From the IMG/VR virus record IMGVR_UViG_3300031539_000007, positions 1 to 64,000 of that record: a DNA stretch of 64,000 nt; one strand, written 5' to 3'. Position numbers and translations under genes: made by a program. How positions within the stretch are numbered: position 1 is the stretch's first letter; each line of letters starts with the position of its first letter. This stretch comes from a virus. Positions 1-64,000 of this stretch are shown one piece after another. Below the pieces are notes generated by a model that saw nothing but the letters and a program-made list of their open reading frames with translations, did no database searches and had not been told where the DNA came from.

Positions 1-1826
1 TACGGACTCAGTAACAACAACCCGTCGGCTTGCGAGAACAACGATTGTCCCGCGCTCTCGCTGATTGCCAACGTTGATAGCCACACTGTACCATCACCGT
101 AGACAATAAAACGCTTGTCGCTGCTGGAAGGCCCGGCCCACATCAGCGCGTTAGCACTGCTCGCCCCTGCATCCATCCCGATACGCTGCACGTTGCCATC
201 ATCATACATGGCGAAGTCGATATTGTGCAACTCGAAGTTTACATCGGTAAGCCTGATGTAGCTATCGCCAGCCCCTACACCATCACCAGCATACAGGCCA
301 TACTCAGTTTCGGTGGTGACGCCGTACAAATTTCCAAGCCGTGTGCGCACCGTCTTCCCCGTGGCCGGATGTGTAGCCCACGTGACAATCTGCGCGTAGG
401 GGCTGTTCTCGGCATACGCGCCGTCGATAGCGTTGACCTCGTAATAGCCGTTTCCGGTCGTGCCATAGTCCAGCACAATCGCGTCCGGGTCTACCGTGGC
501 ACTCTCTGCCATTGCCCCGGCGTTGGGAGCGGCTGATCTGGTAAACGTCCAAGATTGCTCTTTAAGGGTCAGGTTCGAGTAGGATGTGACCACGCCCCAA
601 CAGTTAGAAACGCTCAGACTACCAGCGGCACGGCTAAATCCGCGCAAGCATACAATGTCGCCAGATTCAAATACGGCCATCTCCGCAGCGGATGGCAAGT
701 CCCACACGTACAATGTAACCGCGCCCGAAGCTGCCGGTGCGGTAAACAGACGACTCAGAATAGCTACGGACTTACAGATAATCTGCCCACCGGCCAACGC
801 CTGTTCGAGGTCTGCGATGAATGATTTTACGTGCAGCTCATCAGCAAACAGGTAGCGGAAGTCAGCGCCACCCGCGTAGGAGATACCCCATCCAGTAGTC
901 TGCGATGCGTAGTCGTTAGATTGTAGTCTGGCTTCGTTCGTAGGGCCGATGCGTACCTGATCGCCAACTGGATCGAGAACGAGGTCGCCTGTCGGTAGAA
1001 TGGTTAGGTCTCCACCAGACCTGTCGCCAATAGTGTCAGTGTTCAAACGCACAAGCGTCAAGTATCCAGCGGCGCTTGACGCGAGGATTGAAGCTGCCGC
1101 GCCGGGACTTGCCGACGTGGTAATTGCGTGAGTATGCGTTGAGCGGGCGAAGTTGCTTCCCGCACCCTCGGTGTTCGTGGATGCCACTGTTAATGTCACC
1201 CCAGCCGCCGCCGCAATTGCGTGCTGATGATCGCTGCGTGCGGGATTCGTGGTCGAGCCAGCGCTCGCCGCATCGTCTGGTTCGATTGTCCCAATCGTCG
1301 GTGTGCCCCAGTTCAAGTCAATGTTATTCGACGACTCGGTAAGCCCGCTCCCAAGGATGTCGGTAACATCCACGGCAATCGTGTTTGTTAAAACGTCGAT
1401 GCCATCGCCTGCGCCAACTAGCAACGCTCCAGTAGAGAAATTTAGTCCAGATGTCGCCGCCAAACTCACGCGAATATTGTTACTGCTCTCGGTCAACCCG
1501 TAGCTCGTGTCGATGATGTCAGTAACATCTACTGCGATTGCTTGCCCAGTAACGTCGATGCCGTCACCCGCAGTCGCGGCGGCGTGCATCAGCGCGTCTA
1601 TCTGTGCCAGCGCGCCCTGGACATCGGTACTCGAAATATTAGATAACGCGCCTGTATCAACCGTTGCGGCGGCAGCAGGGTGCGCGCCAGCAGCGTCTCT
1701 ACCCGTCAGATTGTTGTGTACGCTCGTAGATGACGTGACATTGCGCGTGGTAGCACCCTTTATATAGGGGCGTAGCGCATCCAGCCCTAAACGCGGATTT
1801 CTTGATATTCCTGGAATGTTTGGCAT
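1..1826 (-). CDS. Tail fibre / tail tip protein, partial (runs off the left edge, >600 aa)
   Basis: Not in the ORF track. ATG at 1826 directly follows the TAG of the upstream gene. Open reading MPNIPGISRNPRLGLDALRPYIKG... with repeated AGDGIDV..IAVDVTDI..GLTESSNNI units and two HxH motifs; last gene of the tail module. Confidence 0.75.
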   Translation of the reverse strand, partial: MPNIPGISRNPRLGLDALRPYIKGATTRNVTSSTSVHNNLTGRDAAGAHPAAAATVDTGALSNISSTDVQGALAQIDALMHAAATAGDGIDVTGQAIAVDVTDIIDTSYGLTESSNNIRVSLAATSGLNFSTGALLVGAGDGIDVLTNTIAVDVTDILGSGLTESSNNIDLNWGTPTIGTIEPDDAASAGSTTNPARSDHQHAIAAAAGVTLTVASTNTEGAGSNFARSTHTHAITTSASPGAAASILASSAAGYLTLVRLNTDTIGDRSGGDLTILPTGDLVLDPVGDQVRIGPTNEARLQSNDYASQTTGWGISYAGGADFRYLFADELHVKSFIADLEQALAGGQIICKSVAILSRLFTAPAASGAVTLYVWDLPSAAEMAVFESGDIVCLRGFSRAAGSLSVSNCWGVVTSYSNLTLKEQSWTFTRSAAPNAGAMAESATVDPDAIVLDYGTTGNGYYEVNAIDGAYAENSPYAQIVTWATHPATGKTVRTRLGNLYGVTTETEYGLYAGDGVGAGDSYIRLTDVNFELHNIDFAMYDDGNVQRIGMDAGASSANALMWAGPSSSDKRFIVYGDGTVWLSTLAISESAGQSLFSQADGLLLLSP

Positions 1827-3275
1827 CTATCTAAAGGCGTCCATTCGCGCCACGAGCGCATCAAGTTCGTTGGATTCGGTGTCTAGGAACACCCGCAACT
1901 CGTTGCTCTTTGAGGAGTATTCCATCTGTACTGCCTGCCCCGCCGTCTTCCTGTTCCAGCTTTCGTCTATGATTGCGGCGTCAGGGAAAACGTCGGTGAG
2001 CTTGAAGTACGATTTGCTGTGCTTTATTGGAAACCACAACGGCCATCTGCTGCCGCTTGAGTCCAAGATATATGGAGACGTGAGGGCTATCGGCTTTCCA
2101 AGCAATGCCCCCTTGTATTTGTCCAGATACAGAGCACGATACAGTTCTGCAATATCAACGTATGAATCTCCGGCACTGACTATTGCTTCGCGTTGCCAAT
2201 AGTCGGCTATGCTCGTTGAGTCAGAGCCAACAGATGTTAATTTAAGAGTCCCTTCGTCGTCCATGTCTCGGTATATAACCCTGACGTGATTGCGCAATTC
2301 TTGAATGTTGCGTGTGGCTAGGTCGCCACCGCTTTTGAGCATCCACTTACGAATATCCCAATCAAATGTGCCGTCGTTGAGTTGTGCCTCAAAATATGGG
2401 ATAGGCTTTTGTGGGGTTGTGCCATCAAAGGCCACATTCTTGCACCAATATCCCCATTGCGCGTTTGCAGAATCACTGAGCGACGCCATCTTCTCAATGA
2501 TCTCGCCAGGATATGCGCCGCCTTCTTCACCGGGTGGTTCCCAAGGCCCAATCACCGTGTTCGTTTCGTCTATGTTCGTTTGGTCACTGCCCATTGACGG
2601 CACTTCGGTAAGCGCGTCAATGACAACCTCACTGCTAGTCCAGTAGTCGTAGCACAGCATCACCGTATACGACGATGCTGTTTTGTCAGTTGGGGTTTCA
2701 CCGTTCCACCCCGCCGATGATAACTCGTAGTCTTGATATACATATATGGAGTCGTTGGCGTTGTCTGTCGTAAACGCTGCGCCTGGGTAGCCCCAAGAAA
2801 TTGTATTGTCGTCGTTAGTAACTTCCAGCTCGTATAGCGCCGGGCTTACCCCGCTTTCCCAATCCGAGAAATCCTGCCCGTCATCCTGAAACGAATTGGC
2901 TACTGGATTATATACCAATGCGCCCTGGTTGCTATCTTGGGCAGTGGTATCAAAGTTGTACAGTTGATCGTAGTGCCGCCACCAGAAGCCATTACAAAGA
3001 ATATTCGCGCCGGTAGCGCCAATTGAAATATCGGTGATGAATCCATCCGCAACGGGCATGTCGCAGAATTGATCGTAGATAATAACGCGATAGCCATCAT
3101 AGCGCTGGTAGAAGTCGTATGCCTCTACGCTGCCGCCAGCCCAGCGCAACTGTATCGACACAATCCCGCCATGCAGCGCCCACGATAGCTGAATGTTACT
3201 AATGCGCGACGACAAGCTCATCGTGTGAATTGGCGATGTGAGATTGCTATCAAACAATGCTGCGTAAAGTGGCAT
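1827..3275 (-). CDS. Minor tail protein (baseplate hub / Tal-like)
   Basis: 482 aa, two genes after the tape measure; IQELRNHVRVIY...SIADYWQREAIV segment typical of hub proteins. Confidence 0.6.
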   Translation of the reverse strand: MPLYAALFDSNLTSPIHTMSLSSRISNIQLSWALHGGIVSIQLRWAGGSVEAYDFYQRYDGYRVIIYDQFCDMPVADGFITDISIGATGANILCNGFWWRHYDQLYNFDTTAQDSNQGALVYNPVANSFQDDGQDFSDWESGVSPALYELEVTNDDNTISWGYPGAAFTTDNANDSIYVYQDYELSSAGWNGETPTDKTASSYTVMLCYDYWTSSEVVIDALTEVPSMGSDQTNIDETNTVIGPWEPPGEEGGAYPGEIIEKMASLSDSANAQWGYWCKNVAFDGTTPQKPIPYFEAQLNDGTFDWDIRKWMLKSGGDLATRNIQELRNHVRVIYRDMDDEGTLKLTSVGSDSTSIADYWQREAIVSAGDSYVDIAELYRALYLDKYKGALLGKPIALTSPYILDSSGSRWPLWFPIKHSKSYFKLTDVFPDAAIIDESWNRKTAGQAVQMEYSSKSNELRVFLDTESNELDALVARMDAFR

Positions 3276-5170
3276 TAGGTTGTTCCCAGCAAGAACTCTG
3301 TGCTTGGGTGATAAGTTATACTCATTGATATATTCCCGTCAGCAAGCGTATGCCTTCTGGCGTTTGCCACAAGCTCTGCGCCACAGTTCATAAACACAAG
3401 GCGATGCTCTTTCGTGGCTAGGCGAATCGCGCCTCCGAGATATGTTGTGGTTGTTTCTAATACCCGGTTATTAGATAGCGTATATGAATACAGGTCTATG
3501 CTATTATTGTCCCCATTCTTTAGAATGATGCCCTGTAATGCCCCGGCTTCATTTCTAAGACTAATAATACCATACGCCTCATCAACCGGAATCAACTGAA
3601 TAAAATCTATATGCGCGTTTTCTGTGCCAGAATCGCGCATCATCTGCGGCATTATTCTTGAAGTGACAGTTCTGTCTGGCCTTCTCTCTATGTGAATTGG
3701 GGCAGATGTAACAAGAGTCCATCCAGTTGTCAACGGAATGCGCGAAATGTTTGAATACGCTGGGTCTATAGCCGAACTGTCTTTAATCTCAATCCTTATA
3801 CTTGCAGTTATTGCGTCTGTGTTCTTTATCGCCATCATAACTACATATCGTCCGTATACGACATTGCCGTCAACGGAGAATACAACCGGAGCTGTTAAGT
3901 CTGTCCACGATGTTGACACAGAGATTGTCTCGTAGGCATTCTCGGTTCTATCGCCATCACCAACGCCGACGCGATCATTCCAATACTCAAAATCAGTAGC
4001 GTTGTTCGACTTGCTCCATCTGCCAATATATATGTAGTTTACATATACAGATATTGATGTTACGTTTATATCTGCCAGTGGCTCTGTGTCACCAGGAACA
4101 TCTGTTATATCAATGTACGGAATTGCCCCCTCTGTTACAGATTCGTAGTGATTTTTTATGTTTGCGCAACTAGACCATGCGTTAGGAGCCGTACTTACCC
4201 CAAATTGTAAATAGCACTTGTCAGCATAGTATGTCGTTGCCTCGGACGCATCCCCCGTCAGCCGCTCCACTCTTACGACGAGTGTTGTGTCACTCCCGCC
4301 AACCGTGCTGCTTACTTCAAGTTTCTTGAAAGTATACACGCCATCTTTGCCAGTAGCCGTTACTGTGGCGGTGCTGTAAATATCTGTCCCTAAACTTCCA
4401 GACACACTCCCAACAACATCAAGTGTAATCTCATCGCCACTGGCGGTGTATACCCAGGCATACGCTATAAATGTTTGGCCCTGGAATGCTGTACAAGCAA
4501 TGGTATCACTGTATACCCCATCTGTGCCAGCAGTGTCGGTAACAACTTTCTGTGATTGCGACCCAACCATGTATGCCACACTCGACAGCGTGGTTGTGGG
4601 CGTGCCAGACTCGTTCCATTGATCGGCAAGCCCGTCAGAGTTGCCGTCTTCTTCAAAGTGCGGAGTGCCTATCTCGTTGCGCAGAACTTCCTCGGCCCCG
4701 TATCCCGTTGGCTTTGTGGAAACCTTCATTTTAAGTCCGCTGTCAAATACCAATTCTTTAGAGCGCAGGTTGTACCAGTTAAAGAATGCGGCGCTATCAT
4801 ACTCAACATCAACAACATCGTAGCGCGTCCAGTTCGTAGCCCCGTCGAGTTGGATTTGCAGATACACCTTGTCGCCTATCCCGTCGGTGTGGTATTGTCT
4901 AGCCTGTCGCACGAGCCTGTTGAACGCAATCAGTATGTTCGCAGTAGCGTCGTTAGTCCCACCAATAGCAGCCAAGGCCATCGGCCATTCGCGATTGCCA
5001 AGCCGGTGGCGTACCAGCATTTCTCCGTCGGCGTAATCGCTGACGTGATATAGATTCTCGTGCTTTGCCAAGCCGAATTCATTGCTGTCCGCCAGCATCT
5101 CAAAACCATCGGCGTCATAGTACAAGTCTATTGAGGTGGTGCCATCACTGATTACAATTGAGTTAGCCAT
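3275..5170 (-). CDS. Distal tail (Dit-like) protein with an inserted carbohydrate-binding-like domain
   Basis: 631 aa directly after the tape measure; internal PHFEEDGNSDGLADQW segment resembles the start of a CBM4/9-type beta-sandwich. Confidence 0.6.
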   Translation of the reverse strand: MANSIVISDGTTSIDLYYDADGFEMLADSNEFGLAKHENLYHVSDYADGEMLVRHRLGNREWPMALAAIGGTNDATANILIAFNRLVRQARQYHTDGIGDKVYLQIQLDGATNWTRYDVVDVEYDSAAFFNWYNLRSKELVFDSGLKMKVSTKPTGYGAEEVLRNEIGTPHFEEDGNSDGLADQWNESGTPTTTLSSVAYMVGSQSQKVVTDTAGTDGVYSDTIACTAFQGQTFIAYAWVYTASGDEITLDVVGSVSGSLGTDIYSTATVTATGKDGVYTFKKLEVSSTVGGSDTTLVVRVERLTGDASEATTYYADKCYLQFGVSTAPNAWSSCANIKNHYESVTEGAIPYIDITDVPGDTEPLADINVTSISVYVNYIYIGRWSKSNNATDFEYWNDRVGVGDGDRTENAYETISVSTSWTDLTAPVVFSVDGNVVYGRYVVMMAIKNTDAITASIRIEIKDSSAIDPAYSNISRIPLTTGWTLVTSAPIHIERRPDRTVTSRIMPQMMRDSGTENAHIDFIQLIPVDEAYGIISLRNEAGALQGIILKNGDNNSIDLYSYTLSNNRVLETTTTYLGGAIRLATKEHRLVFMNCGAELVANARRHTLADGNISMSITYHPSTEFLLGTT

Positions 5171-8100
5171 CTATGCTGGTGTCCTTTGTGCCATTGCCAT
5201 TCTCCCGATGTCCTGTGAAATCTGCCGGGACACTTCTCTGCCTGTGCGCATATCCGGGACAACCATATTCTCTACGATTGGCCCGTACAGGTTCACATTC
5301 ACAGCGCCGCCTCCCGCCGCAGATGGCGCTCCGCGTACCGGCGAACCATCCAACACACTTTGCGGAAGTATGTTTGCCATCCCGCTTACGCCTTGCGCCA
5401 GTCCAGCCGTCATATTCTCGCCGACCTCGGCGAACGCTTTTGATGGGGAGTCAATGCCGTAGGAGGTATTGATCTGCTTGATGGTGCGCCTTGCAACCTC
5501 GCGGATGTAGGCCAACAAGTATCCCATCCGCTGCTCAATACCAAACACCATACTTTCGGCAATGATGTTCCCGACTTTCACGAACCCGTATACTGGGTTC
5601 TCCGCCACCTCAATCATTACGTTCGCCATGCTAATCATTATCGTTTCGCCGAGCACGCGGAAACGCTCTTCGTATGGCGCAGCCGCAGCGAGAACGTTGT
5701 CGAGCGCTTGCTTAATGGCTGTAACGATTAGCTGCTTGTTTGCGGTAATGCCTCTTGCTAATCCGTCGTCGATGCTCTTGCCGAACTCTGCGTATACCGT
5801 GGACGGAGAGTTTGAGCCAAGCTTGTCGGCGGCGGAACTCCTTAGCGCGTCCAGCATCATTCCGAGCGAGCTAATCAGATCGTCTTGTGTGTCCTCTATC
5901 CCAGTGATCATGCCTTCGGGTATGCTTTTCCCCAGTATTTCGAGTGCCGATTCCAGCTTGGGGGTTGCAAGCTCAATGCCTTTGCCAATGTCTGTGGGCA
6001 GCATCTCGCCGAATTCTTTGTACCCCGTATCGAGGATATTGAAATCAAGAGACTCCTTAATCAAGTCCAGCGATGATTGCAGTCCGGGCAACCCGTTGTC
6101 GATGCCGCCAGCAATATTTCTTGGAATACTCTCGCCGAACATATCCATCGAAGACTCGAAATCCACAGAGCCAATGTCTATGCCTTCACCCACACTACTA
6201 GGAATACCAACGCCAAAGTCTTGCCATGTGCTGTAGTTAAACAGGTCTGCCGGGGCTGTGCCGATAAGTTTCAGAGAAGACTGCACCAACGGCATCCCCT
6301 CTTCAATACCGATCGACAGGGAGCTGCCTATGGATTGCCCGAACATAGAATACGCACTCAGGTCTGTGGTCTGCATTGCGCCAGAGAACAGGGTTTGCAT
6401 TGAGCTTTGTACTTGCGTTTGTGCCTGTGATGCGCTGGTGCTGGCCTGCATTCCCATAGATTTGAAAATCATGTCCATTTCCGCATCTAGTGTTGGGGCA
6501 ATCTTATCTATCTGTGGGGCGGCTTCTGTAACACCCGCCATTATGTTGTCAACTATTGATTTCCCGGCGGCCCTGAATGTATCTGTGTCAAAATCTAAAC
6601 GCTCTGGGAATATTTTGCCGAGCACCTTACCCAAAGGCCACTTGTCAACAAAGTCGCGGAACCCAGCAATGAAATTGGTGAATGCGAGTATTACGGTTGC
6701 CGCGAATGCGTGGATATTCCACAGCCACACTCGCTTTGTCTCTTCCCATGTAGTTCCCGCAGCGGCAGAGATTGTATCACCAAGCCCCTCGATAATACCG
6801 CGCACGCCGCCCACTATTATTTGAAACGCGCCCCCGATAATCAACCCTAGTCCGTTAAATATGTTCCCTGTGAAGATGGTCACAACGCCTCGAATTATTT
6901 GAAGAGCACCAGCAAGCATATATCCTAGCCCCTTGACAATCCCAGACCCGATACCGGCAATGACTTTGACTACGGATTCTCCTAAAGTGGGGCCACTAGC
7001 GCTTTCAAATCTCCCTATTTCTTCTGCGACGACTGCGAATGCTTCTTGCACAGACTTTTTGAATAGCTCAATATCAACCGAGAACGTTTCGTTAAACGCT
7101 TTCTTGAACGCTTCCAGTCTCTCCTGTATCTTTGGGGCGCTCTCTAAGATAGTGTCTTTGAAATTGCTAAAGGATAGTGTTACAGTTCCGTTCTCGCCAA
7201 ACGCATTTGCCCAAGCTGTTTTAACTTTGTCGAGCGGAGCTGATAGTATCTCCTCAAGCCTGTCGCGGATACCTTTCACTCGCGCTTCCAAGTCTGCGGT
7301 GCCAGCCAGAGGCATTGCAATCGGGAATTCAATGCCTAAATCAGTGTCGTCTGCCCCCGCACCGCCAGCCTTCTTCGCCGCCGCCGCTCTCTTTAGAGCC
7401 GCTGTTTGTGCATCCAGCGCGCGCTCTAGCAATCTAAACAGTTTGAGTTGGTCTTCAAGCAAGTCTTTGCGCAGTTCAAGTTGTTTGATCTCGCCAGCAC
7501 TCGCCTTCAACGCTTTCTTGGTCTGCTTAACCTGCCCGATCTTGGCGCGAATTGCAGCGGGGTCTTTGTTCAGCACCTGCAACTTGAATAGCTCGTTGGT
7601 CTGGCCCTTGTACGACTTGGTTAGCTCTTCGTTGACGCGCTTGGCAGCATCCAGCGCAGACTCAATGCCGCGTTGTAAGAACTCAAGGTCAATCGTTGCC
7701 AGCCCTTTCGCCCACTCTGCAATTGAGTCTACCCCGTACTGGAACAGCGCGTCGTCCACCGGGCCTTTGAGCGTGGCGGCCAGTTTTGATTTGATGTCTG
7801 GCATTAGGGTCTTGTCAACAGGGTAGGATAGCATTCCATCAACCCATTCACCCATTGTCGCCATACCCCAAGCGTCAATGTTTGGTGCGACACGTGGCGG
7901 TGATCCTGGGGACAACCAATTAGCCAGCGTATTAGATATGAAGTTCATCGCGATGGTAATCATCTGCGCGAAGCCAGTGATGATGCCAGATACAAATGTA
8001 CTGCCAACGTTTGCGCCCCACGTCAATGCGTTCGTGGCCCAATCAGAGGCCCGCGCACCCATCTCGTTCTGCGCTGTGGTCATCGTATCCGCCGCTTTCC

Positions 8101-9835
8101 TGGCTATGTCTTCAGGTAGCATATTCACATCGCGAAGCTTGGCGAAGTTCTCCTCAAAGACAGAGGGCATCCTGGCAAAGGCGCGCACGAAGCTGTCGCC
8201 CCACTGTTCTATTTTGGGGGTTGTGTCTGCCAGGAATGTGTTCACGTATCCGAGCAATACCGTAACGAATGGGGAGAACGCAGCGATGGCACTGTCGCGA
8301 ATGTTTCTCATGTTCGCTGATAATGCCGACATCTGCGTAGAGACAAAGACCGACATGTTGCCAGTCTTAGCCAGAATCTTCTCACCCTCTTTCATCGTGG
8401 CGTTGAGCAGAGCTTGTGTGCGCTCTACTGTAGTGAGTTGCCCAGATGTTTTTCCGAGCGTCGCGGCATAGTCCTTGGTAACTTGGCTGAGGTTTATTGA
8501 GATGCCCAGGTTGTCAATCCAGCGCGTCGAGAGCCTACCGACACCTTTCACCAGGGACTCAAACATATACGTCAAGTCCTGCCCTGTTGACAGGCTGGCC
8601 GCCTGTGCGACCGCCATCATCTTGGGCAAATCTTTACCAACGTTATCGCCAATCAGCGAGAAGGCAATGTTGGCATTCTTGAGCATCGTGGTGGTATCGA
8701 GTGCGCCACCAGTCATGTCGCGCATGTCTTTGATGATCTGCTGTAGCCCGCTAGAGAAGCCCGGTACGTTCTGTGTGGCTTGCTGTAAGAAGTTGGCGAA
8801 CTGTACCCGCACAGATTCCATCGGGCCAGCTTCTTTTACTAGGTTGCGAATGTCTCTGGCAATTGAGCGGAGGCCGGTAAACCCAGCCATAGCCAGCATC
8901 ATCTTCCCGACATCACCCAGTCCTCTGGAGAGTGCTCGTAAAGGTGATGTTGCTACCTTGCCGACGGTAGACAAAACGCCGCTAAATCCCCTCAGTACCG
9001 TTGTCGCGGCTTTAATATTCGCGGTCATCGCCTGCCAGAACGCCGATCCCAGCGGCAATATCACGTTTTTGACTGCGCCCATTTGCCCTATGGCTTTAAC
9101 AATTCCGTAAATCCCAGCGGCTATTTTTGTTGGTATTGAGCCAACGCTTTTCCCGAACTGCGTTATCCCTGTCGCAACGGACATGATTGCAGCGGTAGCC
9201 TTCGCCGCGCCTTGCGCAATTGCGCCTCCCAATGTGCCAGAGAATGCCACCACGGAATTCACAGCCACTCCGAGGGCGCTCTTAGTAGTAATGCCAATAT
9301 TAGAAAGGCTCGCGCGTACTCTACTACCAAAAGACTCGACTTTCCCAGATGCTGCCGGGAGCACGTTTGTCCAAGCGGTAAAGTCAGAGGCTTTTACTAT
9401 GGCTGTAGATGTGGATGTACCGAGAGCCATCATCCGCTCGGAAATTCTCGCTATTGTCTCAGCCGCAGACGTAGAGCCAATAACATTCATTATTTCGGAC
9501 ACTCTTGCTATCTGCCCAGCCGCTTGGCTGGACGCCATCGGTAGCGCGGTGAGTAAATCGGTAAACCTTGATATGGGTGCCGCCGCAGCGTCGAATTTAT
9601 CAGCCACGCTGGGCATGGCGTTTACTCTAGCGGCAACCCCGGCAATAGACGCGGCGATCTCATCTATGCCGACCTTCACCAGTGGGTCTATTACCGGCTG
9701 AACCTTTACTTTCGTGGCCGCCTGTGCTTTGCTGAGTGCCGCGTTGATAGACGTAGCAATGTTTTTGACTTCTTTTGCCACGCCCTTCGCATCTACATTG
9801 AATTTGATATGTATGGTTGCTACACGGTCGGCCAT
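5171..9835 (-). CDS. Tail tape measure protein
   Basis: 1554 aa, Ala/Gly-rich helical; GRLSTRWIDNLGI core; repeated GSNSPS/GIDSPS motifs; follows the chaperone pair. Confidence 0.92.
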   Translation of the reverse strand: MADRVATIHIKFNVDAKGVAKEVKNIATSINAALSKAQAATKVKVQPVIDPLVKVGIDEIAASIAGVAARVNAMPSVADKFDAAAAPISRFTDLLTALPMASSQAAGQIARVSEIMNVIGSTSAAETIARISERMMALGTSTSTAIVKASDFTAWTNVLPAASGKVESFGSRVRASLSNIGITTKSALGVAVNSVVAFSGTLGGAIAQGAAKATAAIMSVATGITQFGKSVGSIPTKIAAGIYGIVKAIGQMGAVKNVILPLGSAFWQAMTANIKAATTVLRGFSGVLSTVGKVATSPLRALSRGLGDVGKMMLAMAGFTGLRSIARDIRNLVKEAGPMESVRVQFANFLQQATQNVPGFSSGLQQIIKDMRDMTGGALDTTTMLKNANIAFSLIGDNVGKDLPKMMAVAQAASLSTGQDLTYMFESLVKGVGRLSTRWIDNLGISINLSQVTKDYAATLGKTSGQLTTVERTQALLNATMKEGEKILAKTGNMSVFVSTQMSALSANMRNIRDSAIAAFSPFVTVLLGYVNTFLADTTPKIEQWGDSFVRAFARMPSVFEENFAKLRDVNMLPEDIARKAADTMTTAQNEMGARASDWATNALTWGANVGSTFVSGIITGFAQMITIAMNFISNTLANWLSPGSPPRVAPNIDAWGMATMGEWVDGMLSYPVDKTLMPDIKSKLAATLKGPVDDALFQYGVDSIAEWAKGLATIDLEFLQRGIESALDAAKRVNEELTKSYKGQTNELFKLQVLNKDPAAIRAKIGQVKQTKKALKASAGEIKQLELRKDLLEDQLKLFRLLERALDAQTAALKRAAAAKKAGGAGADDTDLGIEFPIAMPLAGTADLEARVKGIRDRLEEILSAPLDKVKTAWANAFGENGTVTLSFSNFKDTILESAPKIQERLEAFKKAFNETFSVDIELFKKSVQEAFAVVAEEIGRFESASGPTLGESVVKVIAGIGSGIVKGLGYMLAGALQIIRGVVTIFTGNIFNGLGLIIGGAFQIIVGGVRGIIEGLGDTISAAAGTTWEETKRVWLWNIHAFAATVILAFTNFIAGFRDFVDKWPLGKVLGKIFPERLDFDTDTFRAAGKSIVDNIMAGVTEAAPQIDKIAPTLDAEMDMIFKSMGMQASTSASQAQTQVQSSMQTLFSGAMQTTDLSAYSMFGQSIGSSLSIGIEEGMPLVQSSLKLIGTAPADLFNYSTWQDFGVGIPSSVGEGIDIGSVDFESSMDMFGESIPRNIAGGIDNGLPGLQSSLDLIKESLDFNILDTGYKEFGEMLPTDIGKGIELATPKLESALEILGKSIPEGMITGIEDTQDDLISSLGMMLDALRSSAADKLGSNSPSTVYAEFGKSIDDGLARGITANKQLIVTAIKQALDNVLAAAAPYEERFRVLGETIMISMANVMIEVAENPVYGFVKVGNIIAESMVFGIEQRMGYLLAYIREVARRTIKQINTSYGIDSPSKAFAEVGENMTAGLAQGVSGMANILPQSVLDGSPVRGAPSAAGGGAVNVNLYGPIVENMVVPDMRTGREVSRQISQDIGRMAMAQRTPA

Positions 9836-9836
9836 T

Positions 9837-10244
9837 TTACATCGTCCTCGGAGGTTTCAGTTCTTTGTTGAGCTTCTGTGCTTCCGCGCCACTCTCGCGT
9901 TTCTTAGCCTTTCCCAATTCCCACCAGCCCGGTTCTGGTTGTGCCGTTTCTAGCGCCTTCGCTACATCGTCAATGTCTGCGCTCAATGCGTTCTTCACCC
10001 CACGGCTTAACGCAATCATTCGGAACTTGTCATCGCCGCTTGTCATTTGCGTCTTGGGGTCTGAGTCGTAGTAGCTGGCAGCGTCGCGCCAGTGCTTGAC
10101 ATCGAGTAACCGTAGCAAAAGTAGGCCATCTTCGGTGTCTAGTTCCGATGGCCTACAGTGAAGTAGCTCACAAAAGTTTAGGATTAGTGCCTCGCGGGGT
10201 ACGCCCCCACGCCCCGTAAGTATATGTCTTACGAGGCTGGCTGA
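9837..10244 (-). CDS. Tail assembly chaperone, C-terminal (gpT-like) part reached by -1 frameshift
   Basis: Frame open from the slippery site at 10244 to the stop at 9837 (SASLVRHILTGRGG...FCELLHCRPSELD...LRLLDVKHW); no good RBS or start of its own. Confidence 0.8.
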   Translation of the reverse strand, partial: SASLVRHILTGRGGVPREALILNFCELLHCRPSELDTEDGLLLLRLLDVKHWRDAASYYDSDPKTQMTSGDDKFRMIALSRGVKNALSADIDDVAKALETAQPEPGWWELGKAKKRESGAEAQKLNKELKPPRTM

Positions 10245-10630
10245 GGGTTTTCCTCTTCTGGCTGCGTCTCTTCAAAGAAGGCGTTTACCAGATAGACGAT
10301 CTCGCGTGGGTGTAGTGGCGATATGTCATCGGCACCGGGCTTGCAACGCTCGCCGTTGCCAATTGCCATGCCCATCGTCTCTCCGGTAAGTGGATGTGTC
10401 CAGTTCCAGGAATCAATTACCTTCACTAGAACTGGACACACATCGTCTACTAACACAGAGAGCGTGTCTTCGTTTTCTGCGTTCGACAGTTCTATCAACG
10501 CCAGCATGTCCGGCGTGGACAGATACGGTATGAACCACACATTCTCGCCCTCGTGCGGATTGTACGACCCGCCATGATACTCAATTTCTAGGTCGTTGCA
10601 TTCGTGTACCAAAATCGGAATGTTCTTCAT
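10229..10630 (-). CDS. Tail assembly chaperone (gpG-like)
   Basis: 133 aa acidic protein between tail tube and tape measure; ends ...EEENPQPAS with heptamer A-AAC-CCT. Confidence 0.82.
   Translation of the reverse strand: MKNIPILVHECNDLEIEYHGGSYNPHEGENVWFIPYLSTPDMLALIELSNAENEDTLSVLVDDVCPVLVKVIDSWNWTHPLTGETMGMAIGNGERCKPGADDISPLHPREIVYLVNAFFEETQPEEENPQPAS
10244..10250 (-). promoter_or_regulatory. -1 programmed ribosomal frameshift heptamer AAACCCT
   Basis: X-XXY-YYZ pattern in phase with codons AAC CCT; the -1 frame is open to 9837. Confidence 0.8.
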
Positions 10631-10687
10631 TTCCTCGCTCCTTTAATTTGATAGAGGCGGTGCTATTAAACTAAACTAGATTGTTGC

Positions 10688-11086
10688 TTATGCCGCGAAT
10701 CCCACTGCGTAGATCAGCCCCGTGAATAACCCGCTGAAATCTATCGCCCAGAAATCCCCTGGAGCGCCGCTCGCATTCCACGAGCCAAACTGCGCGTCCC
10801 CATACCAGTAGTCAGTCATGTCCGTGCGGTCTGGATAGATGGCGACGTTGCTGGTCGTGGTCGCAACGGCGTATATCAGGTCGAATATCGCGTTGCTCGC
10901 GGTGTCTACCAACGCCGAACCACTGAATGTAGCGCCGTATGCGCCTACGCGCTGGATTTTCGCCTCAGTACCCATCACGGATTCCTCGGCGGTGTCACGG
11001 TCAACGGATAGTTCGAGCGACGTGATGAAGTTCAGTAGAACGCCATCGACATAAAGTGCGCCCTGTAAGCCGGTTAATTGAGCCAT
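10688..11086 (-). CDS. Major tail tube protein
   Basis: 132 aa, strong AAAGGAG RBS, upstream of the chaperone; beta-rich tube-like sequence (LELSVDRDTAEES...FSGSAL...YWYGDA). Confidence 0.8.
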   Translation of the reverse strand: MAQLTGLQGALYVDGVLLNFITSLELSVDRDTAEESVMGTEAKIQRVGAYGATFSGSALVDTASNAIFDLIYAVATTTSNVAIYPDRTDMTDYWYGDAQFGSWNASGAPGDFWAIDFSGLFTGLIYAVGFAA

Positions 11087-11218
11087 ATATCTCCTTTATT
11101 ATCCTGTTAGGCTTTGATTCCCACAAAGCCCGTTTGAACATAATTATCAAATGCCTTCAGCCATGTCTGATACTTCCTATCCAGATATGTCTCGGCATAT
11201 TATGCGTCTAGCCTCTAC

Positions 11219-11254
11219 ATTCTACGCCAAAAGCAAGACAAGTAGCAACCTTAA
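11219..11254 (-). promoter_or_regulatory. Putative late promoter for the tail operon
   Basis: TTAAGGTTGCTACTTGTCTT-N10-TAGAAT; the 20-mer is identical to 34334-34353. Confidence 0.7.
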
Positions 11255-11270
11255 TCGCATACCACACAGC

Positions 11271-11310
11271 AAAAGACGCCCCGGATTCAACGCGGGGCGT
11301 CTTTGTTTTT
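11271..11310. terminator. Intrinsic terminator (probably bidirectional)
   Basis: AAAGACGCCCCG-loop-CGGGGCGTCTTT hairpin flanked by A and T runs. Confidence 0.8.
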
Positions 11311-11339
11311 CCTTCTACACGTGGTAGACGAGCTAGGTT

Positions 11340-11534
11340 TTAACTAATAGTGATTGTTTCCATCGGCAGTGGCGTGCCTGTGCCGGGCGGCGCTATGTTC
11401 CACGGCGGAGATAGTGGGATTTTTGCCACCGAGATGTCTGAGTAGCGCGCCCTTTCGTGGAAATGCACAAGCGCTTCTAGCTTCTCGACACGTCTCTCTA
11501 ACTGCTTTATCCTCTTCTTCGCTTTCATCGCCAC
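11340..11534 (-). CDS. Small hypothetical protein (N-terminal coiled coil)
   Basis: GAGGA RBS then GTG; KRIKQLERRVEKLE. Confidence 0.55.
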   Translation of the reverse strand: MAMKAKKRIKQLERRVEKLEALVHFHERARYSDISVAKIPLSPPWNIAPPGTGTPLPMETITIS

Positions 11535-11541
11535 ATCCTCT

Positions 11542-12360
11542 TCACCTCTCCTCGCATGGCTCAAACCCTAACATGTCGATTGCCTTCTGCGGACTGATAA
11601 GCGAGTCTGCGTCTGACACAACCCTCAGTGGAACGCCATGATATTCTTGCGCACGGAACTCGTAGACGTTGACGCCATTAGGAACATACTTATCTATAAT
11701 ATTGAACGGCTCGTACCAGAACTCGCGCTCTGACTCAACGGCCAACCTGATGGCTTGTGCGCAATACTCAGGGTTGCAGTTCGCCCAGAAGCAGCCTCGG
11801 CGATAGTCTGAGTGCGGCACGCTTCTCCAGTCGAAGTCGCCTGGGTATTGTTGCCGCTTGTAGTTCGCCGGGGCAAGACGTAGCGCAACGGTTTGCATCA
11901 TTTTGTTTGTCCCGTAGTATGCGAGTATCTGTTCTGCCATTACCTTAGAGAACGGGTAATGCTTGATGCCACCACGGGAACGCCCCTGCGCCATATTGGG
12001 GTGCTTCTCGTCAATGGGTAGGTAGTCGGGGAACAACATCCCGTCAATGTCGCATCCGTAATATGCCGTGGAACTAGAATATACCATGCGCTTGACGCCC
12101 GCATTGTATGCGGCTTCTGCAACATTGAGTGTGCCCAGCACATTGACATCAAAGAAGTCTCTGAACGGCCTGGCGTTTGGGTGCGGTATGGCGGCGAGAT
12201 GCACTGCCACATCAACGCTACTCATCTTTGAGTAGAGCTTGTCTGTGTCAAGAATGTCGTCGCCGTTTGTGATGTCGTAGTTTATAATCTCGTGTTCTGC
12301 AAGCTCTGCAACTGCCAGCCTGCCAATTTTCCCGCTACCGCCAGTTACTAAGATTCGCAT
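11542..12360 (-). CDS. NAD-dependent nucleotide-sugar epimerase/dehydratase (extended SDR)
   Basis: ILVTGGSGKIG, VHLAA, NVLGTLNV, YSSS and YPFSK (YxxxK) motifs. Confidence 0.92.
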   Translation of the reverse strand: MRILVTGGSGKIGRLAVAELAEHEIINYDITNGDDILDTDKLYSKMSSVDVAVHLAAIPHPNARPFRDFFDVNVLGTLNVAEAAYNAGVKRMVYSSSTAYYGCDIDGMLFPDYLPIDEKHPNMAQGRSRGGIKHYPFSKVMAEQILAYYGTNKMMQTVALRLAPANYKRQQYPGDFDWRSVPHSDYRRGCFWANCNPEYCAQAIRLAVESEREFWYEPFNIIDKYVPNGVNVYEFRAQEYHGVPLRVVSDADSLISPQKAIDMLGFEPCEER

Positions 12361-13382
12361 TGTTTCATAACCTTTTTCGCTCGCTCAATATACGAATGCG
12401 GTTTAACCATCTCCCGCAGCGTATCGCAGTAATCGGCGCGCCGTTCTGGTTTGTCAACCCAGTAGCGTAGCAACTCGGTTAGCTCTTCTGGCGATGTGAA
12501 TGTCGGCACCAAGTCGCCAAACATTTCCTCGATCTCTTCGCGGTATTCAGAGATCAGGAACCCGCCACACGCTAACGCTTCATAGACTCGTGGCGATGCG
12601 CTTTCGGACTCAGGGATGCGCATCGCGCCCTCGTAGTCAATGGATGTACGGTTCAGATTCAAGCATATCTTCGCGCCGTTGTATAATAGCGCAGCTTGGG
12701 AGTTGGCGATACTGGTGTCTTTGTAATACTTCGCCAGAACATGATCGTGGTCGATGGGGTAATGTCCGTACATCACGAAGTCGAGGTCGCCCCAGTCAAC
12801 CTGCTCTAGCATCTCTACGCGCTCAGGGAACCCGCTGCCAATGAACACAACGTCGTGGCGCATATTCTGTGGCACGAATACAGGGAAGTGTGTCTCGGTA
12901 CTATAGGCTGTAGGGAGATATGGAAGTTCTAGCTTGCGCGCCACGGCCCGCTCGTTTGTATACACAAAATCGTTGTAATCAGTCAGGAATCCGAGCGTCC
13001 TGTCTTGGTATGGCGACTCCGTACCGATCACCACAGATTTCATGCCGGTTACGTGCAACCTTCTGATCCATTCCCATGCCTTCCTGTGGAGGGCCGTACC
13101 ATCAATTACAATGAGAATGTCAGGGTTTGATTTCATCACGTTGAGAATAACATCCATCGACGCCGATATGATTACATCTTCGTCCTCGTATGTTGCGTTA
13201 TAGTCCCCTTCGATTAGCCCCTTGAATCTGTAACTCTCGTTCCAGTAGCGGTATACTTGGTGATACGGGATTTCGTCAACCACATAGCCAAGTGTTCTGA
13301 GTGCGTAGACATATCCTTTCGCCACATCAAAATTCGAGACAGCAGTTGGGGGGAAGGCCATACAGATTTTCGGTTTTTGCAT
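12348..13382 (-). CDS. GT-B glycosyltransferase, CgeB / Glyco_trans_1_2-like
   Basis: DVVFIGS..PER, LYNGAKICLN and SPRVYEALACGGFLISE motifs. Confidence 0.88.
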   Translation of the reverse strand: MQKPKICMAFPPTAVSNFDVAKGYVYALRTLGYVVDEIPYHQVYRYWNESYRFKGLIEGDYNATYEDEDVIISASMDVILNVMKSNPDILIVIDGTALHRKAWEWIRRLHVTGMKSVVIGTESPYQDRTLGFLTDYNDFVYTNERAVARKLELPYLPTAYSTETHFPVFVPQNMRHDVVFIGSGFPERVEMLEQVDWGDLDFVMYGHYPIDHDHVLAKYYKDTSIANSQAALLYNGAKICLNLNRTSIDYEGAMRIPESESASPRVYEALACGGFLISEYREEIEEMFGDLVPTFTSPEELTELLRYWVDKPERRADYCDTLREMVKPHSYIERAKKVMKQCES

Positions 13383-13384
13383 TT

Positions 13385-14182
13385 CTATTCCTTGCTGGAT
13401 AACATGTACTGTGGCTCGTATGGTGTGCCATACTCAGGACAGAAGCCCCACTTATCCATAAACACCCAGCGGTTGTGACTGCGCTCTTTCAACCACTGCA
13501 TAAAATCTCCCTTGCTTTTTTGGCGTCTCTCGACAGCCCTGTCGCCGTGGTTTTGGTGAACTACACGAGTGTCTAGGTTGAAAACAAATTTACAGCCAGC
13601 GAGGTGGGCTTGGTATGCGAAATCACAATCCTCAAATCCCCAGCACGAATTATACCGCTCGTCGTGTCTCAGCGTTTTAGCCACACTCATCGGCAGGCTG
13701 AAGCTGTGCCCGCTCCCATATCGCCAGCGAGAATGTATTGGCAGATGGCGCGGATTCGAGATGCGCCCCCAGAACTTGTCTTCTTCATCTAGTTCGCCAC
13801 TTGTCAATGCCCCCTGCACACGGTTGAGCACGTACCACGGCCCGTCATCACGCGCGTGCCGCTGGATGTGCGACTCAATCCAGTTCGGTGGGTAGAGCAC
13901 GTCATCCTGTGTGCCGATGTAGACGCTGCCGGTAGCAGCATCCAGCCCCATATTGTTTGCCGAGGCTCTTGCGGGGTAGGCTTCGCGCAGGGGTTCTTGG
14001 ATGATAATCATCTCGAATGGGGGCGCTTGTGTTGCTAGGAAGGCACGGGTCTCATCGCCAGGATAGCCAACGACGATCAGAAATTCAAAGTCGTTGTTGG
14101 TTTGTTCTAGGAGCGTGGCGAAAGACTTCTTGAAATAAGGTAGCTTGGCGTCTACAGCGACATCAATGACGGATGGCCTCAT
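13385..14182 (-). CDS. GT-A glycosyltransferase (family 2-like)
   Basis: ASANNMGL, TQDD (DxD-like), DERYNSCWGFEDCDF and VVHQNH motifs. Confidence 0.85.
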   Translation of the reverse strand: MRPSVIDVAVDAKLPYFKKSFATLLEQTNNDFEFLIVVGYPGDETRAFLATQAPPFEMIIIQEPLREAYPARASANNMGLDAATGSVYIGTQDDVLYPPNWIESHIQRHARDDGPWYVLNRVQGALTSGELDEEDKFWGRISNPRHLPIHSRWRYGSGHSFSLPMSVAKTLRHDERYNSCWGFEDCDFAYQAHLAGCKFVFNLDTRVVHQNHGDRAVERRQKSKGDFMQWLKERSHNRWVFMDKWGFCPEYGTPYEPQYMLSSKE

Positions 14183-14412
14183 AATCCATCCGCTCCTGGT
14201 GGTTTCACAACACCTGCTATTTCTTCGACGTGTACAATCTGCCCTGTGTCACCAGTGTAATCTGACAGTAACCCATAAAGTCTTCCGCGATTGGCTATGT
14301 AATGTTCGGCACAATCGCCCGAATATGCTCTCATCACAGAAAACGCATACTTCGTTTGGTTGTTGCCGCTTAAAACAGTAACCAGTAGATTTATTCTGCT
14401 TGAGTCAAACAA
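14179..14412 (-). CDS. Hypothetical protein
   Basis: 77 aa, overlaps both neighbours in the operon. Confidence 0.55.
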   Translation of the reverse strand: MFDSSRINLLVTVLSGNNQTKYAFSVMRAYSGDCAEHYIANRGRLYGLLSDYTGDTGQIVHVEEIAGVVKPPGADGL

Positions 14413-15041
14413 TCGTAGTCCCCTTTCATCAAAGCGAGCGCAACTTTCAGCGCTTCCTTGATGTCTGTATTTCTAAGCTGGGTGCTCGCGTCAAGTACAT
14501 ACGGTACTGACGCATATTCTACCGTTCTCCCTGCTTTGATGGCAAGCCCTAGTAGTTCCATGTTTGTGGCGTGCCCATTGCTTTTAAGATACGGTAATAG
14601 CCCGATGACGCTCTTGAGATTGTAGGTGCGGTACCCATGGGTGGCGTCGCGAATCAACTCATGTGTGAGTAGAGATAGCGTCGCCGCTCCTGCAAGAGAG
14701 AGTATAGCACGAATCCCCAACTTGTCAAATTCCCTTGCTCGTACCAGGATGTCTGCGCTAAACTCAATGTCGAGATACTGCGGGTTGCATGTGCCAACGT
14801 CCATCACCGTCGCGTGGGTATAGCCAAGGCACGACGCAATATTCAGCCCTGCTTTTAGGGCATTGCCATACCCGCGTTTGTCTTTTGAGTAATCCACATG
14901 CTGTGCGAACCATTGCGCCATGCCAACGCTGCCGTCGTCGCCGTCTATCACGCAAACAATTTGCTCGCCGACAATAGAGCGCAACAGTTTTTCGAGATTG
15001 GCGCGCTCTTTGTAACTCAGAACAACTACGCACTTATTCAT
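14391..15041 (-). CDS. GT-A glycosyltransferase, polyprenol-phosphate mannose synthase (DPM1)-like
   Basis: SYKERANL, IDGDDGS, RGYGNALKAG, VMDVG and IRDATHGYR motifs. Confidence 0.8.
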   Translation of the reverse strand: MNKCVVVLSYKERANLEKLLRSIVGEQIVCVIDGDDGSVGMAQWFAQHVDYSKDKRGYGNALKAGLNIASCLGYTHATVMDVGTCNPQYLDIEFSADILVRAREFDKLGIRAILSLAGAATLSLLTHELIRDATHGYRTYNLKSVIGLLPYLKSNGHATNMELLGLAIKAGRTVEYASVPYVLDASTQLRNTDIKEALKVALALMKGDYDCLTQAE

Positions 15042-15489
15042 TGAGGGTTATCGCGTCCAGCTTCACCACCTGGTACACTAGCTCGCGCATCATAAAGTAT
15101 GGGCCTGACCCATTGGCTGTCCCGACGTATTGTGGCGCGCTTGCGGAAATCACCTTAGCGCCTTCGGCGGTGCTATTGAGACGGTGGTAGCCATCAAGTA
15201 GCTCGCGTATCTCTTTTACATCAGCGCGCAGGTTCGCTTGTGTCTCAGCGTCGTAAGTGTATTTGTGATATACTCGTACCAGGAATCCGTAGGTTGTCCT
15301 GGCTGCGTAGCCCATATAACCCGTGTCTGTAGGGCTAGATAGCTGCCCTTCTTCCAGGATTACCGCACGGGCAACACCGGCGTCTAGTGGTTTCGTGTCT
15401 ACGATTGATACATTCGTCGAGTCGTAGTTTGCCAGACCAACTACAAGAGCCGCTATTGCATCTAGTAATGCAGTCTCATCGTATGCCAT
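15034..15489 (-). CDS. Putative tail terminator / completion protein
   Basis: 151 aa, follows the gp10-like neck gene; call is from position and size. Confidence 0.55.
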   Translation of the reverse strand: MAYDETALLDAIAALVVGLANYDSTNVSIVDTKPLDAGVARAVILEEGQLSSPTDTGYMGYAARTTYGFLVRVYHKYTYDAETQANLRADVKEIRELLDGYHRLNSTAEGAKVISASAPQYVGTANGSGPYFMMRELVYQVVKLDAITLNE

Positions 15490-16031
15490 TAGTTTGCTAA
15501 CTCCTTATCTATTGCCTCAGCGATGTTCTCTGTAGCTCTGTCGAGCGTTGCGTCTGCTGCTGGACTAGACAGTGTTCTTTCAGGGAACGGGAAATCAGAT
15601 GAACCGTGAATCTTGATTTGCCAAGCAGATGTTCCGCCTGGATATTCTTGATCGGGCCATACGCCAGCAATCCGCCTTTGTAGGATATATGGGCTTCCAC
15701 CTTTCATTGCAGTCCATGCTTTCAAGCGCGCAATAGGCACCCACCTGGTTTTCGCGCCCTTCCAGACGCCCCATATCTTTCCCTCTTCGACGTTTCCGCT
15801 CGGAACATTCGGGCCGATCTCTACCCCAAGATTATCTGGGTACACCTCATAGCCCACAGAATCTTGTAGCTGCCCCTCGAACCTGAACTCGTTGATGATG
15901 CTCTTCTCAATAGCCACAAACTCTCCGCCGATATGCGTGAGCTGTTCGTGCTGTATCGCGGGAAGCTTGGCAACCGCCTTGATGATTACACCAATGATAT
16001 TGTCTAGTTCGCTAGTATCGAAAGTGAACAT
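15489..16031 (-). CDS. Neck protein, HK97 gp10-like
   Basis: 180 aa; GQLQDSV and WVPIARLKAW motifs; neck position. Confidence 0.6.
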   Translation of the reverse strand: MFTFDTSELDNIIGVIIKAVAKLPAIQHEQLTHIGGEFVAIEKSIINEFRFEGQLQDSVGYEVYPDNLGVEIGPNVPSGNVEEGKIWGVWKGAKTRWVPIARLKAWTAMKGGSPYILQRRIAGVWPDQEYPGGTSAWQIKIHGSSDFPFPERTLSSPAADATLDRATENIAEAIDKELAN

Positions 16032-16035
16032 CTAT

Positions 16036-17034
16036 TTATTTCCCCCATTCTAGGCCAAGCGGCGTCAGTGTCGTTGGTAACAGTCGTGCGTCCACCAGAA
16101 ATCCACACCACCACGTTAATCCGCCACCCCACCACGACACAAACCATGCGGCTGAGTCGTAGCCGGGATTTGCGTCGCTTTCATACCACACTTTGAAAGG
16201 AATCATCACGTTGTCACGGATAGCCACCCACCCAGCCGCGTCAAACGGTTCAAATCGCTGGCACAGTGGGCCTGCTCCGACTTCGGTTATCCAGACGGGT
16301 CGATTGCCAAGTCCAAGTCCAACGTGATAGTTTTGATACCAGTGATCTAGTGCGGCTATTAGTTCAGGCATCCCCCATTCGCTACCGCATGGGGCAGACC
16401 AACATGGGTAAGCGTGGATATGGACGCCATTAACTGTATACAGCTTGCCGGTTGCAGACAGCCTGCTTACAAAGCGCGTCCACCAGCTACGGCTGCCAGC
16501 ACTGCTCAGCCCCGCGATACCGCCGACATAAACGAAGGCTTGTGGGTCGTGACTTTTAATGAGCGTGTAAACCTCAGCGTAACGGTCGGCGGTTTGCTCT
16601 GGTGTCAGCGTGAGATAATACCCACACGAGTCGGGGGTGCCACTGAAATCAGGTTCATTCAGCACCAGCCACGTGTGTCGATCACGTAGCGTGTCAGCCT
16701 TCGCTGCCGCAATGATTAGCGGGAGATTGACGGTGAGATAAGCGTCGTTTAAGCACCATATCATACGCACAAAACGTTCGCCAACCACCGGAGCGCCGAC
16801 TGACCATCCGTAGTACCAGTCAATATCTATTGTAAACGGAGCGCCGCCAACGCCATAGTCCATCGGGGTTTTGTAGCCACGATAAATCTGTGGCAGATAT
16901 ACCACCGACGGCGCGGGCGGCTCTGGTAGCGGTGATGTTTGCTTAAATATAATACATCCGGCTAATACCAGAACCAACACAAGAAAAAGCCCAGCACGTA
17001 AACTCACATAGCCAGCACCGCGAGCAAACGACAC
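16036..17034 (-). CDS. Clan GH-A glycoside hydrolase (GH128 / Glyco_hydro_cc-like), probable lipoprotein
   Basis: Hydrophobic N-terminus with LAGC lipobox; WYYGW, VLNEPD, HIHAY and PVWITE motifs. Confidence 0.8.
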   Translation of the reverse strand: MSFARGAGYVSLRAGLFLVLVLVLAGCIIFKQTSPLPEPPAPSVVYLPQIYRGYKTPMDYGVGGAPFTIDIDWYYGWSVGAPVVGERFVRMIWCLNDAYLTVNLPLIIAAAKADTLRDRHTWLVLNEPDFSGTPDSCGYYLTLTPEQTADRYAEVYTLIKSHDPQAFVYVGGIAGLSSAGSRSWWTRFVSRLSATGKLYTVNGVHIHAYPCWSAPCGSEWGMPELIAALDHWYQNYHVGLGLGNRPVWITEVGAGPLCQRFEPFDAAGWVAIRDNVMIPFKVWYESDANPGYDSAAWFVSWWGGGLTWWCGFLVDARLLPTTLTPLGLEWGK

Positions 17035-18036
17035 CTAATGGCTCCACATCCCAGTTGAGAATATCGGCTGTACTAGGCTCGTATCGTCTTTCCGTTCATC
17101 GCGCTCAGAGCTACTGATTTGCCCTGATGTTAGCGCGCCCGCGCCGGTGGCGTCTGCCCCATCCTGCGCGCCTCTTACGGCATCTTTCAACGCCCCGGTA
17201 GTGACATCTTTTTGTAATGCGTAGCACAATGCCCTGGCTGCACCAGCGCGCGTGTCGCTTTCTTGCGCCTTGAACCCCGCTGTGCGTTGTGTCATTTCAA
17301 CGTTCATAACGACACAATAATTAGCCCCCATCTTTACCATGCTTTGTGCCGCGCTTGCCGTGAGCGGCACCGTAATACTCGCCGCCGATAGCCATCCGTC
17401 TATCATCTGTGATACGGTGTCTTCAAAGTCCATTACATCTGTAGCTGTTGGGGTTGATGTGTGAGTGTATTTTCCATTATCAGTAAGATGCCTAGTCAGG
17501 GACTCTATCTCTCTGATATTAGAATAGATCGTAGCCCGTGTACCGCTGTAAGCCTGGAACGGGAAGTCTGTCGCTGTGGCTATCGCCGTCCATGCAGCAT
17601 TGAACGTTGAGCCAGCACCATTAAGGTAGTGCGGGTTGTCTTGGTCTGCACCTATCGCGACATAGTTAGTGGAGTCGGCTGTATACCCTCCGCCAGAGCG
17701 AATGACCAGGTGATATTGTACCGATGGCAATAACTGCGGGCGGCTATCAATGTCAAAGTCGAACGCATTCATCCCTGCCGAGATTGCGCTTGCGGCTATT
17801 GTCCCGGACGTACCATTGTCAATCGCCGTTCCGCTTGGCACACTGCTTGTATCGCCCTGAATCTGTACGTACAGATAGCCACCCGGTGTTCCGGTAAGAC
17901 TCGCGTACACATAGACACGTCCGACAGAACATGCCCGTTTGACTTTGAACCCCTGGGCAAGTTGGTTGTTCGCCCCGGAAGACGCCAGCGTGATGTCTTC
18001 CCCGTAATTTGTAGAAGCATATTCGGCGAGTAACAT
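17035..18036 (-). CDS. Head-tail adaptor with an extra N-terminal beta-sandwich domain
   Basis: C-terminal half (YSNIREIE...TPTATDV...IDGWL...ITVPLT) resembles Mu gp36 / HK97 gp6-type connectors; N-terminal LAQGFKV domain is additional. Confidence 0.6.
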   Translation of the reverse strand: MLLAEYASTNYGEDITLASSGANNQLAQGFKVKRACSVGRVYVYASLTGTPGGYLYVQIQGDTSSVPSGTAIDNGTSGTIAASAISAGMNAFDFDIDSRPQLLPSVQYHLVIRSGGGYTADSTNYVAIGADQDNPHYLNGAGSTFNAAWTAIATATDFPFQAYSGTRATIYSNIREIESLTRHLTDNGKYTHTSTPTATDVMDFEDTVSQMIDGWLSAASITVPLTASAAQSMVKMGANYCVVMNVEMTQRTAGFKAQESDTRAGAARALCYALQKDVTTGALKDAVRGAQDGADATGAGALTSGQISSSERDERKDDTSLVQPIFSTGMWSH

Positions 18037-18344
18037 TAGCGTTGCCTCACTTTGATTGTAATTGTGCGTTGGTCTGTACGGCTTGCAGTTGTGACAATTT
18101 CACACACAACATCATAGTCGTTAGGCGCATAGCCTCCAGATAGCCACGCAATAACACTGGTGTTTGTGTTTGCCGCCGCGTAACTGGCGACAGTAATCCC
18201 GGCTGGCGCTGTCACTGTGCAAGAACTAATCGTCTCTCCAGTCGCAAGCCAGTCGCTCGCCCCCGTCACGTTTGTAAGTGCCTTCCAGTCCCATGTGTAG
18301 TCCAGCACTGCGCCAGGGTCTTTGTAGAACCATTTATCTGCCAT
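18036..18344 (-). CDS. Virion fibre-adaptor-like small structural protein
   Basis: 102 aa with KDPGAVLDYTWDW...WLSGG...Y.V.C.I.T...RTDQRT signature of a widespread phage family. Confidence 0.7.
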   Translation of the reverse strand: MADKWFYKDPGAVLDYTWDWKALTNVTGASDWLATGETISSCTVTAPAGITVASYAAANTNTSVIAWLSGGYAPNDYDVVCEIVTTASRTDQRTITIKVRQR

Positions 18345-20004
18345 TCAATACCTCACTAAATCGACCTTCTGTGACGCCCCACCCAGGGACGCTACCCGAT
18401 TCTGCCCATCCGCGTGTGTAACGCTGGTTGCGGAATTCTTCGGGATGCCAGCGCGTCTTCGTCAAGTTCCCGCTGTGCCGGATGTCAACGTTTGGCTGCT
18501 CGGACATCCATACCTCTGACTTGTAATCATCTACTCGTTCGGCGCGATTGTGTGTCCCTGGCTCGAACCCCATTCTACGGGTGAACCCATTCTCTTCAAC
18601 AATCGCCACTCGTTTTCTGTAATGCTCTAATAGCAGGTCTCTGTAAGCGCATAGCCCTGAAGTAGAAGAGGCGTAGTGGAAAAGCGCGTGCCCTGTTTCG
18701 GAGTCAACCTTCCAAGAGTTCTGGTTGTAATAGAACAAGTCGCTCTTCTCTGGAACGAAGTCGAAGTGCGACGGGTGATAGAGCACATCGTGCTCCGCGA
18801 AGAAAAGAATGTCTGCGCCAGACGCCTCGACGCCCGCAAGAATCTGCTTGAACATCGTCAGATAGCCGCGCTCGGCATCAATAACAATATTCCTATCGCC
18901 GAAGTCTAGCGGTTCCAGCGAGACGCTTATGATTGGCAACCCACTCTTTAGCAACTGCTTTTGGCACGCCAGCATAATACCAGCGTCTAGCCGATTGTCA
19001 GTATAATATACTATACCCTTTTTTGCACTATTTGAAACCTTAACCACGCCGCCCTCTTTCGCTTTCAAGCCAGTCAAGTCTTCGTCAGTCCACCCGCGCA
19101 CCGGCCAGAATTTCTCTACAAGCCAAGACAGTGGGTGTATTTGCTTGTCCCACTTGTCATTGAAGAATAAGTCGTGAGCTGCCTTCTTAGCGTGTGCAAC
19201 TTGGTTCCCTGAGATTGGATATGGGAATCCGAAGTCCTTGCCCTGAGTCCTGAACATGTGCGCATACCAGGTCTTGTGGTTCACCATCACCGCCCCGCCG
19301 GACAGCCAAAACTTCGTTGCGACTTCTATGCCTTGCGATCCCCAGCTCCCAAAGCTCTCGTCGCATACGTTTAGCTCAAAGTATTTATCGCGCGTCAGCA
19401 TAAAGCACGAGCCTTGCAGACTCATCGTTGGGGTGATGTCGCCCTTGCCTTCTGGCCGCTTAGAGAACTCTTTGAAATACTGGAAATGCGGCTCTGGGTC
19501 AAAGCAATACGATACGCTTTGCGGGCTTGGTTTCCCAATCCACTTCATATCGCGCCGCGCATCACCACCGCACTTAGGGCATACCGGGCGCAGAATGTCT
19601 CCGCCTGGGGTTGGCCCCTGATAGGTGCGCCACTCGCAGCTATCGCAAGCCCAATCAAATGCGTGCAGGTTGCGCATTATCGGAACCATCACCCAATCAT
19701 CGCGCATCTCTGCCAGCATCTTAACATCGAAGCCCTCGTCGAACGCGCAGTGGGCGTCACACTTCATCAAGTATTTTGATTGGGCAATGCGCGCCGCTTC
19801 GTTGGTCGCCGCTCTCTGTCCAACACTTTCTGGATGATAGATGAGACTTACTCGCGAGCTATCGTTGACTGGTGGTTCTGCCCACTCACCGTCTAGCACA
19901 GCAATAATATCGGTGTCGCCCCTGATATTCACAAGGATGTCTTCGATTGTGCGAGCCAGGAACATTTCGTTGCGCGCAGGAATCAAGATGGTTAGGTCTG
20001 GCAT
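18334..20004 (-). CDS. Two-domain glycosyltransferase: ppGalNAc-T (GT27)-like N-terminal domain plus a second GT-A-like domain
   Basis: IPARNE, KCDAHC and WGSQGIEVATKFWLSGG...WYAHMFR; C-terminal KGIVYYTDN...FFAEHDVLYHPSHF. Confidence 0.85.
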   Translation of the reverse strand: MPDLTILIPARNEMFLARTIEDILVNIRGDTDIIAVLDGEWAEPPVNDSSRVSLIYHPESVGQRAATNEAARIAQSKYLMKCDAHCAFDEGFDVKMLAEMRDDWVMVPIMRNLHAFDWACDSCEWRTYQGPTPGGDILRPVCPKCGGDARRDMKWIGKPSPQSVSYCFDPEPHFQYFKEFSKRPEGKGDITPTMSLQGSCFMLTRDKYFELNVCDESFGSWGSQGIEVATKFWLSGGAVMVNHKTWYAHMFRTQGKDFGFPYPISGNQVAHAKKAAHDLFFNDKWDKQIHPLSWLVEKFWPVRGWTDEDLTGLKAKEGGVVKVSNSAKKGIVYYTDNRLDAGIMLACQKQLLKSGLPIISVSLEPLDFGDRNIVIDAERGYLTMFKQILAGVEASGADILFFAEHDVLYHPSHFDFVPEKSDLFYYNQNSWKVDSETGHALFHYASSTSGLCAYRDLLLEHYRKRVAIVEENGFTRRMGFEPGTHNRAERVDDYKSEVWMSEQPNVDIRHSGNLTKTRWHPEEFRNQRYTRGWAESGSVPGWGVTEGRFSEVLNGR

Positions 20005-20594
20005 TAGTCCTGTTCCTCTAACGGATCAACAAAGCTAGGCGCTCTAATCCAGAACCAGGTCGGGGTTCTCTCGTCGGTCAAGAACCATTTGTTAATACCG
20101 TGTTCACGAGTGTACGTATCAACAGCGGGGACAATTCCACCTCTCCGAAAACGGTAATAGTCATGCCCTGACACAACCCCGCCATACCTGACCTTCTTTG
20201 ACCACCAAATGATGTCGGTCATCACGAAATCGAAGGTGTGGTCTCCGTCTATGTACACAAAGTCCAGGGACTCATCAGGTATATCCATCACCGCCTCGAA
20301 GCTGGTCTCGCGAATGACGGTCGCGTTGTGCGGGGCTAGTCGTCTTTGAGTAGATTGATAACGTGATTCGCCTCTGAGTTTCCAGTACCACGGGTCTACA
20401 CATAATAGATGCAAGTCTGGAATAACCTTGAACATATACTCAGAGAAACGCCCACGGTCAACTCCGATCTCTGCGCCCTTAGTCAATCCGTACTCGCCAA
20501 AATATTGTACGAGTCGCTTACGTGTCAATGTGCGAATTCGCACTGGTGATATTTGTTGGGCCTGTTCGTACCACTTGTCCAGTAGTTCTTTCAC
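20004..20594 (-). CDS. Class I SAM-dependent methyltransferase (Methyltransf_24-like), probably a glycan O-methyltransferase
   Basis: GAEIGVDRG, CVDPW, DFVYIDGDH and GGVVSGHDY motifs. Confidence 0.9.
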   Translation of the reverse strand: MKELLDKWYEQAQQISPVRIRTLTRKRLVQYFGEYGLTKGAEIGVDRGRFSEYMFKVIPDLHLLCVDPWYWKLRGESRYQSTQRRLAPHNATVIRETSFEAVMDIPDESLDFVYIDGDHTFDFVMTDIIWWSKKVRYGGVVSGHDYYRFRRGGIVPAVDTYTREHGINKWFLTDERTPTWFWIRAPSFVDPLEEQD

Positions 20595-22207
20595 AGTAGT
20601 TCCTTGTATAGCGGGGCGACGTTATCAATGTGGTAGTCCTCCGCTCTGTCAATGAGTCTTTGCGCATCGAACCCGTCGCGGAGTCTCGCGATAACATCCA
20701 CAAGCTCTGCTATTGTTCTTGTGGGCCAATAGTAGCCATCAACTTCTTGGTAAGCTATTTCTGGATAGCCAACTGTTGGGATGCCGAATGACATTGCGTT
20801 GACGATCTTGAGCGGATTCTTTAGCGGCCTGTCCTGCATCCGCCATACAATCTGCACGTCAATGTCTTTATAGAACTCAACGATCTCATCTGGATTTCTA
20901 AAATGGCGCAACCATCTAAACTCGATACCCATATCCGCCAAAGCTTTCTCTAGCTCTTCGGCATCACACTGAATCGCCCCTTGCCCACCGACAACACCAG
21001 CAACCTTTATCTCGTCGCGTGTGCGGATAATGCGTTCAAAATTACAATGGTGCTGTGGTATAAAAACTACATCGTCTCTTCCAAGCTGCTGTTTCAGGTA
21101 TTCGTATCCTGTCTGGCTTGATGCAATCACGCCGCATTCTGGGTGCTCTTTAAGCCACGGTATTCTGCGTGGTTCATCTAGTACATCGAGATAGTGCTTC
21201 CCTGGCAGGGCGATGTCGTCAGGCTGTTGTTTAACCCAAATGTGTATATCGAAATCGTAGCCCCATCCAGTCTGTGGTTTTAGTCTCGCCATAAAGCGCT
21301 CTGCCATTTGCCTGCCGCGAATCTGTCCGCTTCCACCACGGCGACGATGAAACACAAAGCGCACCGCTTCTTCGCCCCACGTTGGCACAGGCCAGAATCT
21401 ATTGATTAACCAGCGGATGTCTCTGTCTTGTTTGCCCCACAGTTTGCCGTCCATCCAGCGGTTAGAGTATTCTGCGCCTTTGTCTAATACGGAGTGCGCG
21501 AGAGGCCACCCGCGCCCGTACTTGCGCCCCTTGTGAAGATGAGCATACCACGTGTTCTTGTTCCTGACAACGCGACCGCCAGACAGCCAGCACTTCAACC
21601 CTATTTCTTGGAACTCGAAGCAGAAGTGCCCGTAGTTCACATCGTCAAGCAACTCCAGTTCGTGGAAGTAGTCTCTGTGCATAAACCAGCACGAGCCTTG
21701 CGCGCTCATCAAATCGTCTATGAGTACATCTTTAAGTGTAGGGTCGTTCTGCTTCTCGCGCCATTCTCTACCGTGCAGGCTCGGCCCGCCGAAATCGTTC
21801 TTGTCTGACGGGGAACACAGGAACATATACTCGATGGGCTTCTTTTGTTTTGGTTGCCAGTTTTCTGCGTCCAGGCTGTAGCGCGTTGGGACAGCAACCC
21901 AGTTCGATTCCAGGTCTGCGATTAGCTTTACGTCGAATCCTTCATCGAACATACAATGTGCATCGCACTTCATTATATACTTTCCTCTGGAAATTGCAAC
22001 TCCGGCGTTAATTGCGCCGCGCATTCCTCGCGGTGTCGTGAAGTGTATATAATGTACGCGCTTGTCTTCAATAATCTCGTCGGGCCAGTACCCTTCAAGA
22101 ACCACAACGACCTCGATGTCACCCCCCGCCTTGGCGAGAATGTCTTTAACCGTGGGGTTAAGGAATTGCTCGTTTCTGGCTGGGATGACTACGCTTGTAA
22201 CTGTCAT
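20591..22207 (-). CDS. Two-domain glycosyltransferase: ppGalNAc-T (GT27)-like N-terminal domain plus a GT-B (GT4-like) domain
   Basis: IPARNE, KCDAHC and [14 protein letters not shown]...WYAHLHK; C-terminal [17 protein letters not shown]. Confidence 0.85.
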
Positions 22208-25200
22208 GACGGATCGCTCCTTTCTATTGGTGCTACTCTTGTCTCTATAGCTATTGTGTATACCCTAGATTCGGAATCTATTGGTGCTACTCTTGTCTCC
22301 GCCGGTACTGAGTAAGTCCGTTCCTCTGTTGGCTCCGTTGGCACGGACGGGCTTGGAGATGCCGAAGAAGACGCAGACCCACTGGCGCTCGCGGACGCCG
22401 ACTCTGACGGGCTTGGACTGCGGCTTGGCGAAGATGACGGGCTTCTGCTAGGACTTGACGATGCGCTTGATGACGCGCTGGCACTTGGGCTTAACGAAAG
22501 GCTCTCGGAGGCCGACTCACTGGCGCTCGCGCTTGACGATGGCGATGGCGATGCTGACGCAGAAGCCGACTCAGAGCCGGAGGCCGACGCCGACTCAGAC
22601 GCCGACTTTGACGCGCTGGCACTTGCGCTTTCTGAAAATCCGGCGCTTGGCGACGGGCTGGCTGATGCGCTGGCGCTCCCTGACGCACTGGCAGACTGGC
22701 TCTCTGATGCCGAAGGGGAAAGCGACGCAGACGGCGACAGTGACGCGCTGGCACTGGAGGATGGCGAAGTGCTCGCGGATTCACTCGCGCTGGCCGACGC
22801 GCTCCTGCTGGCGCTACTTGACGCGCTCTCCGACACCGACGCGGACGACGACGGGGATGGGCTGGCCGATGCGCTGGCGCTCTCAGAAGAACTGGCAGAA
22901 CTTGATTTTGAGGCCGATGCACTGGCAGATATAGACGCCGATGCCGACGCTGACTCAGAAATAGACTCGCTGGCGCTAGAGCTTGCTGAGGGGCTTTGGC
23001 TGGCGGATGTGCTTGCTGATTCCGAAGAAGACTCCGAAGCTGATGTGGATGCGCTCGCGCTGGCGCTTCCCGAAACCCCCGCGCTTGGCGAGGGTGATGC
23101 GGACGCGCTAACTGATTCACTGGCGCTGGCCGACTGACTCTCAGACGCCGATGGCGAAATAGACGCTGACGGAGAAATGCTTGCCGACGTGCTCGCCGAC
23201 TCTGACACACTCTCCGAGGCGCTGGCGCTGGTTGAGGCGCTGGCTGACGGGGATAGCGATGCGCTTCCGCTGGCGCTCGCGCTTATAGATTCAGAAGATG
23301 ATGGCGATTGGCTGGCAGACTCGCTCGCCGATGCCGAAGCACTGGCCGAAGCTGACTCACTCGCTGATTTCGATGCTGACTCTGATACAGACTCGCTGGC
23401 ACTAGCGCTAGAAGAAGGACTCTGGCTGGCTGATTCTGATACGGACTCTGACGCCGACGCTGAAGCGCTGGTCGAGGCGCTGACTGACGCCGACTCCGAA
23501 AAGCCGACGCTCGGAGATGGCGAAGCACTGGCTGAAACAGATTCGCTGGCCGATGCACTCGCGCTCTCTGAGGCTGACGGACTCTGGCTGGCCGATCCAC
23601 TAACGCTGGCGCTCGCTGACTCCGATGCACTAAAACTTGCCGACGTGCTTGCGGATGGCGATTGGCTTGCACTCTCGCTCGCGCTGGCGCTGACACTCTC
23701 TGATGCCGATGGCGATGGTGATGCAGAGGCGCTTGCCGATTCGCTCGCTGATTCCGACCCCGACACGCTGGCGCTCGTTGACGCTGACGGAGATTGTGAG
23801 GCGGATACGCTCTCGCTAGATGATGGGCTTTGACTAGCGCTCTCTGATGCCGACGCGCTAACAGATTCGGACACTGATTCGCTACCGCTGGCACTCGCCG
23901 ATGGCGACAAACTTGCCGAGGGGCTGGCTGATTCGCTGGCACTTTTCGACGCCGATGGCGATAACGACGCACTTGCCGAGGCAGACGCACTAATGCTCTC
24001 CGAAGCGGAGGGCGACGGGGACGCTGATGCGCTGGCGCTTTCTGATACGCTCGCGCTTGACGACGGACTTATGCTCGCGCTTTTTGAGGCTGACCCACTA
24101 GCACTCTCGCTGGCCGATGAAGACACGCTCTCACTGGCTGACGGCGACAGGCTTGCAGACTCGCTGGCACTGGCGCTGGCGCTCTGAGATGCGGATGCGC
24201 TGGCGCTTTTCGATGCGCTGGAGCTCGCCGATCCCGAAGCACTCTCTGAAACTGAGGGGCTGGCCGAGGCTGAGGTTGATGGGCTTAAACTTTGACTTGG
24301 CGATAAACTGGCTGATGGCGAGAGTGAGGGAGAACTGCTCGCCGACGCCGAAATTGATTCAGACGCCGAACTACTCGCTGACCCTGAGACGCTTCCACTG
24401 GCCGATGGCGAGAGCGAGGGCGAGCCGCTTGCCGATGGAGACGGGGAAGCCGAGCCGCTTACTGAGGCGGAGAGCGATTCGCTGGCACTGCTGCTGGCTG
24501 ATGGCGAGAGTGACGCCGACGCACTCCCAATAGTGCGGACTTCTACATCATTGACGTACTGCACTTCGCCAGCGGATGGCGATGGGGAAGCCGAACTACT
24601 CGCTGAAGCCGATACGGACTCGGAAGCCGAGCTGCTGGAACTGGGCGACAAACTCGCCGATGGCGAAAGTGAGGCTGACCCGCTGGCGCTGGGGCTTAAA
24701 CTGGCCGATGGCGAAAGTGAAGACGATTCGCTGGAACTGGGTGACAAACTGGCCGATGGCGAAAGTGAAGGAGACCCGCTGGAACTGGGAGAAAGTGAAG
24801 ACGATTCGCTGGCGCTGGGGCTTAAACTTAACGATTCTGAGGCTGACCCGCTGATGGATGGGGACAATGAGGCCGAACTGCTGGCTGAGGCTGAGGCTGA
24901 CTCCGATGTGGACGCGCTGGCGCTGGGTGATAAGCTTGCCGAACTACTTGCTGAAGCTGATGCCGACTCAGACGCACTGCCGCTGACGCCCTCCGCAAAC
25001 GTAATCGTATTGGCGAACTCTACCCACGGGTTATAAGCAGCAGTATCAGTATTGTTTTCGCCAAGATCGGTTCCAGAGTCGTCACCGATGCCAATCGCTC
25101 CCCGGTGGCGCTGTGAGGACGGGCTGGGATCGCCACCATACCCGATCTCAATTACAATCCTATCGTTCGCATTGGCTTCAACAGAGGATGTGGTAACTGA

Positions 25201-25602
25201 AAACTGTCTGTTGGTCAGCGTACCTACAGTAAGTGCTGCGTCATCCCTGGCTACGGCTAGAACCACCCCCGTAACGCTAGTCCCATCATTTGAAACAACC
25301 CGCACGCCAATTGTAGAGAACAGATTTGCGCCCGTGGCGTATTCGTACATGCGCATCTGGAACTTGAGCGTCTGCGCACTAAGCGTCTGTGCCGTGATTG
25401 GGTCAGATACATACTGTGCAAAACAGATGTCTTGATCTGCGGAACTTCCATCACTGCTGTTGGTGATTTGCGTCGTCGCAGACGCTATCTTGGCGATTAC
25501 TGCCTGGTAGCGTACTAGCGCATAGGAAGCTTCCCAGTCGCCAGATACGGCAGGACTAATCGCCGCCGCGCCAGAGGATGGAAGATAAAAACGAGTCGCC
25601 AT
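22204..25602 (-). CDS. Serine-rich repeat virion protein (1132 aa)
   Basis: Likely start MATRFYLP at 25602 (TAATG overlap with the upstream stop); about 200 aa globular N-domain, then roughly 880 aa of S-X alternation, then a short C-tail with ETRVAPI twice. Confidence 0.88.
22223..22299. repeat. 23-bp direct repeat (TCTATTGGTGCTACTCTTGTCTC x2, 54-bp period) encoding ETRVAPI
   Basis: Copies at 22223-22245 and 22277-22299. Confidence 0.9.
22350..24985 (-). repeat. Low-complexity (Ser-X)n coding repeat
   Basis: [11 protein letters not shown]-type alternation; GCCGATGGCGAAAGTGA recurs at 24656, 24704 and 24752 (48-bp period). Confidence 0.95.
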
Positions 25603-27224
25603 TACAATGTGCTGGTGATTCTTATCTGAGCATAGCCAGCCGATACAAAGCTGCCAATGTAGTTTCCCCACTCCGCGACAGAGCAAGCCCCTGGCGTTGC
25701 GCCGGTGCGATAATCCAGATCAATCGTATCGCCAGCAACATAGACGTTGTATGTTATCTCAATGTTTACCGCTCCGGTTTCCACGATCTCTGAAATCATG
25801 TACTCGCTGGTTTCTAGCGCAACTCGTTCTATGTCTACCTCGCCGGGGTTTTCAATTGTCCCGGTGCCAATCCAATTCCCGCTAAAATCTCTAACGTTGG
25901 CCTCGGCGACATCTGTGTCATGGCCCCAAACGACATCGGTTGAGACTGCCGCCGACGGAGAAGCGGAGGGACTGGCGCTGGCGCTGGACGAAGGGGAAAG
26001 CGAGCTTGAACTGCTGGCTGATTCCGAAGCTGATCTGCTGGCGCTTGGGGATAATGAGGCACTGCCAGAAGCGCTCGCGCTCGCGCTCCCCGATGCTGAT
26101 GGCGATAGGCTTGCCGACCCCGAAGCTGATTGGCTGGCACTTTCCGATGCCGACGCCGACGCGCTCTCCGAGGTTGATGGAGATTGCGAGGCGCTGACGC
26201 TCTCTGACGCAGATGGCGACTGTGACGCGCTCTCGGAAATACTCTCGGATGCAGACTCGCTAATTGACTCTGATGCGCTTGAAGACGCGGATGGCGATAG
26301 GCTCCCACTGGCGCTGGCAGACTCCGATGCTGACCCGCTCGCGCTTGGTGATAACGATGCTGATTCAGAAGCGGATTGGCTGGCGCTCGCGGAGGCTGAG
26401 GGCGACTGTGATGCACTTCCTGAAGCAGACTTGCTCGCAGAACTAGACGCGCTAGGGCTTGGTGACGCAGAAGATGAAGCTGATGGAGAAAGCGACACTG
26501 ACTCGCTTGCGCTTGGGCTTGAACTCCCCGACGCGCTGGATGAACCAGCCGCGCCAGCCAGCCAAAACCCCGTCGCTGGAACTGGATACCATACCTTCGG
26601 CGGATGATCTGCCCACGTCGGTGTGTTGTAGGCCGTCATCGTGTACCCACCGAACAAATCCTGGTCAGTGCGTAGTAAGGGCAAGTAAAAAACGAGAGCA
26701 TCAGGTCTAATTTGCCATGGGGGGATACCTGTGGCTAACATTGCTACTTGTGCGTCACTCAGCGCAATATCCCAGATTGCGGCTTCTGCGATTCTCCCGG
26801 ACATGTATCCTTCGGGGGCTGTCCCACCAACACGTCCGATTTGTAGCTGTGAGATACCTGTCGGGGCAGAATTAGACGAATCGGTGCCTTTATATCCACC
26901 GTTTTTGTAGACAGCACGGCTGTCTTCAGCCGCCCATACACCGCAGGCATGATGCCATGCATCTGTCCCAAACGTTTCGGGATAGGTTGTAGCGCGGGGG
27001 TAACCAGTCGCATACGTTACTGCTTCGATGCAGCCGTCTTCGTCGCCAGCCAGCGCCAGACGGAATGAATTGGCGCTTGTTGCAGGGTTGTCTAATGTCA
27101 TCAGTGCTTGATACGAGTCTGCGCTATCCGAGTGATACCAGCATGCCATAGTGAGCGGTACAGCTATGACTGGAGCAGAACCAGATAAATATTGGCTACT
27201 GGCATTATCAAACAGCCTTGCCAT
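25602..27224 (-). CDS. LamG / ConA-like lectin domain plus Ser-rich repeat protein (540 aa)
   Basis: TMACW, WHHACGV and [21 protein letters not shown] are LamG-like motifs; about 200 aa S-X tract; about 115 aa C-domain. Confidence 0.85.
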
Positions 27225-27227
27225 AGT

Positions 27228-27734
27228 TTACGTTTCCACTCCGCCGATGGCCCATAGCTCTGCGTCGCCGGCCATCGTGTCGTTTGCGTGCGCAGCATTG
27301 CGCATCACGCGCACGATTGCAAGTTCGCCGTCTGCCCAAGAGTCCATATCCGCGCCATCAGTGAATGCAATTGTTGGATAACTCAGTTCCCCGCTGGCAC
27401 TGGCCGCCGTGTCGTCAACTTCGTTAAATACGTAGGTATGTGCGGCGTCGATGTCCTCAGCGTCATCGTTCATTCGCCTGATAGCAATCCCCCATCTGGC
27501 AACGTCTGCGGTGGCGCTTGACGCAGACCACGGCAGTGTAAATGTCAACCCGCCGCTATCGTAGCCGCGCAACTGGCATAGGTAATCCATATACTCAATA
27601 GTCGCAGCATCAAAATCGTGGACGATGACATTCTCGGCGGGTGTGCTTCCGCCTGGCCGCGCGTCCAGCGTTGCCGCTAACGTGCCCGGCGGCATCACTC
27701 TTAAAACTTGGACAACAGGATCGCCACTTGCCAT
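27228..27734 (-). CDS. Putative virion structural protein
   Basis: 168 aa beta-rich protein in the head accessory cluster, translationally coupled. Confidence 0.6.
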   Translation of the reverse strand: MASGDPVVQVLRVMPPGTLAATLDARPGGSTPAENVIVHDFDAATIEYMDYLCQLRGYDSGGLTFTLPWSASSATADVARWGIAIRRMNDDAEDIDAAHTYVFNEVDDTAASASGELSYPTIAFTDGADMDSWADGELAIVRVMRNAAHANDTMAGDAELWAIGGVET

Positions 27735-27994
27735 TACAGCACCTCCCTGCGTTTTTCAGCAACTTCTTCGAGAATGAACCGTGCCAGTGTTTGATTGACA
27801 ATTAGCCATGCCCGCGCTTCGGTAGAGACATTTGCCAGTATCGCGCTCTCTGCTGTTTCCACACCTGCGTCAAACACATCTATTCCTGTCCGTAGTTGCG
27901 TTTTGGATAGATCAATTTGAAACCACGACGCGCTGAAAAGCCGTTGTAGCTCTGCGCTCAATTCGTCCTTTTGTTCAGTTGTTAGTTGTGCCAT
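27734..27994 (-). CDS. Hypothetical protein
   Basis: 86 aa, GGAG RBS, coupled to the next gene. Confidence 0.65.
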   Translation of the reverse strand: MAQLTTEQKDELSAELQRLFSASWFQIDLSKTQLRTGIDVFDAGVETAESAILANVSTEARAWLIVNQTLARFILEEVAEKRREVL

Positions 27995-28009
27995 TATTCA
28001 TCTCCATTT

Positions 28010-28366
28010 CTATGCCTTCATGGTAATAGTGAGCACTCTCGCAGCGGCTTGTGCTGCGTCAACCGCGCCACTCTCGCTCCATATCTTCACAAAACGTGCG
28101 CCTGCGACCCCGGCTGGAGCGGCGATAGACTCGCTCGCTATCGGGGTGCCGATTTCTACTAGCACTGCTTCTGAATCATACAGCGGCGTGAACGTTCCGG
28201 CCAGAGTTGTGCTTACATAAAACCCGATGTCAGCCGCAGTCCATACCGCCGGTAGCGTAATCACCATCTCCGAGTAAAACGAGAAATCAAACGCGCCTGA
28301 TAACGCAGCGTCTTTCGCAATCGTCGCGGTAATCACGTCCGAGCGTCTAAACATTCTGTTACTCAT
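28010..28366 (-). CDS. Putative virion accessory protein, tandem paralog A
   Basis: 118 aa; 82 of 118 residues identical to 28379-28735 by manual alignment. Confidence 0.75.
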   Translation of the reverse strand: MSNRMFRRSDVITATIAKDAALSGAFDFSFYSEMVITLPAVWTAADIGFYVSTTLAGTFTPLYDSEAVLVEIGTPIASESIAAPAGVAGARFVKIWSESGAVDAAQAAARVLTITMKA

Positions 28367-28378
28367 ATTCCACCTCGC

Positions 28379-28735
28379 CTATGCCTTTACAGTAACTATC
28401 AACGTCCTCTCCGCGAGTTGGTTTACACCAGACGCGGCGCTCTCACTCCACAGCTTCACGAAGCGCGACCCCGCTACCCCCGCTGGCGCTGCGAAGGACG
28501 CGCTGATTGCCGGGCCGTCTATCTCTAGCAGTGCAGCAGCGGCGTCGTACAATGGGGTGAATGTTCCGCCAGAGGTCGTGCTTACGTGGAAGCCAACGTC
28601 GGCGGCAGTCCACTCTGCGGGGAACGTTACTATCATCGTTGAGTAAAACGAGAAATCGAATGCGTCAGACAATGCTGCCCCATTCGCAATCGTTGCTGTA
28701 ATTACGTCCGACCGCCTGAACATTCTACCGCTCAT
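28379..28735 (-). CDS. Putative virion accessory protein, tandem paralog B
   Basis: 118 aa; paralog of 28010-28366. Confidence 0.75.
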   Translation of the reverse strand: MSGRMFRRSDVITATIANGAALSDAFDFSFYSTMIVTFPAEWTAADVGFHVSTTSGGTFTPLYDAAAALLEIDGPAISASFAAPAGVAGSRFVKLWSESAASGVNQLAERTLIVTVKA

Positions 28736-29231
28736 TTTTCACCTCGCGTGTTAATATGAAATCATCGAAACCAACTGGGTCAAATTTTGGCATTTCCCCT
28801 CTCCCGTTCATAACTTGCTTGATGAGCACGCGGATGCCTGCCAGTAGATATTCTATGTATTGCTGTAGCTTGCGTGCAGTATTGGCGCGTTCTACATCTC
28901 GGAGTTCAAGTTCTGTGATGCGGGTTTCTTGAATATCCAGTCGCCTTTTCTGTGCGATGAGGCTATATTCCTGCGCCTCAATTCGTTTCTCTTGGACGGT
29001 TATCAAGGCGCACTGTTTGTCGATCATGGCGTCCTGTTTCTCGATGCGCGACCCTTGCTTTTCAAGCCACCTATTGGCGCGCTCGTCGAGCATCGCGCCC
29101 ATGTCAGACTCGATCTTTCTTGCCTCGGCTTGCTCTTTGAGCAGCGAGGATTTGTCGCGCCGCCATTGCCGGTAAACACCAAGCAGGGAGACAACAATCG
29201 CTGCCCACGGAAGAATTTCAGCGAACTGCAT
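28725..29231 (-). CDS. Membrane-anchored coiled-coil protein (possible lysis accessory)
   Basis: N-terminal hydrophobic helix then a long heptad-rich region. Confidence 0.6.
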   Translation of the reverse strand: MQFAEILPWAAIVVSLLGVYRQWRRDKSSLLKEQAEARKIESDMGAMLDERANRWLEKQGSRIEKQDAMIDKQCALITVQEKRIEAQEYSLIAQKRRLDIQETRITELELRDVERANTARKLQQYIEYLLAGIRVLIKQVMNGRGEMPKFDPVGFDDFILTREVKNER

Positions 29232-29493
29232 TTTTCACCGCCGTTTTGTAGATCGCAATGCTCAATAGCACTAACAGATTAAGAACGCCCAGCCAAGCAT
29301 TAAAGTGGTTCAGTTCCGCATTACTGAGATTACCAAAGTAACAGTACCCATAGAAAACCAGCACCAAAATTGCGTATGCAATCGGCCCGTAGGTCAGATA
29401 TACCCAGCTACGGCTTGTCCGTGCTAGTATGTAGTAGGCCACGATGACCGCCACGGATAATATGATTCGTGCATAGCGCGTAATCTCTATCAT
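29218..29493 (-). CDS. Small 3-TM membrane protein
   Basis: 91 aa, three hydrophobic segments. Confidence 0.6.
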   Translation of the reverse strand: MIEITRYARIILSVAVIVAYYILARTSRSWVYLTYGPIAYAILVLVFYGYCYFGNLSNAELNHFNAWLGVLNLLVLLSIAIYKTAVKNAVR

Positions 29494-30194
29494 TGTTTAA
29501 CTTGCCACTCGCTTACTTTCATAAAGTCCTCAGTCGTTACCATTGCGGTTTTCAAGTGCCCGATGTGTAACGCCAAATCAATTGCTGGCCGATACCCGCA
29601 GTCTTGTGCCAGCTTGCAGAAGTACGTGTCCTCGCCTAGCTCTTCCCCGTGTCCACCAAACAAGTCGTCTTGCTTGGCAAACATTGTTTCCAGTACGTCC
29701 CTACGAATCAGAGTGCAGCCAAACCCAATCACGTCGAAGTCCACTACCGTATTGCCTAGTAGGTCGTAGCAGACAGGACTATTAACAACGGGGGCATTGT
29801 GCTCGACAAGCCAATCGCGCACGAATTGTGATTTGGAGTAGGTCTGCGTGCGCTCCACGTCATTCCACGCAAAGGCTACGGCTTCAGGGGCTTCGCGGCG
29901 CTTGAAGTACAACGCCCCGACGATGGGCAACTCATGTTTGAGTAGCCGCCATACGGTTTCTTGATGCAGCACGTTGTCAGAATCTACGAACAGTAAGTGG
30001 GTTGCGTCAGACTCCACAAAGTGTTTGGCAATCCCCTGGCGTCCCTGACGCACGTAGGTTGGCGTGTCGTAAGTCTCGGCTATCTTGATCCCGCGTGCCG
30101 CCAGCACGATCTGTGATTCCTTCACGGAGTCGGTGTGTTGCCAGAAGGCGAAACGCTCGCGGCAGGTTGCGTACATCACTTTCAATTGTCCCAT
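29490..30194 (-). CDS. GT-A glycosyltransferase (family 2-like)
   Basis: Start at ATG 30194 after AAGGAG; ATHLLFVDSD, IGFGCTLIRRDVLE, GEDTYFC and IGH motifs. Confidence 0.85.
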   Translation of the reverse strand: MGQLKVMYATCRERFAFWQHTDSVKESQIVLAARGIKIAETYDTPTYVRQGRQGIAKHFVESDATHLLFVDSDNVLHQETVWRLLKHELPIVGALYFKRREAPEAVAFAWNDVERTQTYSKSQFVRDWLVEHNAPVVNSPVCYDLLGNTVVDFDVIGFGCTLIRRDVLETMFAKQDDLFGGHGEELGEDTYFCKLAQDCGYRPAIDLALHIGHLKTAMVTTEDFMKVSEWQVKQ

Positions 30195-30228
30195 TAGCAG
30201 CTCCTTTTCTAAAGGGTTGATTGTGTTT

Positions 30229-30262
30229 ATTATAGCACAAGCCAATAGTCGTGCTACCTTAA
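30229..30262 (-). promoter_or_regulatory. Putative promoter for the accessory/glycosylation operon
   Basis: TTAAGGT-N21-TATAAT with an extended -10 (TGCTATAAT). Confidence 0.7.
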
Positions 30263-30297
30263 CAAACAGGCGACTCCTGATGTCAGAAGTCGCCTGT
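30261..30297 (-). terminator. Intrinsic terminator ending the capsid operon
   Basis: ACAGGCGACT...AGTCGCCTGT stem followed by TTGTT on the minus strand. Confidence 0.75.
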
Positions 30298-30320
30298 GAT
30301 TTGTGTGTGCGTAGAGCGGA

Positions 30321-31325
30321 CTAGGTAATCATCTCTAAGAGCGAGCCGGACAGATCGACCGGTACAACGGCGGCCATATCCCCGTATAGCATGCCGCGAT
30401 CATTGGCATCCCAGGTCGTGGCCCCGATAGAACGGCAGCCGAACATCAGTAGCCGCTTGTCGTTCGGGTCAATACCAGCGGGCATAACGAAGGCCGAATC
30501 CATAGCCGTGCTCGCCAAGTTAATGAACTTGCAGTTCTCGAAAGTGGTGTAGCGGTCAATGTCGTAGATGGTCATCATCTCAACGAACGCTGCCCCTCCG
30601 TTGCCCGCCTTCATAGTGAAGCGGCAGTTCTCGAAAACGTTGCGCGTGGTGTGAAGAGAGCCTGTCCCGCCATTGAATAGCAGCCCAACCATTCCGGTCG
30701 CTGCCGCGACGGTATCAACTCCGATTGTACAGTCTACGAAGGTGTTCTCTGCGGCTGGGGCAGCCAAGTTTAAGCTCGCCCCGCCGTTGATGGCCTGGGT
30801 CGCGTTGCCCCCGCCTGCAAAGTGAACGTTTTCAAAGTAGTTGCGCAGCCCAGTGACCTTCACGTTAATCAGGTTGGTGGCGTCAGCACAGCCAGAAAAG
30901 ATGTAGAGATTTTTGAAGATACAACCATTCCCGCTGATCGTCAGCAAGGGCGAGAGGCCCGTTACCGTCGCGACTTCGTGGTGAACGCGCGCGCGCTGCG
31001 CAACGTGAGTCGGCGCACACAAACCAACATAGTGCGTATAGCTCTTTGACCAATCCAAAACCTCGGCGTCCATCGTTGCGCCAGTAGCTCCGCCGATATG
31101 ATACAAAACATCATTCTGATCGGCGGTCAATGCGGCGTAGCCAACAAGCAGCGATGCAAACGCAGTGGCGGGCGTTTTGCCGTCATTGGAGTCCGATCCA
31201 TTGGTGGGGTCAAGGAAATATTCGTCTCCCGCCCCGAAGTTGGCGCTGATACTCACGCCGCCCAACTTCATTTGAACGGCTTCTATATTAGCCGCATAAG
31301 TCTTCCCTTCCAACCAGTTAGGCAT
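30321..31325 (-). CDS. Pectin-lyase-like beta-helix virion protein (head spike candidate)
   Basis: YFLDPTNGSDSNDGKTPATAFASL entry motif; repeated N.F.NC.F rungs. Confidence 0.7.
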   Translation of the reverse strand: MPNWLEGKTYAANIEAVQMKLGGVSISANFGAGDEYFLDPTNGSDSNDGKTPATAFASLLVGYAALTADQNDVLYHIGGATGATMDAEVLDWSKSYTHYVGLCAPTHVAQRARVHHEVATVTGLSPLLTISGNGCIFKNLYIFSGCADATNLINVKVTGLRNYFENVHFAGGGNATQAINGGASLNLAAPAAENTFVDCTIGVDTVAAATGMVGLLFNGGTGSLHTTRNVFENCRFTMKAGNGGAAFVEMMTIYDIDRYTTFENCKFINLASTAMDSAFVMPAGIDPNDKRLLMFGCRSIGATTWDANDRGMLYGDMAAVVPVDLSGSLLEMIT

Positions 31326-31327
31326 TT

Positions 31328-31603
31328 TTATTTCTCCTTATGTACGTTGTTCCCGTGAACTTCTAGCAAAGCGTGATTCAGAAATGTTGCTCCACACTCT
31401 GCGCATTTTGGCAAACTGTGGGGATCGCCATCGAACGGGTCTGTGTAGCGTCCAAGTTTTGGTTTCCCGTCGATTTTCAATCCCCACAGCAAGTCGTCGT
31501 TACGCATTCCTTTAAGCTGGAATACCTCACCGATGTCACGGGGTTTACCGGCATAGCCGTACCTCTTCCGCGCAACTACCCACTTCCCGGTGTAAGCTCC
31601 CAT
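31328..31603 (-). CDS. Hypothetical protein with a C-terminal C2H2-like zinc finger
   Basis: CAECGATF...H....H. Confidence 0.6.
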   Translation of the reverse strand: MGAYTGKWVVARKRYGYAGKPRDIGEVFQLKGMRNDDLLWGLKIDGKPKLGRYTDPFDGDPHSLPKCAECGATFLNHALLEVHGNNVHKEK

Positions 31604-31608
31604 TGTTG

Positions 31609-32580
31609 TTAGTCTACGATGTCGCTGAAGAACACGCCGAGATTGGCGTTGATTTGCTTGTTGTCGTAGTACGTGTTGACTTCAATGTACTCGCCACGCT
31701 TCTCGTCGTTGCGGTACTTGCGCACTGCCTGCATCTCGTTGCCGACTCCCGCGATGCGCCACACGAATGTGTAGCCCGCCGATGTCTGCCAGATACTTGG
31801 AGACGTGGGGGTGTAGAGCAACAGAGCGTCATCGTCCCAGTTGGAAGTGTAAGCCACCGATGCTTCGGCAACACCTTCCGCCGTGGCGGTGTACAGGTTT
31901 GCTCCAACCAACAGGCTGTCAACGTCGAACAACGCCTTCAGCAAGTCTTCGGAAGCAATCCCGCGCTCCGTGTACTTAATGCGGTCAAGCACATCTGGGT
32001 GATCCATCAACCTGTCGCGGGTCATATTGCCCAGGACAAGCTTGTTGGCATAGCGCGCAACGTAGTTGAAGACCGTGCGCTTATATTTGCGGATGTCCTC
32101 AATGGGGGTGGATGTCCCATAGTCAGACCACTTGGTAACTGTCGTTCCGCCAGTCACGTCAGTAGTCCACTTGGACAGCGCCCAGAAGTTGCTGACGAAG
32201 TTGCGCTCTCGCTGAATCCTCAACGCCTGGTCAACCAACAGCGCGCCATCCCTATCAGAGTTGAACGGGTTGTCTTCGTTGACGCGCCGCTCGTCAGAGA
32301 TAAAGTGCCTGCCGTGATACAGCTTGCACAGGTATGTCATCGAGGTTGTGACCTTGTATCCGATCTCAGGGGCAACGTCGCCCTCTGCGCCGGGAGTGCT
32401 CAGGTCATTGCGGAAAAAGTGCGACTGATCGACCTGGGGGATAATGTCGGTTTGTTTATCGACAAGCACCACCGGGAAGATTTGGTCGGCAATATAGTAT
32501 TCATTTGTCGTACCCACCAGAACATTGGTGAGCATTTTGTCAACGTGGACATCACTTGCTAGGGGCATTCTCATAGCCAT
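31609..32580 (-). CDS. Major capsid protein (lambda gpE / Mu gpT-like, HK97 fold)
   Basis: 323 aa; HVDKMLTNV, YIADQIFPVVLV, KWSDYGTSTPIEDI and HPDVLDRIKY motifs; follows scaffold and decoration genes. Confidence 0.9.
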   Translation of the reverse strand: MAMRMPLASDVHVDKMLTNVLVGTTNEYYIADQIFPVVLVDKQTDIIPQVDQSHFFRNDLSTPGAEGDVAPEIGYKVTTSMTYLCKLYHGRHFISDERRVNEDNPFNSDRDGALLVDQALRIQRERNFVSNFWALSKWTTDVTGGTTVTKWSDYGTSTPIEDIRKYKRTVFNYVARYANKLVLGNMTRDRLMDHPDVLDRIKYTERGIASEDLLKALFDVDSLLVGANLYTATAEGVAEASVAYTSNWDDDALLLYTPTSPSIWQTSAGYTFVWRIAGVGNEMQAVRKYRNDEKRGEYIEVNTYYDNKQINANLGVFFSDIVD

Positions 32581-32594
32581 TTATTCATATCTCC

Positions 32595-32978
32595 TTATGC
32601 GCCTCGCCCACCGGGAGCCACACTCATCTCTCCGATCTCGTTAGTGTCCCCACCGACAATGCAAACGCCGACGAGATAGGTTGTCGTGTCTGTACCAGGT
32701 GTCTGCGTGACGGCGCGCCCGCTGGTATCAGTCGTTAAACTTGCCCCAGCCGCGACGGTATCCCCAAAAATAACCTTGGAATGTCCTGCCACCCGCACGC
32801 TAACCGCAGCGCCGGTCGTCCCGCCAACCTGGATAACGCCCAGTAGCTTTTCCGTAACCGCGTCCGCCATATCCACCGTGTTATCTGTTGAGGACGCCGT
32901 ACCAAGATACCACTGCTTGGCACTCAGGTCGTCGAGGGCCAACATCGAAATATCGAACCCTTCAAATTGTTTTGCCAT
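32595..32978 (-). CDS. Capsid decoration / cement protein
   Basis: 127 aa between scaffold and capsid; VAAGASLTTDTSGRAV motif. Confidence 0.75.
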   Translation of the reverse strand: MAKQFEGFDISMLALDDLSAKQWYLGTASSTDNTVDMADAVTEKLLGVIQVGGTTGAAVSVRVAGHSKVIFGDTVAAGASLTTDTSGRAVTQTPGTDTTTYLVGVCIVGGDTNEIGEMSVAPGGRGA

Positions 32979-32981
32979 CGT

Positions 32982-33530
32982 TTATTTCTCCTTAGAAACT
33001 TTCGCGCTGTACTCACGGTACAGATCAGCGTTTTGTTCATTGACCTTCACGAGCGCCTGCGCGTAGGGGATGCTTTTTTCCTGCGCCATCTCGCGCGCCA
33101 GTTGTTCTAGCTTGCTCGCTGGATCAGCCCGGTCTTGCCCGTCGTGACCCTTCTCAGAAAACAGTGCCGCTGTGTCAACCTGGCTCTGCAACGCCTTGAT
33201 AGTTGCAATGAACTTACCGTAGTGATCTTTGTTGTCACTGCCGTCAGCGTCATTGAGCCACATCAGTTCGTCGCCGTAATCTTCAGACAACTTCAATTCC
33301 TGCGCGGTCTCGGCAAACTGTAACTTGCGTTTCTCTAGCCGCTCTTGTGCCACGGCTTCCTCAGCCAACCGCACTTGCTCTGCGTATTGCTTCAGTTCGT
33401 CCGTGGCCTTCACTTGCGCTTCCTGGAGCGCGGCGATCTCGGCATCTTTCTGCGCAATAGCCTCGGCGTATTTTTCTGCGGCTGCGACATCTGCCAGATT
33501 GCCCATATCCTTGATTTCTTTTTCAGGCAT
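32982..33530 (-). CDS. Nested in-frame scaffold protein (182 aa)
   Basis: GGAGG 8 nt before an in-frame ATG at 33530 (MPEKEIKD...). Confidence 0.65.
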   Translation of the reverse strand: MPEKEIKDMGNLADVAAAEKYAEAIAQKDAEIAALQEAQVKATDELKQYAEQVRLAEEAVAQERLEKRKLQFAETAQELKLSEDYGDELMWLNDADGSDNKDHYGKFIATIKALQSQVDTAALFSEKGHDGQDRADPASKLEQLAREMAQEKSIPYAQALVKVNEQNADLYREYSAKVSKEK

Positions 33531-34310
33531 AGTTTTTTCCTCCACTTGTTTTGGTTCCATATCAGCGAACAACTTCTCGATTCTGGCCTTTAGTTCTGGC
33601 CTTGTCGTTGCTAGACGCACAAGTTCCTCGGTTAATTGTTGCTGACCGTCTTCCGTATCTTCGTAATTTACAATATTACCGTCTTCAAAAATAGCCGTGC
33701 CGCGTCCCAGTCGCGGGCGTGGCGTGATGGCAATTCCAAGCGCCACATTGTTATAAGTTTTGCCATCGTACACGCCAGTATAATCTTCCCAACATACTTC
33801 TGGCGATGCGTACTTATAACCTTTCTTTGCGAATTCTTCTAGCGCCCCGTCGCGGAAAGACGGCTTCCATTCAACTCGGTCTGCTTCAATTCGCAAATCG
33901 GCAATATGCCCATAAATTCCGAGTTCGTCCTTGTGTAATGTGTCGATTGGCAACTCATAGTCAGGGACGCTATTTTTGAAATTGCTAACCATTTCAATAC
34001 CATCATTGATCGTGAAGTCTTTCTTGTACCCCTGATGGTAAATCTCGCGGAACGGGAAATATAGATACCACTTGTCTTCGGCGAGATCGGCGAACGGCAC
34101 CATGAATCTTCCCTCTTCCATCTTCGCTACCCACTTGCCGTCTTTCTTCTCGTAGTCCCGCTCGACAATCCCCCAGGCAATTTTGAAAGCGGCGCTCTCG
34201 TCTTTGCCTGCTTCGAGTTGTTCGTTCACACGATGCATGAATAGCGTCTGTGCCGCTTTGGGCAGTACCTTAGTTTGTTCTGGTAGTTCAGAAATGTTTT
34301 TGTATGGCAT
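32982..34310 (-). CDS. ChaB-like domain + Mu gpI-like prohead protease + scaffold
   Basis: MPYKNISELP...AFKIAWGIV (ChaB); PIDTLH, GYKYASPE and GIAITPRP (protease); coiled-coil C-terminus. Confidence 0.82.
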   Translation of the reverse strand: MPYKNISELPEQTKVLPKAAQTLFMHRVNEQLEAGKDESAAFKIAWGIVERDYEKKDGKWVAKMEEGRFMVPFADLAEDKWYLYFPFREIYHQGYKKDFTINDGIEMVSNFKNSVPDYELPIDTLHKDELGIYGHIADLRIEADRVEWKPSFRDGALEEFAKKGYKYASPEVCWEDYTGVYDGKTYNNVALGIAITPRPRLGRGTAIFEDGNIVNYEDTEDGQQQLTEELVRLATTRPELKARIEKLFADMEPKQVEEKTMPEKEIKDMGNLADVAAAEKYAEAIAQKDAEIAALQEAQVKATDELKQYAEQVRLAEEAVAQERLEKRKLQFAETAQELKLSEDYGDELMWLNDADGSDNKDHYGKFIATIKALQSQVDTAALFSEKGHDGQDRADPASKLEQLAREMAQEKSIPYAQALVKVNEQNADLYREYSAKVSKEK

Positions 34311-34317
34311 TGTTTAT

Positions 34318-34353
34318 ATTATCCTGTATAAGAAAGACAAGTAGCAACCTTAA
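34318..34353 (-). promoter_or_regulatory. Putative late promoter for the capsid operon (leaderless)
   Basis: TTAAGGTTGCTACTTGTCTT-N10-GATAAT-N7-ATG. Confidence 0.72.
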
Positions 34354-34553
34354 ACGATTGTGATGATTTCGTTGGCGTCAGCTTCTTGTAGCATCTCTAG
34401 CACCTGCGGGGCAGAGATACGCCACATCTTCACTGGCCGTTTCCCGTGGAACTGCACCATCACAGTCTCATAACCGCTGCCCATTTCAAGATGCTCTAAC
34501 AGCGGCAGGTAACGTACTAACAAAGTGCGCACAGTTTCAGCGTCGAGTTTCAC
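34350..34553 (-). CDS. Hypothetical protein
   Basis: GGGAGG RBS; GTG overlaps the upstream stop. Confidence 0.55.
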   Translation of the reverse strand: MKLDAETVRTLLVRYLPLLEHLEMGSGYETVMVQFHGKRPVKMWRISAPQVLEMLQEADANEIITIV

Positions 34554-35050
34554 AGTAGCCTCCCTAATAGTTCCGCCCATCCAGTAACCCTAATGGCTTT
34601 TGATGCGCGGAATAGATTGTATGGCTGACTAAAAAGATATGTGGCGCAATCCAGCTTCGCTAATACGTCGGGGTTGTCGTCAACGAATATGTCTATGCCC
34701 AGCCGCCGTACCTCAACTTCTTTCGAGAGCACGGTTCTTAGCGGAGCTTGGATACCATACACCCTAAGCCACTCTGATGATGGCTGGTATAGGTACGCGG
34801 GCCTGGAAGTCACATAGACTATCTTTGTCCCCAACGCCAGCAACTTCGCAATACTCTCTGTCGCCCCTGGGATCGGCCTCATCCGCGCGTAGGTCGCTTG
34901 GTGATGAAAGAATGATGCTAGGATGTCATCGGATACGTGCGGATACATCTCCTCGAACGAGTATGCTTGCGGGCAGGCAGGCTCTCCAAACGCGCGCCTT
35001 GCCGCCCCTAGTAGATCACAGACCACGCCATCAAGGTCTAGCCCGATCAT
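34550..35050 (-). CDS. HAD-family 5'(3')-deoxyribonucleotidase (NT5C-like)
   Basis: IGLDLDGVV, YVTSRP, IFVDDNP and SQPYN motifs; start at ATG 35050. Confidence 0.85.
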   Translation of the reverse strand: MIGLDLDGVVCDLLGAARRAFGEPACPQAYSFEEMYPHVSDDILASFFHHQATYARMRPIPGATESIAKLLALGTKIVYVTSRPAYLYQPSSEWLRVYGIQAPLRTVLSKEVEVRRLGIDIFVDDNPDVLAKLDCATYLFSQPYNLFRASKAIRVTGWAELLGRLL

Positions 35051-35136
35051 CTCAAAAACAGGGCCAGTAGGATTGTGAGTGTATATGTCCCGAAGAATAG
35101 TAACACTGCTAATGTTTGTTTCTTGTCGGAGGCCAT
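35047..35136 (-). CDS. 29-aa single-TM miniprotein
   Basis: MASDKKQTLAVLLFFGTYTLTILLALFLR; start overlaps the portal stop (TGATG), stop overlaps the HAD start (ATGA). Confidence 0.6.
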   Translation of the reverse strand: MASDKKQTLAVLLFFGTYTLTILLALFLR

Positions 35137-37169
35137 CAGAACACACGCCCGCGATACTTGTATTGATAGTAGCATCTGTCGTTGTGCTTGCAGTCGCGCT
35201 CGCCAATCGGAATCATATTGCGCGATTCTGTCCACCCTAGCCCCGTTAGCGCCTCGCACGTGGGGCACACGCGGTCGTCGCGCGCGCTCACATTGCGTAC
35301 CAGTAAGTCTTCGCCAGAGAGCATCCCCTGCGCATAATCTACGGACAGCACGTTCTTGGGATACAGAGAGTCAATCATGCGCTTGGCCCTAACCGCCGTG
35401 CCATGATTAGCGAAGAGCTTGTAAATCATATTTGTATAACCAGCAGTGCGGAAACGCAGCGCCCCCACAGCGCCAAATACGGCGAGTGCAAAGAGCTTGT
35501 CTGAGAGCGTGGAGTCATGTGCTTCTCTAGCCGCCGCCAGCGCCGCTTCGCGCACAGATGGCAATAAGCTATTATCAATGTAGCCAGCATGTTCAAGCAG
35601 CATATCGCTGATGACTTTTAGAGATTCGATGTCTGGCTTGTCACCAGTGTGCTTTAGCCACGCGGCGAAGACATCATCGCTCAATTGGCTTTTTAGTGCT
35701 CTGGAGAGGCGTGACATAAACATGTCTACGATGTCTGCGTAGTCGTCCTCGTCGGCTGCATACAGTGATGCGGGCAACTCTTTCAGTTCGCGGTCATATA
35801 CTCGTATAAGTCTAAGCCCCGCTTGGTCTGCAAATTCGTCAGCGGCCTGTGCCGTTTGCGCGTCTGCGTATTCTGACGCAGCGGTTATTTGTTGACCGGC
35901 GGGCATTGTTAGTCCTTCTTCGCCCTCCGGCGTACCGAGATTCTGTGCAGGGAGGTTGGGCTTCAGGAGCATACCTGACTCTTTAGCCTGTTGCAAGCCA
36001 ACGATTTGGCGAACTTGATTCTCAAGGCCGAGTGAGTATGTTAGTCCACCGGCGTTGAGCAGGTTACTGACAAGCTCTGCAAAATCGCCAACGTCGATCT
36101 TGCTGATCTTAGAGAACAATAGCTGCGGGTAGCCAGAGCCTTCTTGGAAAGAGTTCAGATCGAACAGGCGCGGGATGGCGTGGCGGTTGAATATCTCGCC
36201 GATGCGTTTCATATACGTGTTGAGAGCGATGAGATACATGGCAGATTTATCTCTAATCATTGCCAGGCTCCCGCCCTCTGAAATCATAATGAAGTCCATC
36301 AATAGGTTGCGGGCCATATCTACGCGATGGCGGGTGATGACCGCGCTTATATCGAGCGCCGGGCCTTCGCTGGGCATTGCGTATTTGAAGTCCCAGCCGA
36401 ACGGCAACGTGATCCCCATATCGTCGCCGACCTTAATGTTACGCACGATAAGCTTCGCTTGCGTAAGCGCTTCGGAATCCTCGGTTGTGTCCATGTTCTC
36501 TGGCAGAGTAACGACGGGCGTACCGCTCATGCGCTCGCAGATTATGGCCTCAAGGATTTCTAGGTTGTTGGCATAGAACCAGGATTTGTATGCCCCCATA
36601 AAAATGCTAATACCCTCCACATTGTTCTTCCCCATGCCAGTTGTGGAGAAGTGCAGCAGTTTCTCGATAGGTATGAATACTTGTTTGCTATCGAAGTTCT
36701 GCCACATCCCTTTCAGGCCGTAATTGTCGTCCCACTCCCAATGATCGAGTGTCACCGGGTGACGAGGCGGGAGCTTCTTCCAGTGGACGCGCCCGTCCTC
36801 CTTCTTCTCGTAGACGATCTCTAAATCCATCCAGCCATACGCCAGCATGAGGATGATGTCGCTCATAATATCGGTGAACGACTTGCTCATACCGTGTAGA
36901 TTTTGTTCTAGGAAAGCTGCTTTCTCTACATCTACTGGCTCTTTACCAGCAGGGCGCACTGTAACTTCGACGTTCTGCATAAACAGGGAGGTGGTTTGCA
37001 GCATCGCCGAGCCAGTTGGGTCAACCTGGCTCATCTCGTCGTATGTCTTGACTTTGCGGTCGCTGGTGCGTAGCTCGGTAATCCAGCTAGAGACAATCGC
37101 ACCGTTCCACTCGTCTACGCCGGGTACACCCAATTCGCCGAGCGGCACTTTAACTTTAGCGTCAGCCAT
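35136..37169 (-). CDS. Portal protein (Mu gp29 / DUF935-like) fused to a MuF / SPP1 gp7-like head morphogenesis domain
   Basis: LAYGWMDLEIVY, IPIEKLLHF and FNRHAIPRLFDLN (portal); C-terminal DDRVCPTC...IPIGERDCKHNDRC (MuF). Confidence 0.85.
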   Translation of the reverse strand: MADAKVKVPLGELGVPGVDEWNGAIVSSWITELRTSDRKVKTYDEMSQVDPTGSAMLQTTSLFMQNVEVTVRPAGKEPVDVEKAAFLEQNLHGMSKSFTDIMSDIILMLAYGWMDLEIVYEKKEDGRVHWKKLPPRHPVTLDHWEWDDNYGLKGMWQNFDSKQVFIPIEKLLHFSTTGMGKNNVEGISIFMGAYKSWFYANNLEILEAIICERMSGTPVVTLPENMDTTEDSEALTQAKLIVRNIKVGDDMGITLPFGWDFKYAMPSEGPALDISAVITRHRVDMARNLLMDFIMISEGGSLAMIRDKSAMYLIALNTYMKRIGEIFNRHAIPRLFDLNSFQEGSGYPQLLFSKISKIDVGDFAELVSNLLNAGGLTYSLGLENQVRQIVGLQQAKESGMLLKPNLPAQNLGTPEGEEGLTMPAGQQITAASEYADAQTAQAADEFADQAGLRLIRVYDRELKELPASLYAADEDDYADIVDMFMSRLSRALKSQLSDDVFAAWLKHTGDKPDIESLKVISDMLLEHAGYIDNSLLPSVREAALAAAREAHDSTLSDKLFALAVFGAVGALRFRTAGYTNMIYKLFANHGTAVRAKRMIDSLYPKNVLSVDYAQGMLSGEDLLVRNVSARDDRVCPTCEALTGLGWTESRNMIPIGERDCKHNDRCYYQYKYRGRVF

Positions 37170-37171
37170 TA

Positions 37172-37450
37172 TTAACCTTTATCAAACACGTCGTGGATTA
37201 GCGATGCCCCGCCGCCAACGAACAATGCGGTGACGATTTGCCCAAGCAACCCGTCCATGTAGCCAGTGAAGATATTGATGTTGGCGAACCAGCCCATAGC
37301 AAAACCGGTGGCGAGGGACACATATACCAGCCACCACATATCAAGGGTCGGCCATTTCTTGCGCACAGGTGCAACAAGGGCGTCAATCAGGGACTTGTTC
37401 GCTACCGCCAAGAACAATGCAATACCTAAAGCCAATGCGTTCTGTTCCAC
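37172..37450 (-). CDS. Putative holin
   Basis: 92 aa, three hydrophobic segments, GGGASLIHD ending, GGAGGT RBS. Confidence 0.65.
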   Translation of the reverse strand: MEQNALALGIALFLAVANKSLIDALVAPVRKKWPTLDMWWLVYVSLATGFAMGWFANINIFTGYMDGLLGQIVTALFVGGGASLIHDVFDKG

Positions 37451-37489
37451 GTAACACCTCCGGTGATTTTCTACTCATAGTTGAGTAGG

Positions 37490-37524
37490 ATGATAGCCTA
37501 AAAAGCATAGTGACTCAACCTTAA
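37490..37524 (-). promoter_or_regulatory. Putative late promoter for the holin-portal operon
   Basis: TTAAGGT-N22-TATCAT. Confidence 0.6.
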
Positions 37525-37562
37525 ACAAGATAAGTGTCACAGAATCGGGTGTCATTTGTCAG

Positions 37563-37590
37563 TTGCGCTTTGGTGATTCTGTAGTAGAAT
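37563..37590 (+). promoter_or_regulatory. Sigma70-type promoter of the rightward accessory block
   Basis: TTGCGC-N16-TAGAAT upstream of a GAGGAGG RBS. Confidence 0.55.
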
Positions 37591-37626
37591 ATATTCAGGC
37601 TTATGAAAACGAGGAGGCTATGAGAG

Positions 37627-37905
37627 ATGAGTGCTGATAATTGGGCAATATGTCCGCGCTGTAAAACGCGGGCAGAGAAAGAGTACAACGAAAAAGCTGC
37701 CGTGGCTGGCGCGATGTACGGCAATGCGCCACCCAAAGAATACATGACGGCGATAGCGCAACTTAAACCTCCACGCATAGAAGAAACGTTGCGTGAATAC
37801 TACGAATTAGGTATCGAGAATGACGGGGTGTTCTGCGTGTCCTATCGTGCCGTTTGTGCATGTGGCTTCGAGTTCAGTTATGAGCACGAAGAGGAGGCTA
37901 CGTAA
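37627..37905 (+). CDS. Hypothetical phage protein (Cys motifs)
   Basis: MSADNWAICPRC...CACGF; GAGGAGG RBS. Confidence 0.7.
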   Translation: MSADNWAICPRCKTRAEKEYNEKAAVAGAMYGNAPPKEYMTAIAQLKPPRIEETLREYYELGIENDGVFCVSYRAVCACGFEFSYEHEEEAT

Positions 37906-38108
37906 TGGATTACATACTTGTTGCAGTAATAGCGTTGGGATTTTTGGTGCTGTTGCGCTGTAGTTATCTGGACGCAATGATTTCGTCTTTTGCCAGAGGT
38001 GGCGCGGACGCCGCTGCTATGGATTGGTTTTTTGCATGCAAATATCCGAAGGGATTGCTTGCGCGCTTTGTAAAGTTTTTGCACTATTACGGGGAGATTG
38101 CACGATGA
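37905..38108 (+). CDS. Hypothetical membrane protein
   Basis: N-terminal TM helix; coupled start. Confidence 0.6.
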   Translation: MDYILVAVIALGFLVLLRCSYLDAMISSFARGGADAAAMDWFFACKYPKGLLARFVKFLHYYGEIAR

Positions 38109-38175
38109 CATACAGATTCGATTATATCTTTGAAGTACTAGAGTCGTGGGCGAGAAACCACAACTAGGAGATTCT

Positions 38176-38466
38176 ATGAAATATAATAAGTATCGTCCAT
38201 ACGATTTCTCTGGCTTGGGAAACATTTTGGCGTTCTTCTATAGAAAGGGGTGGTACTCCCACACGCTTGACTTACTCACTATCACGATGCAGGGTGGGTT
38301 CGAGGCGTTTAGCGGGAGAGCATCAGAGACATGGGAAAACAGGTTCGTTGTGAAGAACTGCGCAATCCCAGAGCTTGGCGTGGTGGCTAACAGCGCTACC
38401 GGAGAAACACTTGGGGAAGCGTGTGACACTCTCTTGAGAATTCTCGAAGCACAGAAAACGCCGTGA
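38176..38466 (+). CDS. Hypothetical protein
   Basis: AGGAG RBS then ATG 38176. Confidence 0.6.
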   Translation: MKYNKYRPYDFSGLGNILAFFYRKGWYSHTLDLLTITMQGGFEAFSGRASETWENRFVVKNCAIPELGVVANSATGETLGEACDTLLRILEAQKTP

Positions 38467-38669
38467 AAGTAAAAGTCTCGCGAGTACAGTTAAGGGCAGA
38501 TATATACGCGCACACTATCCCTACCAAGAAAGTCGCCGACTCGTATGTTGGCGAGTTACTGGCAATCGTCCCAGTGAACGGGCGTGTGTGCTATGTGATC
38601 GCGGGGAACGGGGGCGTTGTCTCACAAGAGTATGTCTCAGACTGGACAAGGATTGAGGTGGTACAATGA
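38463..38669 (+). CDS. Hypothetical protein
   Basis: GTGA overlap with the upstream gene. Confidence 0.55.
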   Translation: MKVKVSRVQLRADIYAHTIPTKKVADSYVGELLAIVPVNGRVCYVIAGNGGVVSQEYVSDWTRIEVVQ

Positions 38670-38740
38670 GCTGGGTTTTAATAGCGTTCTTGGTACTTGT
38701 CTTTGTTGCTGCTTGTGTCACATTCGGGTGGAAACATTGA
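38666..38740 (+). CDS. 24-aa hydrophobic miniprotein
   Basis: MSWVLIAFLVLVFVAACVTFGWKH; GAGG RBS; 4-bp overlaps at both ends. Confidence 0.5.
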   Translation: MSWVLIAFLVLVFVAACVTFGWKH

Positions 38741-38952
38741 TCGGCTTACTGTGGCACGACTCATCCAAGCGCCCGCTGATAGAGATACTGCCAGCAGCGT
38801 TAGAGCATTATGCCAAGCGTGTTGGCGGCGTCCCCGCGTTCGTGGCGGTGCATGCAGATTGCTACGAAGAGAAAGAAGTCCTGGGAATGAGGATTGTTGG
38901 GGAATACAACGTGCTACAGTATCACTACTTTTTAGTGGAAGGAGAGCAATAA
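38737..38952 (+). CDS. Conserved hypothetical protein (GLLWHD...AALEHY..R.G..P type)
   Basis: 71 aa, TTG start; resembles a small family I associate with Chloroflexota (from recall, unverified). Confidence 0.55.
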   Translation: MIGLLWHDSSKRPLIEILPAALEHYAKRVGGVPAFVAVHADCYEEKEVLGMRIVGEYNVLQYHYFLVEGEQ

Positions 38953-38954
38953 CT

Positions 38955-39119
38955 ATGCGAGCCTGGCGTTTCAAAGAAGCGCAGCTCTGGTTTAGTGAGG
39001 ATTCCGAGAGCGCGACTGGGAAAGACAGCGAGTTCTATATCGTTCTGTCACTAGAGCAAACTATCGAATTCCTCAAAGGACTGTTGCCGCCCAGAGACGG
39101 GGATGAGGAGGCCGTGTGA
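38955..39119 (+). CDS. Hypothetical protein
   Basis: AAGGAG RBS, 54 aa. Confidence 0.55.
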   Translation: MRAWRFKEAQLWFSEDSESATGKDSEFYIVLSLEQTIEFLKGLLPPRDGDEEAV

Positions 39120-39382
39120 CGACCGTACAAGAACTCAGAGATGCGCTGCGCGTTGCGGCAAGGGCGCTAGAGCAAGTGTCGGATTGGGATATAACTGATG
39201 TACGGGCACATCCGCCCAAAGAGTGGGGGCTTAAAGCGTATGGTGATGGCGCATCACATGGGTGGTGTTCTATCACCCAGCTTGCTAAAAAGCTCGCTGG
39301 GTTATCCGTAGAAGACGTACCTGACGATGAGGACGAGATGCTGGATAGCGACTATGCTTCATGGGCAGAGTGCCCGTACTAG
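39116..39382 (+). CDS. Hypothetical protein
   Basis: GAGGAGG RBS, 88 aa. Confidence 0.65.
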   Translation: MTTVQELRDALRVAARALEQVSDWDITDVRAHPPKEWGLKAYGDGASHGWCSITQLAKKLAGLSVEDVPDDEDEMLDSDYASWAECPY

Positions 39383-39403
39383 AAACAGAGAGGGGGTTCG
39401 CTA

Positions 39404-39607
39404 GTGGCTGTATTTATTGGTAGTAGAGGGCAGGTGTGGTTTTGCGCGAACCCAGAGAGCGACCCACGGGTGTGGGTTTTGATGCCTGCGGATACGGTCG
39501 TAGAAACAGATCGCGAGTATCGCTATGCCTCGATTGCAGAAAACTGGAAAGTGGGAACGTTGATTATAGGAATAACATGGGATAGTGACGCTAATGGCAG
39601 AACTTAA
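39404..39607 (+). CDS. Hypothetical protein
   Basis: GAGGGGG RBS, 67 aa. Confidence 0.55.
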   Translation: MAVFIGSRGQVWFCANPESDPRVWVLMPADTVVETDREYRYASIAENWKVGTLIIGITWDSDANGRT

Positions 39608-39619
39608 GGAGATTCACTG

Positions 39620-39997
39620 ATGGATTACTGGCGTGGATATATGGACTGGCCGCTGGCCTCTGAATGGGAGTGCATTGTTTGTGGAGCGCGCGTGTTGGTG
39701 TGGGGGTTTATACATGGGATATGCAGATGCGAACACTGTCACGCAGAATATGCGATGCTCGACAGGTCGAAGCGTGTCACAGTCCCAATCTCTCTACTCA
39801 AAGATGAGTACGTTGAGCCAGCCAAGTACCTGTGGGGCAAATATCACAAGCCGCTCGATGAATACGACAATGGCGACTGGGATGAGGCTCTGCGTGTTTG
39901 CCCGAACTGTAACGGCGTTGGCATTACGCAGGGCGGGACTGAGGACTACGAGTTCGCCGATTGCCCCGCCTGTGCCGGTACAGGGAGAGGCGTTTAG
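39620..39997 (+). CDS. Cys-rich zinc-binding hypothetical protein
   Basis: Four CxxC pairs, the last two CxxCxGxG (DnaJ-type); AAGGAG RBS. Confidence 0.7.
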   Translation: MDYWRGYMDWPLASEWECIVCGARVLVWGFIHGICRCEHCHAEYAMLDRSKRVTVPISLLKDEYVEPAKYLWGKYHKPLDEYDNGDWDEALRVCPNCNGVGITQGGTEDYEFADCPACAGTGRGV

Positions 39998-40000
39998 CCA

Positions 40001-40786
40001 ATGTTCAGCATAACGAACGAGAAGGAGGTATCAGCCGTAGGGCTGGTTCAGCCTAACACATTAGTTCTAGGGGACTGCTTGGAAGTCATGAAGTACATTC
40101 CAGACGGCTCTGTGGACTTGGTGTTGACCGATATACCCTACGGAACAACCGCGTGCAAGTGGGACTCCGTTATTCCGTTTGAACCGATGTGGGCAGCCGT
40201 CAAGCACGTATTGAAGCCGCGCGGGGTATTCGTAACTACTGCGAGTCAGCCGTTTACAAGCGCGCTGATTATGTCAAATATTAGGAACTATAAACATTCT
40301 TGGGTATGGAATAAGAAGCTAGCTGGCAATGCAATATTTGCGAAAAAGCAACCATTAAAAATACACGAAGATATTGTCGTATTTTCATTCGCCGGTTGTT
40401 TGTATTATCCGCAAATGAGGACTGGAAAATTAAGGAAAAAGAATGGGATAAAGAACAAGCTAGGAACATTTGGTGATTCAGAGATCACAGAAAACGATCA
40501 GTATTATCCTACTTCTATTTTACAGTTCTCTAATGCTGGATTACGGAGAGGAAAAGTGCATCTGTCTCAAAAGCCTGTCGCCCTCTATGAGTACCTTGTC
40601 CACACCTACACCAACGACGGCGACACAGTGCTTGATTTCACGATGGGGTCTGGCACAACTGGCGTCGCCTGTGTGAACACGAATCGTAAATTCATCGGCA
40701 TTGAACTTGATAGAGGATATTTCGACATCGCCGTTGATAGAATCAACGCCGCGTTAGCAACCCCCGCGCAAGGCTCGCTATTCTAA
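40001..40786 (+). CDS. DNA amino-methyltransferase (N6A/N4C, beta class)
   Basis: GDCLEVM, DIPY, HLSQKPVAL, LDFTMGSGTTG and FIGIELD motifs; ends QGSLF. Confidence 0.93.
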   Translation: MFSITNEKEVSAVGLVQPNTLVLGDCLEVMKYIPDGSVDLVLTDIPYGTTACKWDSVIPFEPMWAAVKHVLKPRGVFVTTASQPFTSALIMSNIRNYKHSWVWNKKLAGNAIFAKKQPLKIHEDIVVFSFAGCLYYPQMRTGKLRKKNGIKNKLGTFGDSEITENDQYYPTSILQFSNAGLRRGKVHLSQKPVALYEYLVHTYTNDGDTVLDFTMGSGTTGVACVNTNRKFIGIELDRGYFDIAVDRINAALATPAQGSLF

Positions 40787-42453
40787 CCCACGCGCCATCT
40801 AGCCCCTCTGGACGCATTGAATTGCCCCATCGCCTGTCCTGATCTGCCGTACTTCCCGCCGCTTATCACTATGGCTTGGGGCAGCACCGTTGATACCCGC
40901 ATAGGCCCACCAACATAAGCATAGCGCAGCGCTGTGGGATAGTCCTCTCCATCCTTGCCCGGTGTGTCGCGGTCGTAGCTACCATCGGGCATTCGCTTGC
41001 ACTTGAACTTCTTGGCTATCGCTGTATGCAATTCAGGGCACCTCTCGGTGTCTATGAACAGACTGCGCGTGTTTGAGTTATCTCTGAAAGCATCGCGCAG
41101 CACCCCAATTCCATAAGCCACGTTCGCCACCTCTTTCGGTATGGTTCTACAGTTCAGATCACGCGGCCAATCGCCGATCAGGTCTTGTGCCGCTTTCTCT
41201 GCCCAGAACACCGAGATGTGCAAGCCGAACTCGTCAATGATGCGTGCCTTCATTTCGTGTGCCGCTTGGATGAGCTTGCTCGGCGTGTTGTTGTTGTCGT
41301 CCCACTCTGCAATTACCCAGCGCAGACGCTTGCCGTTTTCGAGTACCCCAGGAGCCTGAGCTACTACCACGATTCTACCACGACCGCGCTGGTCTACCCC
41401 AGCAAAGCACGTCCAGTTGTTGATGTCTGCGCCCTCTGGTGGGAATGGCTGCTGACAACCCATGTCGTATTGTGGATAGACAAGTCCTTGTTGTTTTCCT
41501 GTAAGCAAGAGGTTCTGTAAGGCGAATGATTCGGCGTCGGTCGTTAAGAACTTGGAGCAGACATCTTGGTAGGGATAGTGCCCCTCAGCTTTCTCGCCCC
41601 TGCCGCCACATAGTTCTTCGTAGTTGCCTGTGTACGGGTTAGTCCAGAACTGTAACGGGCAGCCACCGCAGCCAATGGGGTACGCTCTACCGCACGGCTT
41701 CATCGTGTCGAAGATGTCGAACTCATAAACGGCGATGCCCTTCTCTTCGGCAGTATCGAGGAAGCTCTGCATCGTGCCGGTGCTGTGGTACTGGCTGGAT
41801 GCCATTAGTGTAGTGGCCTGATATTGGTCGCTGCTCATTGGCATCTGCATTGCGGTTGCCAGAATGAGCGTGTCAATATGGTCTAGCTCGTCTACTGTCA
41901 GCGCGTGAGGGTGTGGGCCAGATACAGAACGCTCGCTGCCTCCAGTGCGTATTTCTAGCTTCGAGCCGTTCGTGAGGACGCACTTTGTTACCATTGGCTC
42001 TGCCGCCAGCATATCCGCAAAGAACGGCAGCTTTATCAGTCCTTCGACGCCATCCTTTTCCTTGCTGCCAGCGAAGTAGGCATAGCCGTCGCGCGCCTGT
42101 CCTTCTGAGCCAGCGATGTTGACAATTGAATAGCCTGGCTTAAAGCGCATTGAGGCGAGGTCGAAGATTGAGAACAGGCGCGTCTTGCCAGCACCACGAT
42201 TGCCACGCGCGACAAGCACCCGCTCGCGCTCGAAGAAGGCGTCGGCGATAAACTCGAATGGCGAGCGATGGCCCGCCTTGGTTACGTGGCGCGCAATGTT
42301 AAAGCCGAGTACGTAATTTACCCATTGGTGGAATTCGTCATCAGTCGTCGGGCGCTGTGAGGACATTTTGGAGCGCCGCAACATCAAGGTCGCTTGTGCG
42401 TCCGACAAAATCTGGGCTAACATCTGTTGCGATTGCGTCGATGATTGTTCCAC
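40783..42453 (-). CDS. terL: Terminase large subunit
   Basis: Walker A GNRGAGKT, Walker B LTVDELD, nuclease AGVDQ and EDYPTALRYA; the start may instead be ATG 42366. Confidence 0.85.
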   Translation of the reverse strand: MEQSSTQSQQMLAQILSDAQATLMLRRSKMSSQRPTTDDEFHQWVNYVLGFNIARHVTKAGHRSPFEFIADAFFERERVLVARGNRGAGKTRLFSIFDLASMRFKPGYSIVNIAGSEGQARDGYAYFAGSKEKDGVEGLIKLPFFADMLAAEPMVTKCVLTNGSKLEIRTGGSERSVSGPHPHALTVDELDHIDTLILATAMQMPMSSDQYQATTLMASSQYHSTGTMQSFLDTAEEKGIAVYEFDIFDTMKPCGRAYPIGCGGCPLQFWTNPYTGNYEELCGGRGEKAEGHYPYQDVCSKFLTTDAESFALQNLLLTGKQQGLVYPQYDMGCQQPFPPEGADINNWTCFAGVDQRGRGRIVVVAQAPGVLENGKRLRWVIAEWDDNNNTPSKLIQAAHEMKARIIDEFGLHISVFWAEKAAQDLIGDWPRDLNCRTIPKEVANVAYGIGVLRDAFRDNSNTRSLFIDTERCPELHTAIAKKFKCKRMPDGSYDRDTPGKDGEDYPTALRYAYVGGPMRVSTVLPQAIVISGGKYGRSGQAMGQFNASRGARWRVG

Positions 42454-42928
42454 TATCTATCGCCCCCTGAACTGTTGAGATGAGTTGCTGTAATTGGTCA
42501 AAGCTCATCCCTTCTAAGTTGAATATCTGTGGCTCGTTAAGCACGTTGTTCTGCTGGACGTTCACGTTGACCTGCATTGGGGCAACTGCCTTTCTAGCAA
42601 AGTCGAGGATTTCCAGTGGGTCGTGCATTGTAAGCGGCATCCCAAGCTCTATGTTACGTTGCATCTTGTCTTCAAACAAGACCTGCGCGTAAGCGAGCTG
42701 TCGGCGCGTCGATGCAATCGGGACGTGCGCTACTGCCTTGTCTACGTCGCCGTTTATCTCTATCCCCGCCTCGTTCTGGGCGTTGAGGAGCGCCATCACG
42801 TCCATTGGGTTCATCTGGCATACGTCGGCAATGACACGCGCCTCTGGCGGGTAGACAATTCCACGGCGGATAATCATCTCCTGGCGCACACATTTCTCTT
42901 GTTCTGTCAGCGGTTTTCGCGGTCTCAT
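42341..42928 (-). CDS. Terminase small subunit (putative)
   Basis: Directly upstream of TerL; VNVNVQQNNV...LEGMSFDQL C-terminus; likely leaderless start at ATG 42928. Confidence 0.65.
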   Translation of the reverse strand: MRPRKPLTEQEKCVRQEMIIRRGIVYPPEARVIADVCQMNPMDVMALLNAQNEAGIEINGDVDKAVAHVPIASTRRQLAYAQVLFEDKMQRNIELGMPLTMHDPLEILDFARKAVAPMQVNVNVQQNNVLNEPQIFNLEGMSFDQLQQLISTVQGAIDSGTIIDAIATDVSPDFVGRTSDLDVAALQNVLTAPDD

Positions 42929-42935
42929 GGTTAAG

Positions 42936-42970
42936 AGTATACTCGTCTTGTAAACGTTGTGCCACCTTGA
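42936..42970 (-). promoter_or_regulatory. Putative late promoter for the terminase genes (leaderless)
   Basis: TCAAGGT-N22-TATACT-N7-ATG. Confidence 0.62.
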
Positions 42971-42994
42971 CACGCCTTGGAATAGTGGTACAAT
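42967..42994 (+). promoter_or_regulatory. Sigma70-type promoter of the rightward operon
   Basis: TTGACA-N16-TACAAT with an extended -10 TG. Confidence 0.8.
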
Positions 42995-43003
42995 CCGTAG
43001 TAG

Positions 43004-43321
43004 ATGGGAATCCGCAAAACACTAATTGACCAATACGACACCTCCGAAAACCGCCAGCAAGTCTACCAACGAGACGGCGGGCGCTGTGTTGTCTGCGGGG
43101 GGAACTTCCACGACATCCACGAGATTGTGTCCAGGTCACACTGGGCCTCCACCGAGCATGATATGGCACTGTGCTTCGCGTTGAAGAACCGGGTATGTAT
43201 CTGCCGGTATCATCACGGTGAATATCAGGGGATAGCTGAAAAGATTGGCGAGTTGCTACGCCTGCTACAGCGCAGGCACGGGTACGATTACTCAGAGAGA
43301 GAGTTTGCAAATTATCTATGA
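43004..43321 (+). CDS. HNH endonuclease
   Basis: RDGGRCVVCG, HDIHEI and NRVCICRYHH motifs. Confidence 0.8.
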   Translation: MGIRKTLIDQYDTSENRQQVYQRDGGRCVVCGGNFHDIHEIVSRSHWASTEHDMALCFALKNRVCICRYHHGEYQGIAEKIGELLRLLQRRHGYDYSEREFANYL

Positions 43322-43563
43322 GAACTATCACATATCGCAGAGAACAAAACAAGAAGCGCAAGCGCAGAGCCAGGCGCATAATCTCGCGCTGGTTTCACGG
43401 ACGCGATCTAGCCGACGACGAGCGATTCGTTGGTATCATGGCAGCCACGCCTTGCAGGTGCTCTTGCCCGTACTGTGGCAACGAGCGCAGGCACTTCGGG
43501 AAACGTACACGACAAGAGATTGTGGCAGATATAATTACTAATGAGCAACTAGAGGTTATATGA
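43318..43563 (+). CDS. Hypothetical basic protein (CSCPYCGN)
   Basis: ATGA overlap; phage-type CSCxxCGN motif. Confidence 0.65.
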   Translation: MRTITYRREQNKKRKRRARRIISRWFHGRDLADDERFVGIMAATPCRCSCPYCGNERRHFGKRTRQEIVADIITNEQLEVI

Positions 43564-43847
43564 GTGAAATCGACGAACTTAAAAATAGGGTGTCGCAAAT
43601 CGAGCGATTCCTTGGTAGTAGAAAGGGATACGTGTTCGCAAAGATTGCAGACATTGAAGTGAATGGCGGGAGCAGCGGTAATGTGCGCGTTGTACATAAT
43701 TGCCCCACGATGCCGGCGGGGACAAGGGTGCTTCGCCCAATTCATAAACAGTGGTTGATTGATAATGGCTATAGCGATTATGACGCACCGGCTAGAACAA
43801 TACTTGACATAGCGTATTGTCCGTATTGTGGACAGAAACTATTTTAA
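43560..43847 (+). CDS. Hypothetical protein (C-terminal CPYCG)
   Basis: ATGA overlap, GAGG RBS. Confidence 0.6.
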   Translation: MSEIDELKNRVSQIERFLGSRKGYVFAKIADIEVNGGSSGNVRVVHNCPTMPAGTRVLRPIHKQWLIDNGYSDYDAPARTILDIAYCPYCGQKLF

Positions 43848-43909
43848 GGAAATGAAGATAGAATACAAACTAACACTTATTACCAAACTCAAGGGAGATT
43901 AGAGGTAGA

Positions 43910-44215
43910 ATGAACGATCTTGGCATAATTAAATTACAAGTAGATTACTTCAAAGACCAAGATGGAACGGTGCGCTGCGCATCGCTTGAAACTGGTAAGA
44001 GCATGGTGATCTTTATGCGTAACAAGGAGGGCAAGATTGTCACCGCCACGCTTGGTATGCCAGTGATCCCTGTAGAGACATTGCTGGAAATCGCCAAGGC
44101 GTTCGATGCGCCGAGCAATGGGTTGCATACGTACAAGTGTTCCCGTTGCGGCTATGCTTACACTGGGGACAAGCAACTTGATTGTAGTTGCGGTTGCTAC
44201 ACCGAGAAAATCTAA
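43910..44215 (+). CDS. Hypothetical protein
   Basis: GAGG RBS; C-terminal Cys motifs. Confidence 0.6.
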   Translation: MNDLGIIKLQVDYFKDQDGTVRCASLETGKSMVIFMRNKEGKIVTATLGMPVIPVETLLEIAKAFDAPSNGLHTYKCSRCGYAYTGDKQLDCSCGCYTEKI

Positions 44216-44240
44216 GAGGTCTGCATGAAAGGAGTGGTAC

Positions 44241-45221
44241 TTGACTAACTATAACTGGGGCGATGTACTTCTGGAAGCGCGTGGGGTTGCCGCTGATGGG
44301 TGCGGGGGCTGGCGGCATCTATCAAGAATGCTAAGTATTCCGAGGACTACACTCCGCAGAGAACTGCAAAAGCTAGGCGTCAAAGAATACGATGATCTGC
44401 TGTACGACACGGAACCCGATGGCATTGAATCTCCAGAGAGCAGTTTTGTTAAGCAACGCATCACCACGTCGGTTGCCCGCAATCTAAAGGTGGTATACTT
44501 CGGCGACATCCACGCTCCGTTCCAAGACGACCGCGCCATCAGCGTGACCGCGCAGATTATAGCTGATTTCAGACCAGACGAAGTTGTCTGCGGGGGCGAC
44601 TCGGTAGACTTCTACGCAGTGTCGTCGTTCGACCGCGATCCTGAGCGCGTGCTCAAGTTGCAAGAGGAGTTAGATATAGCGTTCGGGTGCCATGAAACGC
44701 TAACGTCAGCAGCCAGAAGCGCACAGTGGTATATGCTTGATGCAAACCACGAGGAGCGGTGGGTGCGCTATCTGCATAGCCATCCAGAGATTTCCAGCTT
44801 GCGCGTGCTTGAATTGTATAATTTGTTGAGGTTTAACGAGCTTGGATGGAAGGTCGGCGGGGCCGAAAGACGATATTGTAATGGTTTGTTGGCGCTAATC
44901 CACGGGGCAAGGTACAGCAAACATGCAGGCTGGGCCATTAAAGCGGAAATGCACGACAGGTTCTTTGACCACCATGTTCTGCAATTGCACAACCACAAAG
45001 TTGGCAGCTACATAAGCCACGGGCCTTTGCGCCAAATGTCTGGCTATGAGGTTGGATGCTTGTGCTCGCTAGAACCAGAATGGCACCCTCACCCAAATTG
45101 GAACCAGGGGATAATGCTTGTAGAGATTATTGAGAATGTGCCATCATTTAATAATCTTATATTCCACGCTGACGGCAACACTGTGTGGTCTGTGTTCGGC
45201 GGGAAGGTGTACAAATCATGA
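44241..45221 (+). CDS. Calcineurin-like metallophosphoesterase with an N-terminal HTH
   Basis: GDIHAP, GGDSVD, ANHE, IHG, LHNH and WNQG motifs. Confidence 0.85.
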   Translation: MTNYNWGDVLLEARGVAADGCGGWRHLSRMLSIPRTTLRRELQKLGVKEYDDLLYDTEPDGIESPESSFVKQRITTSVARNLKVVYFGDIHAPFQDDRAISVTAQIIADFRPDEVVCGGDSVDFYAVSSFDRDPERVLKLQEELDIAFGCHETLTSAARSAQWYMLDANHEERWVRYLHSHPEISSLRVLELYNLLRFNELGWKVGGAERRYCNGLLALIHGARYSKHAGWAIKAEMHDRFFDHHVLQLHNHKVGSYISHGPLRQMSGYEVGCLCSLEPEWHPHPNWNQGIMLVEIIENVPSFNNLIFHADGNTVWSVFGGKVYKS

Positions 45222-45433
45222 GCATTCTGGTTTGTCATAACTGCAAACAACCCATCTCTGCATTCGCCAAAAGATGCAACTATTGCGATGAGGCGGTGCT
45301 GTATCCAGAGCCGCTGGCAAGCACGAGCGAAGATGTTCTCCCAACGACACACGAAGAGCAGCGCGTCGTATACGTCTATCCAGACGACGAGCGCGTTGTG
45401 CGTTTCGACGAGAACTGGGAGGAAGTAGTTTGA
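45218..45433 (+). CDS. Zinc-ribbon hypothetical protein
   Basis: CHNC...CNYC; ATGA overlap. Confidence 0.6.
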   Translation: MSILVCHNCKQPISAFAKRCNYCDEAVLYPEPLASTSEDVLPTTHEEQRVVYVYPDDERVVRFDENWEEVV

Positions 45434-45443
45434 GGTTTTCTCC

Positions 45444-45953
45444 TTGAAAGAGCGTGGCGGGGTTGACGGTGAAGCGTCGGCTTCACTGAGGGCGCGGGGG
45501 TGGATAGTCAAAGTCACCCGCGATTTCCTGAAATGCCATCGTTGCGGGTCACTGATTTACCCAGATGCCGCGCCAGGGTGCTTTGACGCTAGGGTGGCGA
45601 TACCAGTGTGGGATAGAAAAGAAATTGCTTGGTACGCCATCGAAGTCAAAAGCTCCCGCACCGCATTGCCGTTCGCGTGTATCGACGACAAGAAGCGCGA
45701 GTGGTCAGCAGCTCACACAAGCGACTACTCGATGTGGATGTGGGTATGTATGGGGGACAGAATTAACAGCAAGAAATATCCACGAGTTACGTATCTGTTC
45801 CCACTAGCACTGTTTTATCAATTAGAAAATTCTAGTAACAGGAAGTCTATCGCGTATGACGACGCCGCGCTGCTAGATTACAAACTACAATGGGAAGGTT
45901 CTGGATTATGGACGATACCAGAGACACACCAGTTTCTAACGAGTTTGGCATAA
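45444..45953 (+). CDS. PD-(D/E)XK nuclease, Holliday junction resolvase-like
   Basis: E...L...GW.V, GCFD and AIEVKS motifs; near recA. Confidence 0.65.
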   Translation: MKERGGVDGEASASLRARGWIVKVTRDFLKCHRCGSLIYPDAAPGCFDARVAIPVWDRKEIAWYAIEVKSSRTALPFACIDDKKREWSAAHTSDYSMWMWVCMGDRINSKKYPRVTYLFPLALFYQLENSSNRKSIAYDDAALLDYKLQWEGSGLWTIPETHQFLTSLA

Positions 45954-46123
45954 TCACACCCTACTCATCTTTGAGTAGCGGCGTAGCTGATGGCGTTTTC
46001 GCTATCGAAATAGGCAGAGAGCAAATCGTATTCTCTTGCGAAGCGGCAAGAGCGTTCGGAGAATGGCTTGTTGAAAAGGGGAAGGAATGGCAGATATACT
46101 TGACGGAATCCTCGCCAAAGTAG
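45890..46123 (+). CDS. Hypothetical protein
   Basis: Fills the gap between resolvase and recA; start uncertain. Confidence 0.4.
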   Translation: MGRFWIMDDTRDTPVSNEFGIITPYSSLSSGVADGVFAIEIGREQIVFSCEAARAFGEWLVEKGKEWQIYLTESSPK

Positions 46124-47145
46124 AAAAGAAGTATGGAAGCGGGGTGCTTAACGGAAGAGCCAGAGATACGTTCTCAGGCGAAGCCAGACCTACCCCAATT
46201 TCTACGGGGAGTCTAAGGCTTGATTGGGCTATTGGTGGGGGAGAGGAATTTGGGGGTATCTATCGGCGCAGGATTACCACTGTGTATGGGTCAAAGAGCA
46301 CTGGAAAAACAACACTCGCTAATTCGGTAATCGCTAATGCGCAGCGCCAGGGGTGTAAAGCCATCCTTGTCGAACTTGAAGAGAAGTATGACAAGGTTTA
46401 CGCGGAGGCGTGTGGGGTTGACTTAGACGAGTTGATATTCTTGCACACTATATCCGACGATGACAAGATACAGGTTATCACGGGCGAAGAGGTACTGACA
46501 ATACTGCTACAGGTTGTAATGTCTAAGGCCGTAGACCTGGTTGTCATTGACAGCATATCGGGGCTAAGCCCCAAGCTCGAACTTAACGGGGAGATTGGGG
46601 AGTCATTCCCGGCGTTACAGGCACGGCTTGTAACGAAATTCATTCGCAAGATACCTCCGTATCTAGCCCGTAACAACGTAGCCCTGTTAATCAACAATCA
46701 GGTGCGCTCTAACTTTGGCGGGACATCGTTTGAGGCTCACTACACTATGCCAGGGGCATACGGGCTGAAGCACGGCACGGCGGTTTTAATCAAAGCGGCG
46801 CACGCCTACGTGAACAAGCAGTATAGGTTGAAGAGCGGGGATGAGTTTGTGGGAAGCAGGGCGCGGTTCTTCGTTGAAGAAAATCAAATCGCTAACCCTT
46901 ACCAGTCTGCCGACGTACCAATCATTAGCGGGAGCGGGTTCGATACGGCGATGGAAATTCTCTCGTTCGCTGGCGAGGTAGATTTCATCAGCAAGAAAGG
47001 GTCTTGGTATTATTACTTTGACGAGCACGGCGAAGAAGTAATGCTTGCGCAAGGCGAAACGGCGGCGGCGGAAGTGCTGCGTGAGAGCCCGGCGTTGCTA
47101 GAATCATTAAAAGGGCGCGTCGTAGAAAGGATGAGTGCAAAGTGA
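46087..47145 (+). CDS. recA: RecA-family recombinase
   Basis: ISTGSLRLDWAIG, GSKSTGKTT, LVVIDSI, LQARL and INNQVR motifs; KKGSWY. Confidence 0.95.
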   Translation: MADILDGILAKVEKKYGSGVLNGRARDTFSGEARPTPISTGSLRLDWAIGGGEEFGGIYRRRITTVYGSKSTGKTTLANSVIANAQRQGCKAILVELEEKYDKVYAEACGVDLDELIFLHTISDDDKIQVITGEEVLTILLQVVMSKAVDLVVIDSISGLSPKLELNGEIGESFPALQARLVTKFIRKIPPYLARNNVALLINNQVRSNFGGTSFEAHYTMPGAYGLKHGTAVLIKAAHAYVNKQYRLKSGDEFVGSRARFFVEENQIANPYQSADVPIISGSGFDTAMEILSFAGEVDFISKKGSWYYYFDEHGEEVMLAQGETAAAEVLRESPALLESLKGRVVERMSAK

Positions 47146-47360
47146 ATAGGGTGAAGATAACCACCACAGAAGGGACTGGGAACACAACCAAAGTCGTTCT
47201 TGTTTGCGAGCAGGGCGAGTTCACAATCCCGTGCAGCGAGACACACGCCCGCATTGACGGCCCAGAAGAGCTTTGGTATGCGACTATCACAATTCCATTG
47301 CCATTGCTCGATCTTGATTTAGACGCAGAACAAGTTATTCTTGATGTATTAGAAGGATAA
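47142..47360 (+). CDS. Hypothetical protein
   Basis: GTGA overlap. Confidence 0.55.
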   Translation: MNRVKITTTEGTGNTTKVVLVCEQGEFTIPCSETHARIDGPEELWYATITIPLPLLDLDLDAEQVILDVLEG

Positions 47361-47362
47361 AA

Positions 47363-47599
47363 ATGAATAATAGCTACACCCTAGAAGATATTAAGACCGC
47401 GTTTTGGGAAACGTTTCATAAACAAGGGGAACTGTTTTTTAGTTATTCTGGCATAGAAGAACGTGACAACGCCGACACCGAGTACTACTGGAATGAATTA
47501 CTAGATAGCTTGGCTGGTGTTGATGAACGAAGCCCTGTCCAAGAGAGGGCGCGGTTCTTCGTAAGGCATCCTCAAGAGGGCAAAGGGGTAACGCAATGA
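47363..47599 (+). CDS. Hypothetical protein
   Basis: AAGGA RBS. Confidence 0.6.
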   Translation: MNNSYTLEDIKTAFWETFHKQGELFFSYSGIEERDNADTEYYWNELLDSLAGVDERSPVQERARFFVRHPQEGKGVTQ

Positions 47600-47802
47600 C
47601 AGAAAAGAACTTTGATGTATCCGTAATGCTTGACGCACCAATCCCGGCAGAATCACTGATTATGGCAGGGGATAGGCTCGCGCAGGATGAAACCGTGATT
47701 GAGTTTGAGATTGTCGCTACCTATCTCGATGGGGGTAAGCGTAGATTCCGGTGGGAGAGAGCAAAACGAACAGAAGCCCTGTCCAAGAGGACAAAGGAGT
47801 AA
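47596..47802 (+). CDS. Hypothetical protein
   Basis: ATGA overlap. Confidence 0.55.
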   Translation: MTEKNFDVSVMLDAPIPAESLIMAGDRLAQDETVIEFEIVATYLDGGKRRFRWERAKRTEALSKRTKE

Positions 47803-47891
47803 CACCGTGACGATCATTTTAGAAGAACACTTTGATGTAGCCGAAGACAATCCGGCACTGCGTTTATGTAACACGCCTTATTAGAACGCAA

Positions 47892-48710
47892 ATGGCAAAA
47901 TCTCCGAATTGGTCTCAGGAAGAGATTGACTTTCTAAGAGAGTTCTATCCCAATAACGGCATACGATGGTGCGCCGAAAGATTACCATTAAGGACAGAGG
48001 GGGCTGTGAACTGCGAGGCGTGCATACTTGGGATCAAGAGAAACGACGATAGAGGATTTACTGACTATTTCAAGAACATAGACACTGAAGATAAGGCATA
48101 CTGGCTCGGTTTTTTGTTCGCGGATGGGTGCGTAGGGGACATAAAAGTATCTTTGTCTCAATCAGAAAGATACGTTGTTGACGACTTCCAAAAATCAATA
48201 GGGTGCAATTACAAAGTGCGAACTGTATACGGGAAGGAACACGCATTTAGAGATGGGAAAATATATACTTCAAAAACTCATTACTGTGTTGAAATACCGA
48301 GCGTAGATATGGCTAACGATTTGAGACGCCACGGGTGTGTAAACAAAAAGAGCCTCGTATTAGAATACCCAGATCATCTAAACGAACATCTTAGACACCA
48401 TTTTGCCAGGGGGTATTTCGATGGGGACGGGTGCATTCATGGCGGCATGTTTAACGAACACATAGTCGTAGCTGGTACGCAGAATTTTATTGAGGCGATA
48501 GCGAAGTCTTGCGAAATATTGTCGAAATATTCAATTCACAAACAGGGCAACATACACACATGCCACATTTCGAGCGTGCAAGCGATGAACTTTATGGAGT
48601 GGATGTATAGCGGGGCAACAATATTTCTAAAAAGAAAAAAAGACAAATACGATGCTCTTGTTAGCAGTAGAGAAAACTCGAAGGAGGGGAAATGGTGCAG
48701 GCACTATTAA
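47892..48710 (+). CDS. LAGLIDADG homing endonuclease (two motifs, free-standing)
   Basis: AYWLGFLFADGCV and HFARGYFDGDGCI motifs; visibly AT-richer DNA. Confidence 0.9.
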   Translation: MAKSPNWSQEEIDFLREFYPNNGIRWCAERLPLRTEGAVNCEACILGIKRNDDRGFTDYFKNIDTEDKAYWLGFLFADGCVGDIKVSLSQSERYVVDDFQKSIGCNYKVRTVYGKEHAFRDGKIYTSKTHYCVEIPSVDMANDLRRHGCVNKKSLVLEYPDHLNEHLRHHFARGYFDGDGCIHGGMFNEHIVVAGTQNFIEAIAKSCEILSKYSIHKQGNIHTCHISSVQAMNFMEWMYSGATIFLKRKKDKYDALVSSRENSKEGKWCRHY

Positions 48711-51700
48711 ATGGCAGCTTTGAAAATGGATGGAATGACATACCAGCCGGTAGCACTATCAATCAGGAGCCGGATAGCTGGGTGCTTACTTGGAAGGGGG
48801 TAGGGCAGCCCCTTGATTCTAGTGGCGCATTCGCCGGTGACGAGCTGCCCGTTTTTGAAATCGCACAAACGATCCCAGAGTGCGTACACAAACACATGGA
48901 TCAGCTTCCACCAGACGAACAGCCTGGCGGGGAACACGCACTTATCTTGGATGGTGTGTACACATATAAAGTGTTCTCGTCGGTCAACCCATTTGGCATT
49001 ACCCTCACGCAACAAGTGCCAGCTAATGGCGTCGCGACACTTACTGTCCCTGTGCAAGTTCATCATCATGGCGATGGTAGTTACGGAGCGTGCGCGGTAA
49101 AAGTAGAGCTTGTCGGAGTTGAATCTGTGAATACCGGATGGCTAACATTTCATGGTGGAATCAATGAATTTGAGTGGGTGTCCCCAACCGTCAGCACAAA
49201 TACAAACGGAAGCGCCGGTGTAGTCGTAACGCTAGAAAGCCGCGCGCTTGGTGGAATAGACTTCTTCATAGACAACCTGGTACTAACTGAAGCTGGCGAG
49301 ACAGAGCCGCCACCAGTCGTTCCGCCAACAGATTATGACGGGCCAGTTATTACTACTGGCTCTAAAATCTTCACCGCACACACTATCGGAGAGGGCGGGA
49401 CAATCGAGATGCTACAAGAAGGCCGGGCCGTGGGCGTTACATCGCCTACGGTAAAGGTGTTCTTGTCAATGGGCGCGTCGGATGACATTCACGACGCAAG
49501 CCCCGACACAATCATTGTCGGGCGTGTTGATAAGGGCTGGAACGGGGATAGTATTGAAGGGGTAAACCTGTCTGGAGACTTACTGGTCGAAGCGCAACGC
49601 ATTATGAATTTGGCGATGCCAGTATGGGCGCAGTTCCCCAACGTGCGGTACTGGGAAATCCTCAACGAAGAAGACCCTGTGGGCGTTGACGGGCATCGGC
49701 GTATGGGTATCTTCCAGTCTCATTGTATCGACATAGCCGACGCCAACGGCTACAAGCTCGCCTTGTTCTCCTACAGTTTAGGTGTGCCAGAGTGGGAAGA
49801 GTGGGAAGCGATTGTGGCGACTGGTGTATTCGCTAAAGCGAAAACGGGCGGGCACGCGCTTGCGTTGCACGAATATTCCTACCCGATGGACACCGGGTTC
49901 GGTGAAGCACTGCCAGGACAACCGGCATATCCGAATCGCGGTATACTAGCGTGTCGTTACCGCTGGTTGTACGAAGACTTCCTCAAGCCGCTGAACCAGG
50001 TTGTACCGCTATTTATCACCGAGGCACAGATAGCCCTGCCGGACTTCCCGACACTTATCACACCAGAAGCATGGCTTGATGAACTCGCGTGGTACGACGA
50101 GCGCTTGGCAGAAGATTATTACGTGGTCGGTGCGCATTTATTTACCCTGTCGTCTGTACCAGGATGGACAAACTTCAACTGGGTAGAGTGGCGCTCACAT
50201 TTAGTTGGGTACGCACTCAGCGTCAAGGATAGACGTAACGCCCTAGCGCCAATCATCGAAGAACCTGTAGACCCGCCGCTCCCACCAGGAGAGTGTACAC
50301 CTAGATTCCCGTATGCTAGGACATACATACTCATCCCGCCTCGCCACGGCAGTGAATGGGTTGGCCCATTACTTGAAAAAATCTGGAACGAGAGGCGCTT
50401 TACTATAGGATGTTCGGCTGACGATGGGGGATGGGGGCCAGGAACGGAAAGCAGGACTGTGCTGGCACTGAATCCAGATGCGTGGGATGGGGACTTGCAA
50501 GCGTTCTTCGATGAGTGGTATCCTGGCGTGCTGTATTTCCCTATCCATGCCGATACGCCAGAAGAATTTGCTCAGGCTGTATACGACTATTACAATCCGC
50601 CCACAGGCTTCCCGCCAGTGTGGGATGACGACATTACCTACGACTTACCACGGCGCACAGATTGCAGCCTATTCCCAGATGGCACGTGGCCGCAGCGCAC
50701 GCTGATACAGATTGACGGGGTGACTGCCCATCATGTCGGGTCTGATGCCACTCCTCTCCAGGTAGCCACGGCATATCTTCAGAAGGATGGATGCAGGCCA
50801 TCTATCCCCTACACTATCTGGATTGAAAAGGATGGCACGATTCTCAAGTGTAACCCGCTCGAAGATGCCGGGCTGCACGACAACACCAGTGGGTACACGA
50901 CCGTCAACACACACCTGAGCGTCGGGCTTGCGGGCGCGTTACACATTGACTATCCTACCGAGGCGCAGTACAACGCGCTGGTAAAGGTTATCTTCTGGTG
51001 TGTAGACAATCCAGAGATGAACGTCATCAGAGAGCGGGTAAAGGGGCACATGGACTACATCAGTACACAGTGCCCTGGGTGGAAGGAGGGCAGCAATACC
51101 GGCGCGGATCGCTGGAAGTGCGAGTTGTACGGCAGGCTAGGATGGGACATTGATGGTTGCGAGGTCGCCCCGCCGCCGTCTGGTGGTAACACTCGCGGGG
51201 TTCACGCGCACGCATCCACATCGCCACGGCTAACAACAAGCCAGATTATCGACCTGGTAGCACCTATGAACCTATCACACTACAAAATTCTCGATGAGGG
51301 TAGCCCCGCGAATGTCGAGCTGGCACTGGCACTGATGGCGAACGACATCGAACCAGTTGTCAGGCTGTATCAGGCCGGGCAGTTCCCTGGAAGAAATACG
51401 CGCATCCCCTACATCGGTAACATGCTTGCTACTGGCGCGACGCTAATAGAGATTGGCAACGAGCCAAACCTGCCAGTCGAGTGGGTGGACGCATACAGGC
51501 CGATGGTGGATTGGCACAACACAGAGATAGTCAATGCCGTAGCGCAGAGTTGGTTGCTTGATGCGCGCCAAGTTATTTCTATGGGCGGCAGGCCAGGACT
51601 GTACGCGCTCGCCCCCACCGACAGAGGCGGGGTTAATCCGCAGTTCTCAGATGTAATGTGGTTCGAGGGGATTACTAACTGGCTACGGGCCAACGCATTG

Positions 51701-52129
51701 TCAGAACTGCGCGGCTGGCTTAATGATTGGATAGTATGGTTGCCGGTACACAGCGGGCGCTTCGACAAACCGCTCGACTTTAATCCGTTCCAAGCCACGT
51801 ACAGGGACAGCATGTGTATGCTAGGGTACAATATTCACCAGCAGATTCTTTCTGATAAGTTTGGTGTGAGTGACGTGCTCACTATTGGCACCGAGGGGGG
51901 CTGCTACTCACCAGAATCACTGGTAAGGATGCAGTTCTCCCCTATCTACAATGAAGCTGGTTGGGGCACGGCGGTAGTAGAGATGCACAACTTCCTGAAT
52001 GCCAGGGGCGACATCGCGGCGGTGTGCTCGTGGATACTTGGAGTGAGTGATGATCCCACATGGGACGAGGATGCCTGGATCAGGCGCGATGGTAGTTGGC
52101 GCAGTCCAATGACAGCAATGAGGAGCTAA
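48692..52129 (+). CDS. Multi-domain endolysin-like protein: CBM-like + GH-A + amidase_2 + GH-A
   Basis: WEILNEE / ALHEY / FITE (GH); TAHHVG...IPYTIWI...KGHMDYISTQCPG (Zn amidase); IEIGNEPNL / GTEGG (second GH); Pro-rich linkers. Confidence 0.8.
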   Translation: MVQALLNGSFENGWNDIPAGSTINQEPDSWVLTWKGVGQPLDSSGAFAGDELPVFEIAQTIPECVHKHMDQLPPDEQPGGEHALILDGVYTYKVFSSVNPFGITLTQQVPANGVATLTVPVQVHHHGDGSYGACAVKVELVGVESVNTGWLTFHGGINEFEWVSPTVSTNTNGSAGVVVTLESRALGGIDFFIDNLVLTEAGETEPPPVVPPTDYDGPVITTGSKIFTAHTIGEGGTIEMLQEGRAVGVTSPTVKVFLSMGASDDIHDASPDTIIVGRVDKGWNGDSIEGVNLSGDLLVEAQRIMNLAMPVWAQFPNVRYWEILNEEDPVGVDGHRRMGIFQSHCIDIADANGYKLALFSYSLGVPEWEEWEAIVATGVFAKAKTGGHALALHEYSYPMDTGFGEALPGQPAYPNRGILACRYRWLYEDFLKPLNQVVPLFITEAQIALPDFPTLITPEAWLDELAWYDERLAEDYYVVGAHLFTLSSVPGWTNFNWVEWRSHLVGYALSVKDRRNALAPIIEEPVDPPLPPGECTPRFPYARTYILIPPRHGSEWVGPLLEKIWNERRFTIGCSADDGGWGPGTESRTVLALNPDAWDGDLQAFFDEWYPGVLYFPIHADTPEEFAQAVYDYYNPPTGFPPVWDDDITYDLPRRTDCSLFPDGTWPQRTLIQIDGVTAHHVGSDATPLQVATAYLQKDGCRPSIPYTIWIEKDGTILKCNPLEDAGLHDNTSGYTTVNTHLSVGLAGALHIDYPTEAQYNALVKVIFWCVDNPEMNVIRERVKGHMDYISTQCPGWKEGSNTGADRWKCELYGRLGWDIDGCEVAPPPSGGNTRGVHAHASTSPRLTTSQIIDLVAPMNLSHYKILDEGSPANVELALALMANDIEPVVRLYQAGQFPGRNTRIPYIGNMLATGATLIEIGNEPNLPVEWVDAYRPMVDWHNTEIVNAVAQSWLLDARQVISMGGRPGLYALAPTDRGGVNPQFSDVMWFEGITNWLRANALSELRGWLNDWIVWLPVHSGRFDKPLDFNPFQATYRDSMCMLGYNIHQQILSDKFGVSDVLTIGTEGGCYSPESLVRMQFSPIYNEAGWGTAVVEMHNFLNARGDIAAVCSWILGVSDDPTWDEDAWIRRDGSWRSPMTAMRS

Positions 52130-52134
52130 ATAAT

Positions 52135-52377
52135 ATGGGTGACGAAAAACCAAAGGGACGGGTAACACAAGAACTGGTAGTGGACAGGCGTATACCGGCG
52201 ATTATAGCCTCTACACTGTATCTCGCGCTATCGGCGTTCAATATGCTGTACGCTTCAGTGTTCGCAGACGGGTGGCTAGATGCCGGTAGAGCCGTCGCGT
52301 TTGCGATAATCGCATTCTTCATTGGGGTTGGGCTTCTTGGGCTGACCAGAAAGGAAAGTACGCATGTTGAGGAGTAG
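52135..52377 (+). CDS. 2-TM membrane protein (holin-like)
   Basis: AGGAG RBS, two hydrophobic helices, directly after the lysin. Confidence 0.55.
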   Translation: MGDEKPKGRVTQELVVDRRIPAIIASTLYLALSAFNMLYASVFADGWLDAGRAVAFAIIAFFIGVGLLGLTRKESTHVEE

Positions 52378-52840
52378 CCTCTGGCGCAAGCGCGTGGTTA
52401 TGGCGCGCGATTCTGGCAAGGAGTCATTTCGCTATGATGATATGGTTGAGTTGTGGGAGATTTCGAGGGCTGGAATCTCGGTTGCTTTGAAGCAACTTAG
52501 CGAGGAGTGCCCTGGCGGAGTTATCACTTCCAAGGACGGGCAGCGCACGGTGGTTGAGTTTGACTACGACTTACTCGTTGGAGATAATGACACGTTCGAC
52601 GACGACCTGCCGCTCAATATCCCTGACTGGATGGCGAGAGAAACGTATGATGCCGTAATGGAACGCGCTGATATTGACCTAGAGCAGTACGACATCTTTT
52701 TCTCTCATCGTGACGATGACTGGATGAGGCAATACCAAAGAGGCGGGGTTGTCATAAGCGTACACGAGAGCGGACAGAAAACGCGGTTGTACGAAGTGAC
52801 GTTTAGAGTTGATAATTGTGTCGTAATAGGGGGATTTTAA
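52364..52840 (+). CDS. Hypothetical protein with an N-terminal winged HTH
   Basis: YDDMVELWEISRAGISVALKQL. Confidence 0.55.
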   Translation: MLRSSLWRKRVVMARDSGKESFRYDDMVELWEISRAGISVALKQLSEECPGGVITSKDGQRTVVEFDYDLLVGDNDTFDDDLPLNIPDWMARETYDAVMERADIDLEQYDIFFSHRDDDWMRQYQRGGVVISVHESGQKTRLYEVTFRVDNCVVIGGF

Positions 52841-52842
52841 CG

Positions 52843-55053
52843 TTGGAAGTTGTAAAGCGTGACGGTCGGATTGTCCCGTTCGATGATAGCCGTATCTATC
52901 GGGCGATAGATAGATGCTTCGCTGGCCTTGGCTATGATGCCAAGGTAGGCCCACAAGAGCTAACGCGGCGCGCAGTGCTGGTCGTGTCTGGCAAATACGA
53001 GCGGCCTACTGTTGAGCAGATTCAGGACGTGGTAGAGAGTGTGCTGCTTGCCGCTGACGAGATCGAAGCGGCACGCGCCTACATCCGCTACAGATACGAG
53101 CACGAGAAGTCCAGGAGGGCAAGAGACGTGCCCAGTGGCGTCAGAGAGGCGTTTGCAGAGTCGGATGCGTACTTTGCTACCCCTATCCAGAAGTTTCAGT
53201 TCTACGACAAATACAGCCGCTTTGACTACTTCTTAGGTAGACGCGAAACGTGGGTGGAAACAGTGGATCGTGCGGTGGCTTTTCTTAGAAAGCTGTCCGA
53301 GAACAAGCTGCCAGAGAAAGACTACGCGCGCATCCGCGATGGCATCCTGAATATGAAGGTGATGCCGTCAATGAGGCTGCTGGCAATGGCTGGCCCTGCG
53401 GCAGAGAGGTCTGGTCTAACAATCTACAACTGTGCCTATCTACCAGTGGATAGCATTAGTTCATTCTATGAGGCTACCATACTGGCGATGAGTGGCTGTG
53501 GCGTTGGCTACTCTGTAGAGCGCCAGTACGTTGAGCAGTTACCCCGCGTGCAACGGCAAGGCGACGGGACTACATTTACAACGTTTGTAATACCAGACAC
53601 CGCCGAGGGCTGGGCTAACGCTATACAGTACGGATTAGAGACGTGGTTCAATGGGTGGGATGTGCGCTTCGACTACTCAGAGATACGCCCCGCCGGTGCG
53701 CCGCTGATGACTAAGGGCGGGCGTAGCTCTGGCCCAGCACCCCTGCGCAAACTGCTGACATTCGCTAGAGACAAAGTGCTCAGTAGGCAAGGTGGTTTCT
53801 TGCGTCCAATTGACGCTCACGACATTATGTGCGCCATTGGCGGGTCGGTAATTAGCGGAGGCATGCGTCGCACAGCTCTCCTTTCCCTGTTCGACTTCGA
53901 CGATGCTGAGATGAAGCACTGCAAAGATGGCGACTTCTGGCGCGACAACAGCCAGCGCTGGAACGCCAACAACTCGGCGGTCTGGCCCGATAGACCGCTA
54001 ACGCAATCAGAGGTCGCGCACCACCTGCTAGAGATGTTCGATAGCGGTAGAGGGGAACCTGGAATATTTAATCGCAGGGCGGCGCTAAATACTATCCCAG
54101 AACGTAGGAATAAAGAATATGTTTATGGAACAAATCCTTGTGGGGAGGTCTTGCTGCGCCCTAAAATGTTGTGCAACTTATCCTCTATCATTGCTCGTAG
54201 CAACGACAATCTAGTAACGCTGCTTGAAAAGGCAGAGCTGGCTACTATCATTGGCACTATTCAGTCAATGGCGACGAACTTCCCTGGGATGCCTGATGAG
54301 TGGCGCAAGAACTGCGAAGAAGAGCGCTTGCTGGGTGTAGACCTCAACGGCCAGTTGGACTCACCCGTGGCGATGCTGCCCGATGTACAAGCGCTACTCA
54401 AACAGCAAGTGCTCAGAATCAACGGGCGGTACGCGAAGCTGCTTGGTATCAATCGAGCGGCGGCCACAACATGCGTTAAGCCTTCTGGTAACTCGTCACT
54501 GCTGTTGGATTGTTCGTCGGGGTTGCACGCACGCTGGTCTAAATACTACGTGCGCAACATCAGGATTAGTGCGCTCTCGCCGTTGCTTGGAGTTATGCGC
54601 GATGCTGGTGTGCCGATGTCGCCAGAGAACGGGCAAGACCCTGATAGCTGCAATACGTGGGTGATCCACTTCCCGGTCAAATCCCCAGACAGAGCAATGA
54701 CGCGCAACGACAGGACTGCAATCCAGCAATGTAATTACTGGCTACAGAATAAGATACAGTGGACTGAGCAAAACCCGTCGGTCACTATCTCGTACAAGCC
54801 CGACGAAATCTTAGACATCATCAAGTGGGTATGGCAGAATCAAGACAACATCAACGGAATGACTTTCTTGCCTACGTTTGATGCGCTGTACGACCAGATG
54901 CCCTACGAGGAAATCACCGAGGCTGAATACAACGAGTTGGCTGCCGTGTTCCCGGAGATCGACTTCTCGAAAGTGTGGCGTTACGAGGACAAAGATTTAA
55001 CTTCTGCGGCACAAGAGCTTGCGTGTATGGCGGGTTCGTGCGAACTGGCTTGA
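52843..55053 (+). CDS. nrdJ: Class II (B12-dependent) ribonucleotide reductase with ATP cone
   Basis: VVKRDG ATP cone, PSMR, YNCAY, GTNPCGE and TCVKPSG motifs; C-terminal LACMAGSCEL; likely TTG start at 52843. Confidence 0.93.
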   Translation: MEVVKRDGRIVPFDDSRIYRAIDRCFAGLGYDAKVGPQELTRRAVLVVSGKYERPTVEQIQDVVESVLLAADEIEAARAYIRYRYEHEKSRRARDVPSGVREAFAESDAYFATPIQKFQFYDKYSRFDYFLGRRETWVETVDRAVAFLRKLSENKLPEKDYARIRDGILNMKVMPSMRLLAMAGPAAERSGLTIYNCAYLPVDSISSFYEATILAMSGCGVGYSVERQYVEQLPRVQRQGDGTTFTTFVIPDTAEGWANAIQYGLETWFNGWDVRFDYSEIRPAGAPLMTKGGRSSGPAPLRKLLTFARDKVLSRQGGFLRPIDAHDIMCAIGGSVISGGMRRTALLSLFDFDDAEMKHCKDGDFWRDNSQRWNANNSAVWPDRPLTQSEVAHHLLEMFDSGRGEPGIFNRRAALNTIPERRNKEYVYGTNPCGEVLLRPKMLCNLSSIIARSNDNLVTLLEKAELATIIGTIQSMATNFPGMPDEWRKNCEEERLLGVDLNGQLDSPVAMLPDVQALLKQQVLRINGRYAKLLGINRAAATTCVKPSGNSSLLLDCSSGLHARWSKYYVRNIRISALSPLLGVMRDAGVPMSPENGQDPDSCNTWVIHFPVKSPDRAMTRNDRTAIQQCNYWLQNKIQWTEQNPSVTISYKPDEILDIIKWVWQNQDNINGMTFLPTFDALYDQMPYEEITEAEYNELAAVFPEIDFSKVWRYEDKDLTSAAQELACMAGSCELA

Positions 55054-55054
55054 T

Positions 55055-55082
55055 TTGACTGTTACTGGCAATATGCTATACT
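55055..55082 (+). promoter_or_regulatory. Sigma70-type promoter
   Basis: TTGACT-N16-TATACT with an extended -10 TG. Confidence 0.75.
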
Positions 55083-55114
55083 AGGGGCATCAAATCAACT
55101 AAAAGGAGCAGTGT

Positions 55115-55234
55115 ATGTTTGTTTACAAGAACTGGGCGGATGGCCGCTATGCATGCCGTGGATGGTTTTTGTTTGGCTTAATCCCACTTGCTGTATGGAA
55201 AATCAACGCGGACGTGCCCACCAACGGCAATTGA
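55115..55234 (+). CDS. 39-aa small protein
   Basis: AAAGGAG RBS; MFVYKNWADGRYACRGWFLFGLIPLAVWKINADVPTNGN; not in the ORF track. Confidence 0.65.
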   Translation: MFVYKNWADGRYACRGWFLFGLIPLAVWKINADVPTNGN

Positions 55235-55254
55235 TAAATCATAAGGAGAGTGAT

Positions 55255-55728
55255 ATGACAAAGAGCGGTAATACTGTAGCTGCGGTGTGCCCGTCAAGCG
55301 GGGATTTCGTGGCGCGTGAGCCGAAGGTGTTCTTGGAAGTCAGGGACCTGTCCGAGAAGTGGACTCGGTATACGTTTAGCGAGCATGAAGAAATTGATCT
55401 GCTTGACTTTGCGGGGTTGACGGACTGTGTTACCCCGCTGGACGTTTATGCACCGGCGGTGTGCCCAATGACGGGCGAGGCTGTTACTGAAGTCCCGGTG
55501 CTGCGCATCAAGGCGAAGGGCGGAGGTGTGGAGTTTACATTCTACTTTTCAAGTGATGCGGAAACGGCGATTGCCGAAGAGTTCAATGTCAGCATACGCC
55601 AAGGGTATCGGTATCCGTGGAGAGGAACATACGGGTCTGTCGAACCCTGCGGGGTCACACTCACTATTCCAGCAGGCATGTCCATGTCCGTACCGCAATT
55701 CCTTTACCCACAACCCCCGCACACGTAG
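55255..55728 (+). CDS. Hypothetical protein with duplicated AVCPxxG modules
   Basis: TAAGGAG RBS, ATG 55255; AVCPSSGDFV and AVCPMTGEAV. Confidence 0.7.
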   Translation: MTKSGNTVAAVCPSSGDFVAREPKVFLEVRDLSEKWTRYTFSEHEEIDLLDFAGLTDCVTPLDVYAPAVCPMTGEAVTEVPVLRIKAKGGGVEFTFYFSSDAETAIAEEFNVSIRQGYRYPWRGTYGSVEPCGVTLTIPAGMSMSVPQFLYPQPPHT

Positions 55729-55743
55729 ATTGCGGCACAAAGC

Positions 55744-55778
55744 AAAAGCCCTGGTTTAATCGCCAGGGCTTTTTTGTT
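55744..55778. terminator. Bidirectional intrinsic terminator between convergent operons
   Basis: AAAAGCCCTGG-loop-CCAGGGCTTTTTT. Confidence 0.9.
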
Positions 55779-55786
55779 GCCACGAA

Positions 55787-57481
55787 TCAACTGAACAGCG
55801 AGCCTTGCACTACCTCTTCACCGTCGTCCGTGACAAACACCTCTGGTACAGCCCCTAGTCTCTGTGCTGCGTTCTTGTGCAGGTACTCGAACGAGATGTC
55901 GCATCCAATACCGTGACGACCCAGGGCACGGGCTACCTGGAGAGTAGTGCCGCTGCCTACGAACGGGTCGAAGACGATGGCTGGCACGACACAGAAATCT
56001 GTCAGCGGTTCGTCTTCCCACTGCTCTCCTTCAAAATACCACCGCGCGTCACAACTATTGCAGGGGATAAACGCGCCGCGTACCCCGCCGTGAATCCCGC
56101 TTGGTAGAAATGACATATCCCATTCGTGAGTATGATTGCTGATACAGTTACAAGTAGGACGCCAGCCGAGAGTTGAAAACTGGACGTGTTTAGTCACGCC
56201 GAGAGTAGACTGCTCAGTACCACCGTCAAGAGCGCCGCCACTGGCAAGGATGCGCCCTTGCGCCGCGCCAGGGTTGTGCTTGTTAGCAATGCGTGCCATC
56301 ACCCTCTCGAACGGCGCGCCACATTTTACACATACGCCATATTCGCTGCTCCCAGCCTTAACGCACGGTTCAACAAGCGTGCTAGGGAATACGGCGAAGT
56401 GGCTCCCCTTGTAGCCCTTCGCGTTGACGTGCAACGCCAGTGGCTCACCATTAGTATCCAGTAGCAATCCCATATTGTCGCGTAGCCCGTACAGATAGTC
56501 CAGGTGTTCTTCGGATTGTGCGATTGCGTAATCTACCGAGTCCTTCCATACATCCGACGTGCGCCGGTTGCGCCCAGGTTCAACATCTCTGCTTTTGTCG
56601 TTAGCACGGGCTTGGTTCATTGAGTGTGGGGTTTGGCCTGGAGCACCGTCGATATTCTTGTGCGTGCTGCTGTTACCGCGCTTGGCCCTGGCGATACTCC
56701 CCGCGCTCGTGGGCATCTCTACGGCCTTTGCGTCGTAGTAGTAATGCTCGGACTTGGAAAGCAGGAACAGGTACTCGTGCGCGGTTGTCATGCGGTCGGT
56801 GACACTTTCGGGCATACACGAGTCTTTTATCCACTGCGGATCGTTGCGTAGATACCAGCCATCAGCGCGAAGCGCGAGTGCTATAAGCCAAGGGATACCC
56901 ATAAGGTCTTTGTTTTTTATATCGTATTGCGATGGCGGACGCCCCTGCATATCGCGCGAGAAATTAGCACCCTTCCACCCCATGTCGCCATCTGTTTGCA
57001 TACGGGTGTACCCTTTGTGATTGTTATAACTGTCGCCAAAGTTCAAAAACACAGGCGCGTCCTGGCGCGATACTCGCCACACTTCTCTAAAGATAGCCAC
57101 AATATGCCCGACGAACATCTCTGGTGTTGGCTCTAGTCCTAGCTCGCCACGCCAAGCGCCGCATTTGAGACAGATGTTGCCACTGCTCGCAGTCTGCCCT
57201 TTACCAGCAGCGTCAGCGTCCTTCCACTTCGTTTGCTCTACCTGGCCTGGATGATGCGGTGGCAAGTCGTCGCCAAACACATGCTCGCAATCTGGATCGC
57301 CAGGAATAACGATCTCTGGCAGCCACTCGATTTGCTTGTAAGTCATACCGGGCCACACAGAGCCTTGTTCGCCTTTGTATTTTCTCTTCCCGTAATACGG
57401 CGGAGAGGTCACTACACAGTGTACGCTCTTATCCGCCAGTGGGATATGAATACCGTTAGAATTGATGAGCAGTTCCATCAC
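55787..57481 (-). CDS. DNA amino-methyltransferase (N4C/N6A, beta class) with Cys-rich insertions
   Basis: VVTSPPYYG, HEYLFLLSK, HFAVFP and FDPFVGSGTT motifs; ends QGSLFS. Confidence 0.93.
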   Translation of the reverse strand: MMELLINSNGIHIPLADKSVHCVVTSPPYYGKRKYKGEQGSVWPGMTYKQIEWLPEIVIPGDPDCEHVFGDDLPPHHPGQVEQTKWKDADAAGKGQTASSGNICLKCGAWRGELGLEPTPEMFVGHIVAIFREVWRVSRQDAPVFLNFGDSYNNHKGYTRMQTDGDMGWKGANFSRDMQGRPPSQYDIKNKDLMGIPWLIALALRADGWYLRNDPQWIKDSCMPESVTDRMTTAHEYLFLLSKSEHYYYDAKAVEMPTSAGSIARAKRGNSSTHKNIDGAPGQTPHSMNQARANDKSRDVEPGRNRRTSDVWKDSVDYAIAQSEEHLDYLYGLRDNMGLLLDTNGEPLALHVNAKGYKGSHFAVFPSTLVEPCVKAGSSEYGVCVKCGAPFERVMARIANKHNPGAAQGRILASGGALDGGTEQSTLGVTKHVQFSTLGWRPTCNCISNHTHEWDMSFLPSGIHGGVRGAFIPCNSCDARWYFEGEQWEDEPLTDFCVVPAIVFDPFVGSGTTLQVARALGRHGIGCDISFEYLHKNAAQRLGAVPEVFVTDDGEEVVQGSLFS

Positions 57482-58554
57482 TTAACGTACCGTGGGGACA
57501 GTGCATGCACGAAGGCGGAGTCGCTGCCCGTAATTATTACCGTGCTGAGAGCGCCCTTGATGTGCATCGTGATGTCACCACTGAAAGCACGTAGCGCCTC
57601 CCTCATATACTCCGCACACATTAGCAAGCATAGCTCGGCATCGCCCTCTGCCTGTACAGCTATATCGCCGCCGCCATCAGTGCCAGCAACGCTGACGACG
57701 ATGCTGCTGTTAGTGATAGCGAAGGTGATGGTGCCATCTCCCATCCCGTCAAACATAGAAGCGCGCCTGACTGCATCCAACAACGCCGACGAATCTACGG
57801 TAACTGTACAGCGACCGTCGGTGTCGAACATCCCAGTCTCTTCTACACTGGACTGAACACCGTCGCCGTTGACAAGCTGGGTAGAGAACAGGATTGCGCC
57901 AGTGTCAAATGTCATTCGCCCGTTGCCGCAGCCAACGGTAACAATATCAGTGCCAAGTATTTTCGACAGCTCGTTCGCAGAGCCAGGCGGAATCAGCGCC
58001 TCACAGACAGCCTCAGTGTCAGTTGTGTTCCTTGAGATGCGGTAGCCATCTAACCCCATGAACGCCAGCTTGCCATCAAGTGTGTACAACGCTACGCTAT
58101 TAAGCGTCGGGCGGCTTGCGTCATGGGACGCGAAAGGGGCGCAGTATTCAAGCGCCGCCTTTAGGACAGTGCCGTCAATCTCAAACGAGAAGTCGGCAGC
58201 CCCGGCAATCAGTGGGAACATATCAGCGGGCAGGCATTTGAATCTCACCTTCGTGTTACCGCTGACGAGCCTCAATACGTCATTGACCATCTCTAGCTGC
58301 ACCGTGTCGGTATTCAGCGAGGCTACCACATCCGCGAATAGCACCGGAACAACGGTAGCGAAGTCTTCGCCGCAATCAGCGTCCACGTACACCTCGACTG
58401 ACTTCTCGAAGTCGGTGGCGCACAGGCACATAATCCCATCAACAACTTTTAGCAGGATGTTCTGTGCGATAGGGATAGTCGTGCGTGCCGGGGCAATACG
58501 CTTGGCGATTGCTGTCCCACGCTTCAGTTCTTGGGTTGCTACCGTGATTTTCAT
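57478..58554 (-). CDS. dnaN: DNA polymerase III beta sliding clamp
   Basis: 358 aa; TTIPIAQNILL, ATDFE, FP, SRPTLNSV, DGYRI and LIP motifs. Confidence 0.9.
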   Translation of the reverse strand: MKITVATQELKRGTAIAKRIAPARTTIPIAQNILLKVVDGIMCLCATDFEKSVEVYVDADCGEDFATVVPVLFADVVASLNTDTVQLEMVNDVLRLVSGNTKVRFKCLPADMFPLIAGAADFSFEIDGTVLKAALEYCAPFASHDASRPTLNSVALYTLDGKLAFMGLDGYRISRNTTDTEAVCEALIPPGSANELSKILGTDIVTVGCGNGRMTFDTGAILFSTQLVNGDGVQSSVEETGMFDTDGRCTVTVDSSALLDAVRRASMFDGMGDGTITFAITNSSIVVSVAGTDGGGDIAVQAEGDAELCLLMCAEYMREALRAFSGDITMHIKGALSTVIITGSDSAFVHALSPRYVK

Positions 58555-58567
58555 TCAGTCTCCTTGC

Positions 58568-58768
58568 TTACCATCCGGGAAAATCTCCGAGATTCTGGAA
58601 TTCAAGCTCAGACATTTCGACAATTGTGAAAGTGATTGATTCTCCAGCGTCAAGCCAATCAAGCCCGGACGGGTCTAACTCCCCTGCGGCGAAGCTTGCT
58701 GCATTTTCCAGACTACAAATGTAGAATCCGCCAGCGCAATCGCTACGGGTAACTTTAATATATTTCAC
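58568..58768 (-). CDS. Hypothetical protein
   Basis: AAGGAG RBS, GTGA overlap. Confidence 0.6.
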   Translation of the reverse strand: MKYIKVTRSDCAGGFYICSLENAASFAAGELDPSGLDWLDAGESITFTIVEMSELEFQNLGDFPGW

Positions 58769-59358
58769 CTTAGAACTCCTTTCCGTAACTCCCTTGTGTT
58801 AATCGTAATCATCGCTTGTGCAATTGTTATTGGCGTGAAGTTTGTACAATCCACGCCCACATCTAATATCCGCTGGCCCGCTGGCGGCGCGTATGTGCCG
58901 TGGGAATGCCCGTGGAGGTGATACGCGCCGTGATGTTTCCTGTCCCACTCGGCTTGTGGATAGTGGCTCAATACAAACACGTCATCGTTCGATTCAAGCG
59001 CCACGATTGGCGGGACTGTTTGCACTTCGTATCGCCCGCCAGAAGAGAAGTAGGTGTTATTAAGAATCCAGCGCTTGTCGTGATGCCAGAAGTTATCAAG
59101 TATGTATATTTTGCCGTTAAGCAAACGAAAGAATTTGTCTGCTGCGTTTGTGCCACCAAGCGTGAAGTCGCCCAGATGAATAACTATATCATCCCGCCCG
59201 ACAACACCGTTCCAGTTACTCGCCATCACAGTATCCATTTCATCAGCGTCCGCGAACGGCCTGTTGGTGTACTTGATGATGTTCGCGTGAGAAAAGTGGT
59301 GGTCGGATGTGACAAAAACAGACAGCACCCTATCGCGCGGGATTGTTAATCTATTCAC
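58765..59358 (-). CDS. Calcineurin-like metallophosphoesterase
   Basis: TSDHHFSHANII, HLGDF, HHD, SHYP, HLHGHSH and DVGVD motifs. Confidence 0.92.
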   Translation of the reverse strand: MNRLTIPRDRVLSVFVTSDHHFSHANIIKYTNRPFADADEMDTVMASNWNGVVGRDDIVIHLGDFTLGGTNAADKFFRLLNGKIYILDNFWHHDKRWILNNTYFSSGGRYEVQTVPPIVALESNDDVFVLSHYPQAEWDRKHHGAYHLHGHSHGTYAPPAGQRILDVGVDCTNFTPITIAQAMITINTRELRKGVLR

Positions 59359-59617
59359 TGCGATAACCCCCTAAAATATGCTCGACTTCTTCGCCGTCTG
59401 ATTCCCACGCGATCTCATCAATCGCGCCAAACTTCATCAACGAAGCCAGAACATCAGCCAGCACTACGGACTCTTCGCAATCTGTAAAGTGTACCAGGAT
59501 GGGATTTCTATTAAAGTGGAGAGTAAGCACGTCTAGTGCCTCTTGTGCGGTTCTACACCACAGCCACTCAGGGGAAGGGGAAGGGGATTCTGTCTCGCTA
59601 ATCCAAACCCTAATCAT
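59351..59617 (-). CDS. Hypothetical protein, weakly like cyclic-phosphate-processing receiver domains
   Basis: RVWISE...P.PEWLWCRTAQEALDVL. Confidence 0.45.
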   Translation of the reverse strand: MIRVWISETESPSPSPEWLWCRTAQEALDVLTLHFNRNPILVHFTDCEESVVLADVLASLMKFGAIDEIAWESDGEEVEHILGGYRSE

Positions 59618-59795
59618 CCGCATCAAGCACGTCGGCGATGGCATACAGCACGTCACAGAGCCATTCGATGTCGGGGTACTTGTCTTCGTACTCATCTTTG
59701 AGTAGCCGTACAATGCGCCGCAACTTCATAGCGAGCACGTCCGGCTTGCTGTCTGCAACCAATACGTCGTAGATGCCTAGCAAATGCTTGGTCAT
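59610..59795 (-). CDS. Hypothetical protein
   Basis: GGAG RBS, ATG 59795. Confidence 0.55.
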   Translation of the reverse strand: MTKHLLGIYDVLVADSKPDVLAMKLRRIVRLLKDEYEDKYPDIEWLCDVLYAIADVLDADD

Positions 59796-59796
59796 G

Positions 59797-60003
59797 TTAC
59801 ACTCCATATCCGAATATGGGCGACAGCGATACGTGGTTGTAATGCCGCTGACACCAATCGTTGATAGCCGACTTCCTGCGCGGCGAGACCGGGTAGCGCC
59901 TGATTGTCTCGCCGCGCTTGACGCTGACGACATAACTGTTGATAGTCACGTCGTAGCTGATGTACACGAGCCTAAACAAGCGCCATCTCCAACTGTTCGG
60001 CAT
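59797..60003 (-). CDS. Hypothetical protein
   Basis: GAGG RBS, ATG 60003. Confidence 0.5.
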   Translation of the reverse strand: MPNSWRWRLFRLVYISYDVTINSYVVSVKRGETIRRYPVSPRRKSAINDWCQRHYNHVSLSPIFGYGV

Positions 60004-61036
60004 TAACCTCTGCGGCCTCTGGATAACGATAGCCAGACTCCTTGCGCAGAATCTCACCAGACATCCTCTCCATAGCTTCCTGGAAGGTCTCGCTGTCCTG
60101 TCGTTGCGCTACATAGGTAACAGCGTTGACGACATCCATCAGACGCGGTTCGCGTGCTCTGCCATACTCGCCAGCATTGCCAGTAGTCGCACCGACGGTT
60201 TCATCAATCACAGATTTAGACACACCATACTTCTTGGCGTAGCGCTCCAGTAATGGGCGCACTGTTTTCTGTTCGATGTGAATACTCTCGCTGGCGACAA
60301 ATAAACGGGCGGCGACCTCTGACATTTGTAGCGCGGTAGCCATTGCCGCCGCAATCATAGCCGCCATCATACTTTGGTCGTAGTAGCGATGGTTGAACAC
60401 CATTGCCTCTTTACATTCCCATCCAAATACCAGCCCGTTGGTACACACAGAGCGATATAGGCCACCGGCAATCTTCGCGCCACCATCACCAATCTCAGAG
60501 TTACGGATATAGACGCCCAAGTGCAGCCCGCCATACTTGTCCGACAGTTCAATCTCAGGGAAGAGCACGTAAGCACGTAGGTGGTCGTCAACACTCGGAC
60601 GGTGAACTACCGCGTGCGCACCGTCGATATGGTTCTCAAATAGCCCAACGAACCGGCTGTTGTCAAACACCGTGTACTCATCACTGAGTACGGCACGCAC
60701 CACATCACCCTTAGAGCGCACAAGATACTCGCGCCCTTTGCCAGCTTCCTGTTGCAGCATGCGATTAAAAACCTCTGGCTCGAAATCTGGCGGGCACTTT
60801 TTTTCAAGCCAGTGAATATCAGGCCCGCCAATGCGCCCGTTAAGTTGGCGGTACGCATAATCTGACAGATAGCCAGTTAGCGTCATCTCGCGCTGGAAGA
60901 GGGTGCTCGGAACGCGGTATCGCAGCGCCTTATCGCCTACGTACACCACATCTTTGGCGTGCGTGGTGTGGTCATAACAATCAACGGCGTACTCATCTAC
61001 GCTTTCTCGTAGTGCTTGCAGCGTGCTTGCGCTCAT
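59972..61036 (-). CDS. DUF932-like phage/plasmid protein
   Basis: RAVLSDEY..FDN, IRNSEIG and YRSVCTNGL motifs; GGAGG RBS at ATG 61036. Confidence 0.78.
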   Translation of the reverse strand: MSASTLQALRESVDEYAVDCYDHTTHAKDVVYVGDKALRYRVPSTLFQREMTLTGYLSDYAYRQLNGRIGGPDIHWLEKKCPPDFEPEVFNRMLQQEAGKGREYLVRSKGDVVRAVLSDEYTVFDNSRFVGLFENHIDGAHAVVHRPSVDDHLRAYVLFPEIELSDKYGGLHLGVYIRNSEIGDGGAKIAGGLYRSVCTNGLVFGWECKEAMVFNHRYYDQSMMAAMIAAAMATALQMSEVAARLFVASESIHIEQKTVRPLLERYAKKYGVSKSVIDETVGATTGNAGEYGRAREPRLMDVVNAVTYVAQRQDSETFQEAMERMSGEILRKESGYRYPEAAEVNAEQLEMALV

Positions 61037-61235
61037 CGTGTGCCTCCTCTCTGATTTCTGGAATGAATCTCTTCGCAAAGTCATCAACCGGCCCACCGTC
61101 AATGACAAACATCCTCAAAATTGCCATCGCGAACGACTTGAGACCTGTGTGCTCTTTCGCCAATGCAATGGCAATGTCGCGGTCGCCACCTTCAAGGGTC
61201 GCGATCCACTCAGCAATCTCCTTCACGGCGAGCAT
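60993..61235 (-). CDS. Hypothetical protein
   Basis: GGAGG RBS, 80 aa. Confidence 0.6.
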   Translation of the reverse strand: MLAVKEIAEWIATLEGGDRDIAIALAKEHTGLKSFAMAILRMFVIDGGPVDDFAKRFIPEIREEAHDERKHAASTTRKRR

Positions 61236-61450
61236 TTACCAGCCTCCGACAGTGCGAAGATTACTGGCTCTGGTGTGTACGAGACACAGAAGAACTCATT
61301 GTTCACCTTGTACCCATGCTCAAAGCCAGCGGACTCACAAACATTGTCCAATGAATTCCCTGCAAGGGCTGTGCCGACAACCAGGCCAAACACAAAGACC
61401 AACGCCACGAGCGCCATCACAAAAGCAAAAACTCCACCGTTGTCTTCCAT
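61223..61450 (-). CDS. Hypothetical membrane protein
   Basis: GGAGG RBS; N-terminal TM helix. Confidence 0.6.
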   Translation of the reverse strand: MEDNGGVFAFVMALVALVFVFGLVVGTALAGNSLDNVCESAGFEHGYKVNNEFFCVSYTPEPVIFALSEAGKCSP

Positions 61451-61521
61451 CGTTTCCCTCCTATCAAGTGATAAGCCAAGTATAGCACATACGCGCCGCC
61501 AGCATAGTGACAAACATCACG

Positions 61522-61722
61522 TTAGTCTTTGACGTATGTTACTCTGCCAGTGTCGATCCCCACATGCCGTGCTTCTGACAAGGAGCGGGTTTGAATCATA
61601 CACCGCTGCATCTTCGCGCTTACGCCAGCGCGTGTAGCACTATACCGCTTTGCTATCTCTATCTGCGACAAACCCTCTTCGTCGTATAGCCTTTTCAGCG
61701 TCGCGCAATCAGGTAGTTTCAA
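61522..61722 (-). CDS. Small HTH DNA-binding protein
   Basis: LKRLYDEEGLSQIEIAKRY...RS.SEA. Confidence 0.65.
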   Translation of the reverse strand: MKLPDCATLKRLYDEEGLSQIEIAKRYSATRAGVSAKMQRCMIQTRSLSEARHVGIDTGRVTYVKD

Positions 61723-62060
61723 AGCACATCTCCCTCGCAATCCTTGCAGTACCAATTACAACCAGAGCCACGGATAGACGACACTGGATGGCCGCATAGC
61801 ATTGTGCCTTCTGTGGCCTTTTCTGTGCCAGCCTCGATAACGGCCAGCATAAGCTCGGCTTGCAATACAGCTCTCGCTATGTCGAATTCCCACTCGGCAA
61901 TACGCTGCACAGACGGGAAGAACAACGGGCGGATGACGCAGGCCCACGCTTTACCAATAAAGCCAATGCCGTACATAGTGTCCCTGGATTGCTCGTAAGC
62001 AGACCAGCTCGGCAGGCCAGACATCTTGACGGTGATTCCTAAATTATTCAACCAGCTCAT
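61719..62060 (-). CDS. Hypothetical protein
   Basis: AAGGAG RBS, ATG 62060. Confidence 0.55.
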   Translation of the reverse strand: MSWLNNLGITVKMSGLPSWSAYEQSRDTMYGIGFIGKAWACVIRPLFFPSVQRIAEWEFDIARAVLQAELMLAVIEAGTEKATEGTMLCGHPVSSIRGSGCNWYCKDCEGDVL

Positions 62061-63426
62061 TGCCATTCTCCTTGTCATACGACGCACATTGTTCCCAAAC
62101 CTTCAGCATCTCTTCTCCGTGAGGCATGAAGCTACCCGAAATACGGGAGCTACCCATTCTACGGCCCGTCACATCAAATAGCGCTCGATTCACTTTGTCA
62201 CGCCCCCATCCATCTTGGACTGCATACAGTGCCACAACGCTTTCGGCATTGTCAAAGGGCAGCGGGGCTGGCCCCGGCTTAGTATCTAATATGTCCGCCC
62301 TGTTGAACGCGGGCCAAGATTTCATGCGTGGCTCGCCGCCCCCCAGCGCTTTGGCCTGGGCTTCTGATGTGTATGCTATCAACATCCGCGTTGTCAGTGT
62401 GTCGGTACACAAGTACGCATCGCCTGAGCCTGAGAGGAAATCTGCTCGCGGGCGCACATCGCCAACAATAGCTTCGCTCTCAAAGCGGTCGGACACATTT
62501 AAGGCCAGACGTACACCAAACTGCGCGCGTGTACCTTGTCCGCTATCGCCGAACATCTTTTGCTTGGGCGACTGCGTAGCGCATAGTAGGAAGATGCTCA
62601 CTTCGCGACCCATCTTCGATAGTAGAAATAGGAGGGAACTCACCGTGTCGTCAGCCATCGTGAACATATCAAAGTCGTCAAAGATGATGTACAGCGGCGA
62701 GAACTTCTCGGCGTCCTCGTCTGTGGCGTGGTTGCGCTCGCACATCAGACGATAGCACCATCCCAGAGCGTTGAGCACGCTTGCGCCATCTGTCGCCATC
62801 GGCCCTACCTGTCGCGGGAGTCCATTGATTACACCCAGCCCGCGGTTCCCTTTCCCGTTCAGGAGCACGAACTCGGCGTCTTCTGCAAGCACAAGCTGCC
62901 GCAGAATTGTCCAAGTGGCTACTGTCTTTCCAGAGCCGGTGCGCCCGCCGACAAGAATGTGGTGTGCTATTTGCTGGTTGAGTGTAACCACAACTGTCCC
63001 GCCACGCCCATCAATGCCGAGCGTGAAGCTGCGCCCCTTACCAGGTCGCTGCGATAGCTCTTCAAGGCCAATGTGCGTTGTTTGTAACTCTATAGGCCAT
63101 TGCGCCTCAATGTGCAGGCGTTTGCCGCTCCAATCAACGAGCGGTTCAATAGATGATACATCGTCTATCCAGGTGTCAGGGAATAGCCCGCGCGCCTTTG
63201 CGTTCTTCTGGGCGCTTAGGGCTTGGTACAAACGGTCGCCAGCGGTTCCTGGCTTAACACTGACAATCCCTGAGCGTGGCCCAGGGATGTACTTCAACTT
63301 CTCAATTGCAATTGGCGTTCCGCTATTAAAGGCGGGGTCTGAATAACACGCCGCCCACAACGCTGCGCCCAGACTGCCGAGCAGCTTCTCGCGCTCTCTG
63401 AGTAAGAACCTACGATCCTGTGGCAT
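62044..63426 (-). CDS. FtsK/SpoIIIE-family ATPase
   Basis: HILVGGRTGSGKT, IIFDDF, MGREVSIFLLCATQSP and LSGSGDA motifs. Confidence 0.85.
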   Translation of the reverse strand: MPQDRRFLLREREKLLGSLGAALWAACYSDPAFNSGTPIAIEKLKYIPGPRSGIVSVKPGTAGDRLYQALSAQKNAKARGLFPDTWIDDVSSIEPLVDWSGKRLHIEAQWPIELQTTHIGLEELSQRPGKGRSFTLGIDGRGGTVVVTLNQQIAHHILVGGRTGSGKTVATWTILRQLVLAEDAEFVLLNGKGNRGLGVINGLPRQVGPMATDGASVLNALGWCYRLMCERNHATDEDAEKFSPLYIIFDDFDMFTMADDTVSSLLFLLSKMGREVSIFLLCATQSPKQKMFGDSGQGTRAQFGVRLALNVSDRFESEAIVGDVRPRADFLSGSGDAYLCTDTLTTRMLIAYTSEAQAKALGGGEPRMKSWPAFNRADILDTKPGPAPLPFDNAESVVALYAVQDGWGRDKVNRALFDVTGRRMGSSRISGSFMPHGEEMLKVWEQCASYDKENGNELVE

Positions 63427-63796
63427 TCTCTTCCACAACAATATCTGGAACTGGAATCACTTTCGCCGTTTTGTTCTTGTCGTACACAATCACAACGAGT
63501 GCCGTCAACGTAACTACGGCGACAAAAGTTGTAATAGTAGCTACCACAATCAACAAATAGTACGACTGTGTTGCCAGTTGCGTGTCAGTGTACACTGCAT
63601 TCGCACCGGCGTTCATGAGACTCGCCTGGGCATCAAGCACGGCGCGATTCCCCTTGGCAACCTCTAGCGCCGCCTGTTGCTGGGCGCGACTCGCCGCAGC
63701 GTTATCACGAATGACACCCATGCCGCCGCCGAGGACAAGTACCAGCACAGCGACTACGACCAAGGCGATTACAATTGTTACAGGGCTGTCATTCAT
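63410..63796 (-). CDS. 2-TM membrane protein
   Basis: TAAGGAG RBS; two hydrophobic helices; directly upstream of the FtsK-like gene. Confidence 0.7.
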   Translation of the reverse strand: MNDSPVTIVIALVVVAVLVLVLGGGMGVIRDNAAASRAQQQAALEVAKGNRAVLDAQASLMNAGANAVYTDTQLATQSYYLLIVVATITTFVAVVTLTALVVIVYDKNKTAKVIPVPDIVVEENATGS

Positions 63797-63805
63797 AGTT
63801 TCTCC

Positions 63806-64000
63806 TTACTCAACTACCATAACTGGCGTTTCTTGCATTGGAATATCTTCGCGTGGCTCGCGTGGGTACGTTAGCCACCGACTGTTGATAAGCAATCCGG
63901 GCGCGGCGCGCACGCTGTCGGACAGGTTGGGGAAGCCCATCTCGCGCAGGATGCGCCAGAGGATTTCCTTCGCCGTAAACGCTTCCCCGATAGGCACACA
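63806..64000 (-). CDS. Hypothetical protein, partial (start outside the window)
   Basis: Frame open to the window edge, stop at 63806. Confidence 0.5.
   Translation of the reverse strand, partial: CVPIGEAFTAKEILWRILREMGFPNLSDSVRAAPGLLINSRWLTYPREPREDIPMQETPVMVVE

Follow-up and report, generated by a model that had tools for sequence, protein, structure and literature searches.

The window, a stretch of 64,000 nucleotides from the 113-kb record of an uncultured phage (a linear contig assembled from a metagenome, for which CheckV estimates 82% completeness), harbours a leftward unit of ~19 kb between a capsid gene and a tail gene. Besides a methyltransferase gene and an epimerase gene, the unit carries genes for two proteins built on Ser-X repeats and six for glycosyltransferases (GTs), the latter with seven or eight GT domains in all. 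The preliminary description had read one leftward unit here, in which head and neck genes are mixed with these same kinds of gene (six of them for GTs, with about eight domains), and the gene content agrees with it nearly throughout. The boundaries that it had placed at about 30250 (promoter) and about 11290 (terminator) can both be seen by eye in the sequence: upstream (30228-30297), a T-run hairpin (~30262-30297) is followed by an extended -10 element (TGCTATAAT, 30228-30236) and a ribosome-binding site (AAAAGGAG), and downstream a GC-rich hairpin is followed by TTTT (~11270-11300). Neither boundary is among the sites listed by a consensus scanner. All of these features lie on the minus strand, as do the genes below; the module shares its strand with the structural genes on either side and is tightly packed with them, and GC content is even along the region, repeats excepted.

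At the upstream end of the unit, a GT-A-like glycosyltransferase (29490-30194; 234 aa from the likely ATG) matches phrog_1574 and, weakly, a glycosyltransferase PHROG, and its structural neighbours in the Atlas are viral GT2/Anp1 clusters (TM 0.74-0.81). It is followed by a small holin-like protein with three transmembrane-like segments in a hydropathy scan (29218-29493), which is probably outside the glycosylation system, and by tandem paralogues of 118 aa each with near-identical N-termini (28010-28735), core structural-module genes with a homologue at the matching position in the nearest relative phage (L068). Downstream of the Ser-X genes and the trio of enzyme genes described below lie a gp77-like fibre-tail adaptor protein (18036-18344; Pfam PF23148, E 3.2e-20) and a protein (17035-18036) that is probably a head-to-tail adaptor and bears an additional beta-sandwich domain at its N-terminus. 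The latter protein is kept in L068, is syntenic with the adaptor gene of Streptomyces phage Muntaha, and shows in the Atlas models a likeness of its C-terminal part to Mu Gp36 (TM 0.69 by target; a lead only). Then come a glycoside hydrolase (16036-17034; Glyco_hydro_cc, Pfam E 1.3e-9), a weak GT2 (14391-15041; 22.3 bits, just below the Pfam cut-off), and the Pfam-assigned GT2 (13385-14182) and GT1 (12348-13382). The last gene encodes an NAD-dependent nucleotide-sugar epimerase/dehydratase (11542-12360; Pfam E 3.3e-18), homologues of which were found in many related cassettes. The glycoside hydrolase had been counted as a member of the system. As it bears an N-terminal lipoprotein-type signal (lipobox LAGC) and shows no co-conservation with the module, with no tblastn match in any screened related locus, it is probably an unrelated envelope or lysis enzyme.

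Ser-X protein 1 (22204-25602; 1132 aa) consists, by translation and repeat statistics, of a ~205-aa jelly-roll anchor domain, an 881-aa Ser-X region (aa 207-1087, of which 860 belong to strict (S-x)n runs) and a 45-aa tail; its start is the ATG at 25602, a TTG at 25686 having been rejected. Ser-X protein 2 (25602-27224; 540 aa) comprises a Laminin_G_3/ConA-like N-terminal domain (Pfam PF13385, E 2.4e-16), a 198-aa Ser-X repeat and a 115-aa C-terminal domain, and matches phrog_8510 ‘virion structural protein' (E 2e-7). Together they hold ~1,080 repeat residues, in line with the ~1000 residues of Ser-X alternation first estimated. The X position is taken by A, P, E, L, V, G and others. The repeat is kept at the protein level, since all six Ser codons are in use and there are almost no tandem repeats in the DNA. 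Moreover, Ser-X tracts are joined to >20 unrelated N-domains, and the repeat is therefore the common feature. As the preliminary description had noted for signal peptide, LPXTG and SecA2/SecY2, none of these export features was found: the Ser-X proteins and the GTs are devoid of LPXTG, signal peptide and transmembrane segment, the methyltransferase of transmembrane segment or signal, and the whole 113-kb record of SecA/SecY.

The two Ser-X genes are joined at 25602 by a TAATG read in the sequence, and the gene of Ser-X protein 1 overlaps that of a 538-aa GT by an ATGA (22204-22207) behind the ribosome-binding site GAAAGGAG, which bears out the proposed translational coupling of the largest Ser-X gene to a GT-methyltransferase-GT trio. 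Further overlaps are given by the ORF coordinates at 20591-20594, 20004 and 18334-18344. The trio encodes the bifunctional 538-aa GT (20591-22207; GT2 plus GT-B in Pfam), in which a ppGalNAc-T-like GT-A domain (aa 1-285) is linked to a GT-B domain (Glyco_trans_1_4), a SAM-dependent methyltransferase (20004-20594; Methyltransf_24, Pfam E 3.8e-17), and a bifunctional 556-aa GT (18334-20004; GT2), in which a ppGalNAc-T-like GT-A domain with a Cys-rich insert is linked to a second GT-A domain. The 538-aa GT is 33% identical to the N-terminal half of the 556-aa GT, with the DAHC, QGSC, WLSGG and YAH motifs in common.

By sequence profile and by fold, the nearest solved relatives of the N-terminal domain of both GTs are the eukaryotic polypeptide GalNAc-transferases (GT27). 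The best PDB matches of the 556-aa GT, which has >5,700 metagenomic homologues, are ppGalNAc-T1/T2/T7/T9 (E 9.5e-6 with the single sequence and 1.9e-7 with the profile), and Foldseek retrieved K4CP and ppGalNAc-Ts; the model of the first GT reaches a pLDDT of 76, a medium level of confidence. Both trio GTs conserve the DxH and Gal/GalNAc-T-like motifs, with D83-x-H85, H249 and the WGSQGIEV...WLSGG motif invariant or near-invariant in 18 homologues. The likeness to GT27 is remote (profile E ~1e-7, 15-18% identity) and Pfam places the domain in GT2, thus the type of acceptor is unreadable from homology alone. No Pfam match to a flippase, a polymerase or a lipid-carrier GT family was found among the proteins of the block.

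Ser-X genes and GT27-like genes are tightly linked across viral contigs from either side of the search, as a survey for such co-occurrence had been expected to reveal. Among 25 viral loci retrieved by the GT, some of them near-duplicates, 22 harbour a Ser-X ORF of 100 aa or more; it shares the strand of the GT in every case, and the median distance between the two is 464 nt. None was found in a small control set of nine loci (152 kb; Fisher P = 4e-6). Conversely, of 11 loci retrieved with the N-domain of one acceptor, 10 carry a Ser-X tail and 8 a GT27-like gene within 1.5 kb. The methyltransferase gene is co-conserved with the GTs, being present in 22 of the 25 viral loci and in 23 of 30 loci from genomes. 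The cassette is present on at least 33 independent IMG/VR contigs, some of which also encode TerL, portal and MCP, or else TMP. No homologue of the GT27-like enzymes was detectable among 50,697 GenBank phage records, mycobacteriophages included.

The anchor domain of Ser-X protein 1 is predicted as a jelly-roll (AF2 pLDDT 94.8), and its BFVD matches are N-termini of phage proteins with collagen repeats, S74 or pectin-lyase domains. Such an anchor is common to phage fibre and spike proteins; Ser-X is absent from all 150 best anchor-domain homologues. In Muntaha, a homologue of Ser-X protein 1 lies between the capsid gene and the gene for the head-to-tail adaptor. The gp77-like gene, three genes downstream and past the GT trio in the source phage, is directly behind an anchor-domain fibre gene in L002 and behind a Ser-X gene in L018. 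A second phage lineage has a Ser-X protein gene directly after that of the major head protein, and only there does a Ser-X protein adjoin the capsid gene. In architecture and gene position, the Ser-X proteins match virion fibres or decoration proteins. For the source phage, both the anchor domain and the gp77-like adaptor point to attachment near the neck or tail. The fibre-type architecture and gene position thus stand, while the earlier claim of a system that coats the virion is overstated.

The module is accessory: L068 is devoid of it, keeping a GT1 homologue and two copies of the GT-A-like gene without a Ser-X gene. Homologous GT/methyltransferase/Ser-X modules were found, sporadically (6 of 401 CPR genomes), in chromosomes of Patescibacteria (CPR) with housekeeping flanks and no phage genes near. 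One has LepA/MurJ/RNR on one side and FtsH on the other, with cohesin, dockerin and Ig-like surface proteins as neighbours, and a second adjoins TatC/CorA. Since phage genes are missing from these surroundings, the product may serve a function in the cell, of which the phage takes advantage when it infects. The preliminary description had stated that the locus is not a captured bacterial SRRP locus; this holds for the Firmicute SRRP/accessory-Sec type, but the module is not restricted to phages. The pairing of Ser-X and GT27-like genes recurs in dozens of uncultured phages and also in these ultra-small bacteria, and therefore looks like an undescribed protein O-glycosylation module; no description of one was found in the literature searched.

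We therefore favour, as the fairly probable explanation, an accessory module of Ser-X fibres, probably O-glycosylated by their own GT27-like enzymes and mounted on the particle. The block would be an insertion among the clustered head and neck genes of a siphovirus-like phage, and would encode two fibre proteins with an N-terminal anchor domain and a long Ser-X stalk (881 or 198 residues), the serines of which are most likely O-glycosylated by the cytoplasmic enzymes of the block. Glycosylation would begin with the two ppGalNAc-T-like GT-A domains, which would put the first sugar on Ser. Extension would fall to the GT-A and GT-B domains fused to them, together with the remaining GTs; the methyltransferase would O-methylate the glycan and the epimerase would supply a UDP-sugar. 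The putative product is an acidic, mucin-like bottle-brush fibre that its own jelly-roll anchor, together with the gp77-like adaptor, would fix to the particle. The site of attachment is probably close to the neck or tail, where the fibre might serve as shield or in adhesion. The glycosylated-fibre reading first proposed is partly supported: all the computational checks suggested with it came out in its favour, with ppGalNAc-T-like trio GTs, Ser-X/GT co-occurrence and fibre architecture. The virion coat, however, is overstated, the module also occurs outside phages, and the glycoside hydrolase is probably not part of it.

Alternatively, the GTs, the epimerase and the ConA-like and Ser-X proteins could form an AMG module, expressed during infection, that alters or builds surface glycoproteins of the host and contributes no virion parts. 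The surface-protein and TatC/CorA neighbours of the Patescibacteria modules are consistent with this, as are the ConA-like and nucleotide-sugar genes reported in Patescibacteria phages and interpreted as adhesion AMGs (PMC12911398). Such remodelling is nevertheless unlikely, as the genes are translationally coupled within a late head-to-tail operon, the Ser-X proteins carry neither signal peptide nor transmembrane segment, their N-domains are phage fibre anchors with a fibre-tail adaptor gene behind the module, and in another lineage the acceptor gene directly follows the capsid gene. A similarly low probability is given to Ser-X tracts being unmodified, flexible or silk-like fibre spacers, with the GTs directed at other virion proteins (capsid or tail, the mycobacteriophage pattern), host polysaccharide or DNA. 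Many phage GTs do modify DNA or O-antigen (PMC12619734), and the GT1 and two GT-A-like genes of L068, in the same operon without a Ser-X gene, imply that some GTs of the operon have another target. However, spacers leave unexplained the translational coupling and the fact that Ser-X tracts and the GT27-like/methyltransferase cassette accompany each other in both directions of search, over unrelated anchor domains, and the nearest solved relatives of the GT27-like domain are protein O-GalNAc-transferases.

The linear, incomplete assembly of the contig and the sporadic presence of the module in CPR genomes could also point to a captured CPR genomic island on a phage-like contig, or to a chimeric assembly, with no function in the phage. 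This is very improbable given the common strand and tight packing with structural genes on both sides, the even GC content outside the repeats and the many independent contigs that carry the cassette, some of them with phage hallmark genes.

The repeat chemistry of the source phage is very similar to that of the Gram-positive SRRP adhesins, and its GTs likewise adjoin the acceptor. In those adhesins (GspB, Fap1, PsrP, SraP), SASESAS-type dipeptide repeats are glycosylated in the cytoplasm by GTs encoded beside them. SRRP loci, however, combine signal peptide, LPXTG, SecA2/SecY2 and Asp proteins, none of which was found for the phage module, and initiate with a GT-B GtfA/GtfB pair, whereas the phage enzyme is GT-A/GT27-like and its module sits in a morphogenesis operon; GalT1 (5hea), an enzyme of the Fap1 pathway, was matched weakly by profile (E 3.9e-5). 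In staphylococcal SDR proteins, the glycan protects the stalk. These proteins resemble the phage ones in a dipeptide Ser-X stalk, and the serines of the staphylococcal stalk are reported to be glycosylated by SdgA/SdgB, GTs encoded nearby (PMC3794999). They differ in X (Asp, compared with the varied X of the phage), in cell-wall anchoring and in GT families. With the eukaryotic mucin-type system (CAZy GT27), the phage module shares the GT-A domain, DxH, the Gal/GalNAc-T-like motif, the downstream His and a long Ser-rich repeat as putative acceptor, with a nearby epimerase that could supply UDP-sugar. Yet identity is ~15-18%, the enzymes have no ricin-type lectin domain or membrane anchor and are fused to a second GT-A or GT-B, and the repeat is a strict Ser-X dipeptide rather than a Pro/Thr/Ser-rich mucin domain.

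Phage fibres with collagen-like (G-X-Y) stalks have the same N-terminal jelly-roll anchor fold and a long repetitive stalk, but in the source phage a Ser-X repeat, accompanied by a glycosylation cassette of its own, takes the place of the collagen triple helix. As a precedent, mycobacteriophages (Che8, Corndog/Cluster O and Myrna) encode GTs and an O-methyltransferase in the virion structural operon and are reported to glycosylate their virions (PMC4351075; Freeman 2023, cited in PMC12619734). The likeness extends to cytoplasmic enzymes and, putatively for the source phage, to glycans on virion proteins; the mycobacteriophage glycans, however, sit on C-terminal extensions of capsid and tail-tube subunits, whereas the source phage encodes dedicated Ser-X fibre proteins with hundreds of repeats.

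The source of the window is a single linear virus record of 113,043 bp (51.7% GC; 82% complete by CheckV estimate), of which it covers the first 64 kb. PHROG and Pfam scans revealed that the minus strand has a siphovirus-like late region, with genes for the portal (35136-37169), the major head protein (MCP; 31609-32580), the major tail protein (10688-11086) and the tape measure protein (5171-9835), and between the head genes and the tail genes lies a leftward block of about 19 kb (11542-30194, -). By Pfam, this block encodes an epimerase, a GT1 protein, two GT2 proteins (one of them marginal), a Glyco_hydro_cc hydrolase, a 556-aa GT2 protein, a Methyltransf_24 protein and a 538-aa protein with GT2 and GT-B domains, while Atlas neighbours mark the gene that opens the unit (29490-30194, -) as GT-A-like. 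Every element listed for the locus in the preliminary description, which had proposed an O-glycosylation system coating the virion, was recovered by Pfam, Atlas neighbours and sequence reading. At the upstream boundary, a hairpin plus T-run followed by TGCTATAAT was read by eye (~30228-30297, -), as was a GC hairpin with TTTT at the downstream boundary (~11270-11300, -); a simple consensus promoter/terminator scan listed neither site. Within the unit, a TAATG overlap at 25602 and an ATGA overlap at 22204-22207, the latter preceded by GAAAGGAG, are readable in the sequence, and the ORF coordinates place further overlaps among the GT-MTase-GT-gp77-like genes. No tRNA genes were found in the window, and megablast of the block against 50,697 GenBank phages returned no match.

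Both Ser-rich genes of the block are real and are the only such ORFs genome-wide. The larger (22204-25602, -), whose start codon is the ATG at 25602, specifies a protein of 1132 aa. In its 881-aa repeat region, which is strongly acidic, 860 residues fall in strict (S-x)n runs with X being mainly A, P, E, L, V or G; the only interruptions are a single 16-aa island and three short punctuations of the type G(F/V). The 540-aa product of the second gene (25602-27224, -) harbours 198 repeat residues, preceded by a Laminin_G_3 domain and followed by a 115-aa C-terminal domain. All six Ser codons are used in these genes and Tandem Repeats Finder detected only short, weak arrays, thus the repeat is maintained at the protein level rather than being a product of recent slippage.

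The enzymes adjoining the larger Ser-X gene form a trio of a 556-aa GT (18334-20004, -), a methyltransferase (MTase; 20004-20594, -) and a 538-aa GT (20591-22207, -). When searched against PDB, the 556-aa protein matched polypeptide GalNAc-transferases (CAZy family GT27; E 9.5e-6), and a profile built from 18 of its homologues improved this match to E 1.9e-7. In the profile alignment, VDAHC falls on the DxH motif, and WGSQGIEVA.K.WLSGG...AH.FR on the Gal/GalNAc-T motif and the third metal ligand; D83, H85 and H249, aligned with DAHC and GH(V)FR of GalNAc-T1, are invariant among the 18 homologues. The DxH Mn-binding motif of GT27 and its downstream His ligand are present in both the 556-aa GT and its 538-aa paralogue, whereas the Gal/GalNAc-T motif region (WGSQGIEVA.K.WLSGG versus WGGENLEISFRIWQCGG) is similar to, but not, the canonical WGGENxE.... 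The GT-A fold of GT27 was found as well: the AF2 model of the 556-aa protein (pLDDT 76) aligned with ppGalNAc-T2/T1/T4/T7 over ~340 columns (Foldseek E 1e-11 to 1e-9), with low TM scores (~0.3) that are explained by the two-domain query and the medium-confidence model. This model matched ppGalNAc-T1/2/4/7/9/12 over its N-terminal ~340 residues, and the two-GT-A chondroitin polymerase K4CP over its full length.

The 538-aa protein has in its N-half a paralogue of the 556-aa GT's N-half (33% identity, with shared motifs), and the C-terminal halves are a second, K4CP-like GT-A in the 556-aa GT and a GT-B (Pfam Glyco_trans_1_4) in the 538-aa GT. Besides the methyltransferase, the trio thus comprises two GT27-like domains, an additional GT-A and a GT-B. 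The ricin-type lectin domain and the type II membrane anchor of GT27 are absent from both trio GTs. The 556-aa GT family has >5,700 metagenomic members, nearly all unnamed, and tblastn of both GT27-like proteins found no match in 50,697 GenBank phage records; matches of the MTase in phage records were limited to cyanophages, a few uncultured viruses and one Lokiarchaeota virus, WyrdV1, whose O-methyltransferase is the best GenBank virus match (MZ666939.1; 35% identity, E 2e-19). Residues 117-160 of the 556-aa GT form a Cys-rich insert in the GT27-like domain, which resembles a zinc ribbon, is absent from the 538-aa paralogue and contains three cysteines (C120, C142 and C145) that are invariant in the 18 homologues.

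The association between repeat and enzymes was surveyed from both sides. On the enzyme side, an IMG/VR scan with the 538-aa GT returned 25 loci, all of which carry GT27-like gene(s), with a methyltransferase in 22 and, also in 22, a Ser-X ORF with a length of 100 aa or more; this ORF never lies on the opposite strand, and its median distance to a GT27-like gene is 464 nt. Among nine control loci without the GT (152 kb in total), namely anchor-domain relatives, capsid-protein relatives and Streptomyces phage Muntaha, none has a Ser-X ORF (Fisher p = 4e-6, for a small set in which some loci are near-duplicates); a related-loci search from P0132, intended to enlarge the anchor-family controls, yielded no loci. 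On the acceptor side, a 123-aa N-domain common to 11 Ser-X proteins retrieved 11 loci, of which 10 have the Ser-X tail and eight a GT27-like gene within 1.5 kb downstream; in the remaining three, at most 2.4 kb of sequence extends beyond the Ser-X ORF. The co-occurrence of Ser-rich ORFs and GTs, which the preliminary description had suggested as a check and whose absence it had named as a refutation, was therefore found from both sides. Furthermore, the N-domains of the Ser-X proteins fall into >20 unrelated clusters; what accompanies the enzymes is the repeat itself.

Comparison with the nearest relative of this phage (L068, a 119-kb contig with a 54% identical capsid protein) revealed the same flanking genes in the same order, yet neither Ser-X gene, nor the trio, the gp77-like gene, the hydrolase, the two GT2 genes or the epimerase; thus the module is accessory. 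The GT query also returned 30 loci from species-representative genomes, 19 of them with Patescibacteria/CPR names and the rest mostly 0.6-1.1 Mb MAGs labelled Gammaproteobacteria. For example, in a Parcubacteria MAG the module and rpoB share one 455-kb contig, where a 907-aa Ser-X protein, likewise without a signal peptide, is flanked by LepA, MurJ, RNR and FtsH genes as well as cohesin, dockerin and Ig-like proteins, and no phage genes surround the module; on a WWE3 contig, a 2,323-aa Ser-X protein lies beside TatC and CorA. Being present in phages and in CPR cells, the module is common to both and is probably mobile. The GT is sporadic in the Patescibacteria phylum (6 of 401 genomes sampled); the capsid protein had only one weak match among 401 Patescibacteria genomes, and five MAGs carrying the module lacked any match to it.

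Chromosomal GT/MTase/Ser-X modules without phage genes in CPR were located at G001:C2:401900-420500 (loci L064 and L065) and at loci L049 and L050, the latter two with a Y1_Tnp-like plus SH3 protein just upstream. An insert of ~0.5 kb interrupts the 556-aa GT gene in some relatives (locus L023, 16885-19146; locus L027, 12317-14446), one database homologue (P0093) bears GIY-YIG/NUMOD homing-endonuclease domains, and an HNH endonuclease gene lies between the Ser-X gene and the GT in L074, a contig of a second phage lineage. Homing elements or introns seem to target the cassette.

The first ~205 residues of the 1132-aa protein form a domain whose family has 2,453 cluster representatives and which is modelled as a jelly-roll (pLDDT 94.8). 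Its profile had no match in PDB or Pfam and only the fold search was informative: in a viral structure library, the fold resembles the N-termini of phage proteins with collagen repeats, S74 chaperone, pectin-lyase or IPT/TIG domains, which identifies it as a fibre or spike anchor. Among the best 150 homologues of this domain, none has Ser-X. Streptomyces phage Muntaha has the domain as a protein of its own, encoded between the genes for the capsid and the head-to-tail adaptor; in a related locus (L002), the domain heads a 1188-aa protein after the tail and lysin genes, with a gp77-like gene directly next. The gp77-like gene of the window (18036-18344, -) matches PF23148 ('fibre-tail adaptor'; E 3.2e-20) and follows the inserted GT trio, so that the pairing of a fibre gene with a PF23148 gene holds in the window, with the trio intervening, as it does in L002 and in another related locus, L018. 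The gene after it in the window is probably a head-to-tail adaptor, an assignment that serves as a lead only. The second phage lineage (contigs L074 and L078) has TerL, portal, a scaffold-like gene and the major head protein, followed by the Ser-X protein and then the GT cassette; the slot after the major head protein gene is the usual place of a head decoration protein.

The genomic evidence for this candidate module is strong. In the proposed mechanism, the GT27-like domains would initiate glycosylation on Ser, the other GT domains would extend the glycan, the methyltransferase would cap it and the epimerase would supply a UDP-sugar, and the glycosylated acidic fibres would be attached via the anchor and the gp77-like adaptor; by our own estimate from typical mucin contour lengths, the 881 residues would presumably span about 200-300 nm. 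The broader reading, which we hold tentatively and with somewhat less than even confidence, is that of a widespread, undescribed prokaryotic and viral mucin-type O-glycosylation module, in which relatives of eukaryotic polypeptide GalNAc-transferases and methyltransferases are dedicated to Ser-X dipeptide-repeat proteins, move between phages and the ultra-small CPR/Patescibacteria and are used by phages for virion-mounted glycan bottle-brush fibres hundreds of nanometres long. The main rival is that such genes serve host adhesion as auxiliary metabolic genes (AMGs), as published surveys interpreted the ConA-like and nucleotide-sugar genes of Patescibacteria phages (PMC12911398). Neither a TM segment nor a signal peptide was found in the GTs, the MTase or the Ser-X proteins, and no block protein matched the flippase, polymerase or initiating phosphotransferase/lipid-carrier transferase families in Pfam; this speaks for glycosylation of proteins in the cytoplasm rather than for a polysaccharide pathway, and a lipid-linked polysaccharide pathway was rejected on the same grounds.

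Among known systems, loci for serine-rich repeat proteins (SRRPs) with accessory Sec share with the window a Ser-X dipeptide repeat with GTs alongside, but their proteins have a long N-terminal signal peptide and an LPXTG anchor. The Ser-X proteins of the window have N-termini (MATRFYLP... and MARLFDNA...) without a hydrophobic segment and C-termini without LPXTG, and SecA_DEAD and SecY, representing the SecA2/SecY2 of those loci, were unmatched in the 113-kb record while controls matched; the absence of all these features, as initially described, was thereby confirmed. SRRP and SDR adhesin glycosylation thus has the repeat chemistry in common with the window, whereas enzymes, secretion and context differ. 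To our knowledge, a few actinobacteriophages and giant or algal viruses are the only cases in which virion glycosylation has been demonstrated experimentally. Mycobacteriophages, as the window, encode GT and O-methyltransferase genes within the structural operon (cf. PMC4351075), yet their glycan is on C-terminal extensions of the capsid and tail-tube subunits; no such extensions exist in the window, where the 323-aa MCP and its homologues align over their full length and the 132-aa tail protein lacks a Ser-rich tail. Their acceptors and enzymes differ too, and tblastn of the GT27-like proteins gave no match in 50,697 phage records, mycobacteriophages included. Eukaryotic mucin-type initiation has catalytic motifs similar to those of the window's GTs but a different architecture. 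In the literature searched, no description was found of a module pairing Ser-X repeat proteins with GT27-like enzymes in phages or CPR bacteria.

If the mucin-type module is true, it would constitute a non-eukaryotic branch of GT27-like enzymes, and thousands of uncultured phages would make dedicated mucin-like glycoprotein fibres, given the size of the GT family. Genes of Patescibacteria phages routinely labelled as host-surface 'auxiliary metabolic genes' would then take on another meaning. Moreover, the mucin-initiating GalNAc-transferases would gain relatives that are simple, soluble and cytoplasmic and whose repeat acceptor is defined in each case, which would be useful in enzymology and glyco-engineering, and a mobile module linking phages with CPR bacteria may aid host assignment.

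Three other genes of the block were not counted in the system. The Glyco_hydro_cc hydrolase (16036-17034, -) has an N-terminal lipoprotein-type signal (…LVLAGC, lipobox LAGC) and no match in the related loci screened, which makes it a probable exported enzyme of lysis or envelope degradation; a glycan-trimming role within the system was rejected, as the protein carries a lipobox signal and is not co-conserved with the module. Directly after the first GT gene, the structural operon encodes a 91-aa protein with three TM-like segments (29218-29493, -) and a second protein, of 168 aa, that has a TM segment at its N-terminus (28725-29231, -); both look lysis-related and may be a holin-like or lysis pair. 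Elsewhere in the block, two tandem 118-aa paralogues (28010-28735, -) have near-identical N-termini (MS.RMFRRSDVITATIA) and a homologue in L068.

Follow-up and report, generated by a model that had tools for sequence, protein, structure and literature searches.

The window analysed here is a stretch of 64,000 nucleotides from the 113-kb record of an uncultivated phage (IMG/VR record IMGVR_UViG_3300031539_000007). Between its head genes and its tail genes lies a chain of glycosyltransferase (GT), methyltransferase and GT genes together with genes for (Ser-X)n proteins. In gene order, the chain encodes a LamG/(Ser-X)n protein, a 1132-aa (Ser-X)n protein, a GT (B-type), a methyltransferase, a second GT (A-type) and a fibre-adaptor-like protein. 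The genes considered are the following.

29490-30245, minus strand: 251-aa protein of the head module (phrog_1574, E 1.2e-15; phrog_12406, glycosyltransferase, weak at E 7e-4)
25602-27224, minus strand: 540-aa LamG-type + (Ser-X)n protein, second proposed acceptor (PF13385, E 2.4e-16)
22204-25602, minus strand: 1132-aa (Ser-X)n protein, proposed acceptor (counted from the ATG at 25602)
20591-22207, minus strand: B-type bifunctional GT, 538 aa, GT27-like GT-A N-domain and GT-B-like C-domain by sequence profiles
20004-20594, minus strand: SAM-dependent methyltransferase, Methyltransf_24, 196 aa (PF13578, E 3.8e-17)
18334-20004, minus strand: A-type bifunctional GT, 556 aa, GT27-like GT-A N-domain and GT-A C-domain (PF00535, E 6.6e-12)
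18036-18344, minus strand: fibre-tail adaptor-like protein, 102 aa (PF23148 Gp77, E 3.2e-20)
16036-17034, minus strand: GH_cc-like protein with signal anchor, downstream sugar gene
14391-15041, minus strand: GT2-like, downstream sugar gene
13385-14182, minus strand: GT2, downstream sugar gene
12348-13382, minus strand: Glyco_trans_1_2, downstream sugar gene
11542-12360, minus strand: SDR epimerase/dehydratase, downstream sugar gene

The junctions of the chain read TAATG, ATGA, GTGA and TAATG, indicating that the repeat proteins are translationally coupled to the enzymes; the ATGA overlap joins the stop of the 1132-aa (Ser-X)n gene to the start of the B-type GT gene. The adaptor-like gene overlaps the 3' end of the A-type GT gene, and an adaptor-like homologue also follows the GT in a related locus (L028). 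The first-pass annotation had described two paralogous GTs on either side of a methyltransferase, with serine-repeat proteins as presumed substrates. Both GTs exist, the methyltransferase between them scored 63.5 bits against PF13578 (cut-off, 26.3 bits), and the repeat proteins are real neighbours of the GTs, a pairing that recurs in about 50 long loci. No hydrophobic segment was found in either GT, the methyltransferase or the repeat proteins, suggesting that all of them are cytoplasmic.

The repeat of the 1132-aa protein spans 22330-24999 (about 890 aa, 460 Ser). In the 540-aa protein, a LamG-type N-domain is followed by about 209 aa of (Ser-X)n (25932-26558) and then by a C-terminal domain that is also conserved in two related loci (L005 and L020). 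These two virion-module proteins, with serine at every second residue for up to 890 residues, are the only ORFs with Ser tracts across the 113-kb record. The repeat serines are encoded by a mix of all six Ser codons; therefore, the repeats appear to have been selected as protein.

The methyltransferase had a sole, weak PDB match (6g7d, E 0.011), and the PHROG family that it matches is labelled DNA methyltransferase. In relatives such as P0193, the B-type GT and the methyltransferase are fused; these fusions show a functional link between GT and methyltransferase.

N-terminal domains and polypeptide GalNAc-transferases

The domains and motifs of the two GTs are located as follows.

21353-22207, minus strand: B-type N-domain, residues 1-285 (D82-x-H84, E198/E201, WLSGG, H223)
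20594-21340, minus strand: B-type C-domain, approximately residues 290-538, possibly GT-B / group-1-like (PF13692, E 3.9e-5)
19057-20004, minus strand: A-type N-domain, residues 1-316, GT27-like (VIA-align, Foldseek)
19750-19758, minus strand: DxH metal motif D83-A-H85, aligned by HMMER with DAH of GalNAc-T1
19477-19695, minus strand: beta-rich four-Cys insert (C120, C123, C142, C145), putative zinc ribbon, A-type only
19249-19344, minus strand: WGSQGIE...WLSGG...AHMFR, counterpart of the Gal/GalNAc-T motif and distal His (HMMER alignment)
18337-19029, minus strand: A-type C-domain, residues 326-556, divergent GT-A fold (folded alone, pLDDT 95.7)

The two N-domains are 33% identical over ~310 residues (E 5e-52) and share the blocks [35 protein letters not shown] and K.WLSGG.V..N..TWYAH, as had been noted. 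The A-type motifs D83-A-H85-C, W221-G-S-Q-G-I-E227, W233-L-S-G-G237 and A248-H-M-F-R252 occur in the order proposed earlier, i.e., that of the polypeptide GalNAc-transferases (ppGalNAc-Ts), and HMMER paired them residue for residue with DAHCE, WGGENLE, WQCGG and GHVFR of GalNAc-T1. Among 40 A-type homologues, D83 and H85 are invariant, as are W221, G222, Q224, G225, E227, W233, S235, G236, G237, H249, F251 and R252. The DxH motif and the distal His form the Mn2+ triad of the GT27 GT-A domain.

The phmmer search of the A-type protein against the PDB returned 16 matches, 15 named ppGalNAc-Ts and Toxoplasma GalNAc-T3 (8uhv), with a best E of 9.5e-6; a profile of 40 A-type sequences matched GalNAc-T1 at E 3e-8. 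The B-type profile (26 homologues) matched Toxoplasma GalNAc-T3 (TgGalNAc-T3, 6s22) at E 6.4e-8 over positions 4-256, i.e., the whole domain. With the AF2 model of the A-type protein (pLDDT 89), nearly all Foldseek matches among those listed were GT27 enzymes at E about 1e-14 (GalNAc-T2, E 1.3e-14). VIA-align, an aligner independent of Foldseek, gave Z 25.5 for mGalNAc-T1 (8v9q; rmsd 2.7 Å, 264 residues, model range 2-311) and 23.9 for TgGalNAc-T3, against 20.0 or less over 182-240 residues for the best GT2-type chains. GT27 chains were thus the best structural matches, the opposite of the polysaccharide GT2s that the first-pass annotation had named as the result that would speak against it. 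A resemblance of this strength is not expected by chance. Profiles and model support N-domains that are GT27-like rather than generic GT2, and the closest solved relatives of both are the eukaryotic ppGalNAc-Ts. By alignment and prediction, the N-domains keep the metal triad of DxH and distal His, part of the Gal/GalNAc-T motif and a mobile loop after it; residues 253-263, which follow AHMFR in the A-type model, have pLDDT <50.

The likeness has limits. N-domain identity to GT27 enzymes is 16-20%. The A-type Gal/GalNAc-T motif keeps W, G, the last E and GG, with Q-G in place of E-N, and UDP-GalNAc is therefore not to be assumed as the donor. In the B-type protein, FCFEFQE replaces WGGENxE (both Glu retained, WGG lost) and AHLHK replaces GHVFR; D82, H84 and H223 are invariant within its family. 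Given this divergence, the donor, and even the acceptor class, could differ from those of GT27. The GT-A fold is shared by retaining and inverting enzymes and does not tell the two chemistries apart. PF00535 (Glycos_transf_2) was matched by the N-domains at 46.1 and 69.3 bits (cut-off, 23.3 bits) and was the only family listed in the Pfam scan at E up to 1, PF02709 being absent from it. Ricin lectin PF00652 had no match in either GT, and neither has type II membrane topology. Membership of CAZy family GT27 is not established by these sequences, owing to the low identity, the missing lectin domain and membrane anchor, and the unmatched PF02709.

Each paralog had been assigned a different second GT domain, GT-A-like in one and GT4-like in the other; the first assignment held, and the second is weak. 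The A-type C-domain model has a Rossmann-like fold with an acidic DxD-type motif, E404-x-D406, which is invariant together with H413. Many GT-A transferases matched it at Z 12.8 and sugar-nucleotidyltransferases nearly as well; Pfam and PDB sequence searches gave no match, and it is predicted to be a GT-A fold without a specific family. In at least 10 loci, this domain is a separate, adjacent upstream gene. The B-type C-domain reached 24.4 bits against PF13692, under the 27-bit cut-off, and 11 of 26 full-length B-type homologues matched at E 1e-3 or better (best E 3e-6), weakly suggesting a GT-B / group-1-like domain. Only about 45 homologues carry such a domain, and most cassettes lack it. 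The four-Cys insert (strands 104-176 in the model) has C120 and C145 invariant and C142 nearly so among the 40 homologues, and pairwise alignment shows that the B-type paralog lacks it.

Distribution of the cassette

Of the related loci, 59 are at least 15 kb long: the paralogous GT was present in 55 of them, the methyltransferase in 51 and a (Ser-X)n ORF in 48; about a fifth had no repeat ORF within 10 kb, and hardly any other window gene is common to these loci. They lie on viral contigs and on MAG contigs labelled mostly Patescibacteria, and the same cassette stands amid cellular genes (TatC, cohesin/dockerin, LemA) on a 455-kb Parcubacteria MAG contig. A tblastn search of 50,697 deposited phage records gave no match to either GT, although a capsid protein used as a control gave 152. 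To date, members of the GT family have come only from uncultivated phages and from MAG contigs that mostly carry a Patescibacteria label, and no description of the GT/methyltransferase/GT + (Ser-X)n cassette was found in the literature searched.

The nearest detected relative (G001) is a 91% complete phage record with a 54% identical MCP and syntenic head and tail genes. It contains no GT27-like domain and no (Ser-X)n ORF, and the methyltransferase and the adaptor-like gene had no tblastn match in it; the homologue of 28379-28735 ends 9 bases before the homologue of 17035-18036. The GT pair, the methyltransferase, the repeat proteins and the adaptor-like gene are an accessory module, jointly absent from this relative. 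The weak GT-family protein at 29490-30245 is conserved in this cassette-less relative and is therefore probably not a module member.

In a tree of the N-domains, the A-type and B-type sequences form two anciently separated paralogous groups, each represented once per cassette, suggesting different jobs rather than two parallel initiators. This argues against the earlier proposal that each protein initiates and then extends a glycan.

Proposed glycosylation of the serine repeats

We propose, with a probability of about 0.7, that the serine repeats are O-glycosylated in the cytoplasm by the soluble two-domain GTs of a conserved module core and that the resulting stalks are mounted on the virion. 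Late in infection, the whole gene chain would be translated together. One GT27-like domain would then start the glycan by transferring sugar from a nucleotide-sugar donor to the serines of the repeats, and further sugars would be attached by the paralogous N-domain, by both C-terminal GT domains and perhaps by the GTs encoded downstream. The methyltransferase might O-methylate a sugar, in line with the "cap" suggested earlier, and the glycosylated, extended stalks would be mounted on the virion. The downstream sugar genes (11542-17034) may act on the same glycan. That the repeats are the acceptors is inferred, and so are the nature and linkage of the sugar, the sequence in which the enzymes act, the target of methylation and the position of the stalks on the virion. 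Genes that are adjacent and occur together need not encode an enzyme and its substrate; judged by gene content, the phage probably sugar-coats its own fibres.

The GT27-like domains might instead only elongate or branch, the first Ser sugar being added by another enzyme, e.g., the B-type GT-B-like C-domain or a host enzyme. The altered Gal/GalNAc-T motif in both paralogs and at least four further GT-like genes in the window are compatible with this, as are the matches of the B-type C-domain to group-1 GT models, by analogy with GtfA (GT4) of streptococcal serine-rich repeat adhesins. However, the GT-B-like domain is absent from most cassettes, whereas both GT27-like types are near-universal (the paralog lies beside the query type in 55/59 long loci) and are therefore better candidates for a universal first step. 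We consider elongation alone unlikely.

It is somewhat more doubtful still that the glycan is not on the repeat proteins and is instead an envelope polysaccharide of the host, a glycan on a lipid or a decoration of another virion protein, e.g., the capsid. In its favour, the broad GT2 family is the only Pfam placement of the N-domains, the neighbourhood resembles a polysaccharide locus in holding an epimerase, additional GTs and a glycoside-hydrolase-like protein, and mycobacteriophage glycans are reported on capsid and tail-tube C-termini (PMC12619734). However, the enzymes have no membrane segments, no flippase, polymerase or Gtr-type partner was found, and the repeat proteins, which hold the only Ser tracts of the record, are coupled to the enzymes, co-occur with them and are missing along with them from the nearest detected relative. 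Glycosylation of phage DNA against restriction is very improbable: DNA-modifying phage GTs are well known (reviewed in PMC12619734) and the PHROG label of the methyltransferase would fit, but the genes are located among virion genes rather than replication genes, form a coupled chain with genes for structural proteins, have no hydroxymethyl-pyrimidine pathway beside them and recur among the cellular genes of the Parcubacteria contig.

Cytoplasmic glycosylation of the repeats would allow a broader reading, to which we give slightly less than an even chance: phages and ultra-small bacteria may have a GT27-like lineage of their own that carries out true mucin-type initiation, i.e., direct, processive O-glycosylation of hundreds of (Ser-X)n serines in the cytoplasm, and phages would carry a plug-in "glycofibre kit" of acceptors, initiating and extending enzymes, methyl tailoring and an adaptor. 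If this is true, animal mucin biosynthesis would have an undescribed prokaryotic counterpart, to which it might even be related by descent.

Comparison with known systems

The source study of mycobacteriophage virion glycosylation is reportedly that of Freeman et al. 2023. According to PMC12619734 and PMC11256854, phage-encoded GTs are proposed to modify the phages' own structural proteins, with the glycans on short C-terminal tails of capsid and tail-tube subunits. The acceptors here would differ in being dedicated repeat stalks of 200-890 residues.

Two GT-A domains in one chain, as in the A-type protein, also occur in E. coli K4 chondroitin polymerase (2z86) and Pasteurella heparosan synthase 2 (8viw), which are among the fold matches of both the full A-type model and its C-domain. 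However, whole-chain superposition is poor (rmsd 14-18 Å), and those enzymes polymerise free polysaccharides with domains that are not GT27-like.

In the serine-rich repeat glycoproteins of Gram-positive bacteria (GspB, Fap1, SraP, PsrP), glycosylation is initiated by the GT4 (GT-B) pair GtfA-GtfB and export uses the accessory Sec system (PMC5207161, PMC7661464). Shared features are Ser at alternating positions (SASESAS-type) and, as proposed for the phage, several soluble intracellular GTs encoded beside the substrate; the GT-A domain 5hea of the Fap1 pathway is among the fold matches of both A-type domains. In contrast, the universal phage enzymes are GT27-like GT-A proteins encoded in a virion module; a scan of the ORFs in 1.8-37 kb gave no GtfA/GtfB, SecA2/SecY2/Asp genes or LPxTG-anchored SRR adhesin.

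The eukaryotic ppGalNAc-Ts (GT27; GalNAc-T1 8v9q/1xhb, GalNAc-T2 2ffu, Toxoplasma GalNAc-T3 6s22/8uhv) are type II Golgi membrane proteins, whereas the phage GTs are predicted to be soluble and cytoplasmic, with a second GT domain in place of the ricin-type lectin domain and, in the A-type protein, the four-Cys insert. Both have the GT-A domain with DxH and distal His, and in both the W-G...E / W.xGG / H.FR elements follow one another in this order, with a mobile loop after them. The presumed phage acceptor, similar to mucins, is a long Ser-rich repeat containing Pro and Ala.

GT27-like domains in the two glycosyltransferases

The two glycosyltransferases (GTs), A-type (18334-20004, minus strand; 556 aa) and B-type (20591-22207, minus strand; 538 aa), share 33% identity across their N-terminal ~310 residues (E 5e-52), and all motif blocks quoted in the first-pass annotation were found in the alignment of these N-domains. 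In A-type, the motifs are DAHC at residues 83-86, WGSQGIE at 221-227, WLSGG at 233-237 and AHMFR at 248-252. Pfam recognized the N-domains by its broad GT2 model alone, NCBIfam gave only far-sub-threshold matches for the GTs (MftF and PgaC), and PHROGs had no family for either GT.

Comparison with known structures was more specific. A phmmer search of A-type against all PDB sequences returned 16 matches, comprising 15 named polypeptide GalNAc-transferases of the eukaryotic family GT27 and the Toxoplasma GalNAc-T3 chain 8uhv (best E 9.5e-6); the alignment spans WGGENLE...WQCGG...GHVFR and continues into the next loop. A profile of 40 A-type homologues matched GalNAc-T1 at E 3e-8 with the DxH region aligned too, and a profile of 26 B-type homologues matched Toxoplasma GalNAc-T3 at E 6.4e-8 (positions 4-256). 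Among the Foldseek matches listed for the A-type AlphaFold2 model (pLDDT 89), nearly all were GT27 chains (E about 1e-14). An independent all-against-representatives aligner gave mouse GalNAc-T1 Z 25.5 (rmsd 2.7 Å, 264 residues) and Toxoplasma GalNAc-T3 Z 23.9, compared with Z <=20.0 over 182-240 residues for the best GT2-type chains (Leptospira GT, WrtF, TarS and SpsA). The GT27-like resemblance proposed for the N-domains was thus borne out, with GT27 chains rather than polysaccharide GT2s on top. The sole disordered stretch in the N-domain of the model, residues 253-263, lies directly after H-x-F-R, where GalNAc-Ts have their mobile catalytic loop. A fold search of BFVD matched uncharacterized GT-A proteins of uncultured phages and giant viruses, and nothing else.

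However, the N-domains differ from GT27 in several respects. Identity is just 16-20%, the phage GTs have neither a lectin domain nor a membrane anchor, and PF02709 was not matched in the Pfam search. Moreover, Q-G invariably replaces the E-N of WGGENxE in the A-type family, whereas B-type keeps the two Glu and loses WGG. Therefore, we describe the N-domains as GT27-like, and GT27 membership itself is not established. In GalNAc-T2, the Glu-Asn pair of WGGENxE contacts GalNAc; therefore, UDP-GalNAc should not be assumed to be the donor.

Second domains and fusions

The annotation had assigned a different second GT domain to each protein. For A-type, residues 326-556 showed no match in Pfam or PDB sequences, and the sole profile match in PDB, 7b5h (E 0.006), was rejected as probably due to chance. 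Folded alone with 35 homologues, this C-domain adopted a GT-A fold (pLDDT 95.7), in agreement with the annotation. Its best Z scores level off at about 12.8 (CgT/GalT1 of the Fap1 pathway, SpsA and heparosan synthase), with sugar-nucleotidyltransferases scoring almost as high as GT-A enzymes; E404-x-D406 and H413 are invariant. BLASTP did not identify it as a paralog of the GT-like protein at 29490-30245. In at least 10 related loci, the C-domain has a gene of its own immediately before the A-type GT gene on the upstream side, and it was also found as stand-alone viral clusters of ~220 aa; therefore, the fusion in the window records a functional pair. The separate gene (L023, L024, L025, L026, L093, L094, L100, L101, L106 and L111) encodes ~235-270 aa and lies at about 10001-10700 in most of these loci; it precedes the GT27-like gene, whereas in the fused protein of the window the C-domain comes second.

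The GT4-like assignment of the B-type C-domain fared less well, as its match to Glyco_trans_1_4 (24.4 bits) was below the 27-bit cut-off; 11 of the 26 full-length B-type homologues match this model. An hhalign comparison of the B-type family with the Glyco_trans_1_2 protein of the window gave nothing. Fusion to a GT-B-like C-domain was seen in just about 45 homologues; the usual form is the ~296-aa N-domain alone or fused to a methyltransferase (PF13578 or other class I types). Among other architectures, the A-type homologue P0096 (692 aa) has a GIY-YIG and NUMOD3 homing-endonuclease module (residues 319-454) in frame between its GT domains, and P0256, P0263, P0267 and P0277 (1203-1352 aa), in which three or four separate stretches match the GT27-like domain, may be tandem multi-GT27-like proteins.

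Serine-repeat proteins and a probable accessory block in the virion module

The window covers the first 64 kb of an IMG/VR virus record of 113,043 bases (linear class, 82% complete), and its minus strand carries a tailed-phage late region.

Late-region genes and serine-repeat proteins around the GTs
35136-37169, minus strand: portal
32982-34310, minus strand: ChaB-domain protein, 442 aa (N-terminal ChaB E 4e-11), between portal and scaffold genes, conserved at 48% in the related phage
32595-32978, minus strand: scaffold
31609-32580, minus strand: major head protein (phrog_1005, E 1.5e-64)
After the major head protein and before the GT region, minus strand: small head-completion genes
25602-27224, minus strand: repeat protein 1; LamG domain (E 2.4e-16) followed by a (Ser-X)n tract of ~209 residues and a conserved C-terminal domain
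22204-25602, minus strand: repeat protein 2, 1132 aa from ATG; ~200-aa N-domain, then ~890 residues with Ser at every second position
10688-11086, minus strand: major-tail-protein candidate, beyond the GT region
5171-9835, minus strand: tape-measure-like protein, 1554 aa

Head genes lie on one side and tail genes on the other; therefore, both GT ORFs sit within the virion module. The two repeat proteins, directly upstream of the GTs in the direction of transcription, are the only (Ser-X)n ORFs in the whole 113-kb record, and their N-domains are unrelated to each other. The repeat of 22204-25602 contains 460 Ser, and most X residues are A, P, E, L, V or G. Its serines are encoded by a mixture of all six codons (AGC 123, TCG 108, TCA 85, AGT 62, TCT 48 and TCC 34), indicating that the periodicity is kept at the protein level and not by a DNA repeat. 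One 15-residue non-repeat island breaks the tract. The mechanical ORF (22204-25686, minus strand) takes as its start a TTG that lies 84 nt within the preceding gene. Translation probably begins at the ATG at 25602, which shares bases with the stop codon of that gene (TAATG).

The repeat proteins and enzymes form a coupled chain with the junctions TAATG, ATGA, GTGA and TAATG. An overlap of 11 nt then leads into the gene of a 102-aa protein with a match to the podophage GP4 fibre-tail adaptor family (E 3.2e-20). As annotated, a methyltransferase lies between the two GT genes (196 aa, Methyltransf_24, E 3.8e-17). No hydrophobic segment was found in the GTs, methyltransferase or repeat proteins of the window, so any modification must be cytoplasmic and precede assembly. 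The sole exported-looking protein of the sugar island is Glyco_hydro_cc-like (16036-17034, minus strand; E 1.3e-9); its strongly hydrophobic N-terminus ends in L-A-G-C and looks like a lipoprotein signal or signal anchor, and the product could be a lysis or depolymerase enzyme instead of a member of fibre glycosylation.

The closest relative by capsid protein (G001, locus L117; 119,094 bases, 91% complete, capsid identity 54%) retains, in the same order, the head genes, the 17035-18036 homologue, the Glyco_trans_1_2 gene, the tail tube and the tape measure, and it also retains a 29490-like gene. In this phage, the homologue of 28379-28735 ends 9 bases before that of 17035-18036 (around L117:13986-13995). 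The whole record had no GT27-like domain match and no (Ser-X)n ORF, and tblastn found no match to the methyltransferase or adaptor-like gene. The repeat proteins, the two GTs, the methyltransferase and the adaptor-like gene jointly lack a counterpart there, and we read them as a single accessory block that phages can gain or lose. The sequence without a counterpart comprises the block at ~18.0-28.4 kb of the window, two GT2 genes, an epimerase and the Glyco_hydro_cc-like gene, for which tblastn likewise gave no match.

Spread of the cassette and its proposed function

The A-type protein has thousands of full-length metagenome relatives at 50-70% identity, and its N-domain defines 656 clusters (50% identity) at E <=1e-10 among 1.84 billion representatives. 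We fetched 32 viral and 80 MAG-contig loci, the latter labelled mostly as Patescibacteria lineages, plus DPANN archaea and 'Gammaproteobacteria' bins; beyond the cassette, these loci have hardly any gene in common with the window. Of the loci, 59 reach 15 kb or more. The B-type paralog was present in 55 of these, the methyltransferase in 51, and one or more ORFs with a 60-residue stretch of perfect Ser alternation in 48 (ORFs of up to 2,696 aa, nearly always on the same strand); all three were present in 39. A tree of 90 N-domains separated A-type from B-type with 2 label changes, compared with ~30 for shuffled labels, indicating that the duplication is old. Exactly two N-domain copies occurred in 64 of the 112 loci, and most loci with two or more copies have one A-type and one B-type. 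The old split and the presence of one of each per locus argue for different roles of A-type and B-type, rather than two parallel initiators.

The cassette is not confined to phages, because a 455-kb Parcubacteria MAG contig (L072) carries it among cellular neighbours, namely LemA, M48 peptidase, TatC, cohesin/dockerin and Ig-like surface proteins, and ribonucleotide reductase. TatC and the Ig-like, dockerin and cohesin surface proteins border the cassette there (3219-3992 and 15115-19923); these neighbours suggest that the cellular version of the repeat protein is exported.

We propose, with a probability of roughly two in three, that the phage block is a 'glycofibre' module. GT27-like enzymes would O-glycosylate the dedicated serine-repeat stalks in the cytoplasm, the fused and neighbouring GT domains would lengthen the glycan, the methyltransferase would methylate a sugar, and the adaptor-like protein would mount the glycosylated stalks on the virion. 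Beyond the observed homology, fold, motifs, solubility, coupling, conserved association and joint presence or absence, we infer the acceptor, sugar, linkage, step order, methylation target and virion position. The main rival is that another enzyme adds the first sugar, such as the GT-B-like domain by analogy with GtfA; this is unlikely, as few cassettes have that domain and nearly all have both GT27-like types. Synthesis of a glycan that has nothing to do with the repeats is somewhat less probable still and fits the gene context poorly. DNA glycosylation, with the same poor fit, is very improbable.

If the glycofibre reading is true, the family would provide soluble, probably E. coli-expressible enzymes for dense serine glycosylation, a handle on surface display by uncultivated phages and cells (adhesion, shielding or mimicry), and a data point on GT27 origin. 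The 18-26 kb region had no Megablast match among 50,697 phage records, and tblastn of both GTs found none there either, even at E 1 for A-type. The capsid-protein control of this tblastn search worked, and we read the absence of the GTs from deposited phages as real at tblastn sensitivity. To our knowledge, GT27-started mucin-type O-glycosylation is treated as a eukaryotic trait. Our literature searches found no account, for phages or for Patescibacteria, of GT27-like enzymes that go together with (Ser-X)n proteins. Bacterial serine-rich repeat glycoproteins use GT4 enzymes (PMC5207161, PMC7661464), which are unrelated to GT27. In the literature consulted, phage virion glycosylation is cited for short tails on the capsid and tail-tube proteins of mycobacteriophages, and for no other case (PMC12619734, PMC11256854). 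Relative to published systems, the cassette is a variation on mucin-type initiation, serine-rich repeat glycoproteins and phage virion glycosylation. In this family, GT27-like enzymes go together with dedicated serine-repeat stalks, both in phages and in MAG contigs whose labels are mostly Patescibacteria. Particular to the window are its two Rosetta-stone fusions (to an unclassified GT-A domain in A-type and to a GT-B-like domain in B-type), the 890-residue proposed acceptor and the clean block-absence comparison with the related phage.

Follow-up and report, generated by a model that had tools for sequence, protein, structure and literature searches.

Serine-rich repeat proteins (SRRPs) of Gram-positive bacteria, including GspB, Fap1, PsrP, and SraP, contain arrays in which serine alternates mostly with Ala, Val, Thr, Glu, and Leu over hundreds of residues (PMC6973325). 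The SRRP genes adjoin 2–10 glycosyltransferase (GT) genes, O-glycosylation takes place in the cytoplasm, and the array is seen as a long stalk (PMC6973325). Among phages, the findings of Freeman et al. (2023) that are cited in PMC12619734 concern mycobacteriophages whose own GTs act on C-terminal extensions of their virion proteins: the glycans are attached at the C-termini of capsid and tail tube subunits and reportedly serve as a shield for the particle. We found no paper describing a phage system of Ser-X arrays and GTs.

The window analysed here is a stretch of 64,000 nt (positions 1–64,000 of IMG/VR record IMGVR_UViG_3300031539_000007) from an uncultivated phage record of 113 kb with a completeness rating of 82%. 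A gene located between the major capsid and tail tube genes encodes a 1132-aa protein consisting of an N-terminal domain, a strict Ser-X array, and a short C-tail (Table 1). Its start was fixed at the ATG at 25602 because the 11-residue N-terminus agrees with the consensus of the N-domain family; a longer TTG-start ORF reaching 25686 was rejected, as it only overlaps the upstream gene. The gene belongs to a chain of five genes with overlaps of 1–4 nt, in the order LamG-Ser-X protein (540 aa), 1132-aa protein, GT (proximal GT), methyltransferase, and GT (distal GT). Specifically, the TAA stop of the 540-aa partner overlaps the ATG of the 1132-aa gene, whose TGA in turn overlaps the ATG of the proximal GT (ATGA). 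Five or more GT genes are located in the interval from the capsid gene to the tail tube gene, and a glycoside hydrolase is also present in the cluster. In the whole 113-kb record, Ser-X runs were found only in the 1132-aa and 540-aa proteins; the capsid and tail tube genes contain no Ser-X tract. The C-terminal domain of the partner (~100 aa) is kept in the related loci L010 and L025.

Table 1 Features of the Ser-X locus and its surroundings (positions in the window).
Feature	Positions	Strand	Residues	Remarks
Tail tube gene	10688–11086
NAD-dependent sugar epimerase	11542–12360	-
Glyco_trans_1_2	12348–13382	-
GT2	13385–14182	-
GT2	14391–15041	-		weak match
gp77-like fibre-tail adaptor	18036–18344	-		PF23148, E 3.2e-20
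Distal glycosyltransferase	18334–20004	-		closest solved relatives ppGalNAc-Ts (GT27)
Methyltransf_24 methyltransferase	20004–20594	-		accompanies the GT pair in most related loci
Proximal glycosyltransferase	20591–22207	-		ppGalNAc-T-like GT-A N-domain and GT1_4-like C-domain
Ser-X repeat protein gene	22204–25602	-	1132 aa	coordinates include stop codon
C-terminal tail	22207–22344	-	46 aa	three [ES][ET]R[VT]-type mini-repeats
Ser-X block 2	22345–24525	-	aa 360–1086	unbroken 727-aa register, 3 Ser-to-Gly positions
Punctuation A-G-F after SPSPS	22636–22644	-	aa 987–989
Punctuation A-G-V after SPSPS	23074–23082	-	aa 841–843
Punctuation V-G-F after SPSPS	23500–23508	-	aa 699–701
Beta-prone island	24526–24573	-	aa 344–359 (16 aa)	non-repeat, moves register by one
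Ser-X block 1	24574–24984	-	aa 207–343	69 register Ser
48-bp tandem repeat	24634–24789	.		3.2 copies, 79% matches; 16-aa period within block 1
N-terminal domain	24985–25602	-	aa 1–206	beta jelly-roll, large unnamed viral family
Upstream partner	25602–27224	-	540 aa	LamG-like N-domain, Ser-X array, C-terminal domain
Ser-X array of partner	25953–26543	-	aa 228–424 (197 aa)
Major capsid gene	31609–32580

A preliminary description had reported serine at every second position for about 880 aa, and the array indeed covers aa 207–1086 (880 aa) in runs of aa 207–343, 360–698, 702–840, 844–986, and 990–1086. Of the 433 register positions, 430 are Ser and the remaining 3 are Gly; Thr is absent from the register. 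At the X positions, Ala is the most frequent (180), followed by Pro (63), Glu (52), Ser (30), Leu (25), Val (21), Gly (18), Gln (11), Thr (10), Ile (9), Lys (6), Phe (3), and Arg (3), while Asp, Asn, His, Cys, Met, Trp, and Tyr do not occur in the array at these positions. The single island, previously placed at about 24530–24575, is present, and islands of similar size were found in L010, L025, and L036. The SPSPS-[AV]-G-[FV]-S motif also recurs at the three places noticed earlier, with spacings of 142 and 146 aa; at each, one Ser is replaced by Gly and the register stays unbroken. SPSPS itself occurs 11 times with irregular spacing, and units 702–840 and 844–986 are the only ones that look like old, diverged duplicates. 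The C-tail terminates in APIERSDPS, and comparable tails are found in other Ser-X proteins.

The repetition is present at the protein level only. All six Ser codons are interleaved in the array (176 AGY and 254 TCN) and 23 of the 24 possible Ser-Ala hexamers are in use, in agreement with the mostly diversified codons noted previously. Across both Ser-X genes (22204–27224), exact DNA repeats reach at most 25 bp, and only 17 of 4985 distinct 20-mers recur. The 48-bp period seen earlier is real and is the sole notable DNA-level repeat of the 1132-aa gene, but the array is neither a recent expansion nor an assembly artefact, as indicated by the interleaved Ser codons and the shortness of the exact repeats. 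The array has no strong long-range period, which corrects the preliminary description: its DNA autocorrelation is flat, and over 120 lags the autocorrelation of the X string was highest at 100 aa (z 3.7). The proposal that recombination tunes the length of the protein is not supported for this gene, given the near absence of DNA repetition and an array of 896 aa in the syntenic relative L010 compared with 880 aa here. Ser-X arrays in other phages range from 37 to 1835 aa. The strict Ser register without Thr, together with the scrambled codons, points to selection acting on the protein rather than on the DNA.

The preliminary description omitted the main functional clue, namely the overlap-coupled GTs resembling polypeptide GalNAc-transferases (ppGalNAc-Ts) and their co-occurrence with Ser-X arrays. 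In a phmmer search with the distal GT, all 13 PDB matches (E 9.5e-6 to 5e-4) were ppGalNAc-Ts or labelled as glycosyl transferase, the latter being 8uhv, whose title is Toxoplasma GalNAc-T3. The family profile of this GT matched ppGalNAc-Ts at E 9e-9, with the residues of the DxH and Gal/GalNAc-T motifs invariant. An AlphaFold2 (AF2) model (pLDDT 86) retrieved only ppGalNAc-Ts in the first listed Foldseek rows, down to rank 29 (E 4e-14 to 1e-12, 320–357 aligned columns); the TM scores of 0.33–0.41 reflect alignment of the first domain only. The invariant segments are DAHC, WG..G.E, W.SGG, and H.FR. Specifically, Asp83-Ala84-His85-Cys86 is invariant in 17 homologues and aligns with the DAHC of GalNAc-T1 (the DxH metal-binding motif), and the Gal/GalNAc-T motif (WGGENxE...W.CGG...H.FR) is found as a variant (WGSQGIE and W.SGG) with Trp221, Gly222, Gly225, Glu227, Trp233, Ser235, Gly236, Gly237, His249, Phe251, and Arg252 invariant. 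The model begins at the GT-A strand (residues 4–10), and residues 329–556 form a second alpha/beta domain. The proximal GT is paralogous to the distal GT, with which it shares 33% identity across 310 aa (E 5e-52); the Cys-rich insert of the distal GT is missing from it. From sequence and model, the closest solved relatives of the distal GT are ppGalNAc-Ts, and transfer of GalNAc from UDP-GalNAc to Ser/Thr of a polypeptide is a predicted activity that this enzyme could have. The identity is only 16–19% and neither a ricin-type lectin domain nor a type II membrane anchor was found in the distal GT (Pfam gives Glycos_transf_2 only), and for these reasons the acceptor could differ from that of ppGalNAc-Ts.

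Retrieval with the two GTs yielded 79 non-redundant loci, of which 49 are viral and 30 are from metagenome-assembled genomes (MAGs). In 55 of the 79, strict Ser-X runs 51 aa or longer were found, in every case on the GT strand, compared with none of 7 loci in a small control set (Fisher p 5e-4). The other 24 loci have no Ser-X run, and many of these are short contig fragments. Related GT and Ser-X pairs were also found on large Patescibacteria MAG contigs (240–455 kb). The closest relative by capsid protein (G001; 54% identity, 119-kb record, 91% complete) lacks this type of GT, and nowhere in its record does a Ser-X run reach 21 aa; the gp77-like adaptor is the last gene of the stretch unmatched in this relative. 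Another relative, G003, has neither the GTs nor the arrays.

The N-terminal domain was predicted with confidence as a beta jelly-roll (AF2 pLDDT 96.2; 97 for residues 1–10), as the preliminary description had asked to be checked. It belongs to a virus-only family without name or annotation, in which 2462 clusters match at E<=1e-3 and 154 of them also at E<=1e-30, with Tyr6, Trp23, and Gly154 among the near-invariant residues. Most matches cover query residues 1–200, and the domain is N-terminal in the hit in most listed rows. Stand-alone forms of 210–240 aa dominate the family; otherwise the domain is followed by very varied C-terminal modules (repeats, LamG, FN3, or propeller-like, the last as a globular domain in the closest relative L098), to which the names of BFVD fold matches add collagen and S74-chaperone modules. 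The closest match to the domain itself (67%) is in G003, where it carries a non-Ser-X extension. Streptomyces phage Muntaha and phage ct7ZZ929 carry homologues in their head modules, and the N-domain genes come after head genes in some phages and after tape-measure genes in at least eight. The fold resembles carbohydrate-binding modules (Z 6–7) and the galactose-binding-like jelly-roll of CocE-family enzymes (Z 9–11.6).

The locus resembles SRRP loci in its long Ser-alternating array and in the GT genes beside it. In contrast to SRRPs, the 1132-aa protein has neither the ~90-aa aSec signal peptide nor an AST domain, opening instead with the conserved ten-residue strand of the jelly-roll, and its sequence contains no LPXTG. 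The 113-kb record gave no match to GtfA/GtfB DUF1975 (PF09318; a B. subtilis control was positive) or to SecA_DEAD (PF07517). The candidate priming enzyme is a ppGalNAc-T-like GT-A protein, whereas GtfA is GT-B; moreover, the gene is part of a structural module of the phage and Pro is common at the X positions. Eukaryotic mucin-type O-glycosylation offers parallels in the similarity of the GT to ppGalNAc-Ts by sequence, profile, and fold, and in the putative acceptor, a very long, hydroxyl-rich, Pro-containing tandem tract. The phage GT differs from ppGalNAc-Ts in the fused second GT-like domain and in the missing lectin domain and membrane anchor, which suggest a soluble cytoplasmic enzyme, and the acceptor differs from the Thr-rich PTS repeats of mucins in using Ser only, in a strict alternating register. 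Like mycobacteriophages, this phage encodes GTs among its structural genes, but the putative acceptors are two dedicated accessory proteins with arrays of 197 and 880 aa. The N-domain family conforms to the pattern of modular phage fibres, in which a conserved N-terminal domain of 200 aa precedes variable C-terminal modules, although a Ser-X extension occurs in none of its 150 best representatives and the N-domain is absent from solved structures.

We consider it probable, with moderate confidence, that the 1132-aa protein is an O-glycosylated, mucin-like accessory fibre of the virion, probably anchored by its N-domain. The fibre would be located on the head or neck, with the jelly-roll most likely docking it to the particle. 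The array would serve as the acceptor tract, its serines being densely O-glycosylated in the host cytoplasm by the soluble ppGalNAc-T-like GTs, while the second GT domains, the further GTs, the methyltransferase, and the sugar epimerase may lengthen and tailor the glycans. Association and enzyme similarity suggest this link between array and glycosylation. The outcome would be a stiff, hydrophilic bottlebrush with a possible role in shielding or adhesion, and the short beta-prone C-tail may clasp or dock its distal end. Mucin domains extend by about 0.25–0.35 nm per residue, which gives an estimated length of roughly 200–300 nm if the fibre is extended.

The extended stalk of the preliminary description is plausible, while its polarity, with the N-domain displayed away from the virion, is probably the opposite. 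The N-domain is more likely an anchor than a presented tip, since most members of its family have it at the N-terminus, ahead of varied C-modules, or consist of it alone, and since many GT-linked Ser-X proteins terminate 2–4 residues past the array, hence without a C-terminal anchor. An arrangement in which the C-tail anchors and the Ser-X stalk, glycosylated or not, projects a jelly-roll with binding function, in the way that SRR2 stalks of bacterial serine-rich repeat adhesins display the binding region, is unlikely but deserves consideration. The carbohydrate-binding-module-like fold would suit it, as would the replacement of the N-domain by another in L010 (receptor-binding parts often differ in this manner), the 46-aa C-tail with its mini-repeats, and the conserved-looking, beta-prone short C-tails of many Ser-X proteins. 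The long array of SRRPs is also thought to extend the binding region outward (PMC6973325).

We give little credence to an unmodified array acting as a disordered spacer or entropic bristle, with the GTs acting on a different target such as another protein, the DNA of the phage, or polysaccharide of the host envelope. Modification of DNA and of host serotype by phage GTs is known (PMC12619734), and the glycoside hydrolase and sugar epimerase of the cluster would suit polysaccharide work, but such a scheme leaves unexplained the same-strand pairing of Ser-X and GT genes, their joint absence in G001 and G003, the peptide-acting nearest relatives of the enzyme, and the maintenance of Ser through AGY and TCN codons, which are not interconvertible by a single base change. 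It is quite improbable that the Ser-X proteins are non-virion glycoproteins, intracellular or released during infection, for example as a decoy, a matrix, or a host-surface modifier. Although the cassette is dispensable in G001 and related pairs occur on the Patescibacteria contigs, the genes share the strand of the head-to-tail structural module that encloses them, the N-domain belongs to a viral family with annotated homologues among head genes, the first ten residues are part of a folded domain rather than a signal peptide, and a fibre-tail adaptor lies within the same G001-unmatched stretch. An assembly artefact or a non-coding low-complexity tract can practically be dismissed: repeats are prone to mis-assembly and other reading frames through the tract are also open for 120–240 codons, but exact DNA repeats are short and few, the array frame is continuous with a conserved, well-folding domain, and dozens of independent contigs have similar arrays adjoining the same enzymes.

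Beyond this phage, we lean tentatively towards a broader reading of the O-glycosylated fibre, in which viral mucins are made by tailed phages, many of which apparently infect ultra-small Patescibacteria. These mucins would be filaments of hundreds of nm with strict Ser-X arrays, densely O-glycosylated in the cytoplasm by soluble GT27 relatives and fused to interchangeable docking domains, of which the jelly-roll family described here is an example. The GT27 ppGalNAc-T family is known mainly from eukaryotes. If correct, GT27-like peptide glycosylation would be present in the prokaryotic virosphere, and bacterial SRRPs and eukaryotic mucins would be joined by a third Ser-array glycoprotein system of independent origin. 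If the arrays are glycosylated, about 11 kb of the phage genome would be given to hairs or a coat of glycoprotein, and the enzymes making them would be of a kind regarded as characteristic of mucin synthesis in animals and protists, widening the known range of mucin-type O-glycosylation. The (Ser-X)n tract and the two GTs would provide a simple, soluble, bacterially expressible enzyme and acceptor pair for glyco-engineering, and it would become testable how sugar-coated filaments influence the adsorption and stability of phages and their escape from binding by host or environment. If the N-domain were placed on the virion, thousands of metagenomic proteins would gain an annotation. In 80 such Ser-X proteins, Asp and Asn account for 0.08% and 0.26% of the X positions, compared with 6.6% and 5.9% in the non-repeat parts; judged from composition, this scarcity fits a long-lived, exposed chain that avoids chemically labile Asp-Ser and Asn-Ser bonds.

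The gene at 22204–25602 on the minus strand encodes a protein of 1132 aa, and the ATG at 25602 was fixed as its start because the first residues match the consensus of the large family to which its N-terminal domain (N-domain, aa 1–206) belongs. Residues 207–1086 form a strict array with serine at every second position (Ser-X), far beyond chance, in which the register is held by 430 Ser and 3 Gly, with no Thr. The X positions are filled by A (180), P (63), E (52), S (30), L (25), V (21), G (18), Q (11), T (10), I (9), K (6), F (3) and R (3), and none by D, N, H, C, M, W or Y. The sole true break in the register is an island of 16 aa (aa 344–359; 24526–24573). All coordinates checked in the preliminary description (array, island, punctuation and tandem) were correct, and the three SPSPS-x-G-x-S sites that it had described as punctuation do exist; they are Ser-to-Gly substitutions and not register breaks, and the register is otherwise unbroken over 727 aa. 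The SPSPS motif itself occurs 11 times with irregular spacing. The higher-order structure that had been proposed was found only in part: units 702–840 and 844–986 are the only pair resembling old duplicates, long-range order is otherwise weak, and a periodicity analysis of the array did not reveal a convincing long period. Searches of Pfam and PHROGs gave no match for the protein.

The array is repetitive at the protein level only. As the preliminary description had noted, the codons are diversified: all six serine codons are in use, AGY (176) being interleaved with TCN (254), and 23 of the 24 possible Ser-Ala hexamers are present. The 48-bp period that it had reported is one real tandem (3.2 copies, 24634–24789), and the longest exact DNA repeat of the whole 5-kb two-gene tract, 25 bp, lies within it. 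No single base change turns an AGY codon into a TCN codon or the reverse, and the interleaving of the two classes therefore implies long selection for serine at each position. This codon pattern also makes a collapse in assembly very unlikely as the source of the array, and it leaves little DNA homology on which recombination could act, which argues against the earlier suggestion that the length is tuned by recombination. A silk-like crystalline beta-sheet of (Ser-Ala)n was considered and rejected, since Pro (15%) and Glu (12%) break up the array at intervals of a few residues.

The window makes up the first 64 kb of a tailed-phage record (113,043 bp, linear, IMG/VR, rated 82% complete), and the features relevant here are listed in the table. 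The 540-aa protein encoded upstream carries its LamG-like domain in front of an unbroken Ser-X array of 197 aa and a C-terminal domain of ~100 aa. Its stop codon, TAA, overlaps the start codon of the 1132-aa gene, whose TGA in turn shares an ATGA junction with the ATG of the next glycosyltransferase (GT) gene, and the genes that follow likewise overlap by 1–4 nt. Beyond the gp77-like gene lie a glycoside hydrolase gene, two more GT2 genes, a Glyco_trans_1_2 gene and a sugar epimerase gene, followed by the tail tube gene. The gp77-like protein may be the adaptor by which the Ser-X fibers dock; similar proteins are encoded in two other GT loci (L033 and L051). No tRNA was found in the window, and a scan of it for promoters and terminators yielded nothing above chance.

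Features of the window discussed in the text
Feature	Position	Strand	Remarks
Portal	35136-37169	-	
Scaffold	32595-32978	-	
Major capsid	31609-32580	-	
Second Ser-X protein, 540 aa	25602-27224		upstream of 1132-aa gene; LamG-like domain PF13385, E 2.4e-16
1132-aa Ser-X protein	22204-25602	-	
GT2 with GT1_4-like second domain	20591-22207	-	
Methyltransf_24 enzyme	20004-20594		
Second GT2	18334-20004	-	
gp77-like fiber-tail adaptor, 102 aa	18036-18344		PF23148 (podophage GP4 fiber-tail adaptor gp77), E 3.2e-20
Glyco_trans_1_2 protein, 344 aa	12348-13382		directly upstream of tail tube gene
Tail tube	10688-11086	-	
Tape measure	5171-9835	-	

The TRANSFERASES adjoining the Ser-X genes, encoded at 18334–20004 and by a paralogue at 20591–22207, are 33% identical over their first 300 residues (E 5e-52). 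A phmmer search of the PDB with the former matched 13 sequences (E 9.5e-6 to 5e-4), 12 of which are named polypeptide GalNAc-transferases (ppGalNAc-Ts), the 13th (8uhv) being titled Toxoplasma GalNAc-T3. With a family profile of 17 members, the ppGalNAc-T match improved to E 9e-9. Invariant in this family are D83-A84-H85-C86, corresponding to the DxH motif, and residues of the Gal/GalNAc-T motif including W221, G222, G225, E227, W233, S235, G236, G237, H249, F251 and R252. When the AF2 model (pLDDT 86.2) was compared with known structures by Foldseek, the matches listed first, down to rank 29, were all ppGalNAc-Ts (E 4e-14 to 1e-12, ~320–357 aligned columns). Because the enzyme has neither the lectin domain nor the membrane anchor of GT27, it is a soluble relative of that family and not a strict member. 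It also contains a Cys-rich insert of ~26 aa (aa ~118–147), which looks like a zinc ribbon; C120, C142 and C145 are invariant in the 17 homologues, and the insert is absent from the paralogue.

The whole records G001, G003 and G000 were scanned by script for Ser-X arrays. G001 is the closest relative by capsid protein (54%), and this record of 119 kb (91% complete) is syntenic with that of the window. There, a g29490-like gene is followed by one ORF of 134 aa (13585–13989) and then by a g17035-like gene, and the stretch of the window at ~18.0–29.4 kb (g28725 to the gp77-like adaptor), which holds both Ser-X genes, both GT27-like GTs and the methyltransferase, is unmatched. Neither such a GT nor a Ser-X run of at least 21 aa was found in the whole G001 record, which also lacks a match to the gp77-like protein. 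The arrays and the enzymes are thus present or absent together, and the adaptor goes along with this cassette. Similarly, GT and arrays are both absent from the whole record of G003, which has the closest N-domain, followed by an extension that is not Ser-X. The pair of Ser-X proteins is retained, as are the GTs, in another syntenic locus, L010. The long protein encoded there (1101 aa, with an array of 896 aa) differs from that of the window in its N-domain; the SPSPSAGFS punctuation is common to both, and an island of 16 aa is similarly placed in the two. The Glyco_trans_1_2 protein of the window is 37% identical to the product of 16522–17544 in L067, the locus of G001, and is thus conserved in this relative without the Ser-X cassette. 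Its function is probably not tied to the arrays.

The association was further examined in loci fetched from viral and metagenome-assembled genome (MAG) or genome contigs via both GTs, using a six-frame scan for strict Ser-X runs. Runs of at least 51 aa were found in 55 of 79 non-redundant GT loci (38/49 viral and 17/30 MAG), all on the GT strand, with a median array per locus of 424 aa and a maximum of 1835 aa. Many of the 24 GT loci without an array are short fragments. No Ser-X run was present in the seven control locus groups fetched via the N-domain or the capsid protein (Fisher p 5e-4). The N-terminal parts of the Ser-X proteins in the GT loci are unrelated to the N-domain of the 1132-aa protein, and a Pfam and PHROGs search with those of ten other Ser-X proteins gave only one weak match, to a minor tail protein. 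Several GT-linked Ser-X proteins end 2–4 aa past the array. In MAGs, the pairs of GT and Ser-X protein occur mostly in Patescibacteria, with some bins labeled Gammaproteobacteria, and the contigs include some of 240–455 kb. In L082 (a Parcubacteria MAG, 455-kb contig), L084 and L085, a GT, a methyltransferase and another GT accompany a Ser-X protein of 907–2323 aa, and in L082 the cassette adjoins cell-surface-like proteins.

In 80 Ser-X ORFs of loci L009–L097 (n = 15,742 X positions), Asp and Asn account for 0.08% and 0.26%, respectively, compared with 6.6% and 5.9% outside the repeats of these proteins, and Glu is enriched. Asp-Ser and Asn-Ser are hot spots for succinimide formation. As each X precedes a serine, general protein chemistry suggests a chemical reason for this avoidance, and it fits an exposed, long-lived chain. 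Pro is the commonest X residue family-wide (32.5%), and the protein of the window is of an Ala-rich type (A 42%, P 15%).

An exhaustive HMMER search (E ≤ 1e-3) assigned 2462 cluster representatives to the N-domain family, with lengths that start at ~210 aa (the stand-alone form, which is the most frequent) and exceed 1600 aa at the upper end. The domain is N-terminal in most of the members listed and, in a minority, internal or in two or three tandem copies (P0001, P0048, P0075, P0077 and others; e.g., residues 245–447 of 1068 aa). The C-terminal parts differ greatly among members and are made up of repeats or globular modules: of 40 long members, four contain LamG and one FN3, and in none of the 150 best representatives does a Ser-X run exceed 23 aa. 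In L098, the closest viral relative (67% identity), the domain is followed by short repeats and a propeller-like globular domain. The N-domain has no Pfam domain, all members are labeled hypothetical protein in the source databases, its nearest clusters in the ESM Atlas are viral and without exception unnamed, and the family profile gave no sequence match to solved structures. The structure prediction suggested in the preliminary description yielded a beta jelly-roll (AF2, 35-sequence alignment, pLDDT 96.2, pTM 0.93). Among solved folds, it is best matched by the jelly-rolls at the C-terminus of CocE / X-Pro dipeptidyl peptidase family enzymes (Z 9.3–11.6, 152–162 residues aligned, rmsd 2.9–3.5), followed by carbohydrate-binding modules and by jelly-rolls of the trimeric viral or TNF-like kind (Z 6–7); in a comparison with predicted structures of viral proteins, the fold was seen in proteins of uncultured phages with the names collagen-repeat or S74-chaperone protein. 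In Streptomyces phage Muntaha, the gene of an annotated homologue is located between the capsid and head-to-tail adaptor genes; in phage ct7ZZ929, such a gene comes after that of the capsid. Pooled over 45 viral contigs, the genes upstream of N-domain homologues are mixed, with head genes in some and the tape-measure gene in at least eight, and the N-domain would therefore be a general virion module with no single fixed site.

The preliminary description envisaged a stalk presenting the N-terminal domain outward. That interpretation needs glycosylation added and its polarity reversed, with the N-domain being, somewhat more probably than otherwise, the part that anchors the protein. In the mechanism proposed, the 1132-aa protein and its enzymes are produced together in the cytoplasm. 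The gene overlaps, enzyme similarity and co-occurrence suggest that the ppGalNAc-T-like domains would then initiate O-glycosylation at the register serines, and that the glycans would be lengthened and modified by the fused second domains, other GTs, methyltransferase and epimerase. Once glycosylated, the array would be an extended, protease-resistant and hydrophilic filament, attached to the head or neck via the N-terminal jelly-roll or possibly the gp77-like adaptor. Bacterial serine-rich repeat proteins (SRRPs) similarly have alternating Ser arrays beside several GTs and are glycosylated in the cytoplasm (PMC6973325). The phage system resembles them in its alternating Ser array, its several GTs and its proposed cytoplasmic glycosylation, but it is not a member of the SRRP group, having no signal peptide or LPXTG and, in the record searched, no GtfA/B domain or SecA. 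In mycobacteriophages, according to work cited in PMC12619734, phage-encoded virion glycosylation modifies the capsid and tail tube subunits at their C-termini, whereas here these proteins are plain and the giant arrays are on dedicated proteins. No description of phage Ser-X arrays, phage GT27-like enzymes or their arrangement was found in the literature searched.

A single beta-prone island of 16–17 aa lies within the array of four Ser-X proteins (window, L010, L025 and L036), one island sequence being VPATTTVKVNFWGIILS. The islands of the window (24526–24573) and L010 (~3670–3717) have V-x-D-V-x-x-R in common. The last 46 aa of the 1132-aa protein (22207–22344) contain three short repeats of the ETRVAPI type, and tails of 25–60 aa follow many other Ser-X arrays (L033, L028, L024, L009, L010, L032 and L034). 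These tails are beta-prone, with mini-repeats or a common G(I/H)H..IFGG..V ending, and some are clearly interrelated; they may serve as a clasp, an anchor or a recognition signal.
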